Of a stretch of DNA of 64,000 bases, positions 1 to 64,000 are shown piece by piece. The notes beneath the pieces are model-generated. The model had not been told where the DNA came from. It worked only from the letters and a program-made list of their open reading frames with translations, and made no database searches. The DNA comes from Bdellovibrionales bacterium (lineage in GTDB: Bacteria > Bdellovibrionota > Bdellovibrionia > Bdellovibrionales > CAYMLA01): NCBI GenBank assembly GCA_965217115.1, contig OZ244239.1:1408001-1472000 (forward strand), written 5' to 3'. The first letter of the stretch is position 1; the number at the start of each line of letters is the position of its first letter. The position numbers were made by a program, and so were the translations under genes.

Positions 1-1
1 A

Positions 2-184
2 AATACGAAAAATGAAAAGTTGAATATTTATGCGACTGATGCTGAAAATCATGAATCTTGTAGATACACAGCATTTCATTTGTTGAGAGACCAACAGACA
101 GATGTAAGAGTTGACTATGTTTATACAAACAAGAGTAGAGAGGTAGAGGCTGAGGACACGATCTATGCTACCAGTGTACGATAA
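2..184 (+). CDS. 3' end of a hypothetical protein truncated by the window edge
   Basis: Frame is open from base 2 to TAA at 182-184 (NTKNEKLNIYATD...YATSVR*). Confidence 0.5.
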   Translation, partial: NTKNEKLNIYATDAENHESCRYTAFHLLRDQQTDVRVDYVYTNKSREVEAEDTIYATSVR

Positions 185-334
185 ACTATATTCTTGTTTT
201 CAAAAAAAGGATGGGGGTCGGGTCAGGGAAATGGGGAGTACCGAAACATTACACAATACTCCTGTTTTCAAGTATTTTATCTCTATCTTGTATATAATCG
301 CACTGGATTTATAATAAGGAAGAAAGGGTTTATA

Positions 335-751
335 ATGATTAAAATACAACACCTATCTGTGTCGGTGAATAATCCAAGAAAAATGGCTGAAGCATTAGCT
401 GAAGTGACAAAAGGAAAAGCTGAAAAGTTTTTATCGAAAAATATGACAGAAGCCTGGGTTTGTATTTGGGATGAAAAAACAAACCACCTTATTGAGTTTT
501 TACCGAATGATTACTTAATGCACCCAACCGATTACGGTGCTGACTTTAAACAATTACCACAAAAACAAAATTTTAATTCAACGCATGTTCAGTTAGAAGT
601 AGAAACTCCACTGGAAAGCATTATTTTTATGGCAAATAAATACGGTTTTGAACACAGATTTAGACCTAATCGTGGTGGACCACTCTATGATGTTTGGTTT
701 GAAAAGGAGTTTTTAATTGAATTTGTTTCAGATGAAATCCGAAACTTATAG
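335..751 (+). CDS. Glyoxalase/VOC-fold-like hypothetical protein
   Basis: Likely ATG at 335 after a purine-rich RBS; IQHLSVSVNNP...IEF...THVQL...IEFV pattern resembles VOC proteins. Confidence 0.6.
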   Translation: MIKIQHLSVSVNNPRKMAEALAEVTKGKAEKFLSKNMTEAWVCIWDEKTNHLIEFLPNDYLMHPTDYGADFKQLPQKQNFNSTHVQLEVETPLESIIFMANKYGFEHRFRPNRGGPLYDVWFEKEFLIEFVSDEIRNL

Positions 752-893
752 ATAGGTCATGATCATTTGTCACTAACTGCTTCACTAGAGCTTAATACAA
801 AAAGCTCTAAAGGGCATGACAGGGGTAAAGTTTCAGTAGAGTTAAAGGCTGCCCTTAAATCACTAGGTAGATGACCAACATCTACTCAGAGAG

Positions 894-970
894 ACAGTGA
901 AAATTTAATGACAAAAAAATGGCCAATCTAAATGATTGGCCATTTCTTATTGCTAGTAATGAATAACTGG
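894..970 (+). repeat. 77-bp direct repeat, copy 1 (contains a hairpin terminator)
   Basis: Near-identical to 1885-1962 (1 indel, 1 mismatch); includes AAATGGCCAATC-TAAAT-GATTGGCCATTT. Confidence 0.95.
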
Positions 971-993
971 AATCGGAATTGGTGGCGGTTCTG

Positions 994-1133
994 GCTCCTT
1001 GACTGCAATTTGCAAGATTGGCAATCCCTCGAAACATAAGTCCCTTTGATCTTAAACGCCTGATAAGAGCCGAGGGTCGATTTTTCTTCCTCCCGATTTT
1101 GACACCACTTTTCTTAGCATACTTCAAACCATT
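994..1133 (-). pseudogene. C-terminal (HTH) remnant of a resolvase/invertase-type serine recombinase
   Basis: NGLKYAKKSGVKIGRKKNRPSALIRRLRSKGLMFRGIANLANCSQG matches the G..GR arm plus HTH of resolvases; catalytic domain absent. Confidence 0.7.
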
Positions 1134-1209
1134 TGGTTTTTATATGGTGTCAATCTGACTTTAAATAGAGCCAATAAGCAATGAATTAGGCTCCATTACA
1201 GTTGATTGT

Positions 1210-1225
1210 TGGCTTCATTTTTGCT
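1210..1225 (+). promoter_or_regulatory. sigma54 (-24/-12) promoter candidate
   Basis: TGGCTTCATTTTTGCT, exact GG-N10-GC spacing, about 40 bp upstream of ATG 1264. Confidence 0.6.
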
Positions 1226-1263
1226 GTTTAATATTTTCAAATATTACTCTAGGGGGAGAAGTT

Positions 1264-1791
1264 ATGAAAAAGTTTTTGTGTTATTTGTTAATATTATTAT
1301 CTACTGGGAGCGTTGCGTTAAGCACTGTCGTTGATGTTGAAGTCTTAAATTTAAGTCCTCCAAAATATGCTGAGTTTAAAAAACTACCATTGAGTGTCCA
1401 AAATTTAATGCTTCAAGAAGCAAAATTTCGGAAGAAGGCAAAGGAGATAAGAAGAAAAAAGGAAGAAAAAACGAAGTTTCAGATATTGTCTCTTACTTTT
1501 TCAAACAGACACGATCCTAGATGTGATGACGATGATTCAGGTAATGATTCACGCTCTTGTGTGCCTAGATGTACTTGGAGACGTTCTGACGGGTCATGTA
1601 TCTCACATGGAGCAGACTTTTGTAGCAAAAATGCGTCTTGTTCACCGAACTGTACTTGGAGAATCTCTGACGGATCATGTAACTCATATGATGAAGATTT
1701 TTGTGGTGAAGATGCTGTTTGTTCACCAAATTGTACATGGAGAGGTTCTGACGGATCATGTAACTCATATGATTCAGATGTTTGTTTTTAG
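1264..1791 (+). CDS. Secreted Cys-rich protein with three ~27-aa repeats
   Basis: Signal peptide; C.P.CTWR.SDGSC.S...D.C repeated three times; GGAG RBS. Confidence 0.8.
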   Translation: MKKFLCYLLILLSTGSVALSTVVDVEVLNLSPPKYAEFKKLPLSVQNLMLQEAKFRKKAKEIRRKKEEKTKFQILSLTFSNRHDPRCDDDDSGNDSRSCVPRCTWRRSDGSCISHGADFCSKNASCSPNCTWRISDGSCNSYDEDFCGEDAVCSPNCTWRGSDGSCNSYDSDVCF

Positions 1792-1884
1792 ATAACTTTA
1801 AAAAAAATATAAATGAGTTCCAGTTGAAAGAGCTGGAGCTTGTCGAGTAAAACGAAGGGTTCAAGAGAGATCGCCTTTCAAATC

Positions 1885-1962
1885 ACAGTGAAAATTTAAT
1901 GACAAAAAAAATGGCCAATCTAAATGATTGGCCATTTCTTATTGCTAGTAACGAATAACTGG
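1885..1962 (+). repeat. 77-bp direct repeat, copy 2
   Basis: Near-identical to 894-970. Confidence 0.95.
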
Positions 1963-2152
1963 CTTTGTAGTGTAAAAAATTCATCAGTATTTTACGCTCA
2001 AAGGGCCTTTGTTTTAATTTGAATAAGAAAGTAACCAGATACGACAATTGTTTGTCTACGAACTTATCAAAATAAGTTAGAAACACTCTTAAAACACCAA
2101 AAGTGAGCTCATAACAAACATAAAATTAAATAATTATAGATACTTAGAGCTA

Positions 2153-2168
2153 TGGCTGGAACTTTGCT
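2153..2168 (+). promoter_or_regulatory. sigma54 promoter candidate
   Basis: TGGCTGGAACTTTGCT, GG-N10-GC spacing, upstream of the 2262 gene. Confidence 0.55.
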
Positions 2169-2261
2169 TTACTTACAAATGAAACAAAGTTCTTATTTTC
2201 AAAGAAAGGAGAGGCCGGAGCAAGGAAATAGGACGATACCAGTTTATGAGGAATTATTAAA

Positions 2262-2858
2262 ATGAAAGGTTTAGTTTTATCCAGTTTACTTTTTATTCTA
2301 CCCATTTTTAGCTATGGAAACTGTCCAGTCCCTAAATTACAAGATGAATTTATACTGAACGAGAGAATCATAAGCTTAACTACAACCCTTGATCTAGAAG
2401 ATGATAATGGAAAATTTGGTACTATTAAAGAAAAACTCATTAGCCTAGCAAGGTCTTTCACCTATACAGGTCCTTCAAATGAGACTATTGCAACGGCCAA
2501 ACAAAAGCTTTTTTCTTGGGGGGTACAGATTGATGTTTTTGATTGTGCACGCAAGAAAATAGGCACGATTAAAGAAAATATTCTAAAATCTATGTTTAAA
2601 ACTTATACAACTTACAGTATTGAAGACGCTAGCGGCGAAATAGTTGCAATATCAAAAAAGGTTAGTTGGCTCGCAACGTCCTTCTCATTAAAAACTCCTG
2701 AAGGTAAAGATATCGCTAAAATGAAACGTCCCGTGATTAACTTTTTTGGTGATAAGTGGAAAATGCAAATTGAGAACCATAAACAAGTAGACCCTCGGCT
2801 ATATATTATGATTGCTGCCTACAAAACGAGTGCAGATAATCAGAGATCTTCAGATTAA
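2262..2858 (+). CDS. Secreted LURP-one/scramblase (Tubby C-terminal-like) family protein
   Basis: Signal peptide; repeated G.IKEK...SF.Y...G..IA strands ending in DPRLYIMIAA. Confidence 0.75.
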   Translation: MKGLVLSSLLFILPIFSYGNCPVPKLQDEFILNERIISLTTTLDLEDDNGKFGTIKEKLISLARSFTYTGPSNETIATAKQKLFSWGVQIDVFDCARKKIGTIKENILKSMFKTYTTYSIEDASGEIVAISKKVSWLATSFSLKTPEGKDIAKMKRPVINFFGDKWKMQIENHKQVDPRLYIMIAAYKTSADNQRSSD

Positions 2859-2864
2859 AGTTTC

Positions 2865-2914
2865 CTAGATAAATAATCAGTTCTCAGCCGATAAGGCTAG
2901 GAGATGATGAAAAG
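2865..2914 (+). repeat. 50-bp post-stop hairpin motif (R motif), copy 1
   Basis: CTAGATAAATAATCAGTTCTCAGCCGATAAGGCTAGGAGATGATGAAAAG; homologous copies at 39732, 40718 and 47295(-). Confidence 0.85.
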
Positions 2915-2940
2915 CTCACTGTAAAGTGGGCTTTTTCTTT
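2910..2940 (+). terminator. Intrinsic terminator
   Basis: AAAAGCTCACT-GTAA-AGTGGGCTTTTT followed by CTTT. Confidence 0.75.
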
Positions 2941-3028
2941 GCGCCCCATGATCAGCTTATCATCAATTTACCAGGTTTTAGAACTACCGATGTTTTGGGT
3001 TTTCAAGGATTTTAGAGGTTCAATGAAA

Positions 3029-3104
3029 TGGTAGGGCCTGCCGGAGTCGAACCGACGACATCTACCTTGTAAGGGTAGCGCTCTACCAACTGAGCTAAGG
3101 CCCT
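3029..3104 (-). tRNA. tRNA-Val(TAC)
   Basis: 76-nt cloverleaf AGGGCCTTAGCTCAGTTGGTAGAGCG CTACC-CTTACAA-GGTAG ... GGTTCGACTCC ... AGGCCCT-A-CCA. Confidence 0.97.
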
Positions 3105-3163
3105 AAAAAGAAAGGACAAGTTAACTAGAAAACAACTATTTGTCCAACACAAACCAAGAGAAT

Positions 3164-3715
3164 TTAACTCCACCAGTGGTAGAGCCAATTCCACCAAGAA
3201 CAGCTTGAATCTTCCTCTTCAGATTGAGACTCCTTGTCTTCCACTCGACTTAACAAATAATGATAGCCACAATTTTCTTCACAATCATTATTAATAAAGG
3301 GCAAAAATGTCACTCCCATGCCTTTGTGGCCTTCAAGGCCATCATAATACCGCATAACTAAGCGATAGAGTTGACCATCGTTCTCAACCATCACCGCACG
3401 CACAAGGAAGCCCTCTTCCACCCCTATGCCCGTAGCGACAACTCTGTTGGTTTTGCCATCTATTTCTTCTATTTGTAACTGTTTTAAAAGCTCTGAGGTT
3501 TCAATAACTTTCAATCGAAGAAGTATTTGAGAGCGAGATTCTCCATCGGGGATATCTACTTTCCACACAGTCTCATTAATTGACTTCCAAGGGAATGGAG
3601 CTTCTGTCCCCAGGGGCCAAGGAATTTCTCCCCCATCCGCGCAGGCGCTCAACCCTATCAAGAGACTTATTAGTAATAAGCTCAATCTTTTCAACAATAA
3701 ATACCCCATTAACAT
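3164..3715 (-). CDS. Hypothetical exported protein
   Basis: Signal/lipoprotein-like N-terminus; PWP...PFPW motif; closely follows the upstream TPR gene (start may be ATG 3709). Confidence 0.7.
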   Translation of the reverse strand: MLMGYLLLKRLSLLLISLLIGLSACADGGEIPWPLGTEAPFPWKSINETVWKVDIPDGESRSQILLRLKVIETSELLKQLQIEEIDGKTNRVVATGIGVEEGFLVRAVMVENDGQLYRLVMRYYDGLEGHKGMGVTFLPFINNDCEENCGYHYLLSRVEDKESQSEEEDSSCSWWNWLYHWWS

Positions 3716-3720
3716 CCCCT

Positions 3721-4827
3721 CTAAGCTTCAAACATAACACGAGCATTTTTATTCATGTAATACCCACTCTTTGCTCGGAAAATATATTTTGGTTTTTCAA
3801 AATCAGGCTCAACCATCTTGCGTAGCCTTTTGATGGTCACATAAATCTTATTATCATGAACTGCAGGATCGTATGTCTGCTTCCAAATTTTTTCAACGAG
3901 GCATTCCTTAGAATAAATTTGCCCTGGATTTTTTACAAATAATCGCAGCATATCTAATAAAACAAATTGATTTTTAAAATTAACTCGTCCAAGTCTTTTT
4001 TCAACAATTGAATTTGTTCGTTCATCAAAAACTAAATCATACTGACTCTCGTTAACTGTGCCAATTTCTTTTAATGCTTTTTCTATGTTAGTCAGAGAGC
4101 TTTTTAAATTACTTGGATCGCAAGAGCGACGTGCTAAGTCTAAGTAAGTTCGAGCCATATTCTTGTCGCCCGCTTCAAAATAGGTTAAACCCAGTGCCCA
4201 TAATAAATACACATAGTGCATGAAGTTCTTATCTTCCCGCAACTGATCGTAACACTTCCAAAATATATCTAAGGCCTGGTCGTATCTCTTCATTTGACGT
4301 AAAATATGTCCATTAATCATCTGGGTCGACATTTCAAGTTCAGGTAATTTCAGCACTTGAAAGAAGACTTGAAGGTTATACACTTCATTTAAAGCCTCAT
4401 CGAATCTCCCCAAGTTGTAATAAACGATGGCGATTCCGTTAATCGCATAACAAACATCTTTCTTGCTATCTTCGCTCAAGGCTAAAGATAAAGATTTTTG
4501 TAAATAATCCAAGGCCACTTCATACTGCTGCTTAAAAGAAGCACAAAGCCCAAAGGTGTAATAGGTCTTAGGAGATAGCTGCAACCCCTCTCGAATCACT
4601 AAATCTTGAATTTTTTCTTTGATCTCGTTGATTTCATCAAATTGCTCTCTATCCGCATAGATTCGCAAGGCCTTGTTAATGCACTCTAAATAGTTTGTGA
4701 AATCCTTCTCTTTGAGATATCCCTCAGAGGCTTTGATCAGATTGCGTAGAGCAAGTGAAAAGTCTCCACGATCGCAATACAGGCGACCTAATTCAAATTG
4801 AGATTCAAAATTCTCTGAATGAGCCAA
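3721..4827 (-). CDS. TPR-repeat protein with C-terminal OmpR/PhoB-type winged HTH
   Basis: TPR helices; C-terminal YSKECLVEKIW...IYVTIKRLRKMVEPDFEKPKYI...GYY. Confidence 0.85.
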   Translation of the reverse strand: MAHSENFESQFELGRLYCDRGDFSLALRNLIKASEGYLKEKDFTNYLECINKALRIYADREQFDEINEIKEKIQDLVIREGLQLSPKTYYTFGLCASFKQQYEVALDYLQKSLSLALSEDSKKDVCYAINGIAIVYYNLGRFDEALNEVYNLQVFFQVLKLPELEMSTQMINGHILRQMKRYDQALDIFWKCYDQLREDKNFMHYVYLLWALGLTYFEAGDKNMARTYLDLARRSCDPSNLKSSLTNIEKALKEIGTVNESQYDLVFDERTNSIVEKRLGRVNFKNQFVLLDMLRLFVKNPGQIYSKECLVEKIWKQTYDPAVHDNKIYVTIKRLRKMVEPDFEKPKYIFRAKSGYYMNKNARVMFEA

Positions 4828-5014
4828 CAGAACCCTCTTCCCATAAATTTAAGTGTTTTTACTCACCAATACGGTACTATTTCTTACAAAATTTGACTTT
4901 TTGGTCAACTTCTTAATGCTTTTTTTTAGAATATAGTTAAATTTACATGGAGGCTTTTCTCAGAATCTATATAACAGTTAAGAGATTAACTATAGAGAGA
5001 AGGCCTCCTCAGGT

Positions 5015-7516
5015 CTAATGTCGAATATCCTGATCTTGCTGAGTATGCCCTGTATACCTGGCTCTCAGCCCCTCTGTTCTCTGAGACATGACCTTGAATA
5101 AATCCTTGGCGTCTTTTATCTCTAGAGCATTTACCAAAACTTGATCCACATGGTCCACCAGAATAAATTTTAATTGTTTTCTCACTTCCTCTGGAATGTC
5201 TTTAATATCATCCTTGTTCTCCTTAGGGCAGATGACTGTTCTAATTCCTGCGCGATGGGCAGCCATGGTCTTTTCTTTCAAACCACCTATAGCCATCACT
5301 CGCCCTCGAAGTGAAACCTCTCCAGTCATAGACACCGTTTTTTTAACTGGAAACTTCAGCATTGACGAGACAATACTCGTCACAATTCCAATACCTGCTG
5401 AAGGACCGTCTTTAGGGACGGCTCCCTCTGGTAAATGTATGTGAACATCTATATTCTCGTAAAACTCCTTGTCTAAACCAAACAAAGGCCCGCGAGAACG
5501 GACATAGCTCATCGCCGCCGCACATGACTCCTTCATCACGTCACCTAATTGACCTGTAACAGTGAATTTTCCTTTCCCTGGCACCGTTGAAACCTCAATC
5601 TGTAGGAGCTCTCCGCCCACCTCTGTCCATGCCATGCCATTGGTTAAGCCTATCTCACTCTTGCCTTCAATCTTTCCATGCTTAAGCTTGTGTGGACCCA
5701 ATAACTCGACCACCTTGGCCGCAGTGACATTTATCGATTTTCGAGAAGGTTTCTTTTTCGACGCCTTTGCTCCCTTCTTCTTTAAAGCACTCTTGTTTTC
5801 CTCCAGAGCGTCATTCGTTACGATTTCTTTAACGATCTTACGACAAACTGTCGCCACTTGACGTTCAAGTCCTCGAACTCCAGCCTCTCTGGTGTAAAAA
5901 CGAATCAACTCTTTAATTGCTCCATCAGCAACTGTCACAGTTTTTTTATCCAGACCATGTTTTTTCAATTGTTTCTGTAATAAATATTTTTTAGCTATTT
6001 GGAATTTTTCTGTCTCCGTATATCCTTCCAACGAAATTATTTCCATTCGATCAAGCAACGGCCGAGGAACGTAGTGCAACGAATTTGCTGTGGCTAAAAA
6101 CATCACCTGGGATAAGTCATACTCCAGCTCTAAATAGTGATCCTGGAAATGGCAATTTTGCTCTGGATCAAGAACCTCTAACATCGCCGCAGAAGGATCT
6201 CCTCGAAAGTCATTGCTCATTTTATCAAGTTCATCGAGCAAGATCAGAGGATTGCCTCTCTCGGATTTGCGCAACGCTTGAATAATTTTTCCCGGCATAG
6301 CTCCTACATAGGTTTTTCTATGACCACGAATTTCCGCTTCATCTCGAACTCCTCCAAGGGAAACTCGCGTGAAATCACGTCCCAGGGAACGGGCAATAGA
6401 ACGGGCCAAGGAGGTTTTTCCCACCCCTGGAGGGCCCACAAGACACAAAATAGGACCATTCATGTCATTGGACATCTTCTGCACAGCTAAGTGCTCTAAA
6501 ATCCTCTCTTTAACCTTATCTAGACCGAAATGATCTTCATCCAATATATTCTCAGATGCCACAATATCCACTTTAATATTAGAGTAATCATACCAAGGAA
6601 GAGACAACATCCAATCAATGTAATTACGAACCACTGCCGCCTCAGCACTCATAGGCGACATCATCTTGAGTTTTTTAAGTTCCTTATTAAACTTTTCTTG
6701 CGCCTCTTGACTCCATTTTTTCTTTTTCGCGCTATCTTCCAACTCCTCCAGCTCTACAGCATAGTCATCCTTATCTCCAAGCTCCTTCTGAATCGCTTGT
6801 ATTTGTTCATTGAGATAATACTCTTTTTGGGATTTTTCCATCTGCTTCTTTACGCGACCGCGAATTTTTTTCTCCACTTCGAGAATTTCAATTTCGCCTG
6901 TCATTAAATTCAACAAATATTCTAAGCGATCCATGGAATTAATAATTTCAAGAATTTTTTGTTTATCCTCTAATTTCAGGTTTAACTGAGCTACAATGAT
7001 ATCTGATAATTCACCTGAGTTCTCAATTGAAGACACCCTCATTAAAATCTCAGGGGGAATTCTTTTATTCAGCTTTACATAGGTTTCAAAAGTTGATTTC
7101 ACTGAACGAGCCAAAGCCTGGCTCTCAATTTCATTGATCTTCGGTTCTTCCAAAGTTTCCACTTCAACAGCAAAGAAGACATCCGTTTGAGTGAAGTGTC
7201 TAATCCTCGCCCTTCTTTTACCCTCAATTAAAACTTTTACCGTTCCATCAGGCAATCGGAGTAGTTGTATAATTGTACCAATTGTACCAACTTCATAAAC
7301 ATCTTCAGAGCCAGGGTTATTCGTTTTTGCATTTTTTTGGGCAGCTAAGACGATATCTGTCTGACGAGTCATTGCTTCTTCCAAAGCATTGATACTTTTT
7401 TCTCGTGCAACAAACAAAGGCATCATCATATGAGGAAAAATAATTAAATCCCTCAAAGGTAACAACGGCAAAGTTTCTATAGATGATCCTTCTCTTTGAG
7501 ATTTTGATTCCCCCAT
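5015..7516 (-). CDS. lon: ATP-dependent Lon protease
   Basis: LPLRD N-domain, GPPGVGKTS Walker A, PKDGPSAG catalytic motif. Confidence 0.98.
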
Positions 7517-7760
7517 TTGTGCCCCCCTGTTACAACGGTGCGACAGAGCACCAGTCGAAGACCTTCTCTGGTCTTATTACTAGTAACAATACCGCGAAAT
7601 CACTCTTGGGGAAACGTTTAGTCATAAAACTAGTCTGAAAAGAAGAGGTTAAAGATAAAGAAGGTTTTTCGTATTGCTTAGGGGCTAGGTCAAATGGCAG
7701 TAGGGAATAAGAAATTTATCGACCAAGGTCTTGGAAACCCTAAAATCTCTTATATAAATC

Positions 7761-9032
7761 CTAAGCACTCTCTTCTTTGTCCTCGACTTCAGAGATCATT
7801 AGGGGGCGAGCGTTATTTTTAATAGCCTCTTCATTGACGATGACCTGCTTGATCTCTGGTTTCGACGGAATTTCAAACATAACATCAAGCATCGCCTCTT
7901 CAATAACTCCACGCAAACCACGGGCCCCAGTTTTACGCTTTAACGCCTCATGGGCAATCGCGCGAATAGCCCCATCTGTAAAGGTTAAATCCACGTCTTC
8001 ATAGCTCAAAAGTTTTTTGTACTGCTTAATCAAGGCATTTTTAGGACGAGTTAAAATATCCACTAAAGCATCTTCCTCTAAAGGGTCTAGAATTCCCACA
8101 ACAGGTAGTCGACCAACAAACTCAGGAATCAAACCAAAACGAGCCAAATCATCAGGTTCCAATTGATGCAGAATGTTTTCACAACTGTCATCCTTTTCCT
8201 TTTGAGTCTTTATGTTCGCAGCAATTCCCATCGTTTTATTTGACACCCTCTTTTCAATAATTTTGTCCAAACCAACAAAAGCTCCACCAACAATGAATAA
8301 TATTCCTGTCGTATCCACTTGAATAAATTCTTGCTGGGGATGTTTTCTTCCGCCTTTGGGGGGCAGACTAGCCATGGTTCCTTCCAGTATTTTCAACAAT
8401 GCCTGTTGTACGCCCTCTCCACTCACATCGCGAGTGATCGAAGCATTTTCCGATTTACGAGTGATCTTATCGATCTCATCAATATAAATAATTCCCCTCT
8501 GGGTTTTTTCAACATCATAATCCGCGGCTTGTAACAAACCCAAAATAACATTTTCAACATCCTCTCCAACATACCCCGCTTCGGTTAGAGTCGTGGCGTC
8601 CGACATAGAAAATGGTACGTTCAAAATACGCGCAATGGTCTGCGCCAATAATGTTTTACCTGACCCTGTTGGGCCAATAATCATAATATTACTTTTCTGT
8701 AATTCGATATCTTCTTTCTTAGAAATACTTAGAGCATTTATTCTTTTATAATGATTGTGCACTGCCACTGATAAGGATTTTTTTGCCTTCTTTTGACCAA
8801 TGACATACTCATCCAAATGGTTCGATATATCTACCGGTTTAGGGACAATCAACGAGCCTTTTAGGGTGCCTTCACGCTCCATTTCCTCATCAATAATATC
8901 ATTACATAAGTCGATGCACTCATCACAAATATAAACACCAGGGCCTGCGATCAGCTTCTTAACTTCTTTCTGGCTTTTACCACAGAAGCTACAACGAAGT
9001 GTTCCTGTTCCTATTGAATCTTTCTTGCTCAT
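7761..9032 (-). CDS. clpX: ATP-dependent Clp protease ATP-binding subunit ClpX
   Basis: CSFCGK zinc finger, [24 protein letters not shown]. Confidence 0.98.
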
Positions 9033-9643
9033 TAAATATTTCCTTTCGCAGATTTGCGGAATTCCACAATATTATCTATCAGTCCAAAATCCTTAGCTTC
9101 CTCAGCATTCATGAAATGATCACGATCCAAGGCTTGAGACAAGAAATCCTTGTCCTTACCCGTGTGGTGAGAATAAATTTCAAGAACTTTCTCCTTCAAA
9201 GACTTTAATTCCTTCGCCTGAATTTTAATATCAGAAGCCTGCCCCCCAATTCCCTGTCCATATACCATAGGCTGATGAACCATCACCCGGGAGTTAGGCA
9301 TGCAATAACGCTTGCCTTTAGCTCCTGCCGCTAAAAGCAAGGACCCCATACTTGCTGCCATACCTACGCAATAGGTTGAAACATCACATTTTACGAACTG
9401 CATCATATCATAGACGGCCATTCCTGCAGAGAGACTTCCTCCTGGGCTATTTATGTATAAATGTATATCTTTTTCAGGGTTATCTACTTCCAAAAACAAA
9501 AATTGCGCTAAAATAGAATTTGCTACGTCATCGGTTATCGGCGAACCAACAATGACAAGGCGATCTTTTAATAAACGAGAGTAAATATCATAGCTTCTCT
9601 CTCCCCTTGCTGTCTGCTCAATTACATAAGGCACCAACGTCAC
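9032..9643 (-). CDS. clpP: Clp protease proteolytic subunit
   Basis: [33 protein letters not shown] start after AGGAG. Confidence 0.98.
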
Positions 9644-9912
9644 AAAAACTCCTCTTTTTTCAATAAGTTATTTGAGCTACTACTAAATCGTTAAATACCA
9701 ATCGGATTTTTATGAAATGATCTTAAGTGATGTTTTGGTGCGTAAGTTACCAAAATCTGAGAATTATTCCCATAAATCTAAGAAAAGACTACAATCAGTA
9801 CCTTTGTCCTGTTACTACCTATCAGATCTTAACTTTAAGATTTTTTTAACTTATGTCGAAAAGCGGCTCGATTCAAAACCAGAATCGTAAATACTTATAT
9901 ATAGGAGGAAAC

Positions 9913-11424
9913 ATGACCTTATCGCTGTCACTTGCAAAAAAAATTTCCAACACACCTAAACAGGTAGGCGTCATTTTTGTTCAGCAGGGAAACAATAAGC
10001 TTTCCATCAATTCAAGCCATCAACTCAAGGACGGCAAGAGATTGCTCTCTAAAATAAATAAATGTCAGCAAGAGGACCTTTTTTCAGGAAAGACCAATGA
10101 GACTCTTTTTTTTAGAGATGTGAATATTGCCGATTGCTCACATATTCTCTATATAGGAATTGGTAATAAAAAAGAACTCTCAGGAGAGACACTTAGACAG
10201 GTTTCAGCCACAATTCTACAGAGTTTCCAAGAAAATAAATATTCAAAAGGTGTTGTCTTCTTTGATACAATTCCTTTAAAAGACAAACTCAATAGCTTAC
10301 AATCTCTTTCAGAGGGACTTGTCCTTAGCTCCTATGTTTTCGATGAATTAAAAGAAAAGCCTGAAAAAACAGTCAGCTTTCATATACAAATCTACTCATC
10401 GTCAAAAACAAAATCTCTAGAAAAAACTTTTGAATCTGGATCAATTATTGGTCAATTCGTAAATTTTTCTCGTCGTCTAGGAGACATGCCAGGCAATCGA
10501 ATGACACCAACTATTTTGTCTAATGAAGTGACCAAAGCCGCTAAAGATATTTCTAAATTAAAAATCACTGTTTGGAATAAAGCTCGCATAAAAAAAGAAA
10601 AAATGAATTCGTTTCTCTCTGTCTCTCTAGGGAGCGCCCAAGAACCTAAAATGATTGTTATGGAATACAATGGTGCGGCCGCCTCTAAGAGACCCATCGC
10701 CTTTGTTGGAAAAGGGCTTACCTTTGATTGTGGGGGAATCAGTATAAAACCTTCGCCAAGAATGAGCGAGATGAAGTTTGACATGTGTGGGGGAGCCAAT
10801 GTCATTGGAGCCGTTCTTGCCATTGCTAGTTTAAAGCTCAAAGTCAATATTCGCGCTTATATCCCCGCTTCTGAAAATATGCCTGGAGCTGCCGCCAATA
10901 AGCCGGGAGACATTGTTAGGGCTCGCAACGGCAAAACCATTGAGATCAATAACACGGATGCTGAAGGTCGTCTTATTTTAGCAGATGCTCTCGTTTACGC
11001 CTGTGAACAAAAGCCACAAATGGTTGTCGATGCAGCCACTCTTACAGGAGCGATGGTTGTCGCCTTGGGTAACACCCACACTGGTTTTTTCACCCATGAT
11101 GATAAATTAGCAAAGAGAATCAATACAGCTGCTCAGCATTCGAAAGAACCTGTCTGGCGCATGCCCTTAGTGAAGCATCATTTAAATGATGTAAAAGGAC
11201 ATTACGCGGACCTTTCCAATATCTCATCATTCGGGGGAGCTGGCAGCTCTACCGCCGCAGCCTTTTTATCCCAATTTGTAGATGAAAAAATCCCTTGGGC
11301 TCATTTTGATATTGCTGGAACTGGTTGGGACATCGGTAATCGCTCTAACTACAATTCGAAAAAGGGAGCCAGTGGGTCCATGATTAGAACCTTCATTGAA
11401 TTAGCTAAGAGTTTTTCCAATTAG
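9913..11424 (+). CDS. pepA: Leucyl aminopeptidase (M17)
   Basis: VGKGLTFDCGG, MKFDMCG, NTDAEGRL, TLTGA; ATG 9913 after AGGAGG. Confidence 0.95.
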   Translation: MTLSLSLAKKISNTPKQVGVIFVQQGNNKLSINSSHQLKDGKRLLSKINKCQQEDLFSGKTNETLFFRDVNIADCSHILYIGIGNKKELSGETLRQVSATILQSFQENKYSKGVVFFDTIPLKDKLNSLQSLSEGLVLSSYVFDELKEKPEKTVSFHIQIYSSSKTKSLEKTFESGSIIGQFVNFSRRLGDMPGNRMTPTILSNEVTKAAKDISKLKITVWNKARIKKEKMNSFLSVSLGSAQEPKMIVMEYNGAAASKRPIAFVGKGLTFDCGGISIKPSPRMSEMKFDMCGGANVIGAVLAIASLKLKVNIRAYIPASENMPGAAANKPGDIVRARNGKTIEINNTDAEGRLILADALVYACEQKPQMVVDAATLTGAMVVALGNTHTGFFTHDDKLAKRINTAAQHSKEPVWRMPLVKHHLNDVKGHYADLSNISSFGGAGSSTAAAFLSQFVDEKIPWAHFDIAGTGWDIGNRSNYNSKKGASGSMIRTFIELAKSFSN

Positions 11425-11449
11425 CATCGTCAGTGAGAGTTCTTGTGGG

Positions 11450-12124
11450 GTGTTAAAAGAGGATGATTCTATTCGAATGATGAAAAATCTCTGTGATATT
11501 TTATTGGTGCCTGATTCTCAGAGAGATCAGAAGTGGGAGAAAATCTTCTTCGATGCTTTTTTACAGTCAAAAGTAAATATTGTCTCGGAACAACCTCAGA
11601 CAGGGCCTGATGGATGGCCTTATTTATTGGTTTCAACAGATGAAACAGCCAAAGAACCAACCTCTAAGCTATTGAGTTGGCTGAGTCAAAAAGGGGTTGG
11701 CTTGGTTGTAAACCCTCAAAAAGATTTTCCAGATTATATATTTACTTGGGGAATGATTTGGTATCAAAAGCATCGAGGATTATTTCAAGTTGATAAGACG
11801 ATAGACTCCACGTCTAATCTTGTAACTGATAATTGTGAGATTAAATTTGGTCCTCCCTCCAATGAGTATTTACCAATATTTGTACGTAAAATTATTAAGA
11901 AATTTTTGCTTGATCAGGGTATTTTAGAACCTAGGTGGGTTATGGGAAGTGATCGTCGAGATTGCCATGATCTTTGTTTTTCTCTGGAATCTCTAGGAAA
12001 CCCGATTGAGAGCGAACACAAGGGTATTGCTGAGGCTCTTTCGTGGTTTTTGCCTCAGCATTATTCTGTGGTTCTTGTGAGTGAATCTCAATTAATCAAG
12101 GTAAAATTCTTCGAATTTTTTTGA
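11450..12124 (+). CDS. Conserved hypothetical protein
   Basis: 224-aa ORF with QTGPDGWPYL and LSWFLP motifs; function not recognised. Confidence 0.7.
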   Translation: MLKEDDSIRMMKNLCDILLVPDSQRDQKWEKIFFDAFLQSKVNIVSEQPQTGPDGWPYLLVSTDETAKEPTSKLLSWLSQKGVGLVVNPQKDFPDYIFTWGMIWYQKHRGLFQVDKTIDSTSNLVTDNCEIKFGPPSNEYLPIFVRKIIKKFLLDQGILEPRWVMGSDRRDCHDLCFSLESLGNPIESEHKGIAEALSWFLPQHYSVVLVSESQLIKVKFFEFF

Positions 12125-13366
12125 GAAGCTCTGTTGATATTTCTTAAGGGCTGAATCACACTTCTTAGTATCTTGATTTTCAAGAACGCCCATGGACTTA
12201 TCTAAATAACACTTAATTAATTGTTTCCGATTTTGCTCTTTCTCTGAGGAGAGTCCTTTGGTGAGAATATCTAAGGCTTGTGTTATGTTTTTATTGATCT
12301 CTACAGTTGGGAATCGGGCCTTTAAGTTTTTTAAATTTAAATTTGGAGAAGGTTTTGGGTTTTTTAGTTTTTGACTGATGTCATGATGCATTTTTACATA
12401 CCAATAAAGAGCTTCAGGGGCTGCTTTTGAATAGGAGTAATTCTTAATGACTGTTTCTAGGCGCATTCTACAAGCGATGTAGTGATTGGCCGGGTCGGAT
12501 TCTTTAGTAGATAAAGAAGAGAAAAACTCTGATAATGGTTTTTCCTTTGGGTTTGCAACGTTACAGTTAAACATGGCAACAGACAGGTCTCGATTAGCGA
12601 GTTCATTGGAAACGAAAAGAAGTAAAGGATAGACATCTTTTTTATAGAAATCTGTTCCTTCGAAGTCTCTCTCTAAAAGACGAATTATTTCATAAGCGTC
12701 GTCAAGATAGTGAATAGTTCTCTTAACACCTCTGTATTGTTGCAAAGAGTTTTTTACAGAGCCAATAAGAGCATTTGCCGATTTTTTAGGTTCGAATGTA
12801 GAAAAAACCTTGTAATAATGCAAAAGTAATTTGCTGGAGTCCTTAAATGCGCCAATTTTTTGAGCTGATAATGAGGCTTTGAGAAGGGCCTCTTTGTAAA
12901 TATGAGAGGCTTTTTTATTTGATAAAATATTTTCGATCGTAAGATCGTTAGGAAAAATAGCGGCGTTCTCTTCTTCTGAAGAATAATTTAGTATAGTTGT
13001 TTTGTTGATGTTTTTAGAAAAAGGAATTTTGTTAATATTTTTGTGGAATTGTTTTTTAAGCGCCTTGATGGCCTCTACATGATAGTGAATAGCCTGACAG
13101 TGTTTTTTTTGGCTTAACAGAAAGGATTTTTTTTCTTGTTTGTTCAGTATTTCCTGTGCTTGTTTTTGTAGTAAAATACCTTGTTCTAGAAGAAACGAAG
13201 GAATCACTTGAGGAGCTAAATTGTGCGATTCTATGCTGGGATTATCATCTTCACATTCAAAAATTGATTTTAAAGGTTCTATCAGATCAGTTAAGCGAGG
13301 AACTTCCTGACTGTAGGCATTGATTGTACTAGCAAGAATAGTAATAAACGTGATGGATTTTAACAT
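12092..13366 (-). CDS. Secreted protein with a BamD-like TPR region
   Basis: Signal peptide; ELANRDLSVAMF...YIACRMRLETVIKNYSYSKAAPEALYW resembles the BamD C-terminal repeats. Confidence 0.55.
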   Translation of the reverse strand: MLKSITFITILASTINAYSQEVPRLTDLIEPLKSIFECEDDNPSIESHNLAPQVIPSFLLEQGILLQKQAQEILNKQEKKSFLLSQKKHCQAIHYHVEAIKALKKQFHKNINKIPFSKNINKTTILNYSSEEENAAIFPNDLTIENILSNKKASHIYKEALLKASLSAQKIGAFKDSSKLLLHYYKVFSTFEPKKSANALIGSVKNSLQQYRGVKRTIHYLDDAYEIIRLLERDFEGTDFYKKDVYPLLLFVSNELANRDLSVAMFNCNVANPKEKPLSEFFSSLSTKESDPANHYIACRMRLETVIKNYSYSKAAPEALYWYVKMHHDISQKLKNPKPSPNLNLKNLKARFPTVEINKNITQALDILTKGLSSEKEQNRKQLIKCYLDKSMGVLENQDTKKCDSALKKYQQSFSKKFEEFYLD

Positions 13367-13408
13367 GAGAAGGGCTCCTTTTTGTAAAGGGTGATACTAC
13401 AGAGTATA

Positions 13409-13423
13409 GCGAAAATTGTGCCA
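13409..13423 (-). promoter_or_regulatory. sigma54 promoter candidate
   Basis: Minus strand TGGCACAATTTTCGC, GG-N10-GC, about 40 bp upstream of ATG 13366. Confidence 0.6.
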
Positions 13424-13592
13424 ATATCAGCTCTGAATAAAATAGATTTTGATACGCAAGAGGCTGTTCAATTATCAGACAGAACAGCGAGCAGAGAGGA
13501 CACACTCTAAATAGCCAGTATTTCTAATAATTTAAGAGAGTCAATAAAATAGGCTGATTGACAAAATATGTAAGTCAATATTGGAGGGTCTG

Positions 13593-14483
13593 TCAGTCCC
13601 TTTCGCCAAATTTGAGCTTTTCTTTTAAAAGGTCAAAATAATTATGTTTGGGATTTCTGACGATCCAGTGAGGTTGGGAAGTTTTGCGTATGATGATCTG
13701 ATCTCCAGCGCTAAGGTCAGAGATATTTTGTCCATCAATAATAAAACTGGCTTTCTGATTGGTGGGATTTAATGTGATCTCTATTTCCTGTTCATCAGAA
13801 AAAATAAGAGGTCTACTGGTTAAACTATGGGGACATATAGGGGTGAGAACAAAAGCGTCGACTTCAGGATGTAAGATAGGACCTCCAGCTGCTAAATTAT
13901 AGGCAGTGGACCCTGTCGGACTAGCCACAATAACTCCATCGGCTTTAATATCGAGAACAGGACGACGATTGCGACAGACGGCAACGTTGATTAAATGGCT
14001 AGAGGAGCCTCTTTCAATAACAACGTCATTGAGAGCTAAGATTTTTTTTATTTTTCGGTTCTTTTTTTTGAGATTAACTTCCATCATAGAGCGGGCGCGT
14101 AGTTGCATTTTTCCCTTAAGGGTGTCCAGAACAGTTTGATGAAGGTTTTCCACTTTTGTTTGTGTAAGAAACCCTAGGGAGCCTAGGTTGAAACCTAAAA
14201 TAGGAACAGGTCGTCCTTCGAGAAAACGAATGGCTTCTAGATATGTCCCGTCACCACCGAGAACAACTATTAATGTTAACTGTTTGATGTTATTTTTAGT
14301 GACAGGTTTAGAGTGGGGAAGGTTGATCTGTTTAGGTGTATTGAAAATAGTAACATTCTGTTCGTTAAGCCATACACAGAATTCTTTAGCGACTTGTTCA
14401 GCACTAGGAGTGTTCTTGCGATAGATAATAGCGACTTTGGCTTTGTTTAAGCTGATAGCTAGCTTTTTTATCTGAATTCCCAC
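13593..14483 (-). CDS. nadK: NAD kinase
   Basis: GGDGT, G.LGFL, LND, DG...TPTGSTAY..AAGGP. Confidence 0.96.
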   Translation of the reverse strand: MGIQIKKLAISLNKAKVAIIYRKNTPSAEQVAKEFCVWLNEQNVTIFNTPKQINLPHSKPVTKNNIKQLTLIVVLGGDGTYLEAIRFLEGRPVPILGFNLGSLGFLTQTKVENLHQTVLDTLKGKMQLRARSMMEVNLKKKNRKIKKILALNDVVIERGSSSHLINVAVCRNRRPVLDIKADGVIVASPTGSTAYNLAAGGPILHPEVDAFVLTPICPHSLTSRPLIFSDEQEIEITLNPTNQKASFIIDGQNISDLSAGDQIIIRKTSQPHWIVRNPKHNYFDLLKEKLKFGERD

Positions 14484-14492
14484 GGTAGCACC

Positions 14493-16565
14493 TTATAAAC
14501 TTAAAAGCCCTTCTCTTTTTAAGAGAGGCCCTACTTGAGGGTCTCGTCCACGAAACTTGCGATACAGAACATCAGGGGACTCAGTATTGCCCCGTGAAAG
14601 AATATTCTTTTTAAAGTTTTTGGCCGTCTCATGGTTAAAAACACCTTTTTCCTGGAAAAGAGCAAATGCATCTGCATCTAAGACTTCGGCCCATTTATAG
14701 CTATAATAACCAGAGGAGTAACCTCCAGCAAAAATATGGCTAAAACTCACCGAGAAGTTTGTATTTTCGATATAGGGAGTAAGGGTGGTTTTTAGACAGG
14801 TCTCTTTTTCAAATTCAACAACACTTTTAATGTTGGATGGATCTGAGCTGTGCCAAGCCATATCTAAAAAACTAAAATTTAATTGCCTAAGGCCAAAATA
14901 CCCTGCCTGAAACTGTTCTTGAGCTTTGATTTTTTCAATAAGATCGTCAGAGATAAGTTCTCCGGTTTTGTAATGATGGGCGAAGAGTTCAAGAGCTGAT
15001 TTTTCCTTCATCCAGTTTTCCATGATTTGGGATGGAAGTTCCACAAAATCCCAAAGAACATGGTTGCCACTAAGCGAGCAATATTGACACTGAGATAAAA
15101 GTCCATGGATGGCATGACCAAATTCATGGAACAGTGTTGTCGCCTCCTGAAAGGTGATGAGAGAGGGGGTTGTTTCCGTGGGTTTGGTGAAATTACAGAC
15201 AATACTTGCGTGGGGGCGGCGGTCTTTACCAAAAGAAAACCCCTGAGAGCGAAAACCGGTGGCCCAAGCGCCGTTCTGTTTTGTTGGGCGTGGAAAGAAG
15301 TCAGTGTAGAAGAGACCGATGTACTCAGAGGAGCTTTTATCTCTAACTTCGTAAACCTTCACATCCTTATGATAGACGGGGAGATCGGTGACTCTTGTAA
15401 ACGAAAGGTCGTAGAGTTTTTCAGCCACTTGAAAAACTCCATTAAGAACATTTTCTAATTTAAAATAAGGTCTTAGAGTTTCGGAATTAAAGTTAAGCTT
15501 TTTTTCCTGTAATTTATTAGAGTAATAACCAAAGTCCCAGGGGAAAATATCACCATCAGACCCATCTAATTCTTGACGAAATTTTTTAAGTTCATCGAGG
15601 TCCTTTTCGGCGGCAGGCTTATAGGTCTTGTAAAGGTTCTGCAGAAAAGATTGAACGGTTTTTGGATCTTTGGCCATACGCTCTTTAAGAACGAAGTCGG
15701 CATGGCTTTTATAGTCGAGAATTTGAGCCCTTTGGTGACGAAGGTTAACGATTTTCAGAATAATTTCTTGATTGTTGTAGGGGGCAGAAAAGGCGCGGCT
15801 AGAAAAAGCAAACCACATTTTTTTACGTAACTTTTCGTTGTCGATGTATTTCATAAATGGAGTAAAGCTAGGAGACGCAAGAGTGAACAGCCACTTGTTG
15901 CTCTCGCCGTTTTCTTTGGCAGCTAAGGCCGCGGCGTCAATGGCAGAGTCGGGAAGTCCTTTCAAATCTTCTCGGCTATCGATCCATAGTTTAAAATCGT
16001 TTGTCGCCTTAAGAAGATTTTCGGAGTATTTGGGGGCAAGAGCAGAGAGGTCTTTGTCGATTTGACGTATTTTTTCTTTGTCGTCAATGCTCAGTAAAGC
16101 TCCATTTCTAGAAAATGTGTTATATTGATCTTCTAACAAACGTTTTTGTTCCAGATTAAGGTCTAAATCCTTCATTTGATCATAGGCTGTTTTGATTTTT
16201 TTAAAGAGATCAGAGTCTAGAGAGACATCACTAGAAAATTCGGCGAGTTTAGCAGAGATAACGGGGGTCAGTTCTTGGATGTCCTCCGTGGCTTCAGCGT
16301 GATGAAGATTAAAAAACACTCCAGAGATGTAGTCTACTAGATCGGAGCTGGTCTCTAGGGCGAGAACTGTATTGGAAAAGCTGATAGGTTCGGTATTGTT
16401 TTTTATGAGAGCTATCTTTTCTTTAGAATCTGCAATGGAAAATTCAAGGGCGGGTAGGAAATGATCATTTTTAATTTGATCAAACGGCACGGCCTGGTCA
16501 CGAAGATTTGAGAGTTCAATAAGAGGATTGTTTTTTGGTTTTATGATTTTTTCTTTCATGCCCAT
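14493..16565 (-). CDS. M3 family metallopeptidase (peptidyl-dipeptidase Dcp/oligopeptidase A type)
   Basis: FHEFGHAIH, WDFVELPSQ, FSHIFAGGYSSGYYSYKWAEVL. Confidence 0.93.
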   Translation of the reverse strand: MGMKEKIIKPKNNPLIELSNLRDQAVPFDQIKNDHFLPALEFSIADSKEKIALIKNNTEPISFSNTVLALETSSDLVDYISGVFFNLHHAEATEDIQELTPVISAKLAEFSSDVSLDSDLFKKIKTAYDQMKDLDLNLEQKRLLEDQYNTFSRNGALLSIDDKEKIRQIDKDLSALAPKYSENLLKATNDFKLWIDSREDLKGLPDSAIDAAALAAKENGESNKWLFTLASPSFTPFMKYIDNEKLRKKMWFAFSSRAFSAPYNNQEIILKIVNLRHQRAQILDYKSHADFVLKERMAKDPKTVQSFLQNLYKTYKPAAEKDLDELKKFRQELDGSDGDIFPWDFGYYSNKLQEKKLNFNSETLRPYFKLENVLNGVFQVAEKLYDLSFTRVTDLPVYHKDVKVYEVRDKSSSEYIGLFYTDFFPRPTKQNGAWATGFRSQGFSFGKDRRPHASIVCNFTKPTETTPSLITFQEATTLFHEFGHAIHGLLSQCQYCSLSGNHVLWDFVELPSQIMENWMKEKSALELFAHHYKTGELISDDLIEKIKAQEQFQAGYFGLRQLNFSFLDMAWHSSDPSNIKSVVEFEKETCLKTTLTPYIENTNFSVSFSHIFAGGYSSGYYSYKWAEVLDADAFALFQEKGVFNHETAKNFKKNILSRGNTESPDVLYRKFRGRDPQVGPLLKREGLLSL

Positions 16566-16609
16566 CTTGTAGCATCAATTGCAGGGGCTGACTACTTAAA
16601 GGTGATCTC

Positions 16610-17152
16610 TTAGCGATAAAGACAAAGCCCCAAGTCTCCACCACCAATAGCGCGGCAATAGCCGTTAGACCCGCATGAATCAGATTGAATGACAAGACAG
16701 GTCTGAAGAACATCTTTGTTGCAAGCCCCCCGGTATTGAGAGGGGATGGCATTGTAGGATCTTGGTTGTGGGGCTGAGAAGGCATACTGTTGGTAGTTCC
16801 AGCCATATGAAAAATAGTGAGCATTTCTTGCTAACTGTGAGTGATTAATACAGGTGAGGCCTAAGTGATTGCTGTAGGCGACGGAATAGCCAGCTTGACA
16901 CCCGCAAAAACCACTCTGATAGTTGTCATAATAGCCAGTGTACTGGCCATTTGTATTTCGAGGATAATTGCGAAAGCCACCATTGTATTGACCTGAGTAA
17001 GTACAGTTATTCTGCCCATTAAGGCACCCTGAATTAGGAGTGAGAGCAATATCCTCACTTTTTGACGAGTCATTACTACAGCCCACGCTCAGAGTGGTAA
17101 AAAGAGCTAGAGAGACGATCGTAATAAGAGAAAGAGACATTTTTTTAATCAT
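16610..17152 (-). CDS. Cys-rich lipoprotein
   Basis: SVGC lipobox; many Cys/Tyr/Gly/Asn residues. Confidence 0.75.
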   Translation of the reverse strand: MIKKMSLSLITIVSLALFTTLSVGCSNDSSKSEDIALTPNSGCLNGQNNCTYSGQYNGGFRNYPRNTNGQYTGYYDNYQSGFCGCQAGYSVAYSNHLGLTCINHSQLARNAHYFSYGWNYQQYAFSAPQPRSYNAIPSQYRGACNKDVLQTCLVIQSDSCGSNGYCRAIGGGDLGLCLYR

Positions 17153-17601
17153 TTTTAAAACCTCAAATTAAGAGACAGTATCTATTAATATTTTTCGTTT
17201 CTAATGAAATGTGTTCAAAATACATGCCTATAATTGTTAGTTCCAAGAGTGTTTTCTACGCAATAGAGCTTTGGAAAATACAAAAGATGACAATTAATGG
17301 CAAATGAAACAAAAAAAAGCCCTTTGTGAGCTTGTAGTTGGTTCTTTGTGATAAATAGTGGAACTGTTCCCAAGAGACTCATCTTGAGGGCTCTCTTTTA
17401 AAACTATCCATGGATAACAGCGTTGTTACACATGGAGGTCAGTCATAGAAATAGATCCATTGCATTTCTCTGCAATGGAAGGTGACAAACAGATGTTTGA
17501 GCAAGAAAAGGGCTAGATTCTTTTGGGAGAGACTCTAGAAAAAAAACAGCTCATCAGAAAAAAACTGGCTCCACTATTGTTTGTCATAAAGAACCTTGTA
17601 G

Positions 17602-18594
17602 CTACTCTAGAAGAGTCGCATTTTTATCAGCACTTCTCTGAAATTTGAAAATCATGTTTAAAATCAAAGAAGTCTCACTTTCTCCCTTTTCATCTTCAGA
17701 TAGACGAATACTTGGGGCGGCAATAATTCCTCCGTTAATGTCAATTTTGTACTCAACAGCAAGATCGCTTTGTGTGTCTATGTCGTCGCCCTCGTTATTA
17801 ATTGAGGTGTATTCAACAAGAAGCTCGCCCTTCTCACCAAGAAGAGACATCTTCTTAGCAGCACTAAGAACAAAGGCAAAATCAGCATCTGAGTATAGAG
17901 GGTTGTTTTTCATCCAGATACCTTCAGTACCAAATTCCCAGCCGTCTGTTCTGTAAATAACACCAACGATAGCACGGTTTTCTTTATCTTCCGTATTTTC
18001 GTCATTACCTTTTTCCATGTAGGTGGTGTATGCTTGTGTTTGCCCATCAAGATCAACTCCTGCCGAAACAGAAAACCCATCGAAGTCACCGATTTCTTTT
18101 GAGCTATTTGTGTTTTCTACAGATTTACCCGTTTCAAAAATAGAAAATTGGAATCCTCTTATTAATTGTTCAGGCTTAATCTTAACAGTAATAGCGACGG
18201 GGTATTCTTCTTTATTCAGTTTATAGGCAAGACTGTTTTCTTCGCCAGCTAATTTAGAATAAGCGCCGAGTTGGAGGCCTCTCCTGCCAAAGATAAGCGT
18301 GAAGAAATCATTGGCGTGATAAATGAGATATGCTTCTTTAAAGATCTTCTTATATTTCTTATCATCGATTAAATCGTCATCTTGCAGACCATTATTTAAT
18401 TCAGCCATGATCACAGCTTTGATTTTTTTAGTCAACTGAGCTGTGATTTTATGCTTAGAGTATGTTACACCTGAATCTGTTTCTGAATAATGAACCCTCG
18501 TATTAGAGTTAATACTAATGCCATCAATATCAGCCATCGCATTTATGCTGAATATTATGAAAGAGCCTAGAGAGATTTTTGCTAAAAAGGTCAT
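17602..18594 (-). CDS. Putative outer-membrane beta-barrel/porin-like protein, paralog 2
   Basis: Signal peptide; alternating beta-strands; aligns throughout with the 18797-19840 product. Confidence 0.7.
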   Translation of the reverse strand: MTFLAKISLGSFIIFSINAMADIDGISINSNTRVHYSETDSGVTYSKHKITAQLTKKIKAVIMAELNNGLQDDDLIDDKKYKKIFKEAYLIYHANDFFTLIFGRRGLQLGAYSKLAGEENSLAYKLNKEEYPVAITVKIKPEQLIRGFQFSIFETGKSVENTNSSKEIGDFDGFSVSAGVDLDGQTQAYTTYMEKGNDENTEDKENRAIVGVIYRTDGWEFGTEGIWMKNNPLYSDADFAFVLSAAKKMSLLGEKGELLVEYTSINNEGDDIDTQSDLAVEYKIDINGGIIAAPSIRLSEDEKGESETSLILNMIFKFQRSADKNATLLE

Positions 18595-18738
18595 TTTTCT
18601 ATCCTTGTTAAACTGGTTCTTCTGTTTTTAGAGATGATACCTATCTTATTACAAGAGTGCATTATAACAGGAGAAAGAGGGTGACGTGTAAAAAATAATG
18701 GGTTCATAACATTTTTACAAAAAATGGGTCATTAAGAC

Positions 18739-18767
18739 AAAAAAAGGCACCTCTGTGTGAGGCGCCT
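18739..18767 (-). terminator. Intrinsic terminator
   Basis: Minus strand AGGCGCCTC-ACACA-GAGGTGCCT followed by a T run, just after the 18797 stop. Confidence 0.8.
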
Positions 18768-18796
18768 CTAGTTCTTCTAAGAATATGAATTCTTAA

Positions 18797-19840
18797 TTAT
18801 TGAAGAAGGGTCTGCTGACTGTTACCAACTACTTGAAATTTGTAAATCATGTTCAGCATCCAAGCCGTGTCGCTTTCATCATCAGCATCTACAGTTCTAC
18901 GAAGACCAGGAGCAATAACGATGTTCTTGTTAATGCTAATTTTGTACTCAAGAGTAAGTTCGCTTTGTATGTCCTTTTCGACATCTTCGTCATCGGCGGC
19001 ATCGGCGGCATCGGCGGCATCTTCGGCGTCATCGTCTTTGTTAATTGAAGTGTACTCAGCAACAAACTCACCTTTTTCACCAAGAAGAGACATTTTCTTC
19101 GCAGCGCTAATGATGAATGCAAAGTCAGCTTCAGGAAAATCAGGATTATCAGTCAACCAAAGACCTTCAGCACCAAGTGTCCATCCGCTCATACTGTAAG
19201 TAACACCAGCAACTACACGACTTTCTTCTTCAGCGTCATTGTCACCATTTCCTTTGCTCACATAAGTAACATATACTTTTGCATTAGAAGTAATGTCTTT
19301 TCCTGCAGAAATAGAAAGGCCATCAAATTGACCTATGCGTGAATCATCGTCATCAGTTGCAACTTTACCAGTTTCAAAAGCTGAAGCGCTAAGTTTTAGC
19401 CCTAAAATTTGCTCTTGGTTAAGTTTAACAGTTACAGCAACAGGATACCTTTCCGCTTTTAAGCCGTAAGCAAGAGTATCACGACTACCAGATAACTTAG
19501 ATTCTTTACCGAATTGAACAGCTTTCTTACCAAAAACGGCAGTAAACGTATCGTTACCGTGAAAAACTAGGTAAGCTTCTTCGATAAGATCCTTATATCT
19601 ATTATCGTCAGAAAAACCTTCTTTTTGAAGACCATTTTTTAGCTCAGCTTTAATAACGGCTTTGATTCCTTCAGATAATCTAACTGAGAACGAATGCTTA
19701 GAAGATCTTATAGATGAATCTTCTTCTGAAACACGAACTTGAGTTTCAGACTTGATGCTAACAGCACTAAGTCCAGCCATTGCAGTGTTCATGCTTAGGA
19801 CCGTGGCAGGAACCAAAGCAAGTTTTGTTAAATTTTTCAT
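18797..19840 (-). CDS. Putative outer-membrane beta-barrel/porin-like protein, paralog 1
   Basis: Signal peptide ending AMA; EEAY.....FG...FG porin-like pattern; strong RBS. Confidence 0.7.
   Translation of the reverse strand: MKNLTKLALVPATVLSMNTAMAGLSAVSIKSETQVRVSEEDSSIRSSKHSFSVRLSEGIKAVIKAELKNGLQKEGFSDDNRYKDLIEEAYLVFHGNDTFTAVFGKKAVQFGKESKLSGSRDTLAYGLKAERYPVAVTVKLNQEQILGLKLSASAFETGKVATDDDDSRIGQFDGLSISAGKDITSNAKVYVTYVSKGNGDNDAEEESRVVAGVTYSMSGWTLGAEGLWLTDNPDFPEADFAFIISAAKKMSLLGEKGEFVAEYTSINKDDDAEDAADAADAADDEDVEKDIQSELTLEYKISINKNIVIAPGLRRTVDADDESDTAWMLNMIYKFQVVGNSQQTLLQ
18991..19017. repeat. 9-bp tandem repeat x3 (encodes DAA repeats)
   Basis: CATCGGCGG x3 with degenerate flanks. Confidence 0.9.
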
Positions 19841-20435
19841 ATCTCTCTCTCCTTATAGTTTGTGGACTCACCGCCTCAATAAATTGGGGAAGGCAGGGCA
19901 TCCAAAATTTAGTTAACTCACCTGAAAAGAACTTCAAATGAGCGATAGTATTCTTGCCCATAATCCAAGAAGAGTGCCACAATGCAAGACAATCACAAGC
20001 TGTTGAAATTACTAAGTTATTTTCACCATAAAGTAATTACAAAGAAAAGAGGAGACACAAGTGCTTAAAAATAGTTGGGGGAGGCGGGAGGAGAAGTGTA
20101 TAAATTTGTAAAATCACGACGCAGAGCGCCTTATTTTGATTCACCAAAAACCGCAAATATTATAAAAACAATAAAAAACAGGAATTTAGACTATTCTTCG
20201 AAATACTTGGAGGCGTGAAGAAGGTCTTTAAGGTGGCTCTTAGATCAACCCTGAACGTCCTGTGGCGAGAATTTTTAGGGGGATTATACTGTAAACAACT
20301 AATCTTACTTATCAAAGTATCCTCCTTGTAAGTGTTACAGTTGAGCTTGTAAAAGAAGATGAAACTGACTATATATATGGGGCTTGCTCGGCAGGTGTTG
20401 CTCGAATCATTTTTGTTATCCTCTAGGAGGTTTTA

Positions 20436-20960
20436 TTGAAATTCCAAACGATTGAAGAGCTGGAAAAATTAATAATTGATGTCCCTGATTTCCCTAAAAA
20501 AGGAGTGCTTTTTAAAGATATAACTCCTTTATTGGAGCATGGAGAGGCTTTTAAGGGGTTAACAAAAATATTTGCAGATAGTTTAAATATGGATTTTGAT
20601 AAAATTGTGGCTATTGACGCCCGCGGCTTTTTATTGGGAGCAGCGTTGGCTAATCACATGGGCAAGGGCTTAGTTCTTGTGCGTAAACCAGGTAAATTGC
20701 CTCGGGAGGCGATTTCGGCTTCCTATGCGTTGGAGTATGGAGAAGACTCCTTAGAGATACACAAGGCTTCTTTGAAGCCAGGTGAGAGAGTCATTATTAT
20801 TGATGATGTTTTGGCAACAGGGGGAACTGCTGCTGCGGTAGAGACCCTTTGTTCTCAATTAGGAGCGGAGATTAAAGGCTTTAGATTTTTGATGGAGATC
20901 TCTTTTTTAGAAGGAGCTAAAAAAATTAAATCTTCCCATCAGAGTTTAATGGAAGTTTAA
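20436..20960 (+). CDS. apt: Adenine phosphoribosyltransferase
   Basis: PDFPKKGVLFKDIT, ARGF, RKPGKLP, IDDVLATGGT. Confidence 0.97.
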   Translation: MKFQTIEELEKLIIDVPDFPKKGVLFKDITPLLEHGEAFKGLTKIFADSLNMDFDKIVAIDARGFLLGAALANHMGKGLVLVRKPGKLPREAISASYALEYGEDSLEIHKASLKPGERVIIIDDVLATGGTAAAVETLCSQLGAEIKGFRFLMEISFLEGAKKIKSSHQSLMEV

Positions 20961-21004
20961 AACAGGCTTAAACGGTCATTCATCACAGATTAAAAAAATA
21001 AAAT

Positions 21005-21220
21005 TTAATTAATAGTGTGTTTTGTTGAACGCACACGAATACAGCAATTTGCACAGTTGGCCTCTTCAGTGGCTTCATTTTCTTTTGCAGAAATAGAGTG
21101 TTTGAGCTCTAATTCAGACCCACATAAAATACAATGGTTGTGGTTTTCTAGAAAATCTTTTTGCACAAAGTTATTATCGGTAGCTTCAGTTGTAAGTATT
21201 TTTGTTTTTTCTATAGCCAT
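21005..21220 (-). CDS. Small zinc-ribbon protein
   Basis: CILC...CANC motif pair in 71 aa. Confidence 0.6.
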   Translation of the reverse strand: MAIEKTKILTTEATDNNFVQKDFLENHNHCILCGSELELKHSISAKENEATEEANCANCCIRVRSTKHTIN

Positions 21221-21339
21221 AGTATTAGTTTAAGGAAAAAAGTGATAAAAAAAAAGGAAATAGAATAATGTTTTTACTTAGGTCTTATAGGTGTAGGGTA
21301 AAAGAGTGTATTTAGTATAAAAACTTTTAGGAGAACTAT

Positions 21340-23085
21340 ATGGAGGCAAGCCATAGGTCTATCAATCTAAGGATAGGTAGACTTAAAGATAGGAATAAAC
21401 GTGTACAAGAAAAGTTAGGCAAAGTAAAAAATATCCGTTTAATGATAACATTGACATTTATTTTTTTGGTGTTTATGTGCGCATTGTATCCGCAGTGGCG
21501 TGTTGAGCTTTATCTTTTTCTTGTTTATACGTTCGTATTTATTTATCTTTTTGTCAAAACTCAGCGACTGAGTGTTTTTTTAAAAAGGTCTGCGCATTTA
21601 GAGGAATTTTATAAACGTCAGTGGCAAAGATCACAGGGAAGCCCGGTGGCGTCTTATGTAAAGAATGAGAGAGGTTTTTCTGTAGAGAAAGATGACTTAA
21701 ATATATTTGGAGAGTTTTCTGTTTTTAATCTGTTAGATGAAACTTTTTCGAATGAAGGGCGAGATGTCTTGACTCGTCTTCTGCGTGAGCCAGGAAGTTT
21801 CTTTGACACGATAGAGGAGAGGCAGAAAAAAATAAAAAGCATGGGAGAGAATCGATGGGCTTGGTATCGTTTTCTGCAGGAAGGGGGATTAAGTAAGGAA
21901 AGAATGTGTTTTCAAGAATCACTTGATTTTATGAAAATGGAAAAAGATTCTTCGTACAAAAAGAACATTATTTGGCAATCATTGTTATGGGGTTCATGGG
22001 TTTCTAGTGTAGTTCTTTTTCCTCAGGTGTCGGGGTGGTTGTGGGGAATCTATTTTGTCTTTATTTTTACAAAATCCCATCTTGCTATGAGTTCTTTTAG
22101 TCGAGGAGAATCATTGATTGCTCAATTAAGAGCAGTTCGACCTGTGTTTAAATGGTTAGAGAATGATAAAAACAGAGGAGTCATTGAAAAAATAGAGACC
22201 TCTTTAATAGGATTAAAGGTTCATGGGCAGATAAAGAAATTGGAGAGGAGCTTATCTTTTTTATCTATCCAAGCCAATCCATTGGTGTTTATCTTAGTGA
22301 ATAGCCTTTTTCCTTGGAGTTCGTTGTTTTCTTTTCTTGTAGAAGAGCAGAAAACCCCTCTATTTAATAAGCTAGATAAGGTGTTTGATAAAATTGCTTA
22401 TTTAGAGGCGTTGAGTTCTCTGTCGACTTTGTGGGCCTATCAGACAAAAGTTTTTCCTCAGAGGGCAGAGGAAAAAATATTATCTCTTGAAGGGGTTTAC
22501 CATCCTTTATTACCAAGGGATGAGGTGGTTAAGAATTCTGTGTCTTTGTCTAAGGACAAGGTGATTCTTTTAACGGGTTCTAATATGGCGGGTAAATCCA
22601 CGTTTTTACGAACGATTGGGATTAATCAAGCTCTGTTTTTAGCTGGCGCTCCTGTCTTTGCTGAAAAAATGCAGGCATGGCCTTTTCCTCTGCTCTCGTG
22701 TCTTGAAGTTTCAGACTCGGTGAGAGATGGGCTGTCTTATTTTCATGCTGAGGTGTTACACTTAAAAAAACTTCTTGGAAAAGCAAAGACAGAGCCTCAT
22801 TTGTATTTTATTGATGAGATTTATAGGGGGACAAATAATAAAGAAAGATTTCGAGGAAGTTATGCTCTTATTTCTGAATTGGCGAAGACATCTAGTTTGG
22901 GTTTTGTTTCCACCCATGATTTAGAGTTAGCCTCTTTGGAGAAAGAGGGCAGTCAAATTGTAAATTATCATTTTTCAGATCATTTTGAGAATGAAGAAAT
23001 GAGGTTTTCCTATCGCCTAAAAAAAGGTCTTTGTGTGAGTACGAATGCTTTAAAAATTATGGCGTCCCATGGATTACCAGTATAA
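21340..23085 (+). CDS. Membrane-associated MutS-related ATPase (MutS domain V)
   Basis: TGSNMAGKSTFLR, SYFHAE, IDEIYRGTN, STHDLEL; N-terminal TM segments. Confidence 0.9.
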   Translation: MEASHRSINLRIGRLKDRNKRVQEKLGKVKNIRLMITLTFIFLVFMCALYPQWRVELYLFLVYTFVFIYLFVKTQRLSVFLKRSAHLEEFYKRQWQRSQGSPVASYVKNERGFSVEKDDLNIFGEFSVFNLLDETFSNEGRDVLTRLLREPGSFFDTIEERQKKIKSMGENRWAWYRFLQEGGLSKERMCFQESLDFMKMEKDSSYKKNIIWQSLLWGSWVSSVVLFPQVSGWLWGIYFVFIFTKSHLAMSSFSRGESLIAQLRAVRPVFKWLENDKNRGVIEKIETSLIGLKVHGQIKKLERSLSFLSIQANPLVFILVNSLFPWSSLFSFLVEEQKTPLFNKLDKVFDKIAYLEALSSLSTLWAYQTKVFPQRAEEKILSLEGVYHPLLPRDEVVKNSVSLSKDKVILLTGSNMAGKSTFLRTIGINQALFLAGAPVFAEKMQAWPFPLLSCLEVSDSVRDGLSYFHAEVLHLKKLLGKAKTEPHLYFIDEIYRGTNNKERFRGSYALISELAKTSSLGFVSTHDLELASLEKEGSQIVNYHFSDHFENEEMRFSYRLKKGLCVSTNALKIMASHGLPV

Positions 23086-23104
23086 ATTAAGGAAAAGTTT
23101 CTCC

Positions 23105-23716
23105 TTAGGGAAACAGCAGTTGTTCAGCCCATTGATTATTTGTGAGGGAGAATGAAATTCTCTCGTGAAGTCTAAATGGTTTTTCGCTCCAAAATTCAAA
23201 ATAATGAGGTTCGATAAGAAAACCTGACCAGAAAGAGGGTCGAGGTATTTTTTTATTTGAAAATTTATCGGTAATTTCTTTGACCTTCTTTTCAAGTGAT
23301 TCTGTTGATTCAAGAGGAGCAGATTGATATGAAGCCCAAGCTCCTATCTGACTTTCCCGTGGACGTGAAGCAAAGTATTCATCGGCTTCTTGGTTTGAAA
23401 CAGGGTGAGCAACTCCCTGTATGCGTACTTGTCGACAGAGAGTTTTCCAATAAAAACAGAGAGCTGTTTGGGGGTGTTGGATAAGGTCTTGGCTTTTGTG
23501 GGAGTTCATATTGGTGAAAAAAACAAAGCCCTTCTTCTGTTCAGCTAAACCATCTTTGAAGTGAGTTTTTTTAAGCAAAACAACACGGCTAGAGGGGTGA
23601 CCATTCTTATTAACTGAGGAGAGAGTCATAGCCTCAGGAAAACTAGGTTCTTTTTCCTGGGCGTCTCTAAACCAATCTTGAAATAAAATAAAAGGTTTTT
23701 CCAGTGTTTTCTCCAA
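23105..23716 (-). CDS. pdxH: Pyridoxamine 5'-phosphate oxidase
   Basis: PSSRVVLLK, FFTN..S.K, RQVRI.G, SRPRESQIGAWAS, EFW...RLHER. Confidence 0.95.
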   Translation of the reverse strand: MEKTLEKPFILFQDWFRDAQEKEPSFPEAMTLSSVNKNGHPSSRVVLLKKTHFKDGLAEQKKGFVFFTNMNSHKSQDLIQHPQTALCFYWKTLCRQVRIQGVAHPVSNQEADEYFASRPRESQIGAWASYQSAPLESTESLEKKVKEITDKFSNKKIPRPSFWSGFLIEPHYFEFWSEKPFRLHERISFSLTNNQWAEQLLFP

Positions 23717-23992
23717 ATTATTTATTTACGTATTTTTGTTTATCAGAAAAAAACGGAAAGGCAATAAAATAAGGTCTTATGTCTTGATTAGGGCGAAGTT
23801 TGTCGCTAGAGAGAGTTTTTGTTGATGAGTTGAGACAAGGAGAAGGGTCTCTCCCTGTTTTTCCACAAAGATTCTTGCCCATAGGCGTAAAATAGAATTA
23901 CAGTCGTCTGTAGTTTTTAAGGTATTTGCTTCAACAGAGCAGGTATAGAGAAACGAGTGTGAAATTGGGGTAGATAAGACTGGAGAGGTGAT

Positions 23993-25069
23993 GTGAATAA
24001 GGGAGAGAAATTGTTGGATCGAGTTGAATTTCTTGAAAAAATGCCCGCGAGTTCTTGCTATAAAGAGGGAAGCGTTTTGATTTTTGATAGAAAGCTGTTG
24101 ACGATATCTCCAAAGTTAAAAAAATGGATCGAATCTTTTTCTCTTAGATATGGAGTCGTTGCGGGGGAAGAGCTCAAAGCTGTGGAAAACCTTGGGAGTC
24201 ATGTTCAAAAAATATTGAAACTCGTTAAAAACATCTCCATTCAAAAAATAAAAATAATCTCATTGGGAGGAGGGTCTCTTGGAGATTTCTCAGGTTTTGT
24301 CGCGAGTGTCCTTAAAAGGGGAGTTCGATTGGAGCATATTCCGAGCACTTGGTTGGCAGCGATGGATTCTTCCCACGGAGGGAAGACGGCTTTAAATGTT
24401 GCAGGAATAAAGAATCAAATTGGGACGTTTTATCTAGCAGAGAGAGTTGTTATAGTAAAAGAGTTATTACAGTCTCAGCCTAAAAAATTAGAAAAAGAAG
24501 CGATGGGGGAGCTTGCAAAAATACTTTTAATTACTGAAGATTTATGGTTAGAGACTGCAGCAATGCCTCTATCACAGAAAGAGACTCTCTGGTATTTTCT
24601 AGATAAAGTGATTAAAGGTAAATACGATGTGGTTGAACAGGATTTTAAAGATGATCTTGGTTTGAGGCAAATTTTAAATTTCGGACACACCTTAGGGCAT
24701 GTTTTTGAGAGTTATTATCTCTGGTCCCACGGCAAAGCCATAGGACAAGGGTTGATCTTTGCCATTCAGTGGAGTGCGAGGCGACATTATTTATCTAAGA
24801 AAAAGGAACTAGAAATCCTAGAGATACTTGAGACACGTTTTAAAATATCAAATTTATCACCACAGGTCTGTCGTCAAACGAAAGAAATATCTATAAAGAA
24901 TTTTAATAAATTTATTTTAAGTGACAAAAAACTTTCTTCTCAAGGAAAAATAAATTTTATATTTCTTGAAGAAAAAAAAGAGAAAAGAACTCTCAATGGG
25001 TTAATTAAAAAAATAGATGTGAAGAATATCCTTAAAGAGGCGGCTATTCAAGGCTGGTTACGTCAGTGA
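23993..25069 (+). CDS. aroB: 3-dehydroquinate synthase
   Basis: GGGSLGDFSGF, PSTWLAAMDSSHGGKT, LNFGHTLGH. Confidence 0.92.
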   Translation: MNKGEKLLDRVEFLEKMPASSCYKEGSVLIFDRKLLTISPKLKKWIESFSLRYGVVAGEELKAVENLGSHVQKILKLVKNISIQKIKIISLGGGSLGDFSGFVASVLKRGVRLEHIPSTWLAAMDSSHGGKTALNVAGIKNQIGTFYLAERVVIVKELLQSQPKKLEKEAMGELAKILLITEDLWLETAAMPLSQKETLWYFLDKVIKGKYDVVEQDFKDDLGLRQILNFGHTLGHVFESYYLWSHGKAIGQGLIFAIQWSARRHYLSKKKELEILEILETRFKISNLSPQVCRQTKEISIKNFNKFILSDKKLSSQGKINFIFLEEKKEKRTLNGLIKKIDVKNILKEAAIQGWLRQ

Positions 25070-26316
25070 AAAAAGACAAAGAGGTGTTTTTTTATAGAGG
25101 AAAAATAGGTCCCTCAAAGTCTATTTATAACCGAGCGTTGATTGTAAAGTCATTTTACCCGCAATTAGAGATAGCCTCCCATTTTGATAAAGAATCCTCT
25201 AAGGAGGAGGGGCTCTGTCAAGACATTCAAGACATGAAAAATGCTTCTGAGTTAATAAATAAAAAAAATAACCTTGAAAGAAAAAATTTTTTTTGTGGAG
25301 AGGGGGGAACTGTTTTAAGGTTTTTGACCCTTCGTTTATCTAGAACTTCAGGTTGTTATAGAGTACTTGGAAGTGGTCGCTTGTTGTCTCGGCCCCATCA
25401 AGAGCTTCGAGAGATTTTATCTTTTTTTGATGTTCGATGTGAGGTGAGTGAGTTGGGTGTTGAGATAACAACAGATGGGTGGAGAGATCCCCAAAAAACC
25501 ATTGAGGTGGACTTGAGTCGATCCAGTCAATTTGCCAGTGGACTGTTGTTGTCTGCTTGGGAATTAGAGTTTGATTTGCAATTATGCTGGAAGGGGGAGC
25601 CTGTTTCCTATGGATATCTTAAGATGACCATAGAATTTCTTAAAAAATTAGGAATGGAGATCGTTGAAGAAAAAGGAGGTTTGAAGGTTCCCCGTGGACA
25701 GAGAATGAAAAAGAGTGGTGTTTTTGTTGAGGCAGACATGAGTAGCATATGGGCAGTGGCGGCTTTGGCAGCGTTGTGTGGAGAAGCCCATATTCAGGAA
25801 TTTGAATTTAAAAGCCTACAGCCTGATTTTCGATTCTTAAATATTCTACAAGAAATGGGAGTGAGGATTAAGGAATTAAAAGAAGAGAAACAATTATCGG
25901 TGTATAAGGCTCATTCTCTCACGGCTCTATCGATAAACTTAAAAAGTTGTCCTGACCTTTTTCCTGTTCTGTGTGTTTTATGTGCTTTTGCTAAAGGGGA
26001 GTCTTTTCTTTATGGAGCGACACAATTGAAACACAAGGAATCTTCACGCATTGAAAAAATGGGAGAGCTTTTATCTAAGGTGGGAATTACTTGTGATGTT
26101 CTAGACGATGGAATGAGGATAAATGGAATTGGTTCTTCTAGAGTCGATTTTAAAAAAAATAAAGAACGAATCGTTTTTGATTGTGATCAAGATCATCGCC
26201 TGGTTATGGCAGCAGGAATTTTAAAGAGATTAGGTTACCCGTTAGAGGTAAAAGGAGAGGAGGCTATCAATAAGAGTTTTCCAGGATTTCTTTCTCTATT
26301 AGGGGAAGCTGTGTAA
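25066..26316 (+). CDS. aroA: EPSP synthase
   Basis: SKSIYNRAL, GEGGTVLRF, SSQFASGLL, KESSRI, DHRLVMA. Confidence 0.93.
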   Translation: MKKDKEVFFYRGKIGPSKSIYNRALIVKSFYPQLEIASHFDKESSKEEGLCQDIQDMKNASELINKKNNLERKNFFCGEGGTVLRFLTLRLSRTSGCYRVLGSGRLLSRPHQELREILSFFDVRCEVSELGVEITTDGWRDPQKTIEVDLSRSSQFASGLLLSAWELEFDLQLCWKGEPVSYGYLKMTIEFLKKLGMEIVEEKGGLKVPRGQRMKKSGVFVEADMSSIWAVAALAALCGEAHIQEFEFKSLQPDFRFLNILQEMGVRIKELKEEKQLSVYKAHSLTALSINLKSCPDLFPVLCVLCAFAKGESFLYGATQLKHKESSRIEKMGELLSKVGITCDVLDDGMRINGIGSSRVDFKKNKERIVFDCDQDHRLVMAAGILKRLGYPLEVKGEEAINKSFPGFLSLLGEAV

Positions 26317-26317
26317 T

Positions 26318-28243
26318 ATGCAAAAGCAAGAGAATGAAAATATTGAAAGTTTAAGTGAAGGAAAAATCATTGTCTTTGTAGGACATCGAGGGGTTGGTAA
26401 AACTTCTTTGGCTTTTGAGTTAGCAGAGAAGAAGGCTTTCCATGTTTTTGATTTAGACAAAGAGATCGAAAAAAAAACAGAGATGTCTATAAGAGGCTTT
26501 TTTGAAAAACACGGAGAAGAGGCTCTTCGTGTTTTAGAGAAAGAGATGTTTTTTGATTTAATTAAAAATATCGGAAAAACAGAGAAGGATCATATTCTCG
26601 TTTTAGGAGCGGGTTTTGAGTTTGAATTGCCTAAGAGTATCCCTGTATTTTGGATACAGAGAGAGACAGATAGGGTTGGGAGGGTGTTTCTTAATCGTCC
26701 ACGTTTAGAAAAAAAAATCTCTGCACTAGATGAATTCTTTAAAAGAAAGACTCTTAGAGATGAGAGATTTAATAAGATTTCTTCGCAAAGCATTGTTTTG
26801 GAGGAGGGAAAGAGCGAAAGGCAGATAGAAAATATTTTGTCTTTGTATTTTAGTTCCGAAGAGTTTTTTTCTGGACAGCTTTCTGGATATCTAACGGTTA
26901 AGAGCGAATGGTTTTATGAAGAAAAATTCTTTAAGAAAAAAGTTCAAATGCATTTAAATTGGGGAATTGATTTTTTTGAATTACGTGATGATCTTCTCAG
27001 TGAGGAACAGATAGGTTTTGCTTGTGAGGTCTTGCCTGCGGAGAAGATTTTGTTGAGCTGTCGCCGTGGTCGTTTTTATGAGGAACTGTTAGCTAGAGAT
27101 CGGTTGACGGGTCATGAATTGGATTGGGCTTTAGAATTAGGAGAGTTTTCAGAGGAATATCAGGGGGAGCCAACGGTATTGTCTCTCCACAGAATTAAAT
27201 CTAGTGAAAGTTTTAGCCAAGCACTGAGAAGATTAGAAAAAGCGGGAGAACGCTATCAGAAAGTACATTTAAAAGCTGCTCTGGTGACTGAGAATTGGGA
27301 AGACTTACAAGAGGGGCATTCGTGGTATTTAGAAAGCCCAAGTGATCGGAGTTTTTTGCCTTGCTCATCTGGTGGACGCTGGTTGTGGTATAGGCTTCTT
27401 TATGCTCAGAGAATGAAGATGAGTTTTATACGAGAGAGCATAAAAAAATTAATAAAGAATAAAGATGTCTTAGATCAGCCGACGGTTTTACAACGAGCGT
27501 CTTTTTGCCAATTAGGCATTGAACAGGAAAGAGAAGTGGAATTTGCAGCCGTTTTGGGGTCTCCAGTTAGTCAGAGTTTAACCCCTTCTGAGCAGAGAGA
27601 TTTTTTTGCAAGAAAGAAATACCCAGTACTAGCTATTGATTTAAAGGAAGACGAGTTAGAGATTTCCACTTTAAACTTCTTAAAGAAATTGGGTTTAAGG
27701 GCAGCAGCAGTGACAGCTCCGTTAAAGGGAAAGATGTTAAATTTTAGTGATGTAGATAATTTATCTAAAAAGGTTAAAGGTGTTAATACTCTTTGGTGGG
27801 GTGAAGAAAAAAATAAATGGATAGGCGTAAATACTGATTTAGAGGGGTTTAGGTTTCTTTGTCGAGAGGTTTCCGAGGGTATGAGTGTTCTTGTGTGGGG
27901 AGGGGGAGGAACTTTAGGAATGATGCAAGAGGTTTTTATCCATGCGGATTTTGCATCTTTAAGAACGGGGAAGTTAAGGAATGGAAAAGAATTGAAACCT
28001 TACTATGATATTGTTATTTGGGCTTCGGGATCACAACAGGGTTGTTTTCCTGAATTGTCAAAAAACCCTGAACTGGTGATTGATTTGAGTTATGCAGAAA
28101 ACTCGTTAGGGCGTGAATTTTGTTTGCAATGGAATCCTCCCTTACCCTATCGTTCGGGAATGGAGATGTTTTTAAAGCAAGCCGAAGAACAAAGAAATTA
28201 TTGGAGTCGTCAGGGCTTTGAAGGGAAGGAAAATGTTAGGTAA
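26318..28243 (+). CDS. Fused shikimate kinase / type I dehydroquinase / shikimate dehydrogenase (AroK-AroD-AroE)
   Basis: GHRGVGKTS...DLD...GEEALR (AroK); ELRDD, SLH, HLKAA (AroD-like); GSPVSQSLTP, VTAPLK, VNT, NTDLEG, G.EMFL.QA (AroE). Confidence 0.85.
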   Translation: MQKQENENIESLSEGKIIVFVGHRGVGKTSLAFELAEKKAFHVFDLDKEIEKKTEMSIRGFFEKHGEEALRVLEKEMFFDLIKNIGKTEKDHILVLGAGFEFELPKSIPVFWIQRETDRVGRVFLNRPRLEKKISALDEFFKRKTLRDERFNKISSQSIVLEEGKSERQIENILSLYFSSEEFFSGQLSGYLTVKSEWFYEEKFFKKKVQMHLNWGIDFFELRDDLLSEEQIGFACEVLPAEKILLSCRRGRFYEELLARDRLTGHELDWALELGEFSEEYQGEPTVLSLHRIKSSESFSQALRRLEKAGERYQKVHLKAALVTENWEDLQEGHSWYLESPSDRSFLPCSSGGRWLWYRLLYAQRMKMSFIRESIKKLIKNKDVLDQPTVLQRASFCQLGIEQEREVEFAAVLGSPVSQSLTPSEQRDFFARKKYPVLAIDLKEDELEISTLNFLKKLGLRAAAVTAPLKGKMLNFSDVDNLSKKVKGVNTLWWGEEKNKWIGVNTDLEGFRFLCREVSEGMSVLVWGGGGTLGMMQEVFIHADFASLRTGKLRNGKELKPYYDIVIWASGSQQGCFPELSKNPELVIDLSYAENSLGREFCLQWNPPLPYRSGMEMFLKQAEEQRNYWSRQGFEGKENVR

Positions 28244-29291
28244 TGTCTGGGGAAAATGTTTTTGTGTTCATAGTTTTGGAGAGAGTCATGGTTCGGCGAT
28301 GGGAGTGGTTATCGACGGTTGTCCTGCGGGGGTTTTATTTGATCAGAAGCTGCTTGATTGGAGTTTGCAGAGACGGAGACCGGGCCAATCGGCACTGACT
28401 TCTTCGAGAAAAGAAGAGGATCGTCCAAGGGTTTTAAGTGGAGTTTTTGAGGGGAAAACATTGGGAACTCCCATCGCAATTATTGTAGAAAACCAAAACC
28501 AACGTTCTCAGGATTATGATGATATTAAGAGGGCCCCTCGTTTGGGTCATGCTGACGATGTCTGGAAAAGTAAATTTGGTCATATTGACCATCGAGGAGG
28601 GGGGCGTTCTTCGGGGAGAGAAACGGTTTCTAGAGTTATGGCGGGGGCTGTGGCTGAGATGTTAGTGAGATCGCTAGTGAGTGATATTCAAGTTTATGGT
28701 TATGGGACTCAAATAGGAGGCATTGGTCTCTCTAAGGGTTTCTCTAGAAAAGAATCTTTAGAGAAACTTAAAAATCCCCGTTATGAGGTGGATGCTTTTG
28801 ACTCTCGCCTCCCTGAAAAGGAAAAAGCAGAACAGGTTAGAGAGCTTTTGCTAAAAGCTAAGGCCGAGGGGAAGAGTTACGGTGGAGAGGTGAATTTGAT
28901 TATAAAAGGGGCGCCAGTGGGTTTGGGTCAGCCTGTTTTTTCAAAATTAAAATCTGATTTAGCTGGGGCGATGATGAGTGTGGGAGCAACCTGTTCGGTG
29001 AAATTAGGTGAAGGGGCATCTGCTGTACAAGCAGAGGGCAGCGAGTTTCATGCCTCAAGGGGAAGTGCTTCTGATGATTCTCACCAGTATGGTGGAATTC
29101 GTGGGGGGTTGTCTACGGGAGAGGATATTATTTTAATGGTTGGCTTTAAGCCGACATCTTCTGTCTTGGATGTGGCAAAGGCGGGTCGTCATGATCCTTG
29201 TATTGTTCCGAGGGCGATTCCAGTGTTAGAAGCGATGGGATGGTTAGTTTTAGCTGATCATTTGCTTTGGCAAAGATTAGATAAATTGTAG
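28233..29291 (+). CDS. aroC: Chorismate synthase
   Basis: SFGESHG, RRRPG, GGGRSSGRET, GGIRGGLSTG, FKPTSS, GRHDPCI. Confidence 0.96.
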   Translation: MLGNVWGKCFCVHSFGESHGSAMGVVIDGCPAGVLFDQKLLDWSLQRRRPGQSALTSSRKEEDRPRVLSGVFEGKTLGTPIAIIVENQNQRSQDYDDIKRAPRLGHADDVWKSKFGHIDHRGGGRSSGRETVSRVMAGAVAEMLVRSLVSDIQVYGYGTQIGGIGLSKGFSRKESLEKLKNPRYEVDAFDSRLPEKEKAEQVRELLLKAKAEGKSYGGEVNLIIKGAPVGLGQPVFSKLKSDLAGAMMSVGATCSVKLGEGASAVQAEGSEFHASRGSASDDSHQYGGIRGGLSTGEDIILMVGFKPTSSVLDVAKAGRHDPCIVPRAIPVLEAMGWLVLADHLLWQRLDKL

Positions 29292-29327
29292 GAAAACATT
29301 TAGCTCAACTCAGTGGAAGATTTGTTT

Positions 29328-29720
29328 TTAATCAAATTCACCAGGGGTAGGAAGTAAGTCGAGAAGACACTCTCTCCAATACTCGGGTGCATCGTCTGAA
29401 TAATCTATAGCAATTTCATAGCCTTTTTTCCCGATTTGCTTGGTGCGAATAATACGTCCTGAGATTTCGATATTTAGCTGGGGAAGATGAAGCATAACAT
29501 GATCTCCTTCGATGGCGTGAAGGGTTAGGCTATCTCGTAACACTTGTGGAACAATATCTTCCCGTTCGATGGTGACTTTAAATCCAGAGCTTGATGCGTC
29601 CTCGATCCAGCCAAACTTGGCAATGGTGATGAAATGATCTATGGATGTGATACTTGATATTTTTATAGGCTCAACATTTTGTCTTTGAGCTATTCTTTTA
29701 TTTACTACTTGTTTTGCCAT
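29328..29720 (-). CDS. PilZ-domain-like protein
   Basis: RIAQR and DASSSG match the RxxxR and DxSxxG motifs. Confidence 0.7.
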   Translation of the reverse strand: MAKQVVNKRIAQRQNVEPIKISSITSIDHFITIAKFGWIEDASSSGFKVTIEREDIVPQVLRDSLTLHAIEGDHVMLHLPQLNIEISGRIIRTKQIGKKGYEIAIDYSDDAPEYWRECLLDLLPTPGEFD

Positions 29721-29842
29721 AAGAACAAACTCCTCTTGTTAGTGACAAAGACTCTTCGGGTGAATTTAGATTTATGTTAAGAAAAATATGGGCGGCATTT
29801 AAAATAAAACGAGAGCTGTCTTGAGATGAGACGATTATGAGT

Positions 29843-30805
29843 TTAAGGCTGGGAAAAATCTTTAGGCCATTGGATTGAATGGTCTTCGACGATGTCTAAC
29901 ATCCGCTGTAGGGGAAGATGAGCAGAGTGAAGAACTTCTGTCGATAAATTGATTTGAGGTGACAGGTTCTTTAGAGCAGCTTCAACTTTTTGTAGAGTGT
30001 TGAGTTTCATATAGGGACATTCGTTACAAGCACAACTCCCCTCAGTAGGGGCTTGTATGAGTTGAGATTCAGGTCGGAATTTTTGCATCTGATGAAAAAT
30101 CCCTGACTCAGTGGCAATAATAAACTTCTCGGAAGTGTTGGTTTTGACTTCTTTTAAAAGATGGGATGTGGAGCCTATGATCTGTGATTGTTTTAGAATT
30201 TCATCGGGACATTCAGGATGGGCAAGAACAAGGGCGTCAGGGTGTAGCTGTTTGAGTTCATGAAGTTTTTGTGCTGAAAATAAGCTATGAACTTCACAAG
30301 CTCCGTTCCAGATATTCATAGGACGGTTGAGTTTTTTAGAAAAATAATTCCCTAAATGTTTATCAGGGCCAAAGAGTATTGGACGATCCTCTGGAATAGA
30401 GGCAATGATTTTTTCAGCATTACTGGAGGTGCAGATAACATCGCTTATGGATTTAACTTGGGCGCTGCAATTAATGTAGGTCACTGCAATACTACGGGGG
30501 TGATCCAATCGCCACTTTAAATAGTCATCATAGGGAGAGTTTTGCACAAGGGAGCATCCAGCATCAAGGTCAGGGACAAGGATTTTCTTATGAGGGTTGA
30601 GGATTTTAACAGACTCAGCCATGAAGACGACGCCAGCAAGCAGGATAACATCGGCTGAAGACTGTTGTCCGATTTTTGCTAGGTAATAACTATCCCCAAC
30701 GTAGTCGGCAATATCTTGAACATCGCCATCATCGTAGTAGTGAGCTAATATAATGGCATTGTGTTCTTTTTTAAGTTTTTTTATACGATCTTCTATATGG
30801 TTTAT
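29843..30805 (-). CDS. nadA: Quinolinate synthase (probable ATA start at 30805)
   Basis: An in-frame 61-codon extension upstream of ATG 30622 carries LAHYY and ADYVGDS; also AGCSL, TYINCSA, CEVH, CPYMK. Confidence 0.9.
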   Translation of the reverse strand: MNHIEDRIKKLKKEHNAIILAHYYDDGDVQDIADYVGDSYYLAKIGQQSSADVILLAGVVFMAESVKILNPHKKILVPDLDAGCSLVQNSPYDDYLKWRLDHPRSIAVTYINCSAQVKSISDVICTSSNAEKIIASIPEDRPILFGPDKHLGNYFSKKLNRPMNIWNGACEVHSLFSAQKLHELKQLHPDALVLAHPECPDEILKQSQIIGSTSHLLKEVKTNTSEKFIIATESGIFHQMQKFRPESQLIQAPTEGSCACNECPYMKLNTLQKVEAALKNLSPQINLSTEVLHSAHLPLQRMLDIVEDHSIQWPKDFSQP

Positions 30806-31392
30806 AGGTTTCCCCCTTTTAAGGTGGAAATAATAGATTTAGAGATAGATTTTAATGGTTCGAAGACACCTTCTCCTTTGGAGGCACAGGATTCAAAATC
30901 GGGTGAGTTGTATTTGTTTAACAGGTCCCTCATTTCTGTGAGTGAGGAAACCTGTGGGAGATCTCTTTTATTATATTGAATAGCTATGGGAAGTTCTTGA
31001 ATGTTATAGCCCTGTTGTTCAAGATTAACTTCTAGATTACGTAGGGATTCAAGGTTGTCTTCTTTTCGTTCCTCTTGTGAATCGGCGACAAAAATAACAC
31101 CGTCAATGCCCTTTAGTATGAGTTTGCGACTGGCATCATAGCGAATTTGTCCAGGCACTGAGTAGAGGTGGAGTCTTGTTTTAAAGCCTCTAATTTCTCC
31201 TATATTAATGGGAAGAAAATCAAAAAAAACAGTTCTCTCATTGTCTGTGTTTAGGGTTGTGAGATTTGATTTTTGATTGGGAGAAGTTTTGTGGTAGATC
31301 CATTGGATATTGGTTGTTTTTCCACCCAGAGAAGGTCCGTAGTAGACGATCTTACAATGAATTTCTTTGGCATTATGGTTTATAAAAGACAT
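30802..31392 (-). CDS. mglA: Small Ras-like GTPase MglA
   Basis: MSFIN...KIVYYGPSLGGKTTN, RTVFFDF, VPGQ, QYNKRD; ATG at 31392 immediately after the recR stop. Confidence 0.93.
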   Translation of the reverse strand: MSFINHNAKEIHCKIVYYGPSLGGKTTNIQWIYHKTSPNQKSNLTTLNTDNERTVFFDFLPINIGEIRGFKTRLHLYSVPGQIRYDASRKLILKGIDGVIFVADSQEERKEDNLESLRNLEVNLEQQGYNIQELPIAIQYNKRDLPQVSSLTEMRDLLNKYNSPDFESCASKGEGVFEPLKSISKSIISTLKGGNL

Positions 31393-31393
31393 T

Positions 31394-32014
31394 TTAGATC
31401 TCAACTCGATTCTCAAGGGCTTTGCTCATAGTGCGACCGTCGATGAAGTCAATGTTACCGCCAATGGGAACTCCGTGGGCGATTCTTGTGATTTTGATCT
31501 TCGTAGGAGCGAGGATTTTTGCAAGATAAAGAGTTGTGGTATCCCCCTCTAAGTCGGCATCTAAGGCTAGAATAATTTCAGAGATGGATATCTTGTTAGA
31601 GTCTGTTGATAGCTGAGGACTCACTTTCCTTAAGAGTTCTTGAGTCTTAATATCTTCAGGTCCGACTCCTTCCAGGGGAGCGATTGTTCCGTGAAGAACA
31701 TGGTACCGTCCTTGAAAAGCACCAGAGGCTTCAATGCGTATAATGTCGGAAGGTTCTTCGACAACGCAGATGATGTCGTCTTGGCGGTGGGGATCTTTGC
31801 AGTAACGACATTCTGTTTCGTCGGTGTAGTTAAAGCAGGTGGGGCACTCAAAGACTTGTTCGTGGGTTTCCATAAGGGCGGTGGCTAGATTATGCGCCCG
31901 TTCTTTAGGGCTGCGTAAAATATGGTAAGCCATGCGTTCGGCAGATTTAGAACCGACTCCAGGGAGATGTCCGAGTTCATGAACTAATTTTTCTAAAACA
32001 GAAATATTAAGCAT
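31394..32014 (-). CDS. recR: Recombination mediator RecR
   Basis: LPGVGSKSAERMA, C4 zinc finger, YHVLHG, TRIAHGVPIG. Confidence 0.96.
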   Translation of the reverse strand: MLNISVLEKLVHELGHLPGVGSKSAERMAYHILRSPKERAHNLATALMETHEQVFECPTCFNYTDETECRYCKDPHRQDDIICVVEEPSDIIRIEASGAFQGRYHVLHGTIAPLEGVGPEDIKTQELLRKVSPQLSTDSNKISISEIILALDADLEGDTTTLYLAKILAPTKIKITRIAHGVPIGGNIDFIDGRTMSKALENRVEI

Positions 32015-32034
32015 AGATGACCTTGGTGTTTTGT

Positions 32035-32364
32035 TTAGAACATTCCAGGAATGGAGAGCCCACCAGAGGCTTTGTCCATTTCAGAGGAATAGCTGTCTTT
32101 GGCTATTTTAATGGCGTCGTTTGTAGCGGTTAGAATAAGGTCTTGTAACATTTCTTTATCTCCAGATTGAAAAATATCGCTGTCAACCTCGATAGAAGTT
32201 ATGAAATTATCTCCATTAACTTTGACTTTAAGAGCACCCCCGCCAGAAGAACCGTGAAATTCTTTTTTTGAAAAGTCTTCTTGGAGTTTTTTCATACGGC
32301 TCTGTATTTGGTTAGCTTGCTTCATCATCTGTTGCATTCCGCCACTAGGCATACCTTTTTTCAT
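32035..32364 (-). CDS. ybaB: YbaB/EbfC nucleoid-associated protein
   Basis: MMKQA...GSSGGG...DKEMLQDLI; lies between dnaX and recR. Confidence 0.93.
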   Translation of the reverse strand: MKKGMPSGGMQQMMKQANQIQSRMKKLQEDFSKKEFHGSSGGGALKVKVNGDNFITSIEVDSDIFQSGDKEMLQDLILTATNDAIKIAKDSYSSEMDKASGGLSIPGMF

Positions 32365-34040
32365 TTTTGATCTCCTTGATTATTCATAGTTTTAATAGAC
32401 TGAACTTTAGCATTAAATACCTTTTGCGCTGATTGGACGAGAGGGTGTTTTTCAACTTCTTTATCTAGACGAGAGTTTTCTTTCCCGATTTTTTCTAAAC
32501 CAATGTCTTTGGCAGAATTTATGTTTTGCTGTGAGGGCGGATCAATTATTTCAACGTTAAGCGGTTCTTGCCAAATAGAATGGATGTATTTTTTTATATC
32601 TTTAAGAAAATCAGGTTTAGAGGCTTGATCTTTCAAAAAAGAAAGTTTTGCAGGGATAGCGAGTTTGATGGTGTCGGCCGTTTTTTCCACAAGAGAGAGA
32701 TTCTCAATTTTAGCTCCAAGAACACGGTCCTGATTTTTAACGATTTGCACAAGATCAAACCAGTTATCTTCAGAGCTTTTTTTGGAATCAAAGTGGGTTG
32801 TTTTTTTTATAATGGGTTCAGCTTTTTTAGTGAGGGGCTCTTTTTGGGAAGTTATTGGAGAAGTGGGAACTACTGGAGGAGTGGGAGCTATTGGAGAAGT
32901 GGGAGCCTGGAGAATTTCTTTTAAGGATTCTATGCGAGGGGCATTGACCATGCGCAGGAGGAGCATTTCAAGAACGATACGTGGATTTTCGGTGTGAATA
33001 ATATCGTTGAGACCCTTGTGGGTCATGTCGAATAGAAAATGGAGATCTTCTTCAGAGGTTTGTACCATTGTTTTTTTGAGATAGGTAACTTCAGAATCAG
33101 GAAGATCAATGATTTGTGAGAGCTGTGAAGAGTGATCTTTTGAGGTTTTTAGTAAAGTTATATGACGAATTTCTTCTAAAAGATCTTGTGAAAAAAGTTT
33201 TGGATCGCATCCTGAGTTAAATATTTTTTTGATGATTTCAATGAGAGACTGTTGGTTACGATTGATAATGCTTTCGAGGGTTTCGAGTAAAATAGTACGA
33301 TCAGTGAGGCCAAGGGCATTGATAACATTTTCTAGAGAGAGAGAACCTTCACAGAAGGTTGTGACCTGATCGAGTAGACTTTGGCTGTCGCGCATGGAGC
33401 CCCCACCTTGGCGGGCGATGGTCCATAGGGCTTCTTTTTCAAACTTAATTTTATCGCGAGAACAAATATGTTCTAGGTGTTCGGCAATGGCTTTTGTGGA
33501 GATACGGCGAAAATCAAAACGTTGCACTCGAGACAGAATTGTTAAAGGAAGTTTTTGAACTTCGGTGGTTGCGAGAATAAAGATAACATGGGCAGGGGGT
33601 TCTTCCAGGGTTTTTAGTAGAGCATTGAAGGCGCTGGTAGAGAGCATGTGAACTTCATCGATAATGTAGATTTTATACTGTCCGCTGGTGGGTCGGTATT
33701 TAACAGTGTCGCGCAGTTCTCGAATGGCATCAACACCGTTGTTGGAGGCTCCGTCAATTTCTATGGTGTCTATGTTTCGTCCTTCTGAAATTTCAACGCA
33801 GACGTCACATTGATTGCAGGGTTCAAAATTTTTCTTACTGGGGCAGCGAAGGCTTTTTGCCAGAATACGGGCGGAAGAAGTTTTACCTGTTCCTCTTGGT
33901 CCGTTGAAGAGAAGTGCGTGGTGGAGGCGATTGTTTTTTAGGGCATTAAGGAGAGTTTGACTAACGTGGTTTTGTCCGATGAGTTGTTGAAAATTTTTAG
34001 GTCGCCATTTGCGAGCGATTACTTGGTAAGACAAAAACAT
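32361..34040 (-). CDS. dnaX: DNA polymerase III subunit gamma/tau
   Basis: SYQVIARKWRP, GPRGTGKTS, EIDGASNNGVD, DEVHMLS; true start is ATG 34040 or TTG 34034. Confidence 0.96.
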   Translation of the reverse strand: MFLSYQVIARKWRPKNFQQLIGQNHVSQTLLNALKNNRLHHALLFNGPRGTGKTSSARILAKSLRCPSKKNFEPCNQCDVCVEISEGRNIDTIEIDGASNNGVDAIRELRDTVKYRPTSGQYKIYIIDEVHMLSTSAFNALLKTLEEPPAHVIFILATTEVQKLPLTILSRVQRFDFRRISTKAIAEHLEHICSRDKIKFEKEALWTIARQGGGSMRDSQSLLDQVTTFCEGSLSLENVINALGLTDRTILLETLESIINRNQQSLIEIIKKIFNSGCDPKLFSQDLLEEIRHITLLKTSKDHSSQLSQIIDLPDSEVTYLKKTMVQTSEEDLHFLFDMTHKGLNDIIHTENPRIVLEMLLLRMVNAPRIESLKEILQAPTSPIAPTPPVVPTSPITSQKEPLTKKAEPIIKKTTHFDSKKSSEDNWFDLVQIVKNQDRVLGAKIENLSLVEKTADTIKLAIPAKLSFLKDQASKPDFLKDIKKYIHSIWQEPLNVEIIDPPSQQNINSAKDIGLEKIGKENSRLDKEVEKHPLVQSAQKVFNAKVQSIKTMNNQGDQK

Positions 34041-34080
34041 CTCCGTTGAATGGGTGTTCTTAAAAGGTAATCCAATAAAT

Positions 34081-34175
34081 GGTCGGGCGATCCGTATCAC
34101 ATGCACCCTTGTTACCGTTGCTTCCTTCCGGACCTGGCGGAGTTCACAAGGGCAGGCATTGTACGGGACCCAACC
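34081..34175 (-). ncRNA. ffs: Small bacterial SRP RNA (4.5S)
   Basis: Minus strand contains CCAGGTCCGGAAGGAAGCAACGG; ends pair (GGTTGGG/CCCGACC); located upstream of dnaX. Confidence 0.93.
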
Positions 34176-34255
34176 ACAGAGGAAAGTAGTTTTTTTAGGC
34201 AGAGAGTTCAAGAGTCAACGACTTAGCCGCACTGCATTTAAAGACAAAAAACAGG

Positions 34256-35212
34256 TTATAGATTCCAGGAGATTTGTTCCAGAGCCTCGGCTTCTTCGGC
34301 CCAGTGGATGTAGTCCTGAAACTGCGGAAAAAGCTTGGGAAAGGAGGGGTCTTTCCAACGTTTGGCGATCCAGGCGGAGTAGTGAATAATACGTAGGCCT
34401 CGCAGGGGTTCCATGAGTTGCCATTGATCGTCGGGGAAGGAGCGAAGCTGCTCGTAGCCGTTTAAAAAGAGAGCTTTATCTGTAGGGGAAATGCTGTTTT
34501 TTCCACCGAAGAGCATCCATAGATCCTGTGCTTCGGGGCCATTGCAAAAATCGTCAAAATCGACAAAGAAAAAGCCTTTGTCGTTGTGTAGAAGATTCCC
34601 TCGGTGACAGTCTCCGTGAATACGAATAAAGGCAGATGGATTGAGGGATTGGTCGAGGAAGTCGAGAATTTTTTCTCCGGCTTGTTGATAGCGGTGAATA
34701 ACGGAGGGATCGATCCATTGTTCGAGAAGTTCGATGGCGGGCCAACCGTAGTTTTCGGTGGTGAGTTCTGGACGATTGAGTGTTGTTCCTTTAGCTCCGA
34801 TGTTGTGTAAACGAGCTAAGAGACCTCCAACGGAGGTGTAATCTTGACTGAGTAATTCTTGGGGAAGACGTCCGTATATTTTAGGAAAGAGTGAGAAATA
34901 AAGTCCTTCGACTTCTATGCAGGTGCTGTTGCCTTGTAATTTTATGGCTGGAGGGACGGGAATTCCTTCGCTGTGAAGTTCTTCGAGAAAGGCGTGTTCT
35001 TCTAGAATAGCTTTTAGGGACCATCTTTGGGGGCGATAAAATTTGGCGATAAGCTGTGTGTCGTCTCCTGTGTAGGGTTGCTCCAGGGAGATACTAAAAA
35101 CACGGTTTTCATAGGAATTGAGTTGAATGAAAGCCCCTGTCGGTTGATAGCCAGCGTCTTCGACGGCGGAGAGAATAATATCGGGAGAGAGATGATAAAA
35201 AGAATGGGTCAT
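34256..35212 (-). CDS. srkA: Stress response Ser/Thr kinase SrkA/RdoA
   Basis: LNSYENRV, AKFYRPQRWS, RIHGDCHRGNLL, VDFDD, QDLWM. Confidence 0.93.
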   Translation of the reverse strand: MTHSFYHLSPDIILSAVEDAGYQPTGAFIQLNSYENRVFSISLEQPYTGDDTQLIAKFYRPQRWSLKAILEEHAFLEELHSEGIPVPPAIKLQGNSTCIEVEGLYFSLFPKIYGRLPQELLSQDYTSVGGLLARLHNIGAKGTTLNRPELTTENYGWPAIELLEQWIDPSVIHRYQQAGEKILDFLDQSLNPSAFIRIHGDCHRGNLLHNDKGFFFVDFDDFCNGPEAQDLWMLFGGKNSISPTDKALFLNGYEQLRSFPDDQWQLMEPLRGLRIIHYSAWIAKRWKDPSFPKLFPQFQDYIHWAEEAEALEQISWNL

Positions 35213-35440
35213 GGTGTTGGAATTATAAACGAAATTCCATTGTATGTTTAAAGAAAACAGCAGACATCCAAATGTATTTTGGAGGAATGGCTCTTAAAAC
35301 TGGAGAAATATCAGGAGAGCGATTGAATTTCTAAAGTAAGAAACCCCCATAAGTTATTTATTTTGTTTGAAAAACTGAAAACTCTTTGTAAGGATAAAAG
35401 AAGGCAATGGACGAAAGTCTTGTCTGAGGAGAGGGGTTTT

Positions 35441-36415
35441 ATGGAGACAAGAACAATAGAGACATCAACGGGTGGAGTTCGTGTTTCGACGCTCAATTTA
35501 GAGAGAAAAGAGGCGCCATGTCTTGGGGCATACCTCGATTTCCGTCTTTATCTAAAGGATTTTTATTCCCATAAGAGAAGTCATAATGGGGGAATTCGTC
35601 CCTACTCCTATTCGGTGTTTTCTGCGGCGGCGAACATAAAATCACCAGGTTATTTGAGATTAATTATTGATGGTAAACGCAACTTAAGTGATGGGATGAT
35701 AGAAAAGTTTAGTAGAGGTCTTCGGCTTTCTAAGGAAGAGAGAGAGGAGTTTTTTCTGATGGTTAAGTATGGGCAGAGCTCAGACCCTGCTTTGCGAAAT
35801 ATTTACCTTAAGAAACTATCAGAGTTTCGGGTTCACAATCAGATTAGTCGTGGTCAGATGGATGGAGATGTTTGGGATAAAGTTCCTGGTTGGGTGTCTT
35901 GGGCTCTGTATGCTTTGGTGGATGTGGAAGGAGTTGAGTTTGATATCAAAAAACTACGGAGACGCTTTCAAAACAGGGTGACAGAGTCAGAGATTAGACT
36001 TTCTTTGGAAAAGCTTTTTAGCTCGGGAGATTTGATTTGTGATGAAGTGACAGGAAAAATAAAGCGAGCAGAAAATAAAAAACCAAAATCAATTCCTGTG
36101 GAGTTAGTTAGAAAATTACAAGGGGAGTTGATGTATTTGGGTCTGGAGTCATTGTTCCATGATGATCCTGTGGAGAGAGAGTTTGGAGCTTTGACGTTGG
36201 CTCTGACGGAAAAGGAGTTCAATGAATTAAAATTTCAATTGCGCAAGATGAAGAAAAGCGTGCAGAAAGATAATTTTATTAATCGCATGAATTCCAAAGG
36301 AGAGAAGCTCTATCAGTTGAACCTTCAACTGTACCCGTTAACAACTGGTGTGGAGACAACCGGTGTGGAGACAACCGGTGCGGAGACAATCGGTGCGGAG
36401 ATAACGCGGTCTTAA
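35441..36415 (+). CDS. TIGR02147 family protein (HTH plus DUF4423-like C-terminus)
   Basis: DFRLYLKDFY...YSY..F...A.IKSPGYLRLIIDGKRNLS ... YQLNLQLYPLT; ATG 35441 after an RBS. Confidence 0.85.
   Translation: METRTIETSTGGVRVSTLNLERKEAPCLGAYLDFRLYLKDFYSHKRSHNGGIRPYSYSVFSAAANIKSPGYLRLIIDGKRNLSDGMIEKFSRGLRLSKEEREEFFLMVKYGQSSDPALRNIYLKKLSEFRVHNQISRGQMDGDVWDKVPGWVSWALYALVDVEGVEFDIKKLRRRFQNRVTESEIRLSLEKLFSSGDLICDEVTGKIKRAENKKPKSIPVELVRKLQGELMYLGLESLFHDDPVEREFGALTLALTEKEFNELKFQLRKMKKSVQKDNFINRMNSKGEKLYQLNLQLYPLTTGVETTGVETTGAETIGAEITRS
36341..36409 (+). repeat. 15-bp tandem repeat, about 4.5 units (TTGVE/TTGAE tail)
   Basis: ACAACYGGTGYGGAG units. Confidence 0.9.
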
Positions 36416-36618
36416 AGGAATTATATTTAAATAAAGATGCGTAATTAATCGACGTCGATTCTCTGTCATTTTATTTTTAATTTCACCTCTCAGGCATTCT
36501 ACGGGGAGAAGAGGCTCCTAAGCATAAAAAAATTTTATTTATTTTAGACAGAAAATGAGGGCGAGTGACAAGAATCCATGTGCTGCAAGGCGCTATAAAA
36601 CAGCATTTTTCACTTTTT

Positions 36619-36764
36619 TGTGGATAACCTTGTTGATCATGGGGGTAAGTCTTTTGGTTTTTTAAAGAATTTAAGCATTTACTCGTCATCGCCAAAGTTC
36701 AGCACCACGTGTCATAACCTCCGCCCTAGGCTACCCATAAGAAAATGTTATGCACTGTGGATAA
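36619..36764. promoter_or_regulatory. DnaA-box cluster
   Basis: Perfect TGTGGATAA at 36619 and 36756; degenerate boxes at 36631, 36640 and 36748. Confidence 0.55.
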
Positions 36765-36846
36765 GACCATGGAAAGATGATTGTTTAGCAAGGGTTTCTG
36801 TTTTTTGTGTTACAGTTTGGCTTGGTTGTTTTTAATAAAGAGTATT

Positions 36847-37196
36847 GGGGGCGACACGGCTTCGACGTGGATGTAGAAGCTTGAGGAGCATGCCGGGCAT
36901 GGTACGAGGAGCTCGTAAAAACGTACTACTTTGTAAATTGGCGATAATTTCGCTATGGCTGCTTAAATAGCATCCCAGCAAACCTAGGTAAGGTAGCGTC
37001 CTAGGGGAGCTGTCGACTCAGCTACCTCGACATCTTGAGTGTTTTCTCCAGGCTCGGGTGTTTAAATCTTCTGGGGGAGGGCTGTTGAAACTTTGTCTGT
37101 GGAGGTTCAACAGCTTCTCAAAACACAGACTAAGCATGTAGCTGCCTCAATGTGGAATATTTGCGGACGGGGGTTCAATTCCCCCCGCCTCCACCA
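36847..37196 (+). ncRNA. ssrA: tmRNA; tag peptide (A)GDNFAMAA at 36940-36966
   Basis: GGGGGCG...TTCGAC 5' end; GGTTCAATTCC...CGCCTCCACCA 3' end with G3:U pair; tag ORF ends in AA*. Confidence 0.96.
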
Positions 37197-37383
37197 ATCT
37201 AACCCCGTTCTGCGGGGTCAAGATCGGGATTTTCCCGACAACCTAGTTTCAAGTTATTTCAATCACTTAAGGGGAGTTCAAAGTTCGGCAGGTCGGACTT
37301 TTCTGTATCAATATCACTGTTCATCACAGTTGTTGTCGTCAATCGTCGTCAAGTTGTAGTCAGTGTGATATTAAGGCTCTGTT

Positions 37384-37872
37384 ATGAACGAAAAACTAAA
37401 AAAAAAACCAGTCAACCAGGAAGTAGTAGTTTTGTACACCTACATTGGTGAAGCTGTTTGCGCAATTCAACACTTAGAAGACCATCTTAGTTGTTCTATT
37501 GTAATGAAGACAATTCCTCAGAATACACCAAAGAAAGAGGCTGATGCTCAATTGGAAAAAAGACGGCGTCTTCCTCTTGGCAGTGCGATTAAAGAGGCTA
37601 AGAAGAAAAAAGTCTTTTCTGATAATATCCAGATTAAGCTTGAAGCCTTTCTTCCTAAAAGAAATTGGCTCATTCATGGAGGTATATCTCGTTATAGAGA
37701 AGAACAGTTTGTTGCTTCAGTTGATAAGAATATTCTCGAAAAAGTAAAGGCGCTTTCAAATGAGGTAAATGAAATTTTCCATTTGCTGGAAACAGACCTC
37801 TTAAGCTATTGCGAGTCAAACGGACGGGATATGTCGAAAGTTCGAGCTGCTATTGAGGTGTTTTACAGTTAG
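37384..37872 (+). CDS. Hypothetical helical protein
   Basis: 162-aa ORF; IG.A...Q.LE, LG, RNWLIH motifs. Confidence 0.7.
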   Translation: MNEKLKKKPVNQEVVVLYTYIGEAVCAIQHLEDHLSCSIVMKTIPQNTPKKEADAQLEKRRRLPLGSAIKEAKKKKVFSDNIQIKLEAFLPKRNWLIHGGISRYREEQFVASVDKNILEKVKALSNEVNEIFHLLETDLLSYCESNGRDMSKVRAAIEVFYS

Positions 37873-38114
37873 GAATTAGCTGGTTCTTCCTCTTCTTGTG
37901 TTTCAAGCCTTAAATGGGCATGTCTGATATTAATGTTATGAGCAGCTATTTGTTCACAAGCTTGTTCATAGGTTAGCCCCAAGTGATGTGAGGATACATG
38001 AAGGTGTGGTACATTCAAACCCCTTTGCTCGGTTCCATTCAACTGGTCTTCCCCATACCAAAATATGAACCATTGATTTTCTCTGAGAAAAAGATGGAAT
38101 TGTGTTGTTTTTGC
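37869..38114 (-). pseudogene. Start-less 3' gene fragment
   Basis: 82-codon open frame (..WFIFWYGEDQ..VPHLHVSSHHLGLT..) bounded upstream by an in-frame TAG. Confidence 0.35.
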
Positions 38115-38244
38115 CTAGACAAAGCAAATTACCTTGGTTTCAATCTGTCGGGGACTTTTTAAATCAGCTTTAATCTTTAAACTATTAAAGAGTTTCCATG
38201 TAAAGGCACGAGAGAGCTTTAATGAAACTTAGTGAGATAGATAA

Positions 38245-38760
38245 ATGAAGAATTACTTAAAAAATTTTTTGGCTTGGTTATGTAGAATTGATCCACAAGG
38301 ATTGGGTACTTTACTCGTCGGAATCGCAGCGATTCTTGCAGCCTGCCAAAGCTCTGGCGTGCTTGATAAAATTCTAAAAATTCAGAAACAGGCACGATCA
38401 ATAGAGGCTGGTGTGGCGGAGCTGAGACATCAGTCTACTCAAATTTCAAATGCCGTAAGCCTGCTAGGCTATCAATTAAAAGAGATTAAAGCACAAAAAA
38501 CCGTCAACGCATCTGAGGCTCTAAAGAAGCTAGATTCATCTAAAAAACAAATTGAAAATGCCATAAGGGCACTTCCGTCACGACCGATTCCTGGTGAGTC
38601 ATTTATTTACCTTCCAGAAAAGCATTTTGGTGCAACTGTTGATTTGATTTATAAGGCGGAAACGTCAAATCAGCGTGTTAACATTCTTCAAAGAGCTTTT
38701 AACTATAGGCCAATATTGGAAGCTGTGGATCTAAAGGTAAAGGCTCAGAAGGCTGAGTAA
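38245..38760 (+). CDS. Hypothetical membrane-anchored coiled-coil protein
   Basis: N-terminal TM segment followed by a heptad-rich region. Confidence 0.65.
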   Translation: MKNYLKNFLAWLCRIDPQGLGTLLVGIAAILAACQSSGVLDKILKIQKQARSIEAGVAELRHQSTQISNAVSLLGYQLKEIKAQKTVNASEALKKLDSSKKQIENAIRALPSRPIPGESFIYLPEKHFGATVDLIYKAETSNQRVNILQRAFNYRPILEAVDLKVKAQKAE

Positions 38761-38994
38761 TGATGAGGCACCAATTCAACCAAATTTCTCGCCTAATTTA
38801 CTGAGATTACATAGACATTGATGAACCCATTATTTATAGGGAACCTTATCCTCAGCTGGAGGAGAATTTCAGGGCCTACTTTCTTCACCATTTTAAATCA
38901 AATTAATTTTTTGTTTTGTCTCGTCCAATAATCAAGTTCTGATTTTACAAACCTTGCAAAGGGGTCAATTTCCCCTTTTGTTGAAGCGGCCTCT

Positions 38995-39013
38995 ATCGAA
39001 TAAATAAACCATT
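38995..39013 (+). repeat. 19-bp upstream motif (L motif) ATCGAATAAATAAACCATT
   Basis: Exact reverse complement at 47641-47659; one mismatch at 47082-47100. Confidence 0.85.
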
Positions 39014-39048
39014 TGTTAAATGAAGTCTTAATATGCTAAAGTTCCTTT

Positions 39049-39735
39049 ATGCATAGTTTTATTATTGTTCTAGTTCTCTTATCTATTGGAAAAACAGGGT
39101 TTGCCAATGTTGAACGTTGCGATGGAGGGTTAAAGCTCCCTCTCTTGCAAGTGGGAAAAGAGCTTGCGAGTCTCTCGCATAGTCAATGTCGCAATAGGAA
39201 ACGTCACCCATGCCTGAATAGTAAACCTACTTCAGAATGTAAATTTATCACCCAATTATGGAGTAAATTAAAGCCTAAAATTACCACTAAAGCACAGTGT
39301 TCTGCTTTTGATATTCACGGTAACCCCTGTACTGGATCTTGGGAGGCCAGCTTTATGTGCGCATGTTCTAATGAGCGCACCCATATAAACCCTTCTTTTA
39401 AGTTTCTTTGCGTATCCAACAATCAAAATACCATATGTCGACCAAAAAAAAATATGAATATTAAGACTGTCAAAAATAAGGCCCTAAAGATTTTTAAAAA
39501 TTTAGCTTTTTTTTATAGAGCGGGGGAGCTTGAAAGTGTTACGAGCATTGAAAAAGGACGTAATGGATTAAAGGGAAGTGCTGTTACTACCTTATTTTGT
39601 AATATAAAAATGGTAACATTGGCGAGTGGTATTGAAGATTTGGGCTACGAATGCACTGTTGGTTTAGGTAGTGGTCTTAGGATTACTTTTGATGCCAATT
39701 TAAATCCTCTAAAAATCTTATATTTTGAACCCTAG
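39049..39735 (+). CDS. Secreted Cys-rich hypothetical protein
   Basis: Signal peptide; many Cys; its TAG stop is part of the R motif. Confidence 0.7.
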   Translation: MHSFIIVLVLLSIGKTGFANVERCDGGLKLPLLQVGKELASLSHSQCRNRKRHPCLNSKPTSECKFITQLWSKLKPKITTKAQCSAFDIHGNPCTGSWEASFMCACSNERTHINPSFKFLCVSNNQNTICRPKKNMNIKTVKNKALKIFKNLAFFYRAGELESVTSIEKGRNGLKGSAVTTLFCNIKMVTLASGIEDLGYECTVGLGSGLRITFDANLNPLKILYFEP

Positions 39736-39781
39736 ATAAATGATTAATCCTCAGCCGACAAAGCTGAGAGATGGTGAAAAG
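39732..39781 (+). repeat. R motif, copy 2
   Basis: CTAGATAAATGATTAATCCTCAGCCGACAAAGCTGAGAGATGGTGAAAAG. Confidence 0.85.
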
Positions 39782-39786
39782 GTGAT

Positions 39787-39982
39787 CTAGGGGAGCTATC
39801 GACTCAGCTACCTCGACATCTTGAGTGTTTTCTCCAGGCTCGGGTGTTTAAATCTTCTGGGGGAGGGCTGTTGAAACTTTGTCTGTGGAGGTTCAACAGC
39901 TTCTCAAAACACAGACTAAGCATGTAGCTGCCTCAATGTGGAATATTTGCGGACGGGGGTTCAATTCCCCCCGCCTCCACCA
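39787..39982 (+). repeat. Duplicate of the 3' 196 bp of ssrA (att-like)
   Basis: 195/196 identical to 37001-37196 by eye; lacks the 5' end and the tag. Confidence 0.97.
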
Positions 39983-40254
39983 ATTTAGATAACGGACGAA
40001 CCGCCGCCCACAGGGCTTCCACCTTGTGGTCTTATCCGTACAATCAGCAATAGCTTCAAACTTTCTTGATGGCCGTTCTGTAATGAATTCATACATCGTT
40101 TTGTAATAAGTTCATAAGGTTTCCAAAAAAAAACAAAATTATTTTTTTTAAGTTATAATTCAGTTTTTAAGACAAAGAAAAAACGAGCGCAGCTCGAAAT
40201 TAAAGCATTACAAAAGTGAGCGAATAAGTTTGCTTAATGAACAGGAGAATTAAA

Positions 40255-40713
40255 ATGAAAATATCTATTATGGGATTAATATTCCTGGCTTCAGTGGCAT
40301 CTTTTGCTGCCGAATTTGAAAAGTGTCACGTTAGATGTACGGATTCAAGAAAGAACTTTCAGCACATTAATCATGAGTGTAGAGTTATTGGAGAAAATAA
40401 AGGAATAGAGAAAGGATATATTGGCCTGTCTCTAGAAAGAGAAGGCAGAGGGTCACATAATTCTAATTATTATATGACCAAAATTAAGGATAACAATAGA
40501 GAAGCAGTTATGGTAGGAATTAGAATCTTCAATGCAAAAAAAATCTGTTTTAATATGAGAGAAAAGGTAGTCAAGATGTTGGACGATGCAAAAAATAATG
40601 GCATATGCGACAGTATTGTTACCGAAATTGAAGATGTTGCAAATGCCACTTACATTGGAATGTCTGGTGATTTAGACTCCCTGTCTGAGCCATGTATGCA
40701 TTTAGGAAATTAA
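40255..40713 (+). CDS. Secreted hypothetical protein
   Basis: AGGAG RBS, signal peptide MKISIMGLIFLASVASFA, Cys-containing mature region. Confidence 0.75.
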   Translation: MKISIMGLIFLASVASFAAEFEKCHVRCTDSRKNFQHINHECRVIGENKGIEKGYIGLSLEREGRGSHNSNYYMTKIKDNNREAVMVGIRIFNAKKICFNMREKVVKMLDDAKNNGICDSIVTEIEDVANATYIGMSGDLDSLSEPCMHLGN

Positions 40714-40717
40714 ACTT

Positions 40718-40768
40718 CTAAGTGAATGATCAAGCCCTAGCTGACACAGGCTGGGAGTTGATTATGAG
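40718..40768 (+). repeat. R motif, copy 3 (divergent)
   Basis: CTAAGTGAATGATCAAGCCCTAGCTGACACAGGCTGGGAGTTGATTATGAG, 4 nt after the stop; hairpin retained. Confidence 0.65.
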
Positions 40769-40808
40769 GTTGTAATGAGGTCACAGTAAAATTAGTTTCT
40801 TGTAGCCC

Positions 40809-41051
40809 CGCCAGACGATCTAGTTTATAGACAAGAACTACATCTATTTTTCTGGAGCGGACAAGTTTTAATAATTCGTCAAGGGCTGGTCGCCTTGTAT
40901 TTGCTCCACTATATCCATGATCGAGAAACTCCTGTGTGATGAGCCAACTGCGAGCATCACAAAATTTTCTTAGAGCCTCAACTTGCACTTCGGGTTTTTG
41001 ATCATGGTGAATTGTTGAGACACGAGTATAAATGGCAACTCGTTTCTTAAT
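40809..41051 (-). pseudogene. N-terminal remnant of a serine recombinase (resolvase family)
   Basis: IKKRVAIYTRVST...Q...DHGYSG...RPAL...VYKLDRLA; ATT at the expected start; truncated after LDRL. Confidence 0.88.
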
Positions 41052-41136
41052 CTTGTTCCTTTCCTTCTGAAAAACGTTGTTATCTTTTTTAATTAGGCCT
41101 TGCTTTTTATAAAAAAGAAAGCCTAACGTTTTTCCT

Positions 41137-41823
41137 TTAAAAACCTTTTAAAAATCTTTCTAGTTCTTTCTTTTCATTTTGACTCAGGCTAAAGCCAAGT
41201 GGTGGCATATGGCCTCTCTCAACCATGAATTTTATAGTTGGTACATTTTGTCTCTTTAATGTTCCTCTTGCCATAAATCCCGATTCTTTATGACATCTCA
41301 TACATGTTTTAACTTTTAATATTTCATTTTCATACTGACCTCTCCATCTAAAAGGAGGTATGAGCTTTTTATCTAATTTAGTATGGGAAGAATGCTCAGA
41401 AACCATTCCATAGGATTTGATTCTTAAATTCCACATATAGATTTTTAGTCTATCTTTTAAGCCTGTTGGGCTAAAGGTTGATGAATAATTTGGTCTAATA
41501 GCGCGAGGTCCATTACTGTGACACATAAAACATGCGACCTTAAATGGCTTTTTCTTTTGATTTCCATTCCACTCTAATGGACCAGGTTCTAATTGATAAA
41601 ACTTTACAGATTTTGGCGTAATAGTTTTATCAACGACAATTGCGAGTCTGTCCCATGCTTCTTTTTTAAGACTTGGGCCATGGTGGCTTTGGTTCATCAT
41701 CCAAACATCTTTACCTTCAAGTCTAATCCACTTGATTTTGTTAAAAACGGCGTTTCCCGACATTGTTTTTGATTCTTCGGACTCTATAAAAATCTCATGA
41801 TCATCATTAAAAATGATGATCAT
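41137..41823 (-). CDS. Putative di-heme c-type cytochrome
   Basis: CFMCH and CMRCH motifs; distal HMPP. Confidence 0.75.
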   Translation of the reverse strand: MIIIFNDDHEIFIESEESKTMSGNAVFNKIKWIRLEGKDVWMMNQSHHGPSLKKEAWDRLAIVVDKTITPKSVKFYQLEPGPLEWNGNQKKKPFKVACFMCHSNGPRAIRPNYSSTFSPTGLKDRLKIYMWNLRIKSYGMVSEHSSHTKLDKKLIPPFRWRGQYENEILKVKTCMRCHKESGFMARGTLKRQNVPTIKFMVERGHMPPLGFSLSQNEKKELERFLKGF

Positions 41824-41869
41824 GAGAGATATTGTAAAAAAAACCGTAATAATGGTGATTTTCAGGAGT

Positions 41870-42250
41870 TTATTGATGGCAGGAAAAATATATCTCAGAA
41901 TTATCTAGTTCTAATTTCCCCGTAATAATAGGGTCTGAATTATAATCACACGAACCTCTTCTGCAAAGCTTTGGTTTTTTAACGATTGTTAAAGACCCAC
42001 TGTGATTAAAAAAGTCTACAACTTTTTTAATCATAAGATGTCCACCACTGATCTCTGTTATACCATAATAGGTGCTGGCATCCTCTTCAGATTCAACAGT
42101 GACACGAGTGTGTCCAACGCCGCGAGTCGTATAGTCTTCGTTCATTTTAAGCGAGATTTTTCCATCGTGTGATATGCAAGAGTAATCAGCATGGGCCATT
42201 CCAGTTATGCAGAATGCGAGGGTTAAAATACTAAGTTTAATTGTGTTCAT
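41870..42250 (-). CDS. Small secreted protein
   Basis: ATG 42250 after AGGAG; signal peptide ending AHA; divergent from lysR. Confidence 0.75.
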   Translation of the reverse strand: MNTIKLSILTLAFCITGMAHADYSCISHDGKISLKMNEDYTTRGVGHTRVTVESEEDASTYYGITEISGGHLMIKKVVDFFNHSGSLTIVKKPKLCRRGSCDYNSDPIITGKLELDNSEIYFSCHQ

Positions 42251-42384
42251 AACTTTTCTCCTTTTGTAGATGTTGAACAATCTATTTAGCCGAAAAACTT
42301 TGATCGACTGAAATATTTCTACATTTGAATGATGTTTAAGGGAAATTAATTGATTTAATAGACTTATTAATATATCTAATAGGT

Positions 42385-43251
42385 ATGAGTATTTCATCAA
42401 TTCAGCTTGATGCCTTCCACGAAGTTGCAAAGCTTTTAAATTTTTCCAAAGCAGCTAAATCATTGTGTGTGACTCAATCTGCATTATCCCAAAGAGTTAA
42501 GAACCTTGAACTTGATTTAGGCGTAACTCTATTTATCAGAGAAAGCTCATCCATTAAATTGACTGAGTCAGGTGAGAAACTTCTTCGTTATTGCCTTGTT
42601 AGAAGTTCAATCGAAGGTGATTTACTGGAGGAAATTCAAAGTGATTACCAAAATGGCCTTGATAATCAATACTCGGGCATAATTAGAGTTGCTGCCTACT
42701 CGTCAGTTCTTAGGTCTGTTATAATCCCATCTCTGAGCGAGTTTCTTTTAGATAACCCCAAAGTCCAATGTGAGTTTATTAAAGGTGAGATGGGAGAATT
42801 AACTGAAATGCTCAAAAGTGGTGAAGCTGATATCATTATCCTTGATCATGCCCTAGAGAAATCTGGAGTTGTGCAAGAAACAATTGGATTTGAAGAGTAT
42901 GTCGTTATTGAAAATAGCAGACGAACTGAGCGATCAAACGTTTATTTAGACAATAATCCTGATGATAATGCAACAGAAGCCTTCTTCCAATCTCAAGTCA
43001 AAAAGCCAAAACATTACCGTCGAACATTTATGGGCGATATTTATGGGATATTGGATGGGGTTAAAGCCGGCTTAGGCCGTGCAATTATTTCAAAGCATTT
43101 GGTTCCAAAAACAACCAATATAAAACGAATTAAAGGTTATAGTAAATATGTGATGAATGTAACCATGCATTACTTTGATCAACCATATTATCCAAACCTA
43201 TTTAAAGAAGTAAAATCACAAATTTTACTTAATTCTAAAAAACATCTTTAA
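42385..43251 (+). CDS. LysR family transcriptional regulator
   Basis: LDAF..VA...NFSKAAKSLCVTQSALSQRVKNLE..LG..LF.R. Confidence 0.95.
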   Translation: MSISSIQLDAFHEVAKLLNFSKAAKSLCVTQSALSQRVKNLELDLGVTLFIRESSSIKLTESGEKLLRYCLVRSSIEGDLLEEIQSDYQNGLDNQYSGIIRVAAYSSVLRSVIIPSLSEFLLDNPKVQCEFIKGEMGELTEMLKSGEADIIILDHALEKSGVVQETIGFEEYVVIENSRRTERSNVYLDNNPDDNATEAFFQSQVKKPKHYRRTFMGDIYGILDGVKAGLGRAIISKHLVPKTTNIKRIKGYSKYVMNVTMHYFDQPYYPNLFKEVKSQILLNSKKHL

Positions 43252-43823
43252 TAATCTATTAAAATAATTAATAGGTATGTAAAATCAATTAATTATATTT
43301 TTTAATGATCTCTAGCCTATTTCTACTTGCAAGTGCCATACACCTATTGGTTACACGGTTAATGTGTAACCAATCATGGCTAGGGTCATCATGACAATAA
43401 TACTAGAGTTAATGCCTGTGGAAGGGTTCTGTTCGGCTGACTTCTTTCCACGGTTTTTCCTTTTTTTACTAGAAGTTACACTGTGTTTTTTTGTATATTC
43501 GAATTAGACCACTCTCCACCCCATCAAAGAAGCCCTCAAGAGTGGATGAAATAATCCTTTTTTGTCACCTTCAAAGGACATCAATAAATTACACAACTAT
43601 TCGTATTAATTAGGTTTTTTAGATATTGTCTCTTGATTTGTCTAAAATGGAGACACTATGTATTACTGTAATCTCTCTCAGTTTGATTTGAGAGGGGAAT
43701 AATAATGGCATTGATAATTTGAGTGAAGTTTTGTTCTGATTTTTTGAGGGAAGAATGGGTTGGACCAAGAAAATGGAACGATCTCAAAATACTAGGAAAA
43801 TATTGATTCTATGGAGGCGTTTG

Positions 43824-45908
43824 ATGTTTGCACTTAAGCCAAGACTAAATCTGAAAATGGCTAGTTTTATTTTCGTGCTGGCTTTCTCATTAGTTGGGTG
43901 TGATGGCTTGTTCAAAAAATCAAAGCCTAAAAAGCAGTTATCTTTTCAAAAAATTATTCTTCCAAACGGAAAGAAAGTGCGGGTATCTGAATCTGCCAAA
44001 GTATCTGGACAGGGAGCCAACGTAAATACCTGGCAAGATGGAGTGAAAAAGAGAGCAAGGCAATGTGTTGAATCTATTTGTCAATTACCAGAGTCTTTTC
44101 TCTACGAATTAGAAGATGAATACTATTTTTTGACAGCCAATGAAAAATCAAAGTTGCACTCTTCTGAACGAGTATTTGAGTCAGAAATCTGGCCCAAATT
44201 GGATCAGAGGATATCGGCTGACTATGCCAACAATGAAAAGACATTACAGGAAATCTCAGACCTCGTTGAACGTGTTCCAACAGACAGGGCCATTAAGGTA
44301 GATAGTTTCACAAAGGTACTTATCAAATATGTTTTTGCTATGGATCGTCTGAAAGACTATAAATGGGATACCCATTACGACCAGGAAGAATTTGCTGCGA
44401 CTCAGAGATTAGCTTTAAAACAAAATATATTCAATAAACTTTCGCCAAGCGAACAAGAGGAAGTGGAGGAGGCTCTTATCCTGTATCACAGGACTATTAA
44501 GGGCGACACCTTCAACTCAAATCTTTCTATGATTGAAAACACTGGTCTACGATATTTTTTGCTCTACAACTATGACAGCTCAAGTATTGAAAAATCAAAC
44601 AAGTTGTTCAGACAAGAGATACAACAAAAATTTGACTTAATTAAGCAAACTTCACCACTACTCTATAAGCTCCTCATCAAAAATATTTCTTTGAAAAAAG
44701 TTTTGGATGGTGAGAAGTTGCTGCCAGTGGAAGAAAAAAAGTTAAGTGACGATTTATTTTTTTTATCTTTGTATACTGGCTTTATTACAAATCCCTGGCC
44801 TGAGTTTGAACAAATGGAGTTTAACTTCGATGAATTCCTTAAGGGTTCAGAGATTATTAAGCAACTAAGACAGTACGAGGTTGAAAATTCTGATGAAAGG
44901 CGAGCGCAGAAACATAGAGTCTCTAGAGAGAAAACCCATGGAATTTGTCGGCAAGGTATTAGTGCTTACTTGGCATCACGCCCAAGCCAGGATCAGATTG
45001 TTTTTACCAATGACTTGATTTTAAAAATTAAGACAGCCAGTAAAACTGTGGCAAAAGGCATGTTCCCCTCTGCTACAAAGGCAGATATTGATTCTCTTAT
45101 CAGTGGGATTCGTTTCATTTTACCTGTAGCTTCCAGTAATGCTACAGCCAATCTATTTTCTGAAATAGAGGTATTGTCAGAGATAAGTATCGAAAGTGTT
45201 TTGGACAATTTTGATGAGCTAGGTGAGGAAGAGATTGAGAACTTTCTTGGACTTTTTATCACTACTATCAAAATGAAGGTAGACAAAGATGATGGGGAAT
45301 ATTCACATATATCCGATCTTTGCCTTAACTATTTGCCAAAGACCCTGTCTGATGCATCGGTGACAGTTGACAATGCCATATTTACTTCGGGAACCACTAT
45401 AAAAGCTGGAGAGAGTGGCGCTGGGATCATCGCCCATGAAGTCGCTCACAGACTTTATCGTGACTTAAATGGATCTCCAAACTCTTCTCTTCAGTCATGT
45501 TTAAAGAACAGGCATTTTGAGAGTTTTATCAATGATGGTGGCGTCAATAAAGAAAAGTATCTAAGTGAAGATTTTGCTGACCACTTCTCAAGTCAGGTTT
45601 TGAAACACATGGGACTTACTAGCCCCCAGCACAATTTGGCCTGCCTTTTTTTCAATAATATTAAATTCGAAAAAGAAAATGTCGATGTTCCTTTTTACTT
45701 GAGTAGCACCAAACACCCTTTAATTACTACGGATGATGATGATGAACATTCCTCAGATACTTTTAGGCTATTGCAGGTTAGCTCTGACCTTGGACACCTT
45801 ACCCCAGCTTGTCAGATTTACGCTCAAAATGAAAGTGGCAAAACTTACCCAGAGGCAGATGGTAGCAGTATGGTTACGCCGATGGTTCGCCAATGCACAG
45901 CTGAGTGA
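43824..45908 (+). CDS. Large lipoprotein with a C-terminal HEXXH zinc metallopeptidase-like domain
   Basis: LVGC lipobox; IIAHEVAH ... EDFAD ... EHSSDTFR; start chosen after GGAGG. Confidence 0.65.
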   Translation: MFALKPRLNLKMASFIFVLAFSLVGCDGLFKKSKPKKQLSFQKIILPNGKKVRVSESAKVSGQGANVNTWQDGVKKRARQCVESICQLPESFLYELEDEYYFLTANEKSKLHSSERVFESEIWPKLDQRISADYANNEKTLQEISDLVERVPTDRAIKVDSFTKVLIKYVFAMDRLKDYKWDTHYDQEEFAATQRLALKQNIFNKLSPSEQEEVEEALILYHRTIKGDTFNSNLSMIENTGLRYFLLYNYDSSSIEKSNKLFRQEIQQKFDLIKQTSPLLYKLLIKNISLKKVLDGEKLLPVEEKKLSDDLFFLSLYTGFITNPWPEFEQMEFNFDEFLKGSEIIKQLRQYEVENSDERRAQKHRVSREKTHGICRQGISAYLASRPSQDQIVFTNDLILKIKTASKTVAKGMFPSATKADIDSLISGIRFILPVASSNATANLFSEIEVLSEISIESVLDNFDELGEEEIENFLGLFITTIKMKVDKDDGEYSHISDLCLNYLPKTLSDASVTVDNAIFTSGTTIKAGESGAGIIAHEVAHRLYRDLNGSPNSSLQSCLKNRHFESFINDGGVNKEKYLSEDFADHFSSQVLKHMGLTSPQHNLACLFFNNIKFEKENVDVPFYLSSTKHPLITTDDDDEHSSDTFRLLQVSSDLGHLTPACQIYAQNESGKTYPEADGSSMVTPMVRQCTAE

Positions 45909-46062
45909 GCCTTTCGACAGCAATATTGCAAATTATCAAAAACCACAGGGCTGAGTTTACTTAGATTATTTCTTGTTACTGAGTTTCATTGTAATTCTCT
46001 CATAAAATAACAATAAAAACTCTAAAACGGAGAGAGGCTAAGAAAAAAATCTAATAGATCTG

Positions 46063-46536
46063 TTAAAAATCTGTCTCAATAATAAAAACAGTGGAGAGTT
46101 TTTTTAAAGTAATCGGGCCTTTGTGCCAACTTTCTATTTCAGGGAGATACATGCCATCTGTATTTTTTGCTAAATCATTAACTGTTATTAATTCACTATA
46201 GAAGTTCTTTGAAAACAATAAATACACAAGATGAGATTTTTTATCAGAGATTTCTAAAAAATCATAAAAGGATTTTCCTGGAGCTATTTGCTTTTCTGTT
46301 TTATTCCTTAAATCAAACAAACAAACGGCCTCTAGTATAGAGCCGACACTCTCATGTGAGTGCAACGATGTGGTTTTCAAATTTTGAGTAGAGCTAGGAA
46401 GAATAGCGCCTTTAGATTTTATTGATAAATATTTCTCCATAGAAGTAAAATGAAAGACTTGATTTTTTATTTTTGGGTAAAAAGTCTCTTCCATCTCTTC
46501 TCTTGATTTAATGGATAGATGAACTTCCTTTGGCAT
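46063..46536 (-). CDS. Hypothetical protein, possible ADP-ribosyltransferase-like fold
   Basis: VFHFTS...SIKSKGAILP and PEIESW..GPI motifs. Confidence 0.55.
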   Translation of the reverse strand: MPKEVHLSIKSREEMEETFYPKIKNQVFHFTSMEKYLSIKSKGAILPSSTQNLKTTSLHSHESVGSILEAVCLFDLRNKTEKQIAPGKSFYDFLEISDKKSHLVYLLFSKNFYSELITVNDLAKNTDGMYLPEIESWHKGPITLKKLSTVFIIETDF

Positions 46537-46685
46537 ACTTGTAAACCTTCTTATTTTAACACTTGATTTAAAAAAACCTAAAGCCTTCTCTAGAGGGGCT
46601 TTTTTATCATTAAATTTTCATTGCCTTTGCGTGTAAGGCTTAGATACAAATCTAGGGTTCTAGAGTGAGTTTAATTTTACTTTTT

Positions 46686-47051
46686 CTATTGGTAGAACAT
46701 TTGACAGTCGTCGAGCATATCTACTTCTTCAGGGAGTTTTAGGTCTCCTTTTTCAAAACTGTATTTCATTTCACACTTAAAAGGAGAGTGATGAAAGCAG
46801 GCGTGGATGTCTTTCCCTTGGTAGATATCCAGATAGACGGTTTGTTTTTTTAAGTCGATACTTGAAATAGAAAAGCGAGGCTCACCACAGTCTTCACCGT
46901 CATCCCCGTACCAAAAATCATCTAATATATTATTAGAGCCCTTAATTATCTCATTTATTTTTTCCTCAAAACCCTCAGAATTAGATTGAACATCGGCACT
47001 TACAGCGATGGTTAAAACACAAGAGATTATAAATAAACAGGCCTTTCTCAT
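46686..47051 (-). CDS. Small secreted acidic protein
   Basis: GAGGA RBS, signal peptide, four mature-region Cys. Confidence 0.75.
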   Translation of the reverse strand: MRKACLFIISCVLTIAVSADVQSNSEGFEEKINEIIKGSNNILDDFWYGDDGEDCGEPRFSISSIDLKKQTVYLDIYQGKDIHACFHHSPFKCEMKYSFEKGDLKLPEEVDMLDDCQMFYQ

Positions 47052-47081
47052 GATACTTCCTCATTTATTACTCATCTGAGC

Positions 47082-47250
47082 AATGGTTTATTTGTTCGAT
47101 TCCTTTAAAATTCCTGTGCGACTATAATCGACTTTAGGCATGAAAAGGGAAAAATCTGTGGGGAGTGTAATTTTTACCGGTTTTGAGATCTTGCTTTTAA
47201 AAGCGAACCTCTCGAACCCAAAGAAAAAGACGACTCGAAGGTCGTCTTTT
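47082..47250 (-). repeat. 169-bp direct repeat, copy 1 (terminator plus L motif)
   Basis: About 4 mismatches versus 47641-47809; includes AAAAAGACGAC-TCGAAG-GTCGTCTTTT. Confidence 0.96.
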
Positions 47251-47295
47251 CATCTTCTTCTAGTCTTGTCGGCTAAGGAATGATTATTTATCTAG
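47246..47295 (-). repeat. R motif, copy 4
   Basis: Minus strand CTAGATAAATAATCATTCCTTAGCCGACAAGACTAGAAGAAGATGAAAAG, 8 nt after the 47304 stop. Confidence 0.85.
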
Positions 47296-47303
47296 TAAAA
47301 TGC

Positions 47304-47621
47304 TTATTTTGAGAACTCTAATTTTCGTTCTAACCTTATCCACTTTCCTGGCATAAACAAAAACGCGAAAGGTAGCTTCCATCCAGAGATATTTGGTTCA
47401 CAGTGAAAAAACACATCTTCATTGTCTTGAGTTACTTCAAATTCCTTACTCGTTGAGCACCAATCTATTCTCAAACTCAATTTATGTTTACCTAGGGGAC
47501 AACTAAACGTAAAATCCTCATCATGCTTTATTTCGCCAATTTTTTTTTCATTAAGAAAAATTTTATATGCTCTAAGACTGTCTCCCAAGCTTTTTTTCCT
47601 GCTAATAACTAGTTTTCCCAT
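47304..47621 (-). CDS. Small beta-rich hypothetical protein
   Basis: KLVISRKK....RAYKIFLN...IGEIK...G.H.L...IDWCS; ATG 47621. Confidence 0.7.
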   Translation of the reverse strand: MGKLVISRKKSLGDSLRAYKIFLNEKKIGEIKHDEDFTFSCPLGKHKLSLRIDWCSTSKEFEVTQDNEDVFFHCEPNISGWKLPFAFLFMPGKWIRLERKLEFSK

Positions 47622-47640
47622 TTTACACCTGATCAAAATT

Positions 47641-47809
47641 AATGGTTTATTTATTCGATTCCTTTAAATTTCCTGTGCGACTATAATCGACTTTAGGCAT
47701 GAAAAGGGAAAAATCTGTGGGGAGTGTAATTTTTACCGGTTTTGAAATCTTGCTTTTAAAAGCAAACCTCTCGAACCCAAAGAAAAAGACGACTCGAAGG
47801 TCGTCTTTT
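47641..47809 (-). repeat. 169-bp direct repeat, copy 2
   Basis: Near-identical to 47082-47250. Confidence 0.96.
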
Positions 47810-47930
47810 TAGATATTTCGTTGCCTCTGTAGGGTTCAATACGAGTTTCTAGTTGCGATTTGAGGGGAAACTAGGTATTGATACTAAAAATCTCCGCTTG
47901 ATCAATCCTCAGGCGGTCAGGACAGAGACA

Positions 47931-49511
47931 ATGATTAATGTGAGTGACATTAGCTTGGCCTTCGGCGGGCAAAAACTATTTGATGATGTAAACATAAAGT
48001 TCACTCCAGGGAATTGCTATGGCCTTATTGGAGCCAACGGAGCGGGAAAATCGACTTTTTTAAAGATACTGTCTGGTGATGTTGAAGCACAAACGGGGTC
48101 AATCACCTTAGGGGCTGGTGAAAGGTTGTCGATTCTAAAACAAGATCATTTCGCTTACGATGAACACAGTGTTTTAGACACGGTGTTGATGGGAAATAAA
48201 AAAATATATTCTATCATGAAAGAAAAAAAAGCGATCTATGAGAAAGAAAATTTTTCTGATGAAGATGGCGTGAGAGCAGGGGATTTGGAAGAAAAATTCA
48301 CTGAGCTCAATGGTTGGGAAATAGAATCTGAGGCAGGAATTTTACTTGCTGGTTTAGGTATCGAGACAAGCACCCATGAAAGGCTGATGAAGGAATTATC
48401 TAGCGATGAAAAAGTAAAAATACTACTGGCCCAAGCTCTTATCGGTTCTCCCGAGGTTTTACTCTTAGATGAACCGACGAACCATTTAGATATAGAAGCT
48501 ATTCATTGGTTAGAGGAATTTTTACTGGATTTTCCTAATACGGTGATTGTGGTTTCACATGACAGACATTTTTTAAATAAAGTTTGCACTCATATTGCGG
48601 ACATTGATTTTAAGAAAATCACCGTTTATGCAGGTAACTATGATTTTTGGAAACAGTCTTCGGAGTTAGCTCTGCAATTAAAAGGGAATCAGCGAAAAAA
48701 GTCAGAAGACAAAGCTGCTGAATTGAAGAGCTTTATTCAGAGGTTTTCTGCGAATGCGGCAAAATCTAAGCAAGCGACCTCTCGACAGAAACAGCTTGAA
48801 AAATTAAAGATAGAAGATTTACCGAGATCAACTCGAAAATACCCTTATATTAAATTTGAGCCTAAGCGTGAGGCAGGTAAAGATCTATTGAGAGTGGATG
48901 GATTAAGTAAAAGTGTTGAGGGTGTGAAGGTTTTGGATAACATCTCTTTTAGTCTTAAGAGAGGAGATAAGGTTGTTTTTTTAGGAAAAAATGATGTTGC
49001 AAAAACAACTTTGTTTGAAATTTTAACAGGTGAATTAAAGCCTGACTCTGGGGCTTTTGAATGGGGGGTAACGACATCGCGATCTTATTTTCCCAATGAT
49101 AATTCTTCTTTTTTTATGGATAGTGACAACTCTATTTTGGACTGGTTACGTGAGTATTCTGAGGATAAAGATGAATCCTTTGTTCGGGGTTTTTTAGGTA
49201 AAATGTTATTCTCTGGAGATGAGGCTCTTAAAAAAACGAATGTTTTATCTGGAGGGGAGAGAGTTCGGTGTATGTTGTCTAAAATGATGTTGTCTGGTGC
49301 CAATGTCTTATTGTTAGATGGTCCAACGAATCATTTAGACTTAGAGAGTGTTACAGCAGTAAATGATGGTTTAGTAAAATTCACAGGAACAGCACTTTTT
49401 ACGTCCCACGACCATGAATTTATCCAAACAGTAGCCAATCGTATTATTGAAATTGATGTGCAACTAGTAGAGGATAAGTACACTTCTTATGATGACTATT
49501 TAAAATTATAA
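47931..49511 (+). CDS. ABC-F family ATPase (YbiT/YkpA-like)
   Basis: Two NBDs (GANGAGKST, LLLDEPTNHLD; LSGGE, LLLDGPTNHLD), linker FSANAAKSKQATSR, no TM. Confidence 0.93.
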   Translation: MINVSDISLAFGGQKLFDDVNIKFTPGNCYGLIGANGAGKSTFLKILSGDVEAQTGSITLGAGERLSILKQDHFAYDEHSVLDTVLMGNKKIYSIMKEKKAIYEKENFSDEDGVRAGDLEEKFTELNGWEIESEAGILLAGLGIETSTHERLMKELSSDEKVKILLAQALIGSPEVLLLDEPTNHLDIEAIHWLEEFLLDFPNTVIVVSHDRHFLNKVCTHIADIDFKKITVYAGNYDFWKQSSELALQLKGNQRKKSEDKAAELKSFIQRFSANAAKSKQATSRQKQLEKLKIEDLPRSTRKYPYIKFEPKREAGKDLLRVDGLSKSVEGVKVLDNISFSLKRGDKVVFLGKNDVAKTTLFEILTGELKPDSGAFEWGVTTSRSYFPNDNSSFFMDSDNSILDWLREYSEDKDESFVRGFLGKMLFSGDEALKKTNVLSGGERVRCMLSKMMLSGANVLLLDGPTNHLDLESVTAVNDGLVKFTGTALFTSHDHEFIQTVANRIIEIDVQLVEDKYTSYDDYLKL

Positions 49512-49550
49512 TTCTGTAAAAAATGGTAACTTCGCTCAGGTTTTTTTTTG

Positions 49551-50981
49551 TTAACGTCGATTATTAAAGGATCGTGGTTTTCGACGTCTGCCCTGACGGC
49601 GTTGAGATGATTTCTTTCTACTCGCAGGAGCAGAAGAGGACGAGATTTCTTGTACATTAAGCTGCTCTTCAATCTGACGCATTTCTCTCTTAAAGCGATC
49701 AGAGAAGATGATTTTTAAGGCATGTTCTTTAGAGCTGTCTTTAAAGTAGTCTGCAAAATGTGAATAAGTTGAATCAATGGAGAACTCCTCTCCTCGAAGA
49801 CTTAGCGCCTCTTTGGTTGCATTCATTTTCTCAAGAGCAAATAGAATGGTTTTTCTTTTAACTTCATTTGAATTTGGAAGTTTATAAGGTTCAATTTTTT
49901 TACCAGTGAGCCTTTCTATATTTCGTAATTTGTGGAGATCAGGTCCTGAGACAAAGCTGATAGCTGTGCCTGTTTTTCCTGCGCGACCAGTTCTTCCAAT
50001 TCGATGGATATAGGCCTCCCTTTGTCGTGGTAGCCCAAAATTAAAAACGTGAGTTATGTGTGAGACATCGATGCCCCTTGATGCGACATCTGTACAAACT
50101 AAGAAATGAATTTTTTTGTTTTTGAATTGCCCTAAGGCATGGTCTCTTTGGCTTTGGTTTAAATCACCGTTAAGAACTAATGTGGATAGTCCAAAGCTGA
50201 CCATGTCATCGGTCACTTTTTTTGTTTCAACACGAGTTTCGCAAAATATTATTCCAAAGCAGTCTTTCTCATGGGCGCAAATAAGCCTTAATGCCTTTGA
50301 GAAGTCCTTTTTGTTTATAGGGCAAAAATACTGAGAGATGTTTTCACTACTCATCGCCTTCTTTTCGATAGTGATGATTTTTGGATCGGAAAAATTTCTT
50401 TTAATGAGTTCATTTATTGGACGGGGTATTGTTGCAGAGAACATCCATGATTTTCTGTCTTTAGAGAGACGGTTGATGATTATTTGAACATCTTCAAGAA
50501 AACCCATATTGAGCATTTCATCGGCTTCATCAATAACAAGCTGAGTGCAATTATTTAACTTTAAAGCCCCTCTTTTTATAAGGTCAATTGTTCGCCCAGG
50601 GGTTCCAATAACAACCTGACAGCCTTTTTTTAGAGATCTAAGTTGATCGCTATAAGAGACCCCCCCATAAACTGTTAGACTCTCCACTGGAAGGTGTTTT
50701 GATACTTTTTTGAATTCATTATGAATTTGGTTCGCCAATTCTCTTGTGGGGCTTAAGACAAGGGCTTGTATGGTGCCGCTGTCAGAATCCAATCTCTCTA
50801 AGAGAGGAATGAGAAAGGCAGCTGTTTTTCCTGTCCCTGTCTGAGCTTGTCCAACAAAGTCTCCTTCGTGTTTTAATAGAAGGGGGATTGCCTTCTCCTG
50901 TATATCTGTTGGCTTTGTATAGCTCAGCTCAGCAATAGCCTTCATAATTAAAGGCGAGAGCCCCATTTCATCAAAAGTCAT
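49551..50981 (-). CDS. DEAD-box RNA helicase
   Basis: AQTGTGKT, PTRELA, TPGR, DEAD, SAT, HRIGRTGRAG. Confidence 0.96.
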   Translation of the reverse strand: MTFDEMGLSPLIMKAIAELSYTKPTDIQEKAIPLLLKHEGDFVGQAQTGTGKTAAFLIPLLERLDSDSGTIQALVLSPTRELANQIHNEFKKVSKHLPVESLTVYGGVSYSDQLRSLKKGCQVVIGTPGRTIDLIKRGALKLNNCTQLVIDEADEMLNMGFLEDVQIIINRLSKDRKSWMFSATIPRPINELIKRNFSDPKIITIEKKAMSSENISQYFCPINKKDFSKALRLICAHEKDCFGIIFCETRVETKKVTDDMVSFGLSTLVLNGDLNQSQRDHALGQFKNKKIHFLVCTDVASRGIDVSHITHVFNFGLPRQREAYIHRIGRTGRAGKTGTAISFVSGPDLHKLRNIERLTGKKIEPYKLPNSNEVKRKTILFALEKMNATKEALSLRGEEFSIDSTYSHFADYFKDSSKEHALKIIFSDRFKREMRQIEEQLNVQEISSSSAPASRKKSSQRRQGRRRKPRSFNNRR

Positions 50982-51652
50982 TATTTCTCCACGATACTTT
51001 TAAGAACTTAAAGATAGTTTCTAAAATCAAGAAAAGACTCTAGCTGGAGTATATGGGTTTTGTTCAAATATCAAGGAGTTTGATCTTAGTTGTAAAGCTT
51101 ACTCTGGAGGTGCCTCTTTATAGCATAGAGTAAAAGTCTGTTTGAGAAGACGCCGATCTTCTATGTTTCTTTTAGAGCAAAGGGTTAATAAAGGGCTTCT
51201 AATAGGTCGTAAAAGAACTCCTTATATAAGGTGACCAAAATAATCACTTTTTGCTCAAGTCAGTGATAAATATTACATTCCTACTTGAGTCCTTTACTTT
51301 AGGTTGATTGGCTCGGTGGATTAAATTTACTCTGTCTTTAAGAGGGTGGGTTGATGAAAAAACCTTAGGGGAGAGAGTGTAGAGACAAGCCGGGGGGGGG
51401 ATTAAGTGGGGGGGCCATGATGTTCTCTCTGCTCTGCATGAATGTAAAAAAGAATTCTGGCCCCTACTTTCCCAAAGAAAGCTGTCTAAGCTAAAGGAAA
51501 CACTTAAAGGCTGCTACAGTGAACTTGTCTCTACTAGAATAAGGTAAGATGAGATGAGTCGTCCCAACCCCCCGAGCATTATTGAACTTGAAAGGCCGAT
51601 TAAGACACCTCCAATTAATGGCATTAAGAAGTTATCCATATGCTATGAACCC

Positions 51653-52516
51653 CTATTTTTCTGTAAGTGGTATTTTTAAGTATCGAGAGCCATTGTTTTC
51701 AGCTTTTGGCAGATTTCCAGCATCAATATTCACCTGAAGGCTGGGCAGTAAGAGCCTAGGGGTCGCGAGAGTTTTATCTCTTTTTGTTCTAGAATCAATA
51801 AACTCTTTTTCTGTGGTGTCTTTTCTCAACTGAATGTTATTTAGTTTATTATCACCGATGGTAGATTCGCATTTAAAATCTCTTCCACCGGGCTGGTAGT
51901 CATGGCCAGTGAAGACACGTGTTTTATCTGGCAGGGAATAAAGTTTCTCTTGAATAGAATAAAAAAGATCTTTGGCGTTTCCAGAAGGAAAGTCACATCT
52001 TCCCGTGCCGTAGTCAGGCATAAACAAAGCATCCCCCACAAAGGCCATGTCATCAATGAGATAAGAGACACATGCTGGTGTGTGACCAGGAGTAAGGATA
52101 GTTTTGAGTTTTATTGAGCCAGCTTCTAAAATATCATTTTCATCTAATAGAACGTCGAATTGAACACCGTTGGTGTTAAAGTCCTTTAGGTTATAGAGAT
52201 CACTAAATATCTTTTGTACCTTTGTGATGTTTTTGCCAATGGCTATTTTAGTATTTGGGAGCTGTTTTTTTATTTCAGCAGCTCCTGTGAAATGGTCGGC
52301 ATGGGGATGGGTTTCAAGAAGATAATGAACATTGAGATTTTCTTCTTTTATAAAGTTAAGTATTTTATCTACTGAATCTGAAGAAACACTTGCTGAGGAA
52401 GAGTCGTAGTCGAGAACGGGGTCAATAATAATGGCATCTTTGGTTGTCTCATCGTAGACGATGTATGTTACGGTGAATGTGATTTTATCAAATAGCGATT
52501 TTACTTTACGGCCCAT
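51653..52516 (-). CDS. MBL-fold persulfide dioxygenase (ETHE1/Blh-like)
   Basis: IIDPVLDYD, LETHPHADH, TPGHT, GTGRCDFP, GHDY. Confidence 0.9.
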   Translation of the reverse strand: MGRKVKSLFDKITFTVTYIVYDETTKDAIIIDPVLDYDSSSASVSSDSVDKILNFIKEENLNVHYLLETHPHADHFTGAAEIKKQLPNTKIAIGKNITKVQKIFSDLYNLKDFNTNGVQFDVLLDENDILEAGSIKLKTILTPGHTPACVSYLIDDMAFVGDALFMPDYGTGRCDFPSGNAKDLFYSIQEKLYSLPDKTRVFTGHDYQPGGRDFKCESTIGDNKLNNIQLRKDTTEKEFIDSRTKRDKTLATPRLLLPSLQVNIDAGNLPKAENNGSRYLKIPLTEK

Positions 52517-52666
52517 AATATAGTCTCTCCACAAAATTTTTTTGATTATTTTTAAGGAAATAGAGTCCTTTTAAATGAAAAATACTCTGATGACGGTCAA
52601 ACTTAGTATATCTATATAGAAATGTTTATAATACAAGGTTTTAAGGTGTTTTAAATACTTTACGAT

Positions 52667-53024
52667 TTGATCCGTCCCTATATTTTATCTTCTATAGAAA
52701 GAACCCTTAAGAGGAGTGAAAATCTCTATAATGCAGGAGATGGGCCTCAGGGGCTTTATTTCATTGAAAAAGGTCTTGTCGGGTTATTTCATGTATCTGA
52801 AAAAGGAAAGGAAACTCTTTTGAGGATTTTTAGTGGAGGTAATATACTTGGTTATCCTTCTTATTTTGCAGAAGAACTTTACCATGGGACATCAGTGGCT
52901 CTTTTTCAGACGAAAAGCGCAATTATTTCAAAAGAACAGTGCCAAGATATCTGTGATGGCAGTCCTCAGCTTTTAAAGAAAATCACTCAATTGATAGCGA
53001 GGGATCTTAAGGCGGTAGAATTGA
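52667..53024 (+). pseudogene. Truncated Crp/Fnr family regulator (cNMP domain only)
   Basis: GD...GLYFIEKGLVGLFHVSEKGKETLLRIF..G.ILG; HTH missing after AVELR. Confidence 0.75.
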
Positions 53025-53282
53025 GGCTTTGTTGGCTACTTAGAAATAGTTCAGATCCCGTGGATGTTTTTATTTAAATTTACTTTATTTTCAGGAATGG
53101 GGGGTTTTGTTGGAACATATTTGGTAAAATTTGTTTCACAAAAAAACCTTAAAAAAGTTTTCGCTATTTTTCTGATATTTATGGGAGTATTTATTCTCTA
53201 TAAAAACAAAGAAACTCTGACTGGAGGATACGTCAAAAAGAGTGTCCAGTCAGAGATGGTGTTGACTTCAAAAGAGGCTTGA
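53025..53282 (+). pseudogene. C-terminal fragment of a TauE/SafE sulfite exporter
   Basis: GFVGYLEIVQIPWMFLFKFTLFSGMGGFVGTYL...LKKVFAIFLIFMGVFILYK. Confidence 0.7.
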
Positions 53283-53290
53283 GTCGGGAG

Positions 53291-54454
53291 CTATAGCTTT
53301 ATAGAGGGATTGATCTTCTTTCCAGACGGTCCCTCTTTTCCGTAGGGGCCGTAATCTCCCCGTGGCCCTTCAGATAAAACGGCTCTATTGAGACATCTAT
53401 TATAAGTATGTACTGACAAGGCGAAATCATCCCTTGTTACTTTTCCAGGAAGCCCTCCCTCCTGTCCTTCGCCTCCATGGCCTCCGAGGCCCCCTTCTCC
53501 TGGATAAAAATAAATATTAGGAATGAAATTCTGATGATCTCCGACCTCCATGTGGAGAGTTCCAGTATCACCGCCAGCTTTTCCGGGGAGTCCTCGAAAA
53601 CCATTTTCTCCTTTATGCCCATCTTGGGGTTTTGCAGATAAAAGGCATCGGCTTTTTTGGGTATAAAAGGCTGAGCGACCTTTTCTTCCTCGACCAGGTT
53701 TTTTCTTTGGTTTTAGGCCATTGCCACCATTTTCTCCTCGCATATAAATATCTATGGTCCCAGAGGCCTCTTTTGCAAAGATTTGTAAGAACCCTCCACT
53801 TTTTCCAAGATGATTTTCTTTGGCTCTTTGATCTTGAGAAAATGTTTCAATAGAAGCGTGGTCGTCAATAAGGAGTTCATTAACATTTATTCTTAAATTA
53901 TGGTTGAGTATTCTAATGAGAGAGTCTTTTTCAATAAAAACTCTATTGTAGCCACCATAGTTTTTTTTAGAAATAATAGTGAGGTTTTTCTTTAAAATTA
54001 TTTTTTTAGAAAAAACATAATCTTTAGGAATAGGGGCTGAGATTTCTGAAATAAAAAACCTCCCATCTGGAAAGAGCTTTTTTATATGATATGTAGCGAC
54101 GTGATTTTTAGGTGGAGGAAAAAACTCAATCTCTCCTTGGCGTTCGCTATAATATAAATCTTGAGGAATAATATTATCGTTATCATCTTGAGACTGAATG
54201 TTGATTTTTGTACCAGGAGGTAAGTTCCATTTAATGAGATGTCTGTATTGATTAGGTTTATTGCTAGAAATAATTTGAATATTAATGCCTTTTTGTTTTT
54301 TTAAAGAAACGCCCTCTTGCAAATCATTATTCTCATAAATAATATCTACTTTATCCTGGCAGCCAAAGAGACTTGACAAGAGAACGAATGAAAACACGGG
54401 AAACATGTTTTTTATTAAAGAGAGACTTGGGAAGAGAGGTGATATTTTTTTCAT
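53291..54454 (-). CDS. Lipoprotein with collagen-like Gly-X-Y segments
   Basis: LFGC lipobox; GHKGENGFRGLPG, GGLGGHGGEGQEGG, GPRGDYGPYGKEG. Confidence 0.7.
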   Translation of the reverse strand: MKKISPLFPSLSLIKNMFPVFSFVLLSSLFGCQDKVDIIYENNDLQEGVSLKKQKGINIQIISSNKPNQYRHLIKWNLPPGTKINIQSQDDNDNIIPQDLYYSERQGEIEFFPPPKNHVATYHIKKLFPDGRFFISEISAPIPKDYVFSKKIILKKNLTIISKKNYGGYNRVFIEKDSLIRILNHNLRINVNELLIDDHASIETFSQDQRAKENHLGKSGGFLQIFAKEASGTIDIYMRGENGGNGLKPKKKPGRGRKGRSAFYTQKSRCLLSAKPQDGHKGENGFRGLPGKAGGDTGTLHMEVGDHQNFIPNIYFYPGEGGLGGHGGEGQEGGLPGKVTRDDFALSVHTYNRCLNRAVLSEGPRGDYGPYGKEGPSGKKINPSIKL

Positions 54455-54536
54455 AAAAAGCTCCTTTATAAGAGTGTTTAATATCAGTTAAAAATATTAT
54501 CTTGTTGTATTAGCAAAATAAGGTTTGTGGATGTTT

Positions 54537-54800
54537 TTAGGGCTTTTTCAGGTTTTTCCATGCCTTGTTCTTGATAACAGAGAGCTTAATTATTTCCATG
54601 GAATCCTTTACTGAGAGGAGTTCTTTTTTAGAAAGGGTTTTTATTTTTTTCCAATCACGTTGGTTAAAGCGGCCTGTCGTTATGATTATTTCAAGTAATT
54701 TTTTTGATCTTTGATGCAATTCCTTCTTTGGAAACCCCCGAGAAGGCGAGGTGAGAAACAATAAGATTGAAACTGTTACAATGGTTTTAAAGATGGGCAT
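54537..54800 (-). CDS. Small secreted basic protein
   Basis: Signal peptide, 87 aa. Confidence 0.5.
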   Translation of the reverse strand: MPIFKTIVTVSILLFLTSPSRGFPKKELHQRSKKLLEIIITTGRFNQRDWKKIKTLSKKELLSVKDSMEIIKLSVIKNKAWKNLKKP

Positions 54801-54989
54801 GAAAGAATTTATTGCAAAATGAGGACACCCCAGAGATTTTTTTTGTGGAGATTACGGGGTTTTTCCGGACAAAAGTCCAGGAGAGCAAAGGGAATGGCGA
54901 GGGGCGTTAAGCAGTTTTATTATCTGTGGTCGAAATTATAGAAGTTATTTACTGTATTTCGGTAATTTAGAATATAAATATGGAGTTAT

Positions 54990-56648
54990 ATGGATTTCTA
55001 TCAAGAGCCTCCAGCTATAGGCAGCAATCAATTTTTGAATAATAACCTTTTGATATCTTATCTCAAATGGAAAATACCCAATAAATATCAAAAAGAAATT
55101 TTTGATGATTTATCACTCTTTGGAGAAAAGGTATCTGGTCCTTTGTTGGAGTGGTCCAAGCAAGCTGAAAAGAACCCTCCTGAGCTAGTTCAGTTTGATT
55201 CGTGGGGAAAAAGAATTGACCATATTGAAGTCTCCGAGGGTTGGAAAAACTTAGAGAAATTTTCTGCAGAAGAGGGTTTGATCGCTATTGGTTATGAGCG
55301 CAAGCAGAAAGAATTTTCTCGTTTATATCAAATGGCAAAGCTATTTTTATTTCATCCCTCTTCGGCATTCTTTTCATGCCCACTGGCAATGACGGATGGA
55401 GCAACTCGTTTAATAGAGCTTTATCAGCCAAGGGCAGCTCAACATGCATTTACCCATCTCACAAGTCGTGATCCTCAGAAATTTTGGACATCGGGACAAT
55501 GGATGACAGAGAGGACAGGAGGGTCTGATGTCGGAGGAACGTCTACGATTGCAAAACAGAAAAAAGACCATTGTTTACTTTATGGAGATAAATTTTTCAC
55601 CTCAGCGACAACATCGCAAATGGCAATGATGTTGGCACGAGTAGAAGGTGACTCTGAGGGGAGTCGAGGGCTGAGTTTGTTTTTTGCAGAACTTAAAGAC
55701 AAAAATGGAGAGTATAATAATCTACAGGTTAATCGATTGAAAGATAAATTAGGAACAAAAGCTTTACCCACAGCCGAATTAACCTTGAGTGGAATGAAGG
55801 CCCATCTGCTTGGAGAGCAGGGAAAAGGGGTTAAGAGTATCGCTCCATTATTGAATATCACGCGTCTCTACAACACTATTTGTGCATTATCTGCTTCACA
55901 GAGAATATTAACCCTAATCACTGATTATGCTCGAAAGCGAAACTCATTAGGTCGTCCTTTGCAAGAGCATCCACTTCATGTTGAAACATTAGCTAATTTA
56001 GAATGTGAACTCTGGCTTGGGTTTTTCCTATCCTTTGAATTAGCCTTTTTATTGGGTAAGGAGGAAAGTGATATCGCTTCACAAGAGGACAAAGCGATAT
56101 TGAGACTACTAGTTCCCATTGCCAAGTTATTTACAGCTAAAGAATCAGTTAAGCATGTGAGTGAAGGGTTAGAGTCCATAGGAGGAGCGGGTTATATTGA
56201 AGACACTGATTTTCCCCGTCATTTGAGAGATGCCCAGGTATTTTCTATCTGGGAGGGAACGACAAATATTTTGAGTCTTGATGTGTTAAGAGTCCTAGCA
56301 AAAGAAGGCACTTGGGCTCTTATTGCTCAGAGTTTAGAGAGTCGAGTAGATAAAATTGATCAACAAGAAATTCAACAAAAAGCCAGGAGAGACATCAAAA
56401 ATTTGAATCAAATCATACTTCAAATGGCTGAAGAAGGGAGTGATTTTTCTCAAGCAGGAGCGCGTTCACTATCATTTTCTATAGGGAAAGTCTGTGCCTA
56501 TGTCTTTATGGCAGAGGCGTTGGGCCATTGGCAGGACGGGAAAAAGCTGGAAATTATTCTAAAAAGATGGACGCAAAGAGAGCTTATTAGTTTTAGACAG
56601 ACGAGTGAAGATTGGAGAAAAGAATCAAGCGAGTTAGTTTTTGGCTAA
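54990..56648 (+). CDS. Acyl-CoA dehydrogenase (AidB/ACDH-11-like)
   Basis: CPLAMTDGA, GQWMTERTGGSDV, RLKDKLGT, GG.GYIED, IWEGTTN. Confidence 0.92.
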   Translation: MDFYQEPPAIGSNQFLNNNLLISYLKWKIPNKYQKEIFDDLSLFGEKVSGPLLEWSKQAEKNPPELVQFDSWGKRIDHIEVSEGWKNLEKFSAEEGLIAIGYERKQKEFSRLYQMAKLFLFHPSSAFFSCPLAMTDGATRLIELYQPRAAQHAFTHLTSRDPQKFWTSGQWMTERTGGSDVGGTSTIAKQKKDHCLLYGDKFFTSATTSQMAMMLARVEGDSEGSRGLSLFFAELKDKNGEYNNLQVNRLKDKLGTKALPTAELTLSGMKAHLLGEQGKGVKSIAPLLNITRLYNTICALSASQRILTLITDYARKRNSLGRPLQEHPLHVETLANLECELWLGFFLSFELAFLLGKEESDIASQEDKAILRLLVPIAKLFTAKESVKHVSEGLESIGGAGYIEDTDFPRHLRDAQVFSIWEGTTNILSLDVLRVLAKEGTWALIAQSLESRVDKIDQQEIQQKARRDIKNLNQIILQMAEEGSDFSQAGARSLSFSIGKVCAYVFMAEALGHWQDGKKLEIILKRWTQRELISFRQTSEDWRKESSELVFG

Positions 56649-56715
56649 CTTAGAAGTCTTTTTCAAAATAATTCATAAGACAGGTTACTAGATTTAAAAT
56701 GAAGAGATGATCTGT

Positions 56716-57462
56716 TTAGATGAGAATAAATAAAATAAATACAATGCTGATGATCGCTATGATAGCAAGGCCTATGTAAAGGTTATTTTTATTTTGGAAC
56801 TCTTCAGGGGTATTTTTGTCAGAGTGGTCCCCGTCAAATTTCTGCTGATTGACGTCCTCTTCTAGGGTTGTCTTTCTTTGAGGAGTTTTCAGTATTTTAT
56901 TCTTCTTGTTTGCTTCTGGAAATTGTTCTTTATTTTGTAGCAGACGTGGAGGAAGAGTCTCTTCTGATTTTGTTTTAGATTGAGGGGTCGTGCAGTTGTT
57001 CTGGTTTTCCATAGAGGCTTTATTGATATCATTTTGTATTCGCTTTCCAAATCGTCCAATATACTGGTTATAGGTTTGTTCTAAGGCCTGTTTAGAGCTA
57101 GATGAAAGAGGTTTCTTAGAATTAAGGAGATCTAGAGCCAAATTGAATTGTTCAATAAAGATTTGAGAGGCATGGGGGAGAAGCCATTCCTTGAATGCCA
57201 GCCAATAGTCTTGTGGGAGAATTTCTCCGAGTGGGTCGAACCCCTTCTTTTCATAGGAAAGAAGGCTGACAGAGGCGTCGTTTACAGGAGATAGGTAGAT
57301 TTTAACAAATTCAACAGGGAAGAGCCCTGTATCTTCTGGGGTTTCACTTTTGAGTTCGTTGATCTTTTTGTCTATGAGAACAAGGCTTTCTTGGTAAAGA
57401 GAGCTAAATTTTTCTTTTAGTCGCTCTTCGTCTCCATGGTTTTTTGTTAATCTGTCTGTCAC
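56716..57462 (-). CDS. Hypothetical protein with a C-terminal membrane anchor
   Basis: Hydrophobic C-terminal tail; GTG start after AGGAG. Confidence 0.65.
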   Translation of the reverse strand: MTDRLTKNHGDEERLKEKFSSLYQESLVLIDKKINELKSETPEDTGLFPVEFVKIYLSPVNDASVSLLSYEKKGFDPLGEILPQDYWLAFKEWLLPHASQIFIEQFNLALDLLNSKKPLSSSSKQALEQTYNQYIGRFGKRIQNDINKASMENQNNCTTPQSKTKSEETLPPRLLQNKEQFPEANKKNKILKTPQRKTTLEEDVNQQKFDGDHSDKNTPEEFQNKNNLYIGLAIIAIISIVFILFILI

Positions 57463-57701
57463 TAATGTTTTGCTCCTAAATTTGTAAAAGTCCTCTGTTT
57501 CTAAATTTTAAGAAAATCGTGATGATTGGTCAACAATGTTGAGTTTATTATTTATAATGGTATTATAATCATTAAAATGAATTAAAGCATTAGTAATTAA
57601 TGCTCTCTAGAGGTATTTCTGGTGTTTTTTATGATATTTAGTTCAAAAAATAAATTTGAGCAAGAAAAAGGATGCAAATTTTAAGGGAGGAAGCTTTTAT
57701 T

Positions 57702-58061
57702 ATGAGGAATTTAAGAATTCTATTAATGATACTTTGTCTGCAGGGTTGTTCTTTGTCATTTGGAGCCATTTTAGGCAATGGGGCAAAGACGACGATTCGC
57801 CCAAGTGTGTGGGATGGCCGACAAATGACTGTTGTTAATTGCAAGATAAAAGGTGGTAAGAAAAAGTCAAAAATAAAGATTATTCTTGAGGGGTGGAGCC
57901 CCAGAAAATGTTATAGCTGGTCAATGCCAGAATTAAGTATAAGAATAAAACCTTCGAGTTCTTTGAGTATAAAAATACATGGTTGTCGTAAAGACTTAAA
58001 AACAAAACCAACAGTGACTATAAAGAATAGAGGAAGTGCTCTGGAGTTCTCTTGTCAATAA
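57702..58061 (+). CDS. Small basic lipoprotein
   Basis: LQGC lipobox; RBS GGAGG. Confidence 0.65.
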   Translation: MRNLRILLMILCLQGCSLSFGAILGNGAKTTIRPSVWDGRQMTVVNCKIKGGKKKSKIKIILEGWSPRKCYSWSMPELSIRIKPSSSLSIKIHGCRKDLKTKPTVTIKNRGSALEFSCQ

Positions 58062-58082
58062 TTTATTCAGTAGAAAGAGTCT

Positions 58083-58673
58083 ATGACCGAGCCCTCTAAC
58101 ATTAAAATTACAAAGCAAGAAATCATGGAGTTACCGCTGTCATTCTTTGAGGGAGAGATCCATGTGATTTCGTCAGAAAAGGGAACAGAGCAGGCGATGG
58201 GAGTATTAAAAAAAGAAAAAATCATAGGCTTTGATACTGAAACCAAGCCTGTGTTTAAGAAAGGGGTTACGCACTCAGTGGCGTTACTACAGCTATCAAC
58301 GAAAACACAGGCATTTTTATTTCAATTAAAGCAGACAGGCTTGCCACAGTGTTTAATAGAGCTTCTGTCATCAAAATCGACTAAGAAAGTAGGCGTAGCT
58401 ATTCATGATGATATTAAATTCTTGCAAAAACTTAAGTATTTTGAGCCAGGCGGGTTTATTGAATTAGCTGATATGGCTAAGGAGAGGAAAATTGTAAACC
58501 TTGGACTGCGTAGTTTATTTGCGTTGTCTTTAGGGGGGCGTCTTAGTAAGGGAGCACAGCTTTCAAATTGGGAAAACAAGGAGTTAACGAGGGCTCAGCA
58601 AATTTATGCGGCAACCGATGCGTGGGCCGGCCTTTTGATATACTTGAATATGGAAGAGAATAAAGATATATAA
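58083..58673 (+). CDS. DEDDy 3'-5' exonuclease (RNase D/WRN-like)
   Basis: IGFDTETKP, LLQLST, KVGV...D, SNWE...L...Q..YAATDA. Confidence 0.92.
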   Translation: MTEPSNIKITKQEIMELPLSFFEGEIHVISSEKGTEQAMGVLKKEKIIGFDTETKPVFKKGVTHSVALLQLSTKTQAFLFQLKQTGLPQCLIELLSSKSTKKVGVAIHDDIKFLQKLKYFEPGGFIELADMAKERKIVNLGLRSLFALSLGGRLSKGAQLSNWENKELTRAQQIYAATDAWAGLLIYLNMEENKDI

Positions 58674-58749
58674 TTTACTAAACTGTGTAGCCATTTTTCC
58701 TAGAGTTTAGATCAAATGGGAGTACACCCTCTGTTTGGAGAAAAGAAGT

Positions 58750-59523
58750 ATGAGAGCCTTATTCGATTTGCTTGGCTGCTGGATGTCCTACGTAAGAGCA
58801 GTGATTTTGACTCCTGTTTTTATAGTTCATACGATTCTTTTTTCAATTTATGTGATGACCTGTGCATTTATTTTTCGAAATACTTATTTTAACAATTGGA
58901 ATATTAAATATATTTGGTCTTGGCCGATGATTTTTCTGTCGGGAATAAAATTAGATATTCGTCATCATCCTAAAAAACCAAATGGTGGATGTTTATTTTT
59001 ATTTAATCATTCTAGCTATATGGACATACCAGTTTTGTTTTATAGCACTCCGCTGCCATTTTCATTTGGTGGAAAAATTGAATTATTTTCGATACCCATA
59101 TTTGGACATGCAATGAAGTTTATGGGTGCTTTGCCAATTGCACGCAAGGATCGTGAGCAAGTGATGAAAACTTATCAAGAAGCGGAAAAACGTGTAGCTA
59201 ATGGGGAATGTTTTGCTTTGGCTCCAGAGGGCGGAAGAGCTAAAGAAAGGTTTTTAAATGAATTTAAATCAGGGCCATTTATTTTTGCTCAGAATGCGAA
59301 AATGCCGATAGTTCCTGTTTTGACGGCAGGTCTTTTGAATGTAATGCATCCAAAGTCGATTTTTATTGGAGTGGGGCGCTGGAGGCATAAGGTGATCGTG
59401 CAAACTCTTGAGGAGATACCTCCAGAGATGAGGTCCCTTCAAGATATAAAAGTTTTTAGAGAAGAATTGAGACAGAAAATGAGCCAAATTTATTCAGAAA
59501 TGAATCAAGAAATTTTGGAATAG
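58750..59523 (+). CDS. plsC: 1-acyl-sn-glycerol-3-phosphate acyltransferase
   Basis: NHSSYMD, PEGGR, FKSG, PIVPV. Confidence 0.88.
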   Translation: MRALFDLLGCWMSYVRAVILTPVFIVHTILFSIYVMTCAFIFRNTYFNNWNIKYIWSWPMIFLSGIKLDIRHHPKKPNGGCLFLFNHSSYMDIPVLFYSTPLPFSFGGKIELFSIPIFGHAMKFMGALPIARKDREQVMKTYQEAEKRVANGECFALAPEGGRAKERFLNEFKSGPFIFAQNAKMPIVPVLTAGLLNVMHPKSIFIGVGRWRHKVIVQTLEEIPPEMRSLQDIKVFREELRQKMSQIYSEMNQEILE

Positions 59524-59577
59524 ACGGGTAATGAATCTTTGTTTTAGTATTTGAGGGGTGAAGGAGAAAGAGTTGTG

Positions 59578-60969
59578 ATGAAACGAACAAAATTAGGTAA
59601 GTTATTTGAAGGGGCTTCTATCGGGCAAGAGGTTCTTATTAAAGGGTGGATTCGTTCTGTTCGTAAATCAAAAACATTTTCATTTCTTATGGTTTATGAT
59701 GGAACTTGCCAAGATATACTACAGATAGTGATTGATGAAGATATACCTAACTATGAGGAAATATCTTCGATGCGAGCTGGTTTTTGTATTTCAGCAAGAG
59801 GGGTGATTAAAAAATCAGAAGGAAAAGATCAATTAATTGAGATGAAAGGAGCATCTATTGAGATACTTGGGGATTCTCCAGAAGATTACCCTTTGCAGAA
59901 GAAAAAAACCTCGTTGGAATTCTTGAGGGAAATTGCTCATTTAAGGCCGAGAACAAACACTTACGGAGCGATTTTTCGAGTTCGTCATGCCTTGTCTTTT
60001 GCGACCCATCAGTTTTTCAATGACAGAGGTTTTTTCTATCTAAATTCTCCTATAATAACAGGATCGGATTGTGAAGGAGCAGGAGAGATGTTCCAGGTGA
60101 CAACTCTGAATCTTGAAAACACTCCTCGTGATAGTAAAGGGCAGGTAAAATTTAAAAAAGATTATTTTTCAAAGGCAACTTATTTAACTGTCTCAGGACA
60201 ATTAAATGCGGAGGCTTTTGCTATGGCGATGGACTCGGTTTATACATTTGGACCGACATTTCGTGCTGAGAATTCTAATACATCAAGGCACTTGTCAGAG
60301 TTTTGGATGGTAGAGCCAGAGGTCGCATTTGCTGATTTGGACGATATAATAGACTTAGCCACAGATTACCTAAAATACCTTATCACTTATGTGATGGAGA
60401 AGTGTCATTCGGAACTGCTATTTTTACAAAAAATGTATAGCCCTAACCTCTTGAAAACTTTAAAACATGTGAAAGAAACTGATTTTAAGAAGATTAGCTA
60501 CACAGAGGCAATTGATATTCTAGTTAATGTTGTTGGTGATGAAAAATTTGAATATGAACCTCAATGGGGGAAAGACCTTCAGACAGAGCATGAGAGATAT
60601 TTGACGGAAAAGCATTTTAAATGCCCTGTTATTGTGACAGATTATCCTAAGGATATAAAAGCTTTTTATATGAAACAAAATGATGACGGAAAAACGGTCA
60701 AAGCAATGGATATCTTGGTTCCAGGAATTGGTGAAATTATAGGTGGCTCACAAAGAGAGGAGAATCTAGTTCGACTAGAGAAACGCATTGAAGAAATGGA
60801 AATGGATTTTAAAGACTATCAGTGGTACTTGGATTTACGAAAATATGGAACAGCAACGCATTCAGGTTTTGGTTTAGGCTTTGAGCGGGCGGTGATGTAC
60901 ATTACTGGTATGAGTAATATTCGTGATGTCGTTCCTTTTCCACGTACTCCTAAGAATGCTGACTTTTAA
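59578..60969 (+). CDS. asnS: Asparagine--tRNA ligase
   Basis: HLRPRTN, DCEGAGE, LTVSGQL, FGPTFRAENSNTSRHL, GFGLGFER. Confidence 0.97.
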   Translation: MKRTKLGKLFEGASIGQEVLIKGWIRSVRKSKTFSFLMVYDGTCQDILQIVIDEDIPNYEEISSMRAGFCISARGVIKKSEGKDQLIEMKGASIEILGDSPEDYPLQKKKTSLEFLREIAHLRPRTNTYGAIFRVRHALSFATHQFFNDRGFFYLNSPIITGSDCEGAGEMFQVTTLNLENTPRDSKGQVKFKKDYFSKATYLTVSGQLNAEAFAMAMDSVYTFGPTFRAENSNTSRHLSEFWMVEPEVAFADLDDIIDLATDYLKYLITYVMEKCHSELLFLQKMYSPNLLKTLKHVKETDFKKISYTEAIDILVNVVGDEKFEYEPQWGKDLQTEHERYLTEKHFKCPVIVTDYPKDIKAFYMKQNDDGKTVKAMDILVPGIGEIIGGSQREENLVRLEKRIEEMEMDFKDYQWYLDLRKYGTATHSGFGLGFERAVMYITGMSNIRDVVPFPRTPKNADF

Positions 60970-61013
60970 ATAAGAAATTGTACAAAATTGAATTGATTTT
61001 TAGAGAGAGGCCC

Positions 61014-61036
61014 GATATACCCGTAGGGGGTATATC
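61014..61036. promoter_or_regulatory. CsoR operator overlapping the -10 of the copA promoter
   Basis: GATATACCC-GTAGG-GGGTATATC inverted repeat with C/G tracts; TTGATT-N17-TATACC. Confidence 0.8.
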
Positions 61037-61051
61037 TCCAGGGGAGTTCTG

Positions 61052-63241
61052 TTGAATGAAATTCGTTTAAAAATATCAGGTATGAGTTGCGCAGGTTGTT
61101 CCGCAAAGATTGAAAAAGAAATCAGCAAAATAGAAGGTGTTCTTTCAGCAGGGGTGAATATTACAACTCAAATAGGAGTATTTACTTTTGAAAAAGAGGA
61201 TATTCATCTTGCTGTTGAGCGAAAGATCTTTGAAATGGGCTTCTCACTAATCAAAGAAGCATCGACGATCAATGAAAGTGAAGTTCAACCAGATTATTTG
61301 AATAAATTCTGTGTTTCAATTATTTTATCAGCAGGTATATTTTGTTTAGCTATGTGGCCTCTAGTCCAATGGCCTACTGTAAGAATAAATTATTTGTTAC
61401 AAATGATTTTAGCAACTCCAATATGGGTATGGGTTGGTTGGGTTTTTCAGAAAAGTGTTTGGACGTTTCTCAGGACGGGTCATTCAAATATGAATACTCT
61501 TGTTGGATTAGGGACGAGTGCAGCATACTTATACAGTGTGTTTATTATTTTGTTTAATGATACTTCAACACAATTAGATTTAGCGCAAAATATTTATTTT
61601 GAAGCCATGGGCTTCATTATTTCTTTTGTTTATTTAGGGAAGTATCTTGAGCATAGAGCGGAAACTAAAACAAAAAAAGATCTAAATTTCTTACTAAAAG
61701 CATCAGTCAAAAAAGCCAATCTCCTGAGAGACGGTAAATGGTTGGAAGTCGATATTGAGAAAGTTAAAGTCAATGATTTAATTCGGGTAAAGGCAGGAGA
61801 GAAGTTTCCAGTGGATGGGGAGATAATAAAAGGTGATTCATTTATTGATGAGTCAATGATTTCAGGAGAATCATTGCCAGTGAGAAAGAGTAAAGGACAG
61901 CGTATTTTTTCAGGTACTTTGAATGGAGATGGAATTATTGAGTACAGGACAACTCGAGTAGGTAAGGATACTTTTTTAGGACAAATTATTGATTTTATAG
62001 AAAAAGCGCAAAATTCTAAACCTCAGATACAGAGATTTGCAGATAAAGTCAGTGGTGTGTTTACTCCTATTATTTTATTAATAGCGTTAATGACTTTTTT
62101 ATTGTGGTTTTTTCTTGGTCCAGAACCAATTTGGGAAAATAGTATCTCTCGTTTAATTGCAGTATTGGTGATTGCTTGTCCCTGTGCTTTAGGTTTAGCA
62201 ACGCCCACAGCAGTGATGGTGGCAACAGGGAGAGCTTCTCGTAAGGGTATTTTGATTGGGGGGGGAGATGTTATTGAAAAAGCTACTAAAATTGACACAG
62301 TAGTTTTTGATAAGACGGGAACTTTAACAGAGGGGAACCCCAAAGTTTTGGAATTTGTAAATAAATCTGAAAATGGGAAAGAAGAGTTACTACGGGATTT
62401 GTTTTTTATTCAAACTCTTTCAGATCACCCGTTGTCCAAAGCAATGGTGACGTTTATTCAAAGCTTGTTAGAGAAAGAGTTACAACATGAAACAGAGGTG
62501 AATTCATTTGAGCAAGTTAGAGGAAAAGGGGTGAGGGCTGAAGTTTCAGGAAAAAAATATTTGATAGGAAGTAAATTATTTTTGAATGAAGAAGGTGTTT
62601 TTTTAGATGAGAGCATTCATTCAAATGAAATAGGCAGTTACGCTTTTATTGCCGTGGACAGAAAAATGATAGCTTTGTTTGTCATAGGAGATCAAATAAG
62701 ACAAGAGGCCCAGGGTATCGTACAGAAGCTTCAGGGAGAAGGGCTAGGAGTTTGGATGCTCACAGGAGACAACGAAAAGGTAGCGTCTTATGTAGCAAAT
62801 AAAGTTGGAATACAAGATTTCGTATCAGATACCTTGCCTTTAGACAAAGCACGATTTATTAAAAAAATGCAAAATCAAGGTTTGAATGTGGCAATGATAG
62901 GTGATGGAGTTAATGATGGGCCAGGATTAGCGCAAGCTAATTTATCCATTGCTATGGGAACGGGATCGGACATTGCAATTAATAGCTCTGATGTGACTTT
63001 GGTTCAAGGAGGGGTTGTTAATTTATGGAGTTTTATTCATCTGGTAAATCAAACGATGAAAATAATTAAGCAAAATTTATTTTTTTCATTAATCTATAAC
63101 GTATTATTGATTCCTATTGCAGGTGGTATTCTTATTTTAATGAGTGGTCCTTTAATGCCACCTGTTCTAGCAAGTGTGGCAATGGCTTTGAGCAGCATCT
63201 CTGTTGTTAGTAACAGTTTAAGAATTAGGAAAGTGATTTAA
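61052..63241 (+). CDS. copA: Copper-translocating P1B-type ATPase
   Basis: GMSCAGC, CPC, DKTGT, HP, GDGVND, YN and MALSS. Confidence 0.95.
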   Translation: MNEIRLKISGMSCAGCSAKIEKEISKIEGVLSAGVNITTQIGVFTFEKEDIHLAVERKIFEMGFSLIKEASTINESEVQPDYLNKFCVSIILSAGIFCLAMWPLVQWPTVRINYLLQMILATPIWVWVGWVFQKSVWTFLRTGHSNMNTLVGLGTSAAYLYSVFIILFNDTSTQLDLAQNIYFEAMGFIISFVYLGKYLEHRAETKTKKDLNFLLKASVKKANLLRDGKWLEVDIEKVKVNDLIRVKAGEKFPVDGEIIKGDSFIDESMISGESLPVRKSKGQRIFSGTLNGDGIIEYRTTRVGKDTFLGQIIDFIEKAQNSKPQIQRFADKVSGVFTPIILLIALMTFLLWFFLGPEPIWENSISRLIAVLVIACPCALGLATPTAVMVATGRASRKGILIGGGDVIEKATKIDTVVFDKTGTLTEGNPKVLEFVNKSENGKEELLRDLFFIQTLSDHPLSKAMVTFIQSLLEKELQHETEVNSFEQVRGKGVRAEVSGKKYLIGSKLFLNEEGVFLDESIHSNEIGSYAFIAVDRKMIALFVIGDQIRQEAQGIVQKLQGEGLGVWMLTGDNEKVASYVANKVGIQDFVSDTLPLDKARFIKKMQNQGLNVAMIGDGVNDGPGLAQANLSIAMGTGSDIAINSSDVTLVQGGVVNLWSFIHLVNQTMKIIKQNLFFSLIYNVLLIPIAGGILILMSGPLMPPVLASVAMALSSISVVSNSLRIRKVI

Positions 63242-63243
63242 GT

Positions 63244-63522
63244 ATGAAAGGAATGAGCCATAAAAAAACACTTCATAGGGTGAACAGAATAGAAGGGCAA
63301 GTGCGTGGTATAGCGACGATGATCGAATCCGAAAAATACTGTATTGAAATACTGACTCAAACGAAAGCCATCCGTAGTGCATTGAAATCCGTTGAACTAG
63401 AGATATTAGAGTCTCATATTAAAGGCTGTGTGAAAGAGGCGATTTTATCAGAATCTAATAAGAACAGTGAAAGCAAGATAGATGAAATGATGTTGTTATT
63501 AAAAAAGATGAATAAATCTTGA
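63244..63522 (+). CDS. csoR: CsoR/RcnR family metal-sensing repressor
   Basis: RIEGQVRGI...YCIEIL...HIKGCV (Cys-His-Cys ligands). Confidence 0.92.
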   Translation: MKGMSHKKTLHRVNRIEGQVRGIATMIESEKYCIEILTQTKAIRSALKSVELEILESHIKGCVKEAILSESNKNSESKIDEMMLLLKKMNKS

Positions 63523-63578
63523 ATGTTTATTATTGAGTAAATGGAGAGCCGCAAAATTTAATTATAAAATTAGCTGAA

Positions 63579-64000
63579 TTACTCAATTTCTTTAAAAGAG
63601 ATGTTTTTCTTAACGGCTGTTTTTCCATTAAGGTATTCAAGGGATAAGCTCACAAGCTTCCTCTTCCAATCAATGCTTATAAAGCCAAAATTATTTTTAA
63701 AGATAAGAGATGGATGAACGAGCTGCGGGTCGGTTTCACTATTATAAAAAGTTCTTCTATTAAGAGAGCTACTGGTGATTTCATAAACAGGATATTTTTT
63801 TTGTTTGATCTTATAGATGCCCCCAAGGTGTCTGTCTCCACTGAGAAAAATAACGTGTTTGGCTTTTGTTTTTTTAATAAGATGGAGTAGCCTTTCTTTT
63901 TCTTTTGGTAGATTTCCCCATTTTTCCCAACCATGTGTTTTAGCAGCAACTTGAATAGTGGAAACGATAATACGAAGATCAGCAGATTTTTTAAGCTCTT
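63579..64000 (-). CDS. phoD: PhoD-family alkaline phosphatase, 3' part only (truncated by the window edge)
   Basis: Not in the ORF track; reads HGWEKWGNLP...FLSGDRHLGGIY...YEITSSSLN...NFGFISIDW. Confidence 0.8.
   Translation of the reverse strand, partial: ELKKSADLRIIVSTIQVAAKTHGWEKWGNLPKEKERLLHLIKKTKAKHVIFLSGDRHLGGIYKIKQKKYPVYEITSSSLNRRTFYNSETDPQLVHPSLIFKNNFGFISIDWKRKLVSLSLEYLNGKTAVKKNISFKEIE

Follow-up and report, generated by a model that had tools for sequence, protein, structure and literature searches.

The hairpin motif of about 50 bp that follows four accessory genes in the window (the whole 64-kb stretch of DNA analysed here) belongs to a repeat family that is far more frequent in this genome than expected by chance. 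We give about an even chance to the interpretation that the motif heads a modular element peculiar to this lineage, combining a gene end with the start of the next gene, which was spread and reshuffled by homologous recombination. The arrangement looks like a packaging for the gain and loss of genes rather than an integron recombination site. The attC-like cassette site of the original prediction found no support, and failed every attC test that was made.

All four predicted copies were recovered (Table 1). The 15-nt head CTAGATAAATRATYA is exact at 2865(+), 39732(+) and 47295(-), and has 3 mismatches in copy 3 at 40718(+). At up to 3 mismatches, 19 occurrences of this head were found versus 13.2 expected, which is not above chance, and weight was therefore given only to exact matches and model scores. 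With a covariance model trained on 14 copies from the genome, five sites of the window scored at E<=1, namely the four known copies and a partial one (47775-47828(-)), and nothing else in the window reached this threshold. All five lie either beside tRNA-Val or in the interval from ssrA to the ABC-F gene, in agreement with the accessory placement that had been proposed. The copies are oriented as their genes and, as predicted, directly follow the stop codon (at a distance of 6 nt for copy 1, 4 nt for copy 3 and 8 nt for copy 4, and with an overlap for copy 2). Copies 1 and 4 also run into a terminator, as had been noted, with a hairpin that ends TTTTTCTTTG.

Table 1. Module copies, their parts and neighboring genes in the window.
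Feature	Position	Strand	Remarks
198-aa ORF	2262..2858	+	No Pfam family; signal-peptide-like start; copy 1 follows after 6 nt
Copy 1	2865..2944	+	Model score 93.1 bits
Copy 1 stops, three frames	TAG 2866-2868, TAA 2870-2872, TAA 2874-2876	+	
Copy 1 imperfect palindrome/hairpin	2876-2908	+	Loop GATAA; fold z -3.21
Copy 1 terminator hairpin and T-run	Hairpin 2909-2936	+	
tRNA-Val	3029..3104	-	
Intact ssrA	36847-37196		
228-aa Cys-rich ORF	39049..39735	+	Signal-peptide-like start; no Pfam family; stop is TAG within CTAG of copy 2
Copy 2	39732..39786	+	Three-frame stops and palindrome only; 53.8 bits; fold z -2.77
ssrA 3'-part copy, 201 nt	39787..39987	+	99% identical to 37001-37201
158-aa ORF	40237..40713	+	No Pfam family; signal-peptide-like start; copy 3 follows after 4 nt
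Copy 3, divergent	40718..40805	+	Model score 25.9 bits
Serine recombinase, truncated to the Resolvase N-terminal domain	~40737-41039	-	Abuts copy 3
121-aa ORF	46686..47051	-	Signal-peptide-like start; no Pfam family; behind putative promoter module after copy 4
Middle part and putative promoter/leader module after copy 4	47082..47215	-	Precedes 121-aa gene; E 1e-16
Putative promoter/leader module R after copy 4	47150-47082	-	TATAGT...AAATAAACCATT
Copy 4	47216..47295	-	Three-frame stops, barely folding palindrome, terminator; 88.6 bits
Copy 4 terminator stem	47251-47224	-	
110-aa ORF	47304..47636	-	Likely start ATG 47621; DUF2846 match sub-threshold only
Fifth, partial copy	47641..47828	-	Terminator, middle part and putative promoter module, no stop/palindrome head; 30.5 bits

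The surroundings of the copies differ. Copy 1 is found 85 nt beyond the 3' end of tRNA-Val, on the side of island integration, and its two adjacent hairpins fold together (-28.3 kcal/mol, z -3.62). Copy 2 is cut off ahead of its terminator by a duplicate of the ssrA 3' part, and ssrA and this duplicate bracket a 2786-bp islet without integrase. Copy 3 has a decayed terminator; it retains all three stops as different stop codons (TAA, TGA, TGA) and has the most stable hairpin among twelve that were folded (-19.9 kcal/mol, z -4.65). A stable hairpin is present in three of the four window copies, the unstable one being that of copy 4 (-2.8 kcal/mol, z -0.17). The statement that the window holds no intact recombinase has to be amended, since a truncated serine recombinase adjoins copy 3. 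It covers positions 1-76 of 145 of the Resolvase profile, and the genome has no other serine recombinase match.

The conserved unit extends beyond the 50 bp originally described. According to alignments, its order from 5' to 3' is stops, palindrome, terminator (T), middle part (M) and putative promoter module (R), and these parts are found in separate combinations, not as a single unit. The 50-bp motif is the module head (L1), with stop codons in three frames and then an imperfect palindrome with loop GAYAA. The consensus stops TAG/TAA/TAA are spaced four bases apart, are all intact in 16 of the 24 L1-bearing copies (with TGA, TAG and TAA replacements), and terminate 6 of 16 upstream ORFs, with all three registers used among them. 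The stop-preserving changes would also fit common descent with a bias towards transitions, so that selection on the stops is only a possible reading. Part T has the GC-rich stem-loop, T-run and maintained pairing of an intrinsic terminator, here predicted to be bidirectional (pairing in 92.8% of cells, compensatory changes in 4 of 9 pairs). A pattern scan found terminator-like sites on both strands, including 47251-47224 and 47810-47783, in agreement with the folds, and did not pick up the terminator of copy 1, even though it folds.

The 5' edge of the module is sharp, directly behind the stop codons, at CTAG. Homologous recombination leaves this edge unexplained, as well as the original landing of the head within a few bases of the stops of unrelated genes. 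One near-identical pair of L1 sequences (39732 and genome position 1570408) follows unrelated genes. L1 also occurs without a terminator (39732; genome positions 913846, 915837, 2140413 and 780202), which fits a unit that moves or recombines independently. The most conserved L1 bases (C18, C19, G23, C25, G26, A27 and A29) point to a sequence-specific recognition that the gene-end interpretation does not name.

In the whole genome, nhmmer detected 22 matches at E<0.01 (7 of them seeds), and the covariance model detected 31 at the same threshold (14 of them seeds), of which about 26 carry the motif. Enrichment at gene ends was pronounced: 22 of 35 model matches had a same-strand ORF end nearby (ORF of at least 60 aa, ending between -35 and +12 nt from the module start), compared with 5.3% of random positions (P about 8e-20). 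The orientation was always that of the upstream gene. The copies are spread over about 14 loci on both strands, and 7 of 26 have a tRNA gene within 2.5 kb, always on the 3' side of the tRNA. The module was not detected in 60 relatives, nor in two public collections. For R, nhmmer gave 23 matches at E<0.1, and most of these have a ribosome-binding site and an ORF with a signal-peptide-like start behind them. Reading the map by eye, we counted 10 junctions that lead from L to R on the same strand, and no fewer than 7 units of the form R-gene-L with a single gene; there was no "empty" R-to-L junction in the genome.

The ORFs upstream of the module are AT-rich, mutually unrelated and in most cases have signal-peptide-like starts. 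For the four genes in the window, this agrees with the prediction, as they share no homology and have no Pfam family over the cut-off. Among 16 module-associated ORFs, only 1 homologous pair was found, 14 of 15 lacked a Pfam family over the cut-off (1 of 15 had one), and mean GC was 35.9% versus 40.0% for long ORFs. Nor are the two neighboring genes that were compared fixed across relatives. The 198-aa gene has patchy homologs in 3 of 60 relatives, and the 228-aa ORF as a query returned no homolog in any of the 60. The 198-aa homologs come from three other genera, and their 3' flanks show no relation to the module (at most 6.5 bits with the filters disabled), so that the motif is no ancestral feature of the genes in front of it. 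The alternative proposed earlier, a mobile 3'-UTR element, comes near to this evidence and to the sharp 5' edge; a role at the RNA level, including any effect on mRNA stability, would be a prediction from sequence.

Repeats flank at least one unit of this kind. With a putative promoter module upstream and copy 4 downstream, the 110-aa ORF forms a complete unit, and the promoter module that follows copy 4 is predicted to drive the 121-aa ORF. The segment 47641-47809 is a 169-nt direct repeat, 98% identical to 47082-47250, and the two flank the 110-aa unit. One contig (run X4) joins 47209 to 47770 and thus lacks this unit. Strains may thus differ in having the unit, or the contig may be an assembly collapse (depth 4.6, one run, same sample, crossing the repeat). 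Elsewhere, tandem paralog arrays have a module in each, and a 1.58-kb duplication has its end at the outer edge of the putative promoter module. Enzymes of mobile DNA are few in the genome, with 3 tyrosine recombinases, 1 rve-type transposase, 1 reverse transcriptase and the truncated serine recombinase beside copy 3. Neither the Y1 (PF01797) nor the DDE_Tnp_1 profile had a match in the genome, and no recombinase family in the genome was found linked to the module clusters.

In the interpretation that we favor, the module together with R upstream would turn AT-rich orphan genes, which have no relation to each other and mostly encode putatively secreted proteins, into self-contained units (promoter, gene, three-frame stop, terminator). 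The units occupy accessory islets, several of them 3' of tRNA genes or ssrA. In cis, the module would end translation in whatever frame the incoming ORF has and end transcription in both directions, leaving a double-hairpin 3' end, and R would restart transcription for the next gene. The dispersed similar modules would offer places for homologous recombination and gene conversion, so that no dedicated recombinase would be needed for the duplication, insertion or deletion of whole units; this route of module spread is the one suggested by the repeats. About two dozen small orphan genes, unrelated to each other and mostly with putatively secreted products, would then have one common promoter module and one common stop/terminator module. 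In a small genome, newly acquired or fast-turning-over genes could thus find ready-made expression signals, while the modules would also serve as recombination handles for gene gain and loss.

A MITE- or REP-like non-autonomous element, inserting at or behind gene ends with its own stops and terminator and an outward promoter, would account for the dispersed family, the sharp 5' edge and the portability relative to genes, and we regard it as unlikely. Its three-frame stops would make insertion into last codons harmless, in line with the ORFs that end in them, and another dispersed repeat in this genome (about 340 bp, 88-94% identity) indicates that something transposes here. However, the two full modules examined have no terminal inverted repeats, only internal ones, and a non-exhaustive inspection of flanks by eye found no target-site duplication. 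Distant copies are only about 77% identical, arguing against a recent burst. The lack of a Y1/RAYT or DDE_Tnp_1 enzyme next to a single rve-type gene, the separate combinations of L1, T, M and R, and the constant orientation also speak against such an element. REP/BIME, ERIC and the Correia elements of Neisseria are dispersed, lineage-restricted gene-end repeats that are co-transcribed and form hairpins, some with terminators or promoters. The present family resembles them as a short, dispersed, lineage-restricted, hairpin-forming repeat at gene ends. It differs in having no terminal inverted repeats, no RAYT/Y1 enzyme and only about 26-35 copies, in its built-in three-frame stop and strict same-strand site within about 35 nt of stops, and in its confinement to orphan secreted-protein genes.

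Integron cassettes, for example those with the superintegron repeats of Vibrio cholerae, are small, mostly unknown accessory genes, each with an imperfect palindrome after the stop. The L1 palindrome, directly behind the stop of accessory genes and in their orientation, is similar, and it could be a recombination site at the 3' ends of cassettes, either attC-like or like a Xer/dif module, served by a host recombinase or one yet to be identified. We consider this quite improbable. In agreement with the absence of attC boundaries noted before, the RYYYAAC...GTTRRRY pair was found in 0 of 26 copies (between -30 and +130 nt), compared with 0.34% of random windows. The best match to the integron integrase TIGR02249 in this single-contig, 99.4% complete genome scored 64.4 bits versus a cut-off of 265. 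Rfam gave nothing at the window copies, and its best sub-threshold match on 7 loci had 27.8 bits versus a gathering threshold of 40.

The hairpin is conserved in sequence, not in structure. Per-column identity of the palindrome is 78%, with 76.4% of cells paired versus 74.5% in shuffles. Covariation was not significant (observed values reached by 23 and 33 of 500 shuffles, and by 338 of 500 for compensated pairs), stable folding was found in 6 of 12 copies, with z above -2 in the other 6, and L1 as single-stranded DNA folds weakly on both strands (mean -4.1 kcal/mol). The missing "empty" junction and the lack of a cluster-linked recombinase also argue against a recombination site. On the other side, the unique part of the repeat-flanked 110-aa unit consists of leader, gene and L1, so that L1 goes with the gene; L1 lies beside other junction sequences (the ssrA fragment and an island at 913-918 kb); the most divergent copy has a strong hairpin; and the truncated resolvase adjoins copy 3. 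Stem mismatches are mostly of the transition type, with slightly better pairing of the bottom strand (32 A-C versus 20 G-U cells), but the cells depend on each other, and the difference lacks statistical significance.

The cassette-like layout and the one unit possibly present or absent between strains leave the palindrome a small probability of a role in recombination; should it prove to be a recombination site, the finding would rank much higher. A promoterless array behind attI/Pc was ruled out by the promoter module of each unit and the spread over about 14 loci. Compared with integrons, there is also no IntI, there are no R''/R' core sites, and each unit has its own putative terminator in addition to the promoter. 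A cassette system free of integrons, in which a standard slot captures foreign ORFs in any frame and with secreted products, and L1 is the joining site for a host recombinase or RecA, is similarly doubtful. If true, the principle of the integron would have arisen a second time on its own, with a slot made of promoter/leader upstream and stops, palindrome and terminator downstream.

Very unlikely is a sigma-28 (FliA)-type promoter in L1 (TAAAT-N13-CCGAYAA, equivalently TAAA-N13-GCCGAYAA), which would produce a tiny RNA of about 40 nt ending at the terminator, or the attenuated leader of the next gene. The L1 bases G23-A30, GCCGAYAA, which correspond to the -10 element of sigma-28 promoters (E. 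coli consensus), are the most conserved of L1, TAAAT-N13-CCGAYA is present in 11 copies, and a FliA/WhiG sigma factor (264.8 bits versus a cut-off of 189.6) is kept in the genome even though no flagellin was found in it. However, the would-be spacer is conserved throughout, divergent copy 3 has CTGA for CCGA while retaining stops and hairpin, and the tight link to upstream stop codons would be unexplained. The genome's own candidates read TAAAG-N15/16-CCGAYA, with a longer spacer than L1; of these 11 sites, 5 lie no more than 60 nt ahead of an ORF. Relative to the published Bdellovibrio consensus TTAAG-N16-CCGATA (PMC3627812), the L1 spacer is 2-3 bp shorter and outside the N15-16 spacing.

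For the modular gene-end/gene-start element, other parallels are found in phage "morons", which are self-contained promoter-gene-terminator units inserted into mobile DNA. Shared features are autonomous one-gene units with promoter and intrinsic terminator, atypical composition, and accessory DNA near tRNA genes; the flanks here, in contrast, are one conserved repeat family common to unrelated genes, with no prophage context visible. The genes that have the module form a candidate co-regulated secretome of what is probably a predatory bacterium, and the module would provide compact natural parts (three-frame stop, bidirectional terminator, promoter). Promoter-coupled intrinsic terminators join a terminator and the next promoter in one bidirectional junction with A-tract and T-tract, the -10 element being directly behind the T-tract and termination and start about 10 bp apart, according to Fletcher et al. 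(bioRxiv 10.64898/2026.08.19.745784). The same preprint suggests that palindromes encoding hairpins may also serve as binding sites for proteins. The module is similar in combining a bidirectional terminator and the putative promoter of the next gene in one junction, and differs in that TATAAT lies about 50-110 nt downstream and that the junction is a repeated, portable module.

L1, a 50-bp head combining three-frame stops with a palindrome, had been described from four places in the window, each directly behind the stop codon of a small orphan gene. Both parts of this original prediction were confirmed: the four copies are present, and each begins 0-8 nt past the stop of a small same-strand ORF. 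The observation holds, and there is more to it than first described. The genome is a single contig (2.17 Mb, 39.6% GC, 99.4% complete; the window corresponds to G000:C1:1408001-1472000), and a 7-copy HMM matches it 22 times at E < 0.01 and 25 times at E < 0.1. A covariance-model scan of the genome, as proposed with the prediction, was run with a 14-copy model and gave 31 matches at E < 0.01, rising to 42 at E ≤ 1; the best scores about 93 bits. In the window, this model matches five places, the four known copies and a partial one. The head is present at about 26 genome places, and the remaining low scorers align to the terminator part alone. With filters off, the 596-599 kb region yielded one family copy at 42.5 bits and one 21-bit match. 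The largest cluster, G000:C1:1560000-1597000, has 16 module matches within 26 kb. Because distant copies share only about 77% identity, the family does not reflect a recent burst; the module motifs seem to be maintained. Many small signal-peptide ORFs lie in the largest cluster, as do four 174-179-aa paralogues beginning MKFLSIV, an rve-type transposase gene (1562 kb) and an apparent integrase C-terminal fragment (1564.3 kb).

Coordinates of module copies and related features (window positions unless marked as genome positions)
Feature	Position	Strand	Remark
L1 copy 1	2865	+	behind 198-aa gene
L1 copy 2	39732	+	behind 228-aa gene
L1 copy 3	40718	+	divergent
L1 copy 4	47295	-	behind 110-aa gene
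Partial copy	47775-47828	-	
Intact ssrA	36847-37196		Rfam 156.6 bits; missed by ARAGORN
ssrA 3'-part duplicate	39787-39987		201 nt, 99% identical; adjoins copy 2
Truncated serine recombinase	40737-41039	-	Resolvase domain, profile positions 1-76 of 145
Candidate sigma-28 promoter	near genome 1594195	+	
Candidate sigma-28 promoter	near genome 1913588	-	
Candidate sigma-28 promoter	near genome 1553090	-	
Candidate sigma-28 promoter	near genome 1121536	-	
Candidate sigma-28 promoter	near genome 783013	-	

Positions 2-12 of L1 read TAG-A-TAA-A-TAA, which places a stop codon in each of the three frames. All three stops are kept in 16 of the 24 L1-bearing copies and two in 4 more; the replacements among L1 copies are TGA, TAG and TAA, and the divergent copy 3 has TAA, TGA and TGA. 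By our own count, the variant stop copies are stop-preserving in 12 cases versus stop-destroying in 8. Of the 16 upstream ORFs that reach 60 aa, 6 terminate at the element's own stops and together cover the three registers, and the other 10 terminate 7-35 nt before the element. Judging from the sequence pattern, we treat the three-frame stop as a putative design feature; the substitutions could also stem from transition bias combined with shared descent.

The head is followed by T (positions 45-75), an intrinsic terminator between an A-tract and a T-tract, whose hairpin folds immediately beside the L1 hairpin. Pairing in the T stem extends to 92.8% of cells, with compensatory changes in 4 of the 9 pairs (GCGAC/GTCGC versus GCCAC/GTGGC); a pattern scan detects the terminator on both strands. 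Many copies continue into a middle stretch (M) and then into R, a predicted 69-nt promoter/leader module (TATAAT...GGAATTCAAAACGAATCGAATAAATAAACCATT) with 23 matches at E < 0.1; downstream of most of these come a ribosome-binding site and an ORF whose start resembles a signal peptide. On our reading of the map, there are 10 same-strand junctions leading from a head module to a promoter module, and at least 7 single-gene units consisting of promoter module, gene and head module. A 17-nt stretch just ahead of the terminator (genome 1575452-1575468) shows 82% complementarity with the TTTACATCAT region that follows the terminator (1575543-1575559); this pairing would enclose the terminator, and the complementarity is not kept in copy 4.

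The association with gene ends is far from random. For 22 of the 35 model matches, an ORF (≥60 aa) on the same strand ends between -35 and +12 nt from the element start, compared to a chance rate of 5.3% at random positions (P ∼ 8e-20). The 16 upstream ORFs include a single homologous pair, and 13 of them have a hydrophobic signal-like N-terminal segment (judged by eye from the sequence). Pfam domains over the cut-off are absent from 14 of 15 upstream ORFs, the exception being an AHSA1 domain, and mean GC is 35.9% in upstream ORFs versus 40.0% in long ORFs. Among the 60 relatives, homologues were found in 3 for the 198-aa gene and in none for the 228-aa gene. The homologues of the 198-aa gene, from three other genera, have the same C-terminus and unrelated 3' flanks; the module was therefore joined to this gene in the present lineage, and the alternative of a portable 3' element, also raised in the original prediction, proved broadly right. 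A tRNA gene is found within 2.5 kb of 7 of the 26 copies, each time with the copy on the 3' side of the tRNA. Behind the intact tmRNA gene ssrA lies an islet of 2786 bp with three orphan ORFs, which has the 3' duplicate at its end and no integrase inside.

Outside this genome, the family was not found. The set of relatives comprised 60 genomes of the same order in 13 families, with one genome of the same family. Scanning with the model gave matches in 27 of the 60, at only 26-34 bits and with 0-4 per genome; in the three best relative alignments, taken from the six top-scoring loci, the palindrome is deleted, so that these are plain terminators. The full L-M-R module as a DNA query produced 21 matches in its own genome and no real match in 25 relatives. 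Exact-pattern scans of public genome and metagenome collections, which possibly do not include this genome's own records, gave 13 and 15 isolated matches in unrelated taxa, all of which fail the model (≤16.4 bits). As to Rfam, no family matched at the gathering threshold, and 7 loci gave only sub-threshold matches at chance level. No report of such elements turned up in literature searches, and absence from print is claimed for those searches only; they did bring up a preprint on the coupling of promoters with terminators (Fletcher et al., bioRxiv 10.64898/2026.08.19.745784). We read the module as a lineage-specific gene-end/gene-start element that packages accessory secreted-protein genes.

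The palindrome of L1 (positions 12-44, imperfect, with loop GAYAA) had been proposed as a candidate attC-like cassette site, attC being the recombination site of integron cassettes. It folds much better than shuffles in 6 of 12 copies (z -2.7 to -4.65); the other 6, including the high-scoring 47295 and genome 2078958, do not beat them. Across 20 copies, 76.4% of cells are paired versus 29-42% with the partners slid. Pairing and covariation are not convincingly above shuffles (23 and 33 of 500 reach the observed values, and 338 of 500 for compensated pairs), and an alternative pairing register brought no improvement. Conservation is higher in the 5' strand and loop (C18, C19, G23, C25, G26, A27, A29) than in their pairing partners. 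Folded as RNA, the antisense strand has the greater stability in 13 of 20 copies; folded as DNA, the two strands do not differ. The cells of the palindrome include 32 A-C versus 20 G-U. Structure is no better conserved than sequence, which counts against attC, as do the units with their own promoter modules and the dispersed copies. In addition, no integron integrase was found in the 99.4%-complete genome, and attC core sites in none of the 26 copies. With integrase, core-site, structure, promoter and dispersal evidence all contrary, the attC-like reading is not supported. Nor did the suggested linkage to a recombinase emerge, as none is consistently near module copies: the three tyrosine recombinases of the genome are at 605, 743 and 1679 kb, further enzymes are one rve-type gene and one reverse transcriptase, and the Y1 and DDE_Tnp_1 profiles have no genome match. 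The truncated serine recombinase, the sole match of its kind in the genome, lies beside copy 3 and is fused to that copy's decayed terminator. Reading L1 as part of a gene-end module does not account for the initial placement of the head at the stops of unrelated genes or for recognition of its conserved core; this leaves room for a recombination-site role of L1, which we consider improbable.

As a minor rival, L1 could be a sigma-28 promoter, its GCCGAYAA being identical to the sigma-28 -10 element. A FliA/WhiG-type sigma factor is encoded in the genome (981686-982360, minus strand, 264.8 bits), and PMC3627812 describes Bdellovibrio FliA as governing the attack-phase programme, with consensus TTAAG-N16-CCGATA. 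The spacing argues against this, as TAAAT stands 13 nt from CCGA in L1, whereas the genome's own candidate sites are TAAAG-N15/16 (5 of 11 at ≤60 nt upstream of ORFs); moreover, copy 3 is without CCGA but retains stops and hairpin. A handful of sites immediately before ORFs read TAAAG-N15/16-CCGATA. No flagellin domain was found in the 99.4%-complete genome, and in this organism sigma-28 may control something other than flagella. The idea of a small ORF that extends from the post-palindrome ATG/GTG through the terminator was rejected: in copies with loop CTGTAAAG an in-frame stop interrupts it, and the compensatory stem changes also contradict it.

As a packaging element, the module would supply homology for the gain and loss of accessory secreted-protein genes. 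The 110-aa gene (47636-47304), single-copy in the genome, is flanked by direct repeats (47082-47250 and 47641-47809; 169 nt, 98% identical) that comprise terminator, middle part and promoter module, and the unique DNA between them consists of leader, gene and L1. In sequencing run X4, which shares its sample with the other three runs, a contig of depth 4.6 joins 47209 to 47770 without exactly that 560-bp unit; we take this as a hint only, since the joint may come either from a strain that lacks the unit or from a repeat collapsed in assembly. Tandem paralogues, each with a module, occur at genome 2167-2170 kb and 1572 kb. The end of a 1.58-kb duplication (genome 13322-14894 and 1590151-1591725, 95.8% identical) falls at the promoter/leader module's outer edge. 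A low-depth contig (4.4) of run X2 joins 39999 to 41128, skipping 1128 bases, with a shorter side of only 30 letters, and is too weak as evidence to be used.

The bases skipped in the X2 contig hold the gene of copy 3 and the resolvase fragment. At 1591.7 kb, a promoter/leader module faces a gene-end module in inverted orientation. A separate dispersed repeat (∼230-375 bp, 88-94% identity) occurs at genome 370639-371011 and at some 20 further sites, and resembles a miniature mobile element that was active recently; one of its copies sits immediately behind the module at 371107.
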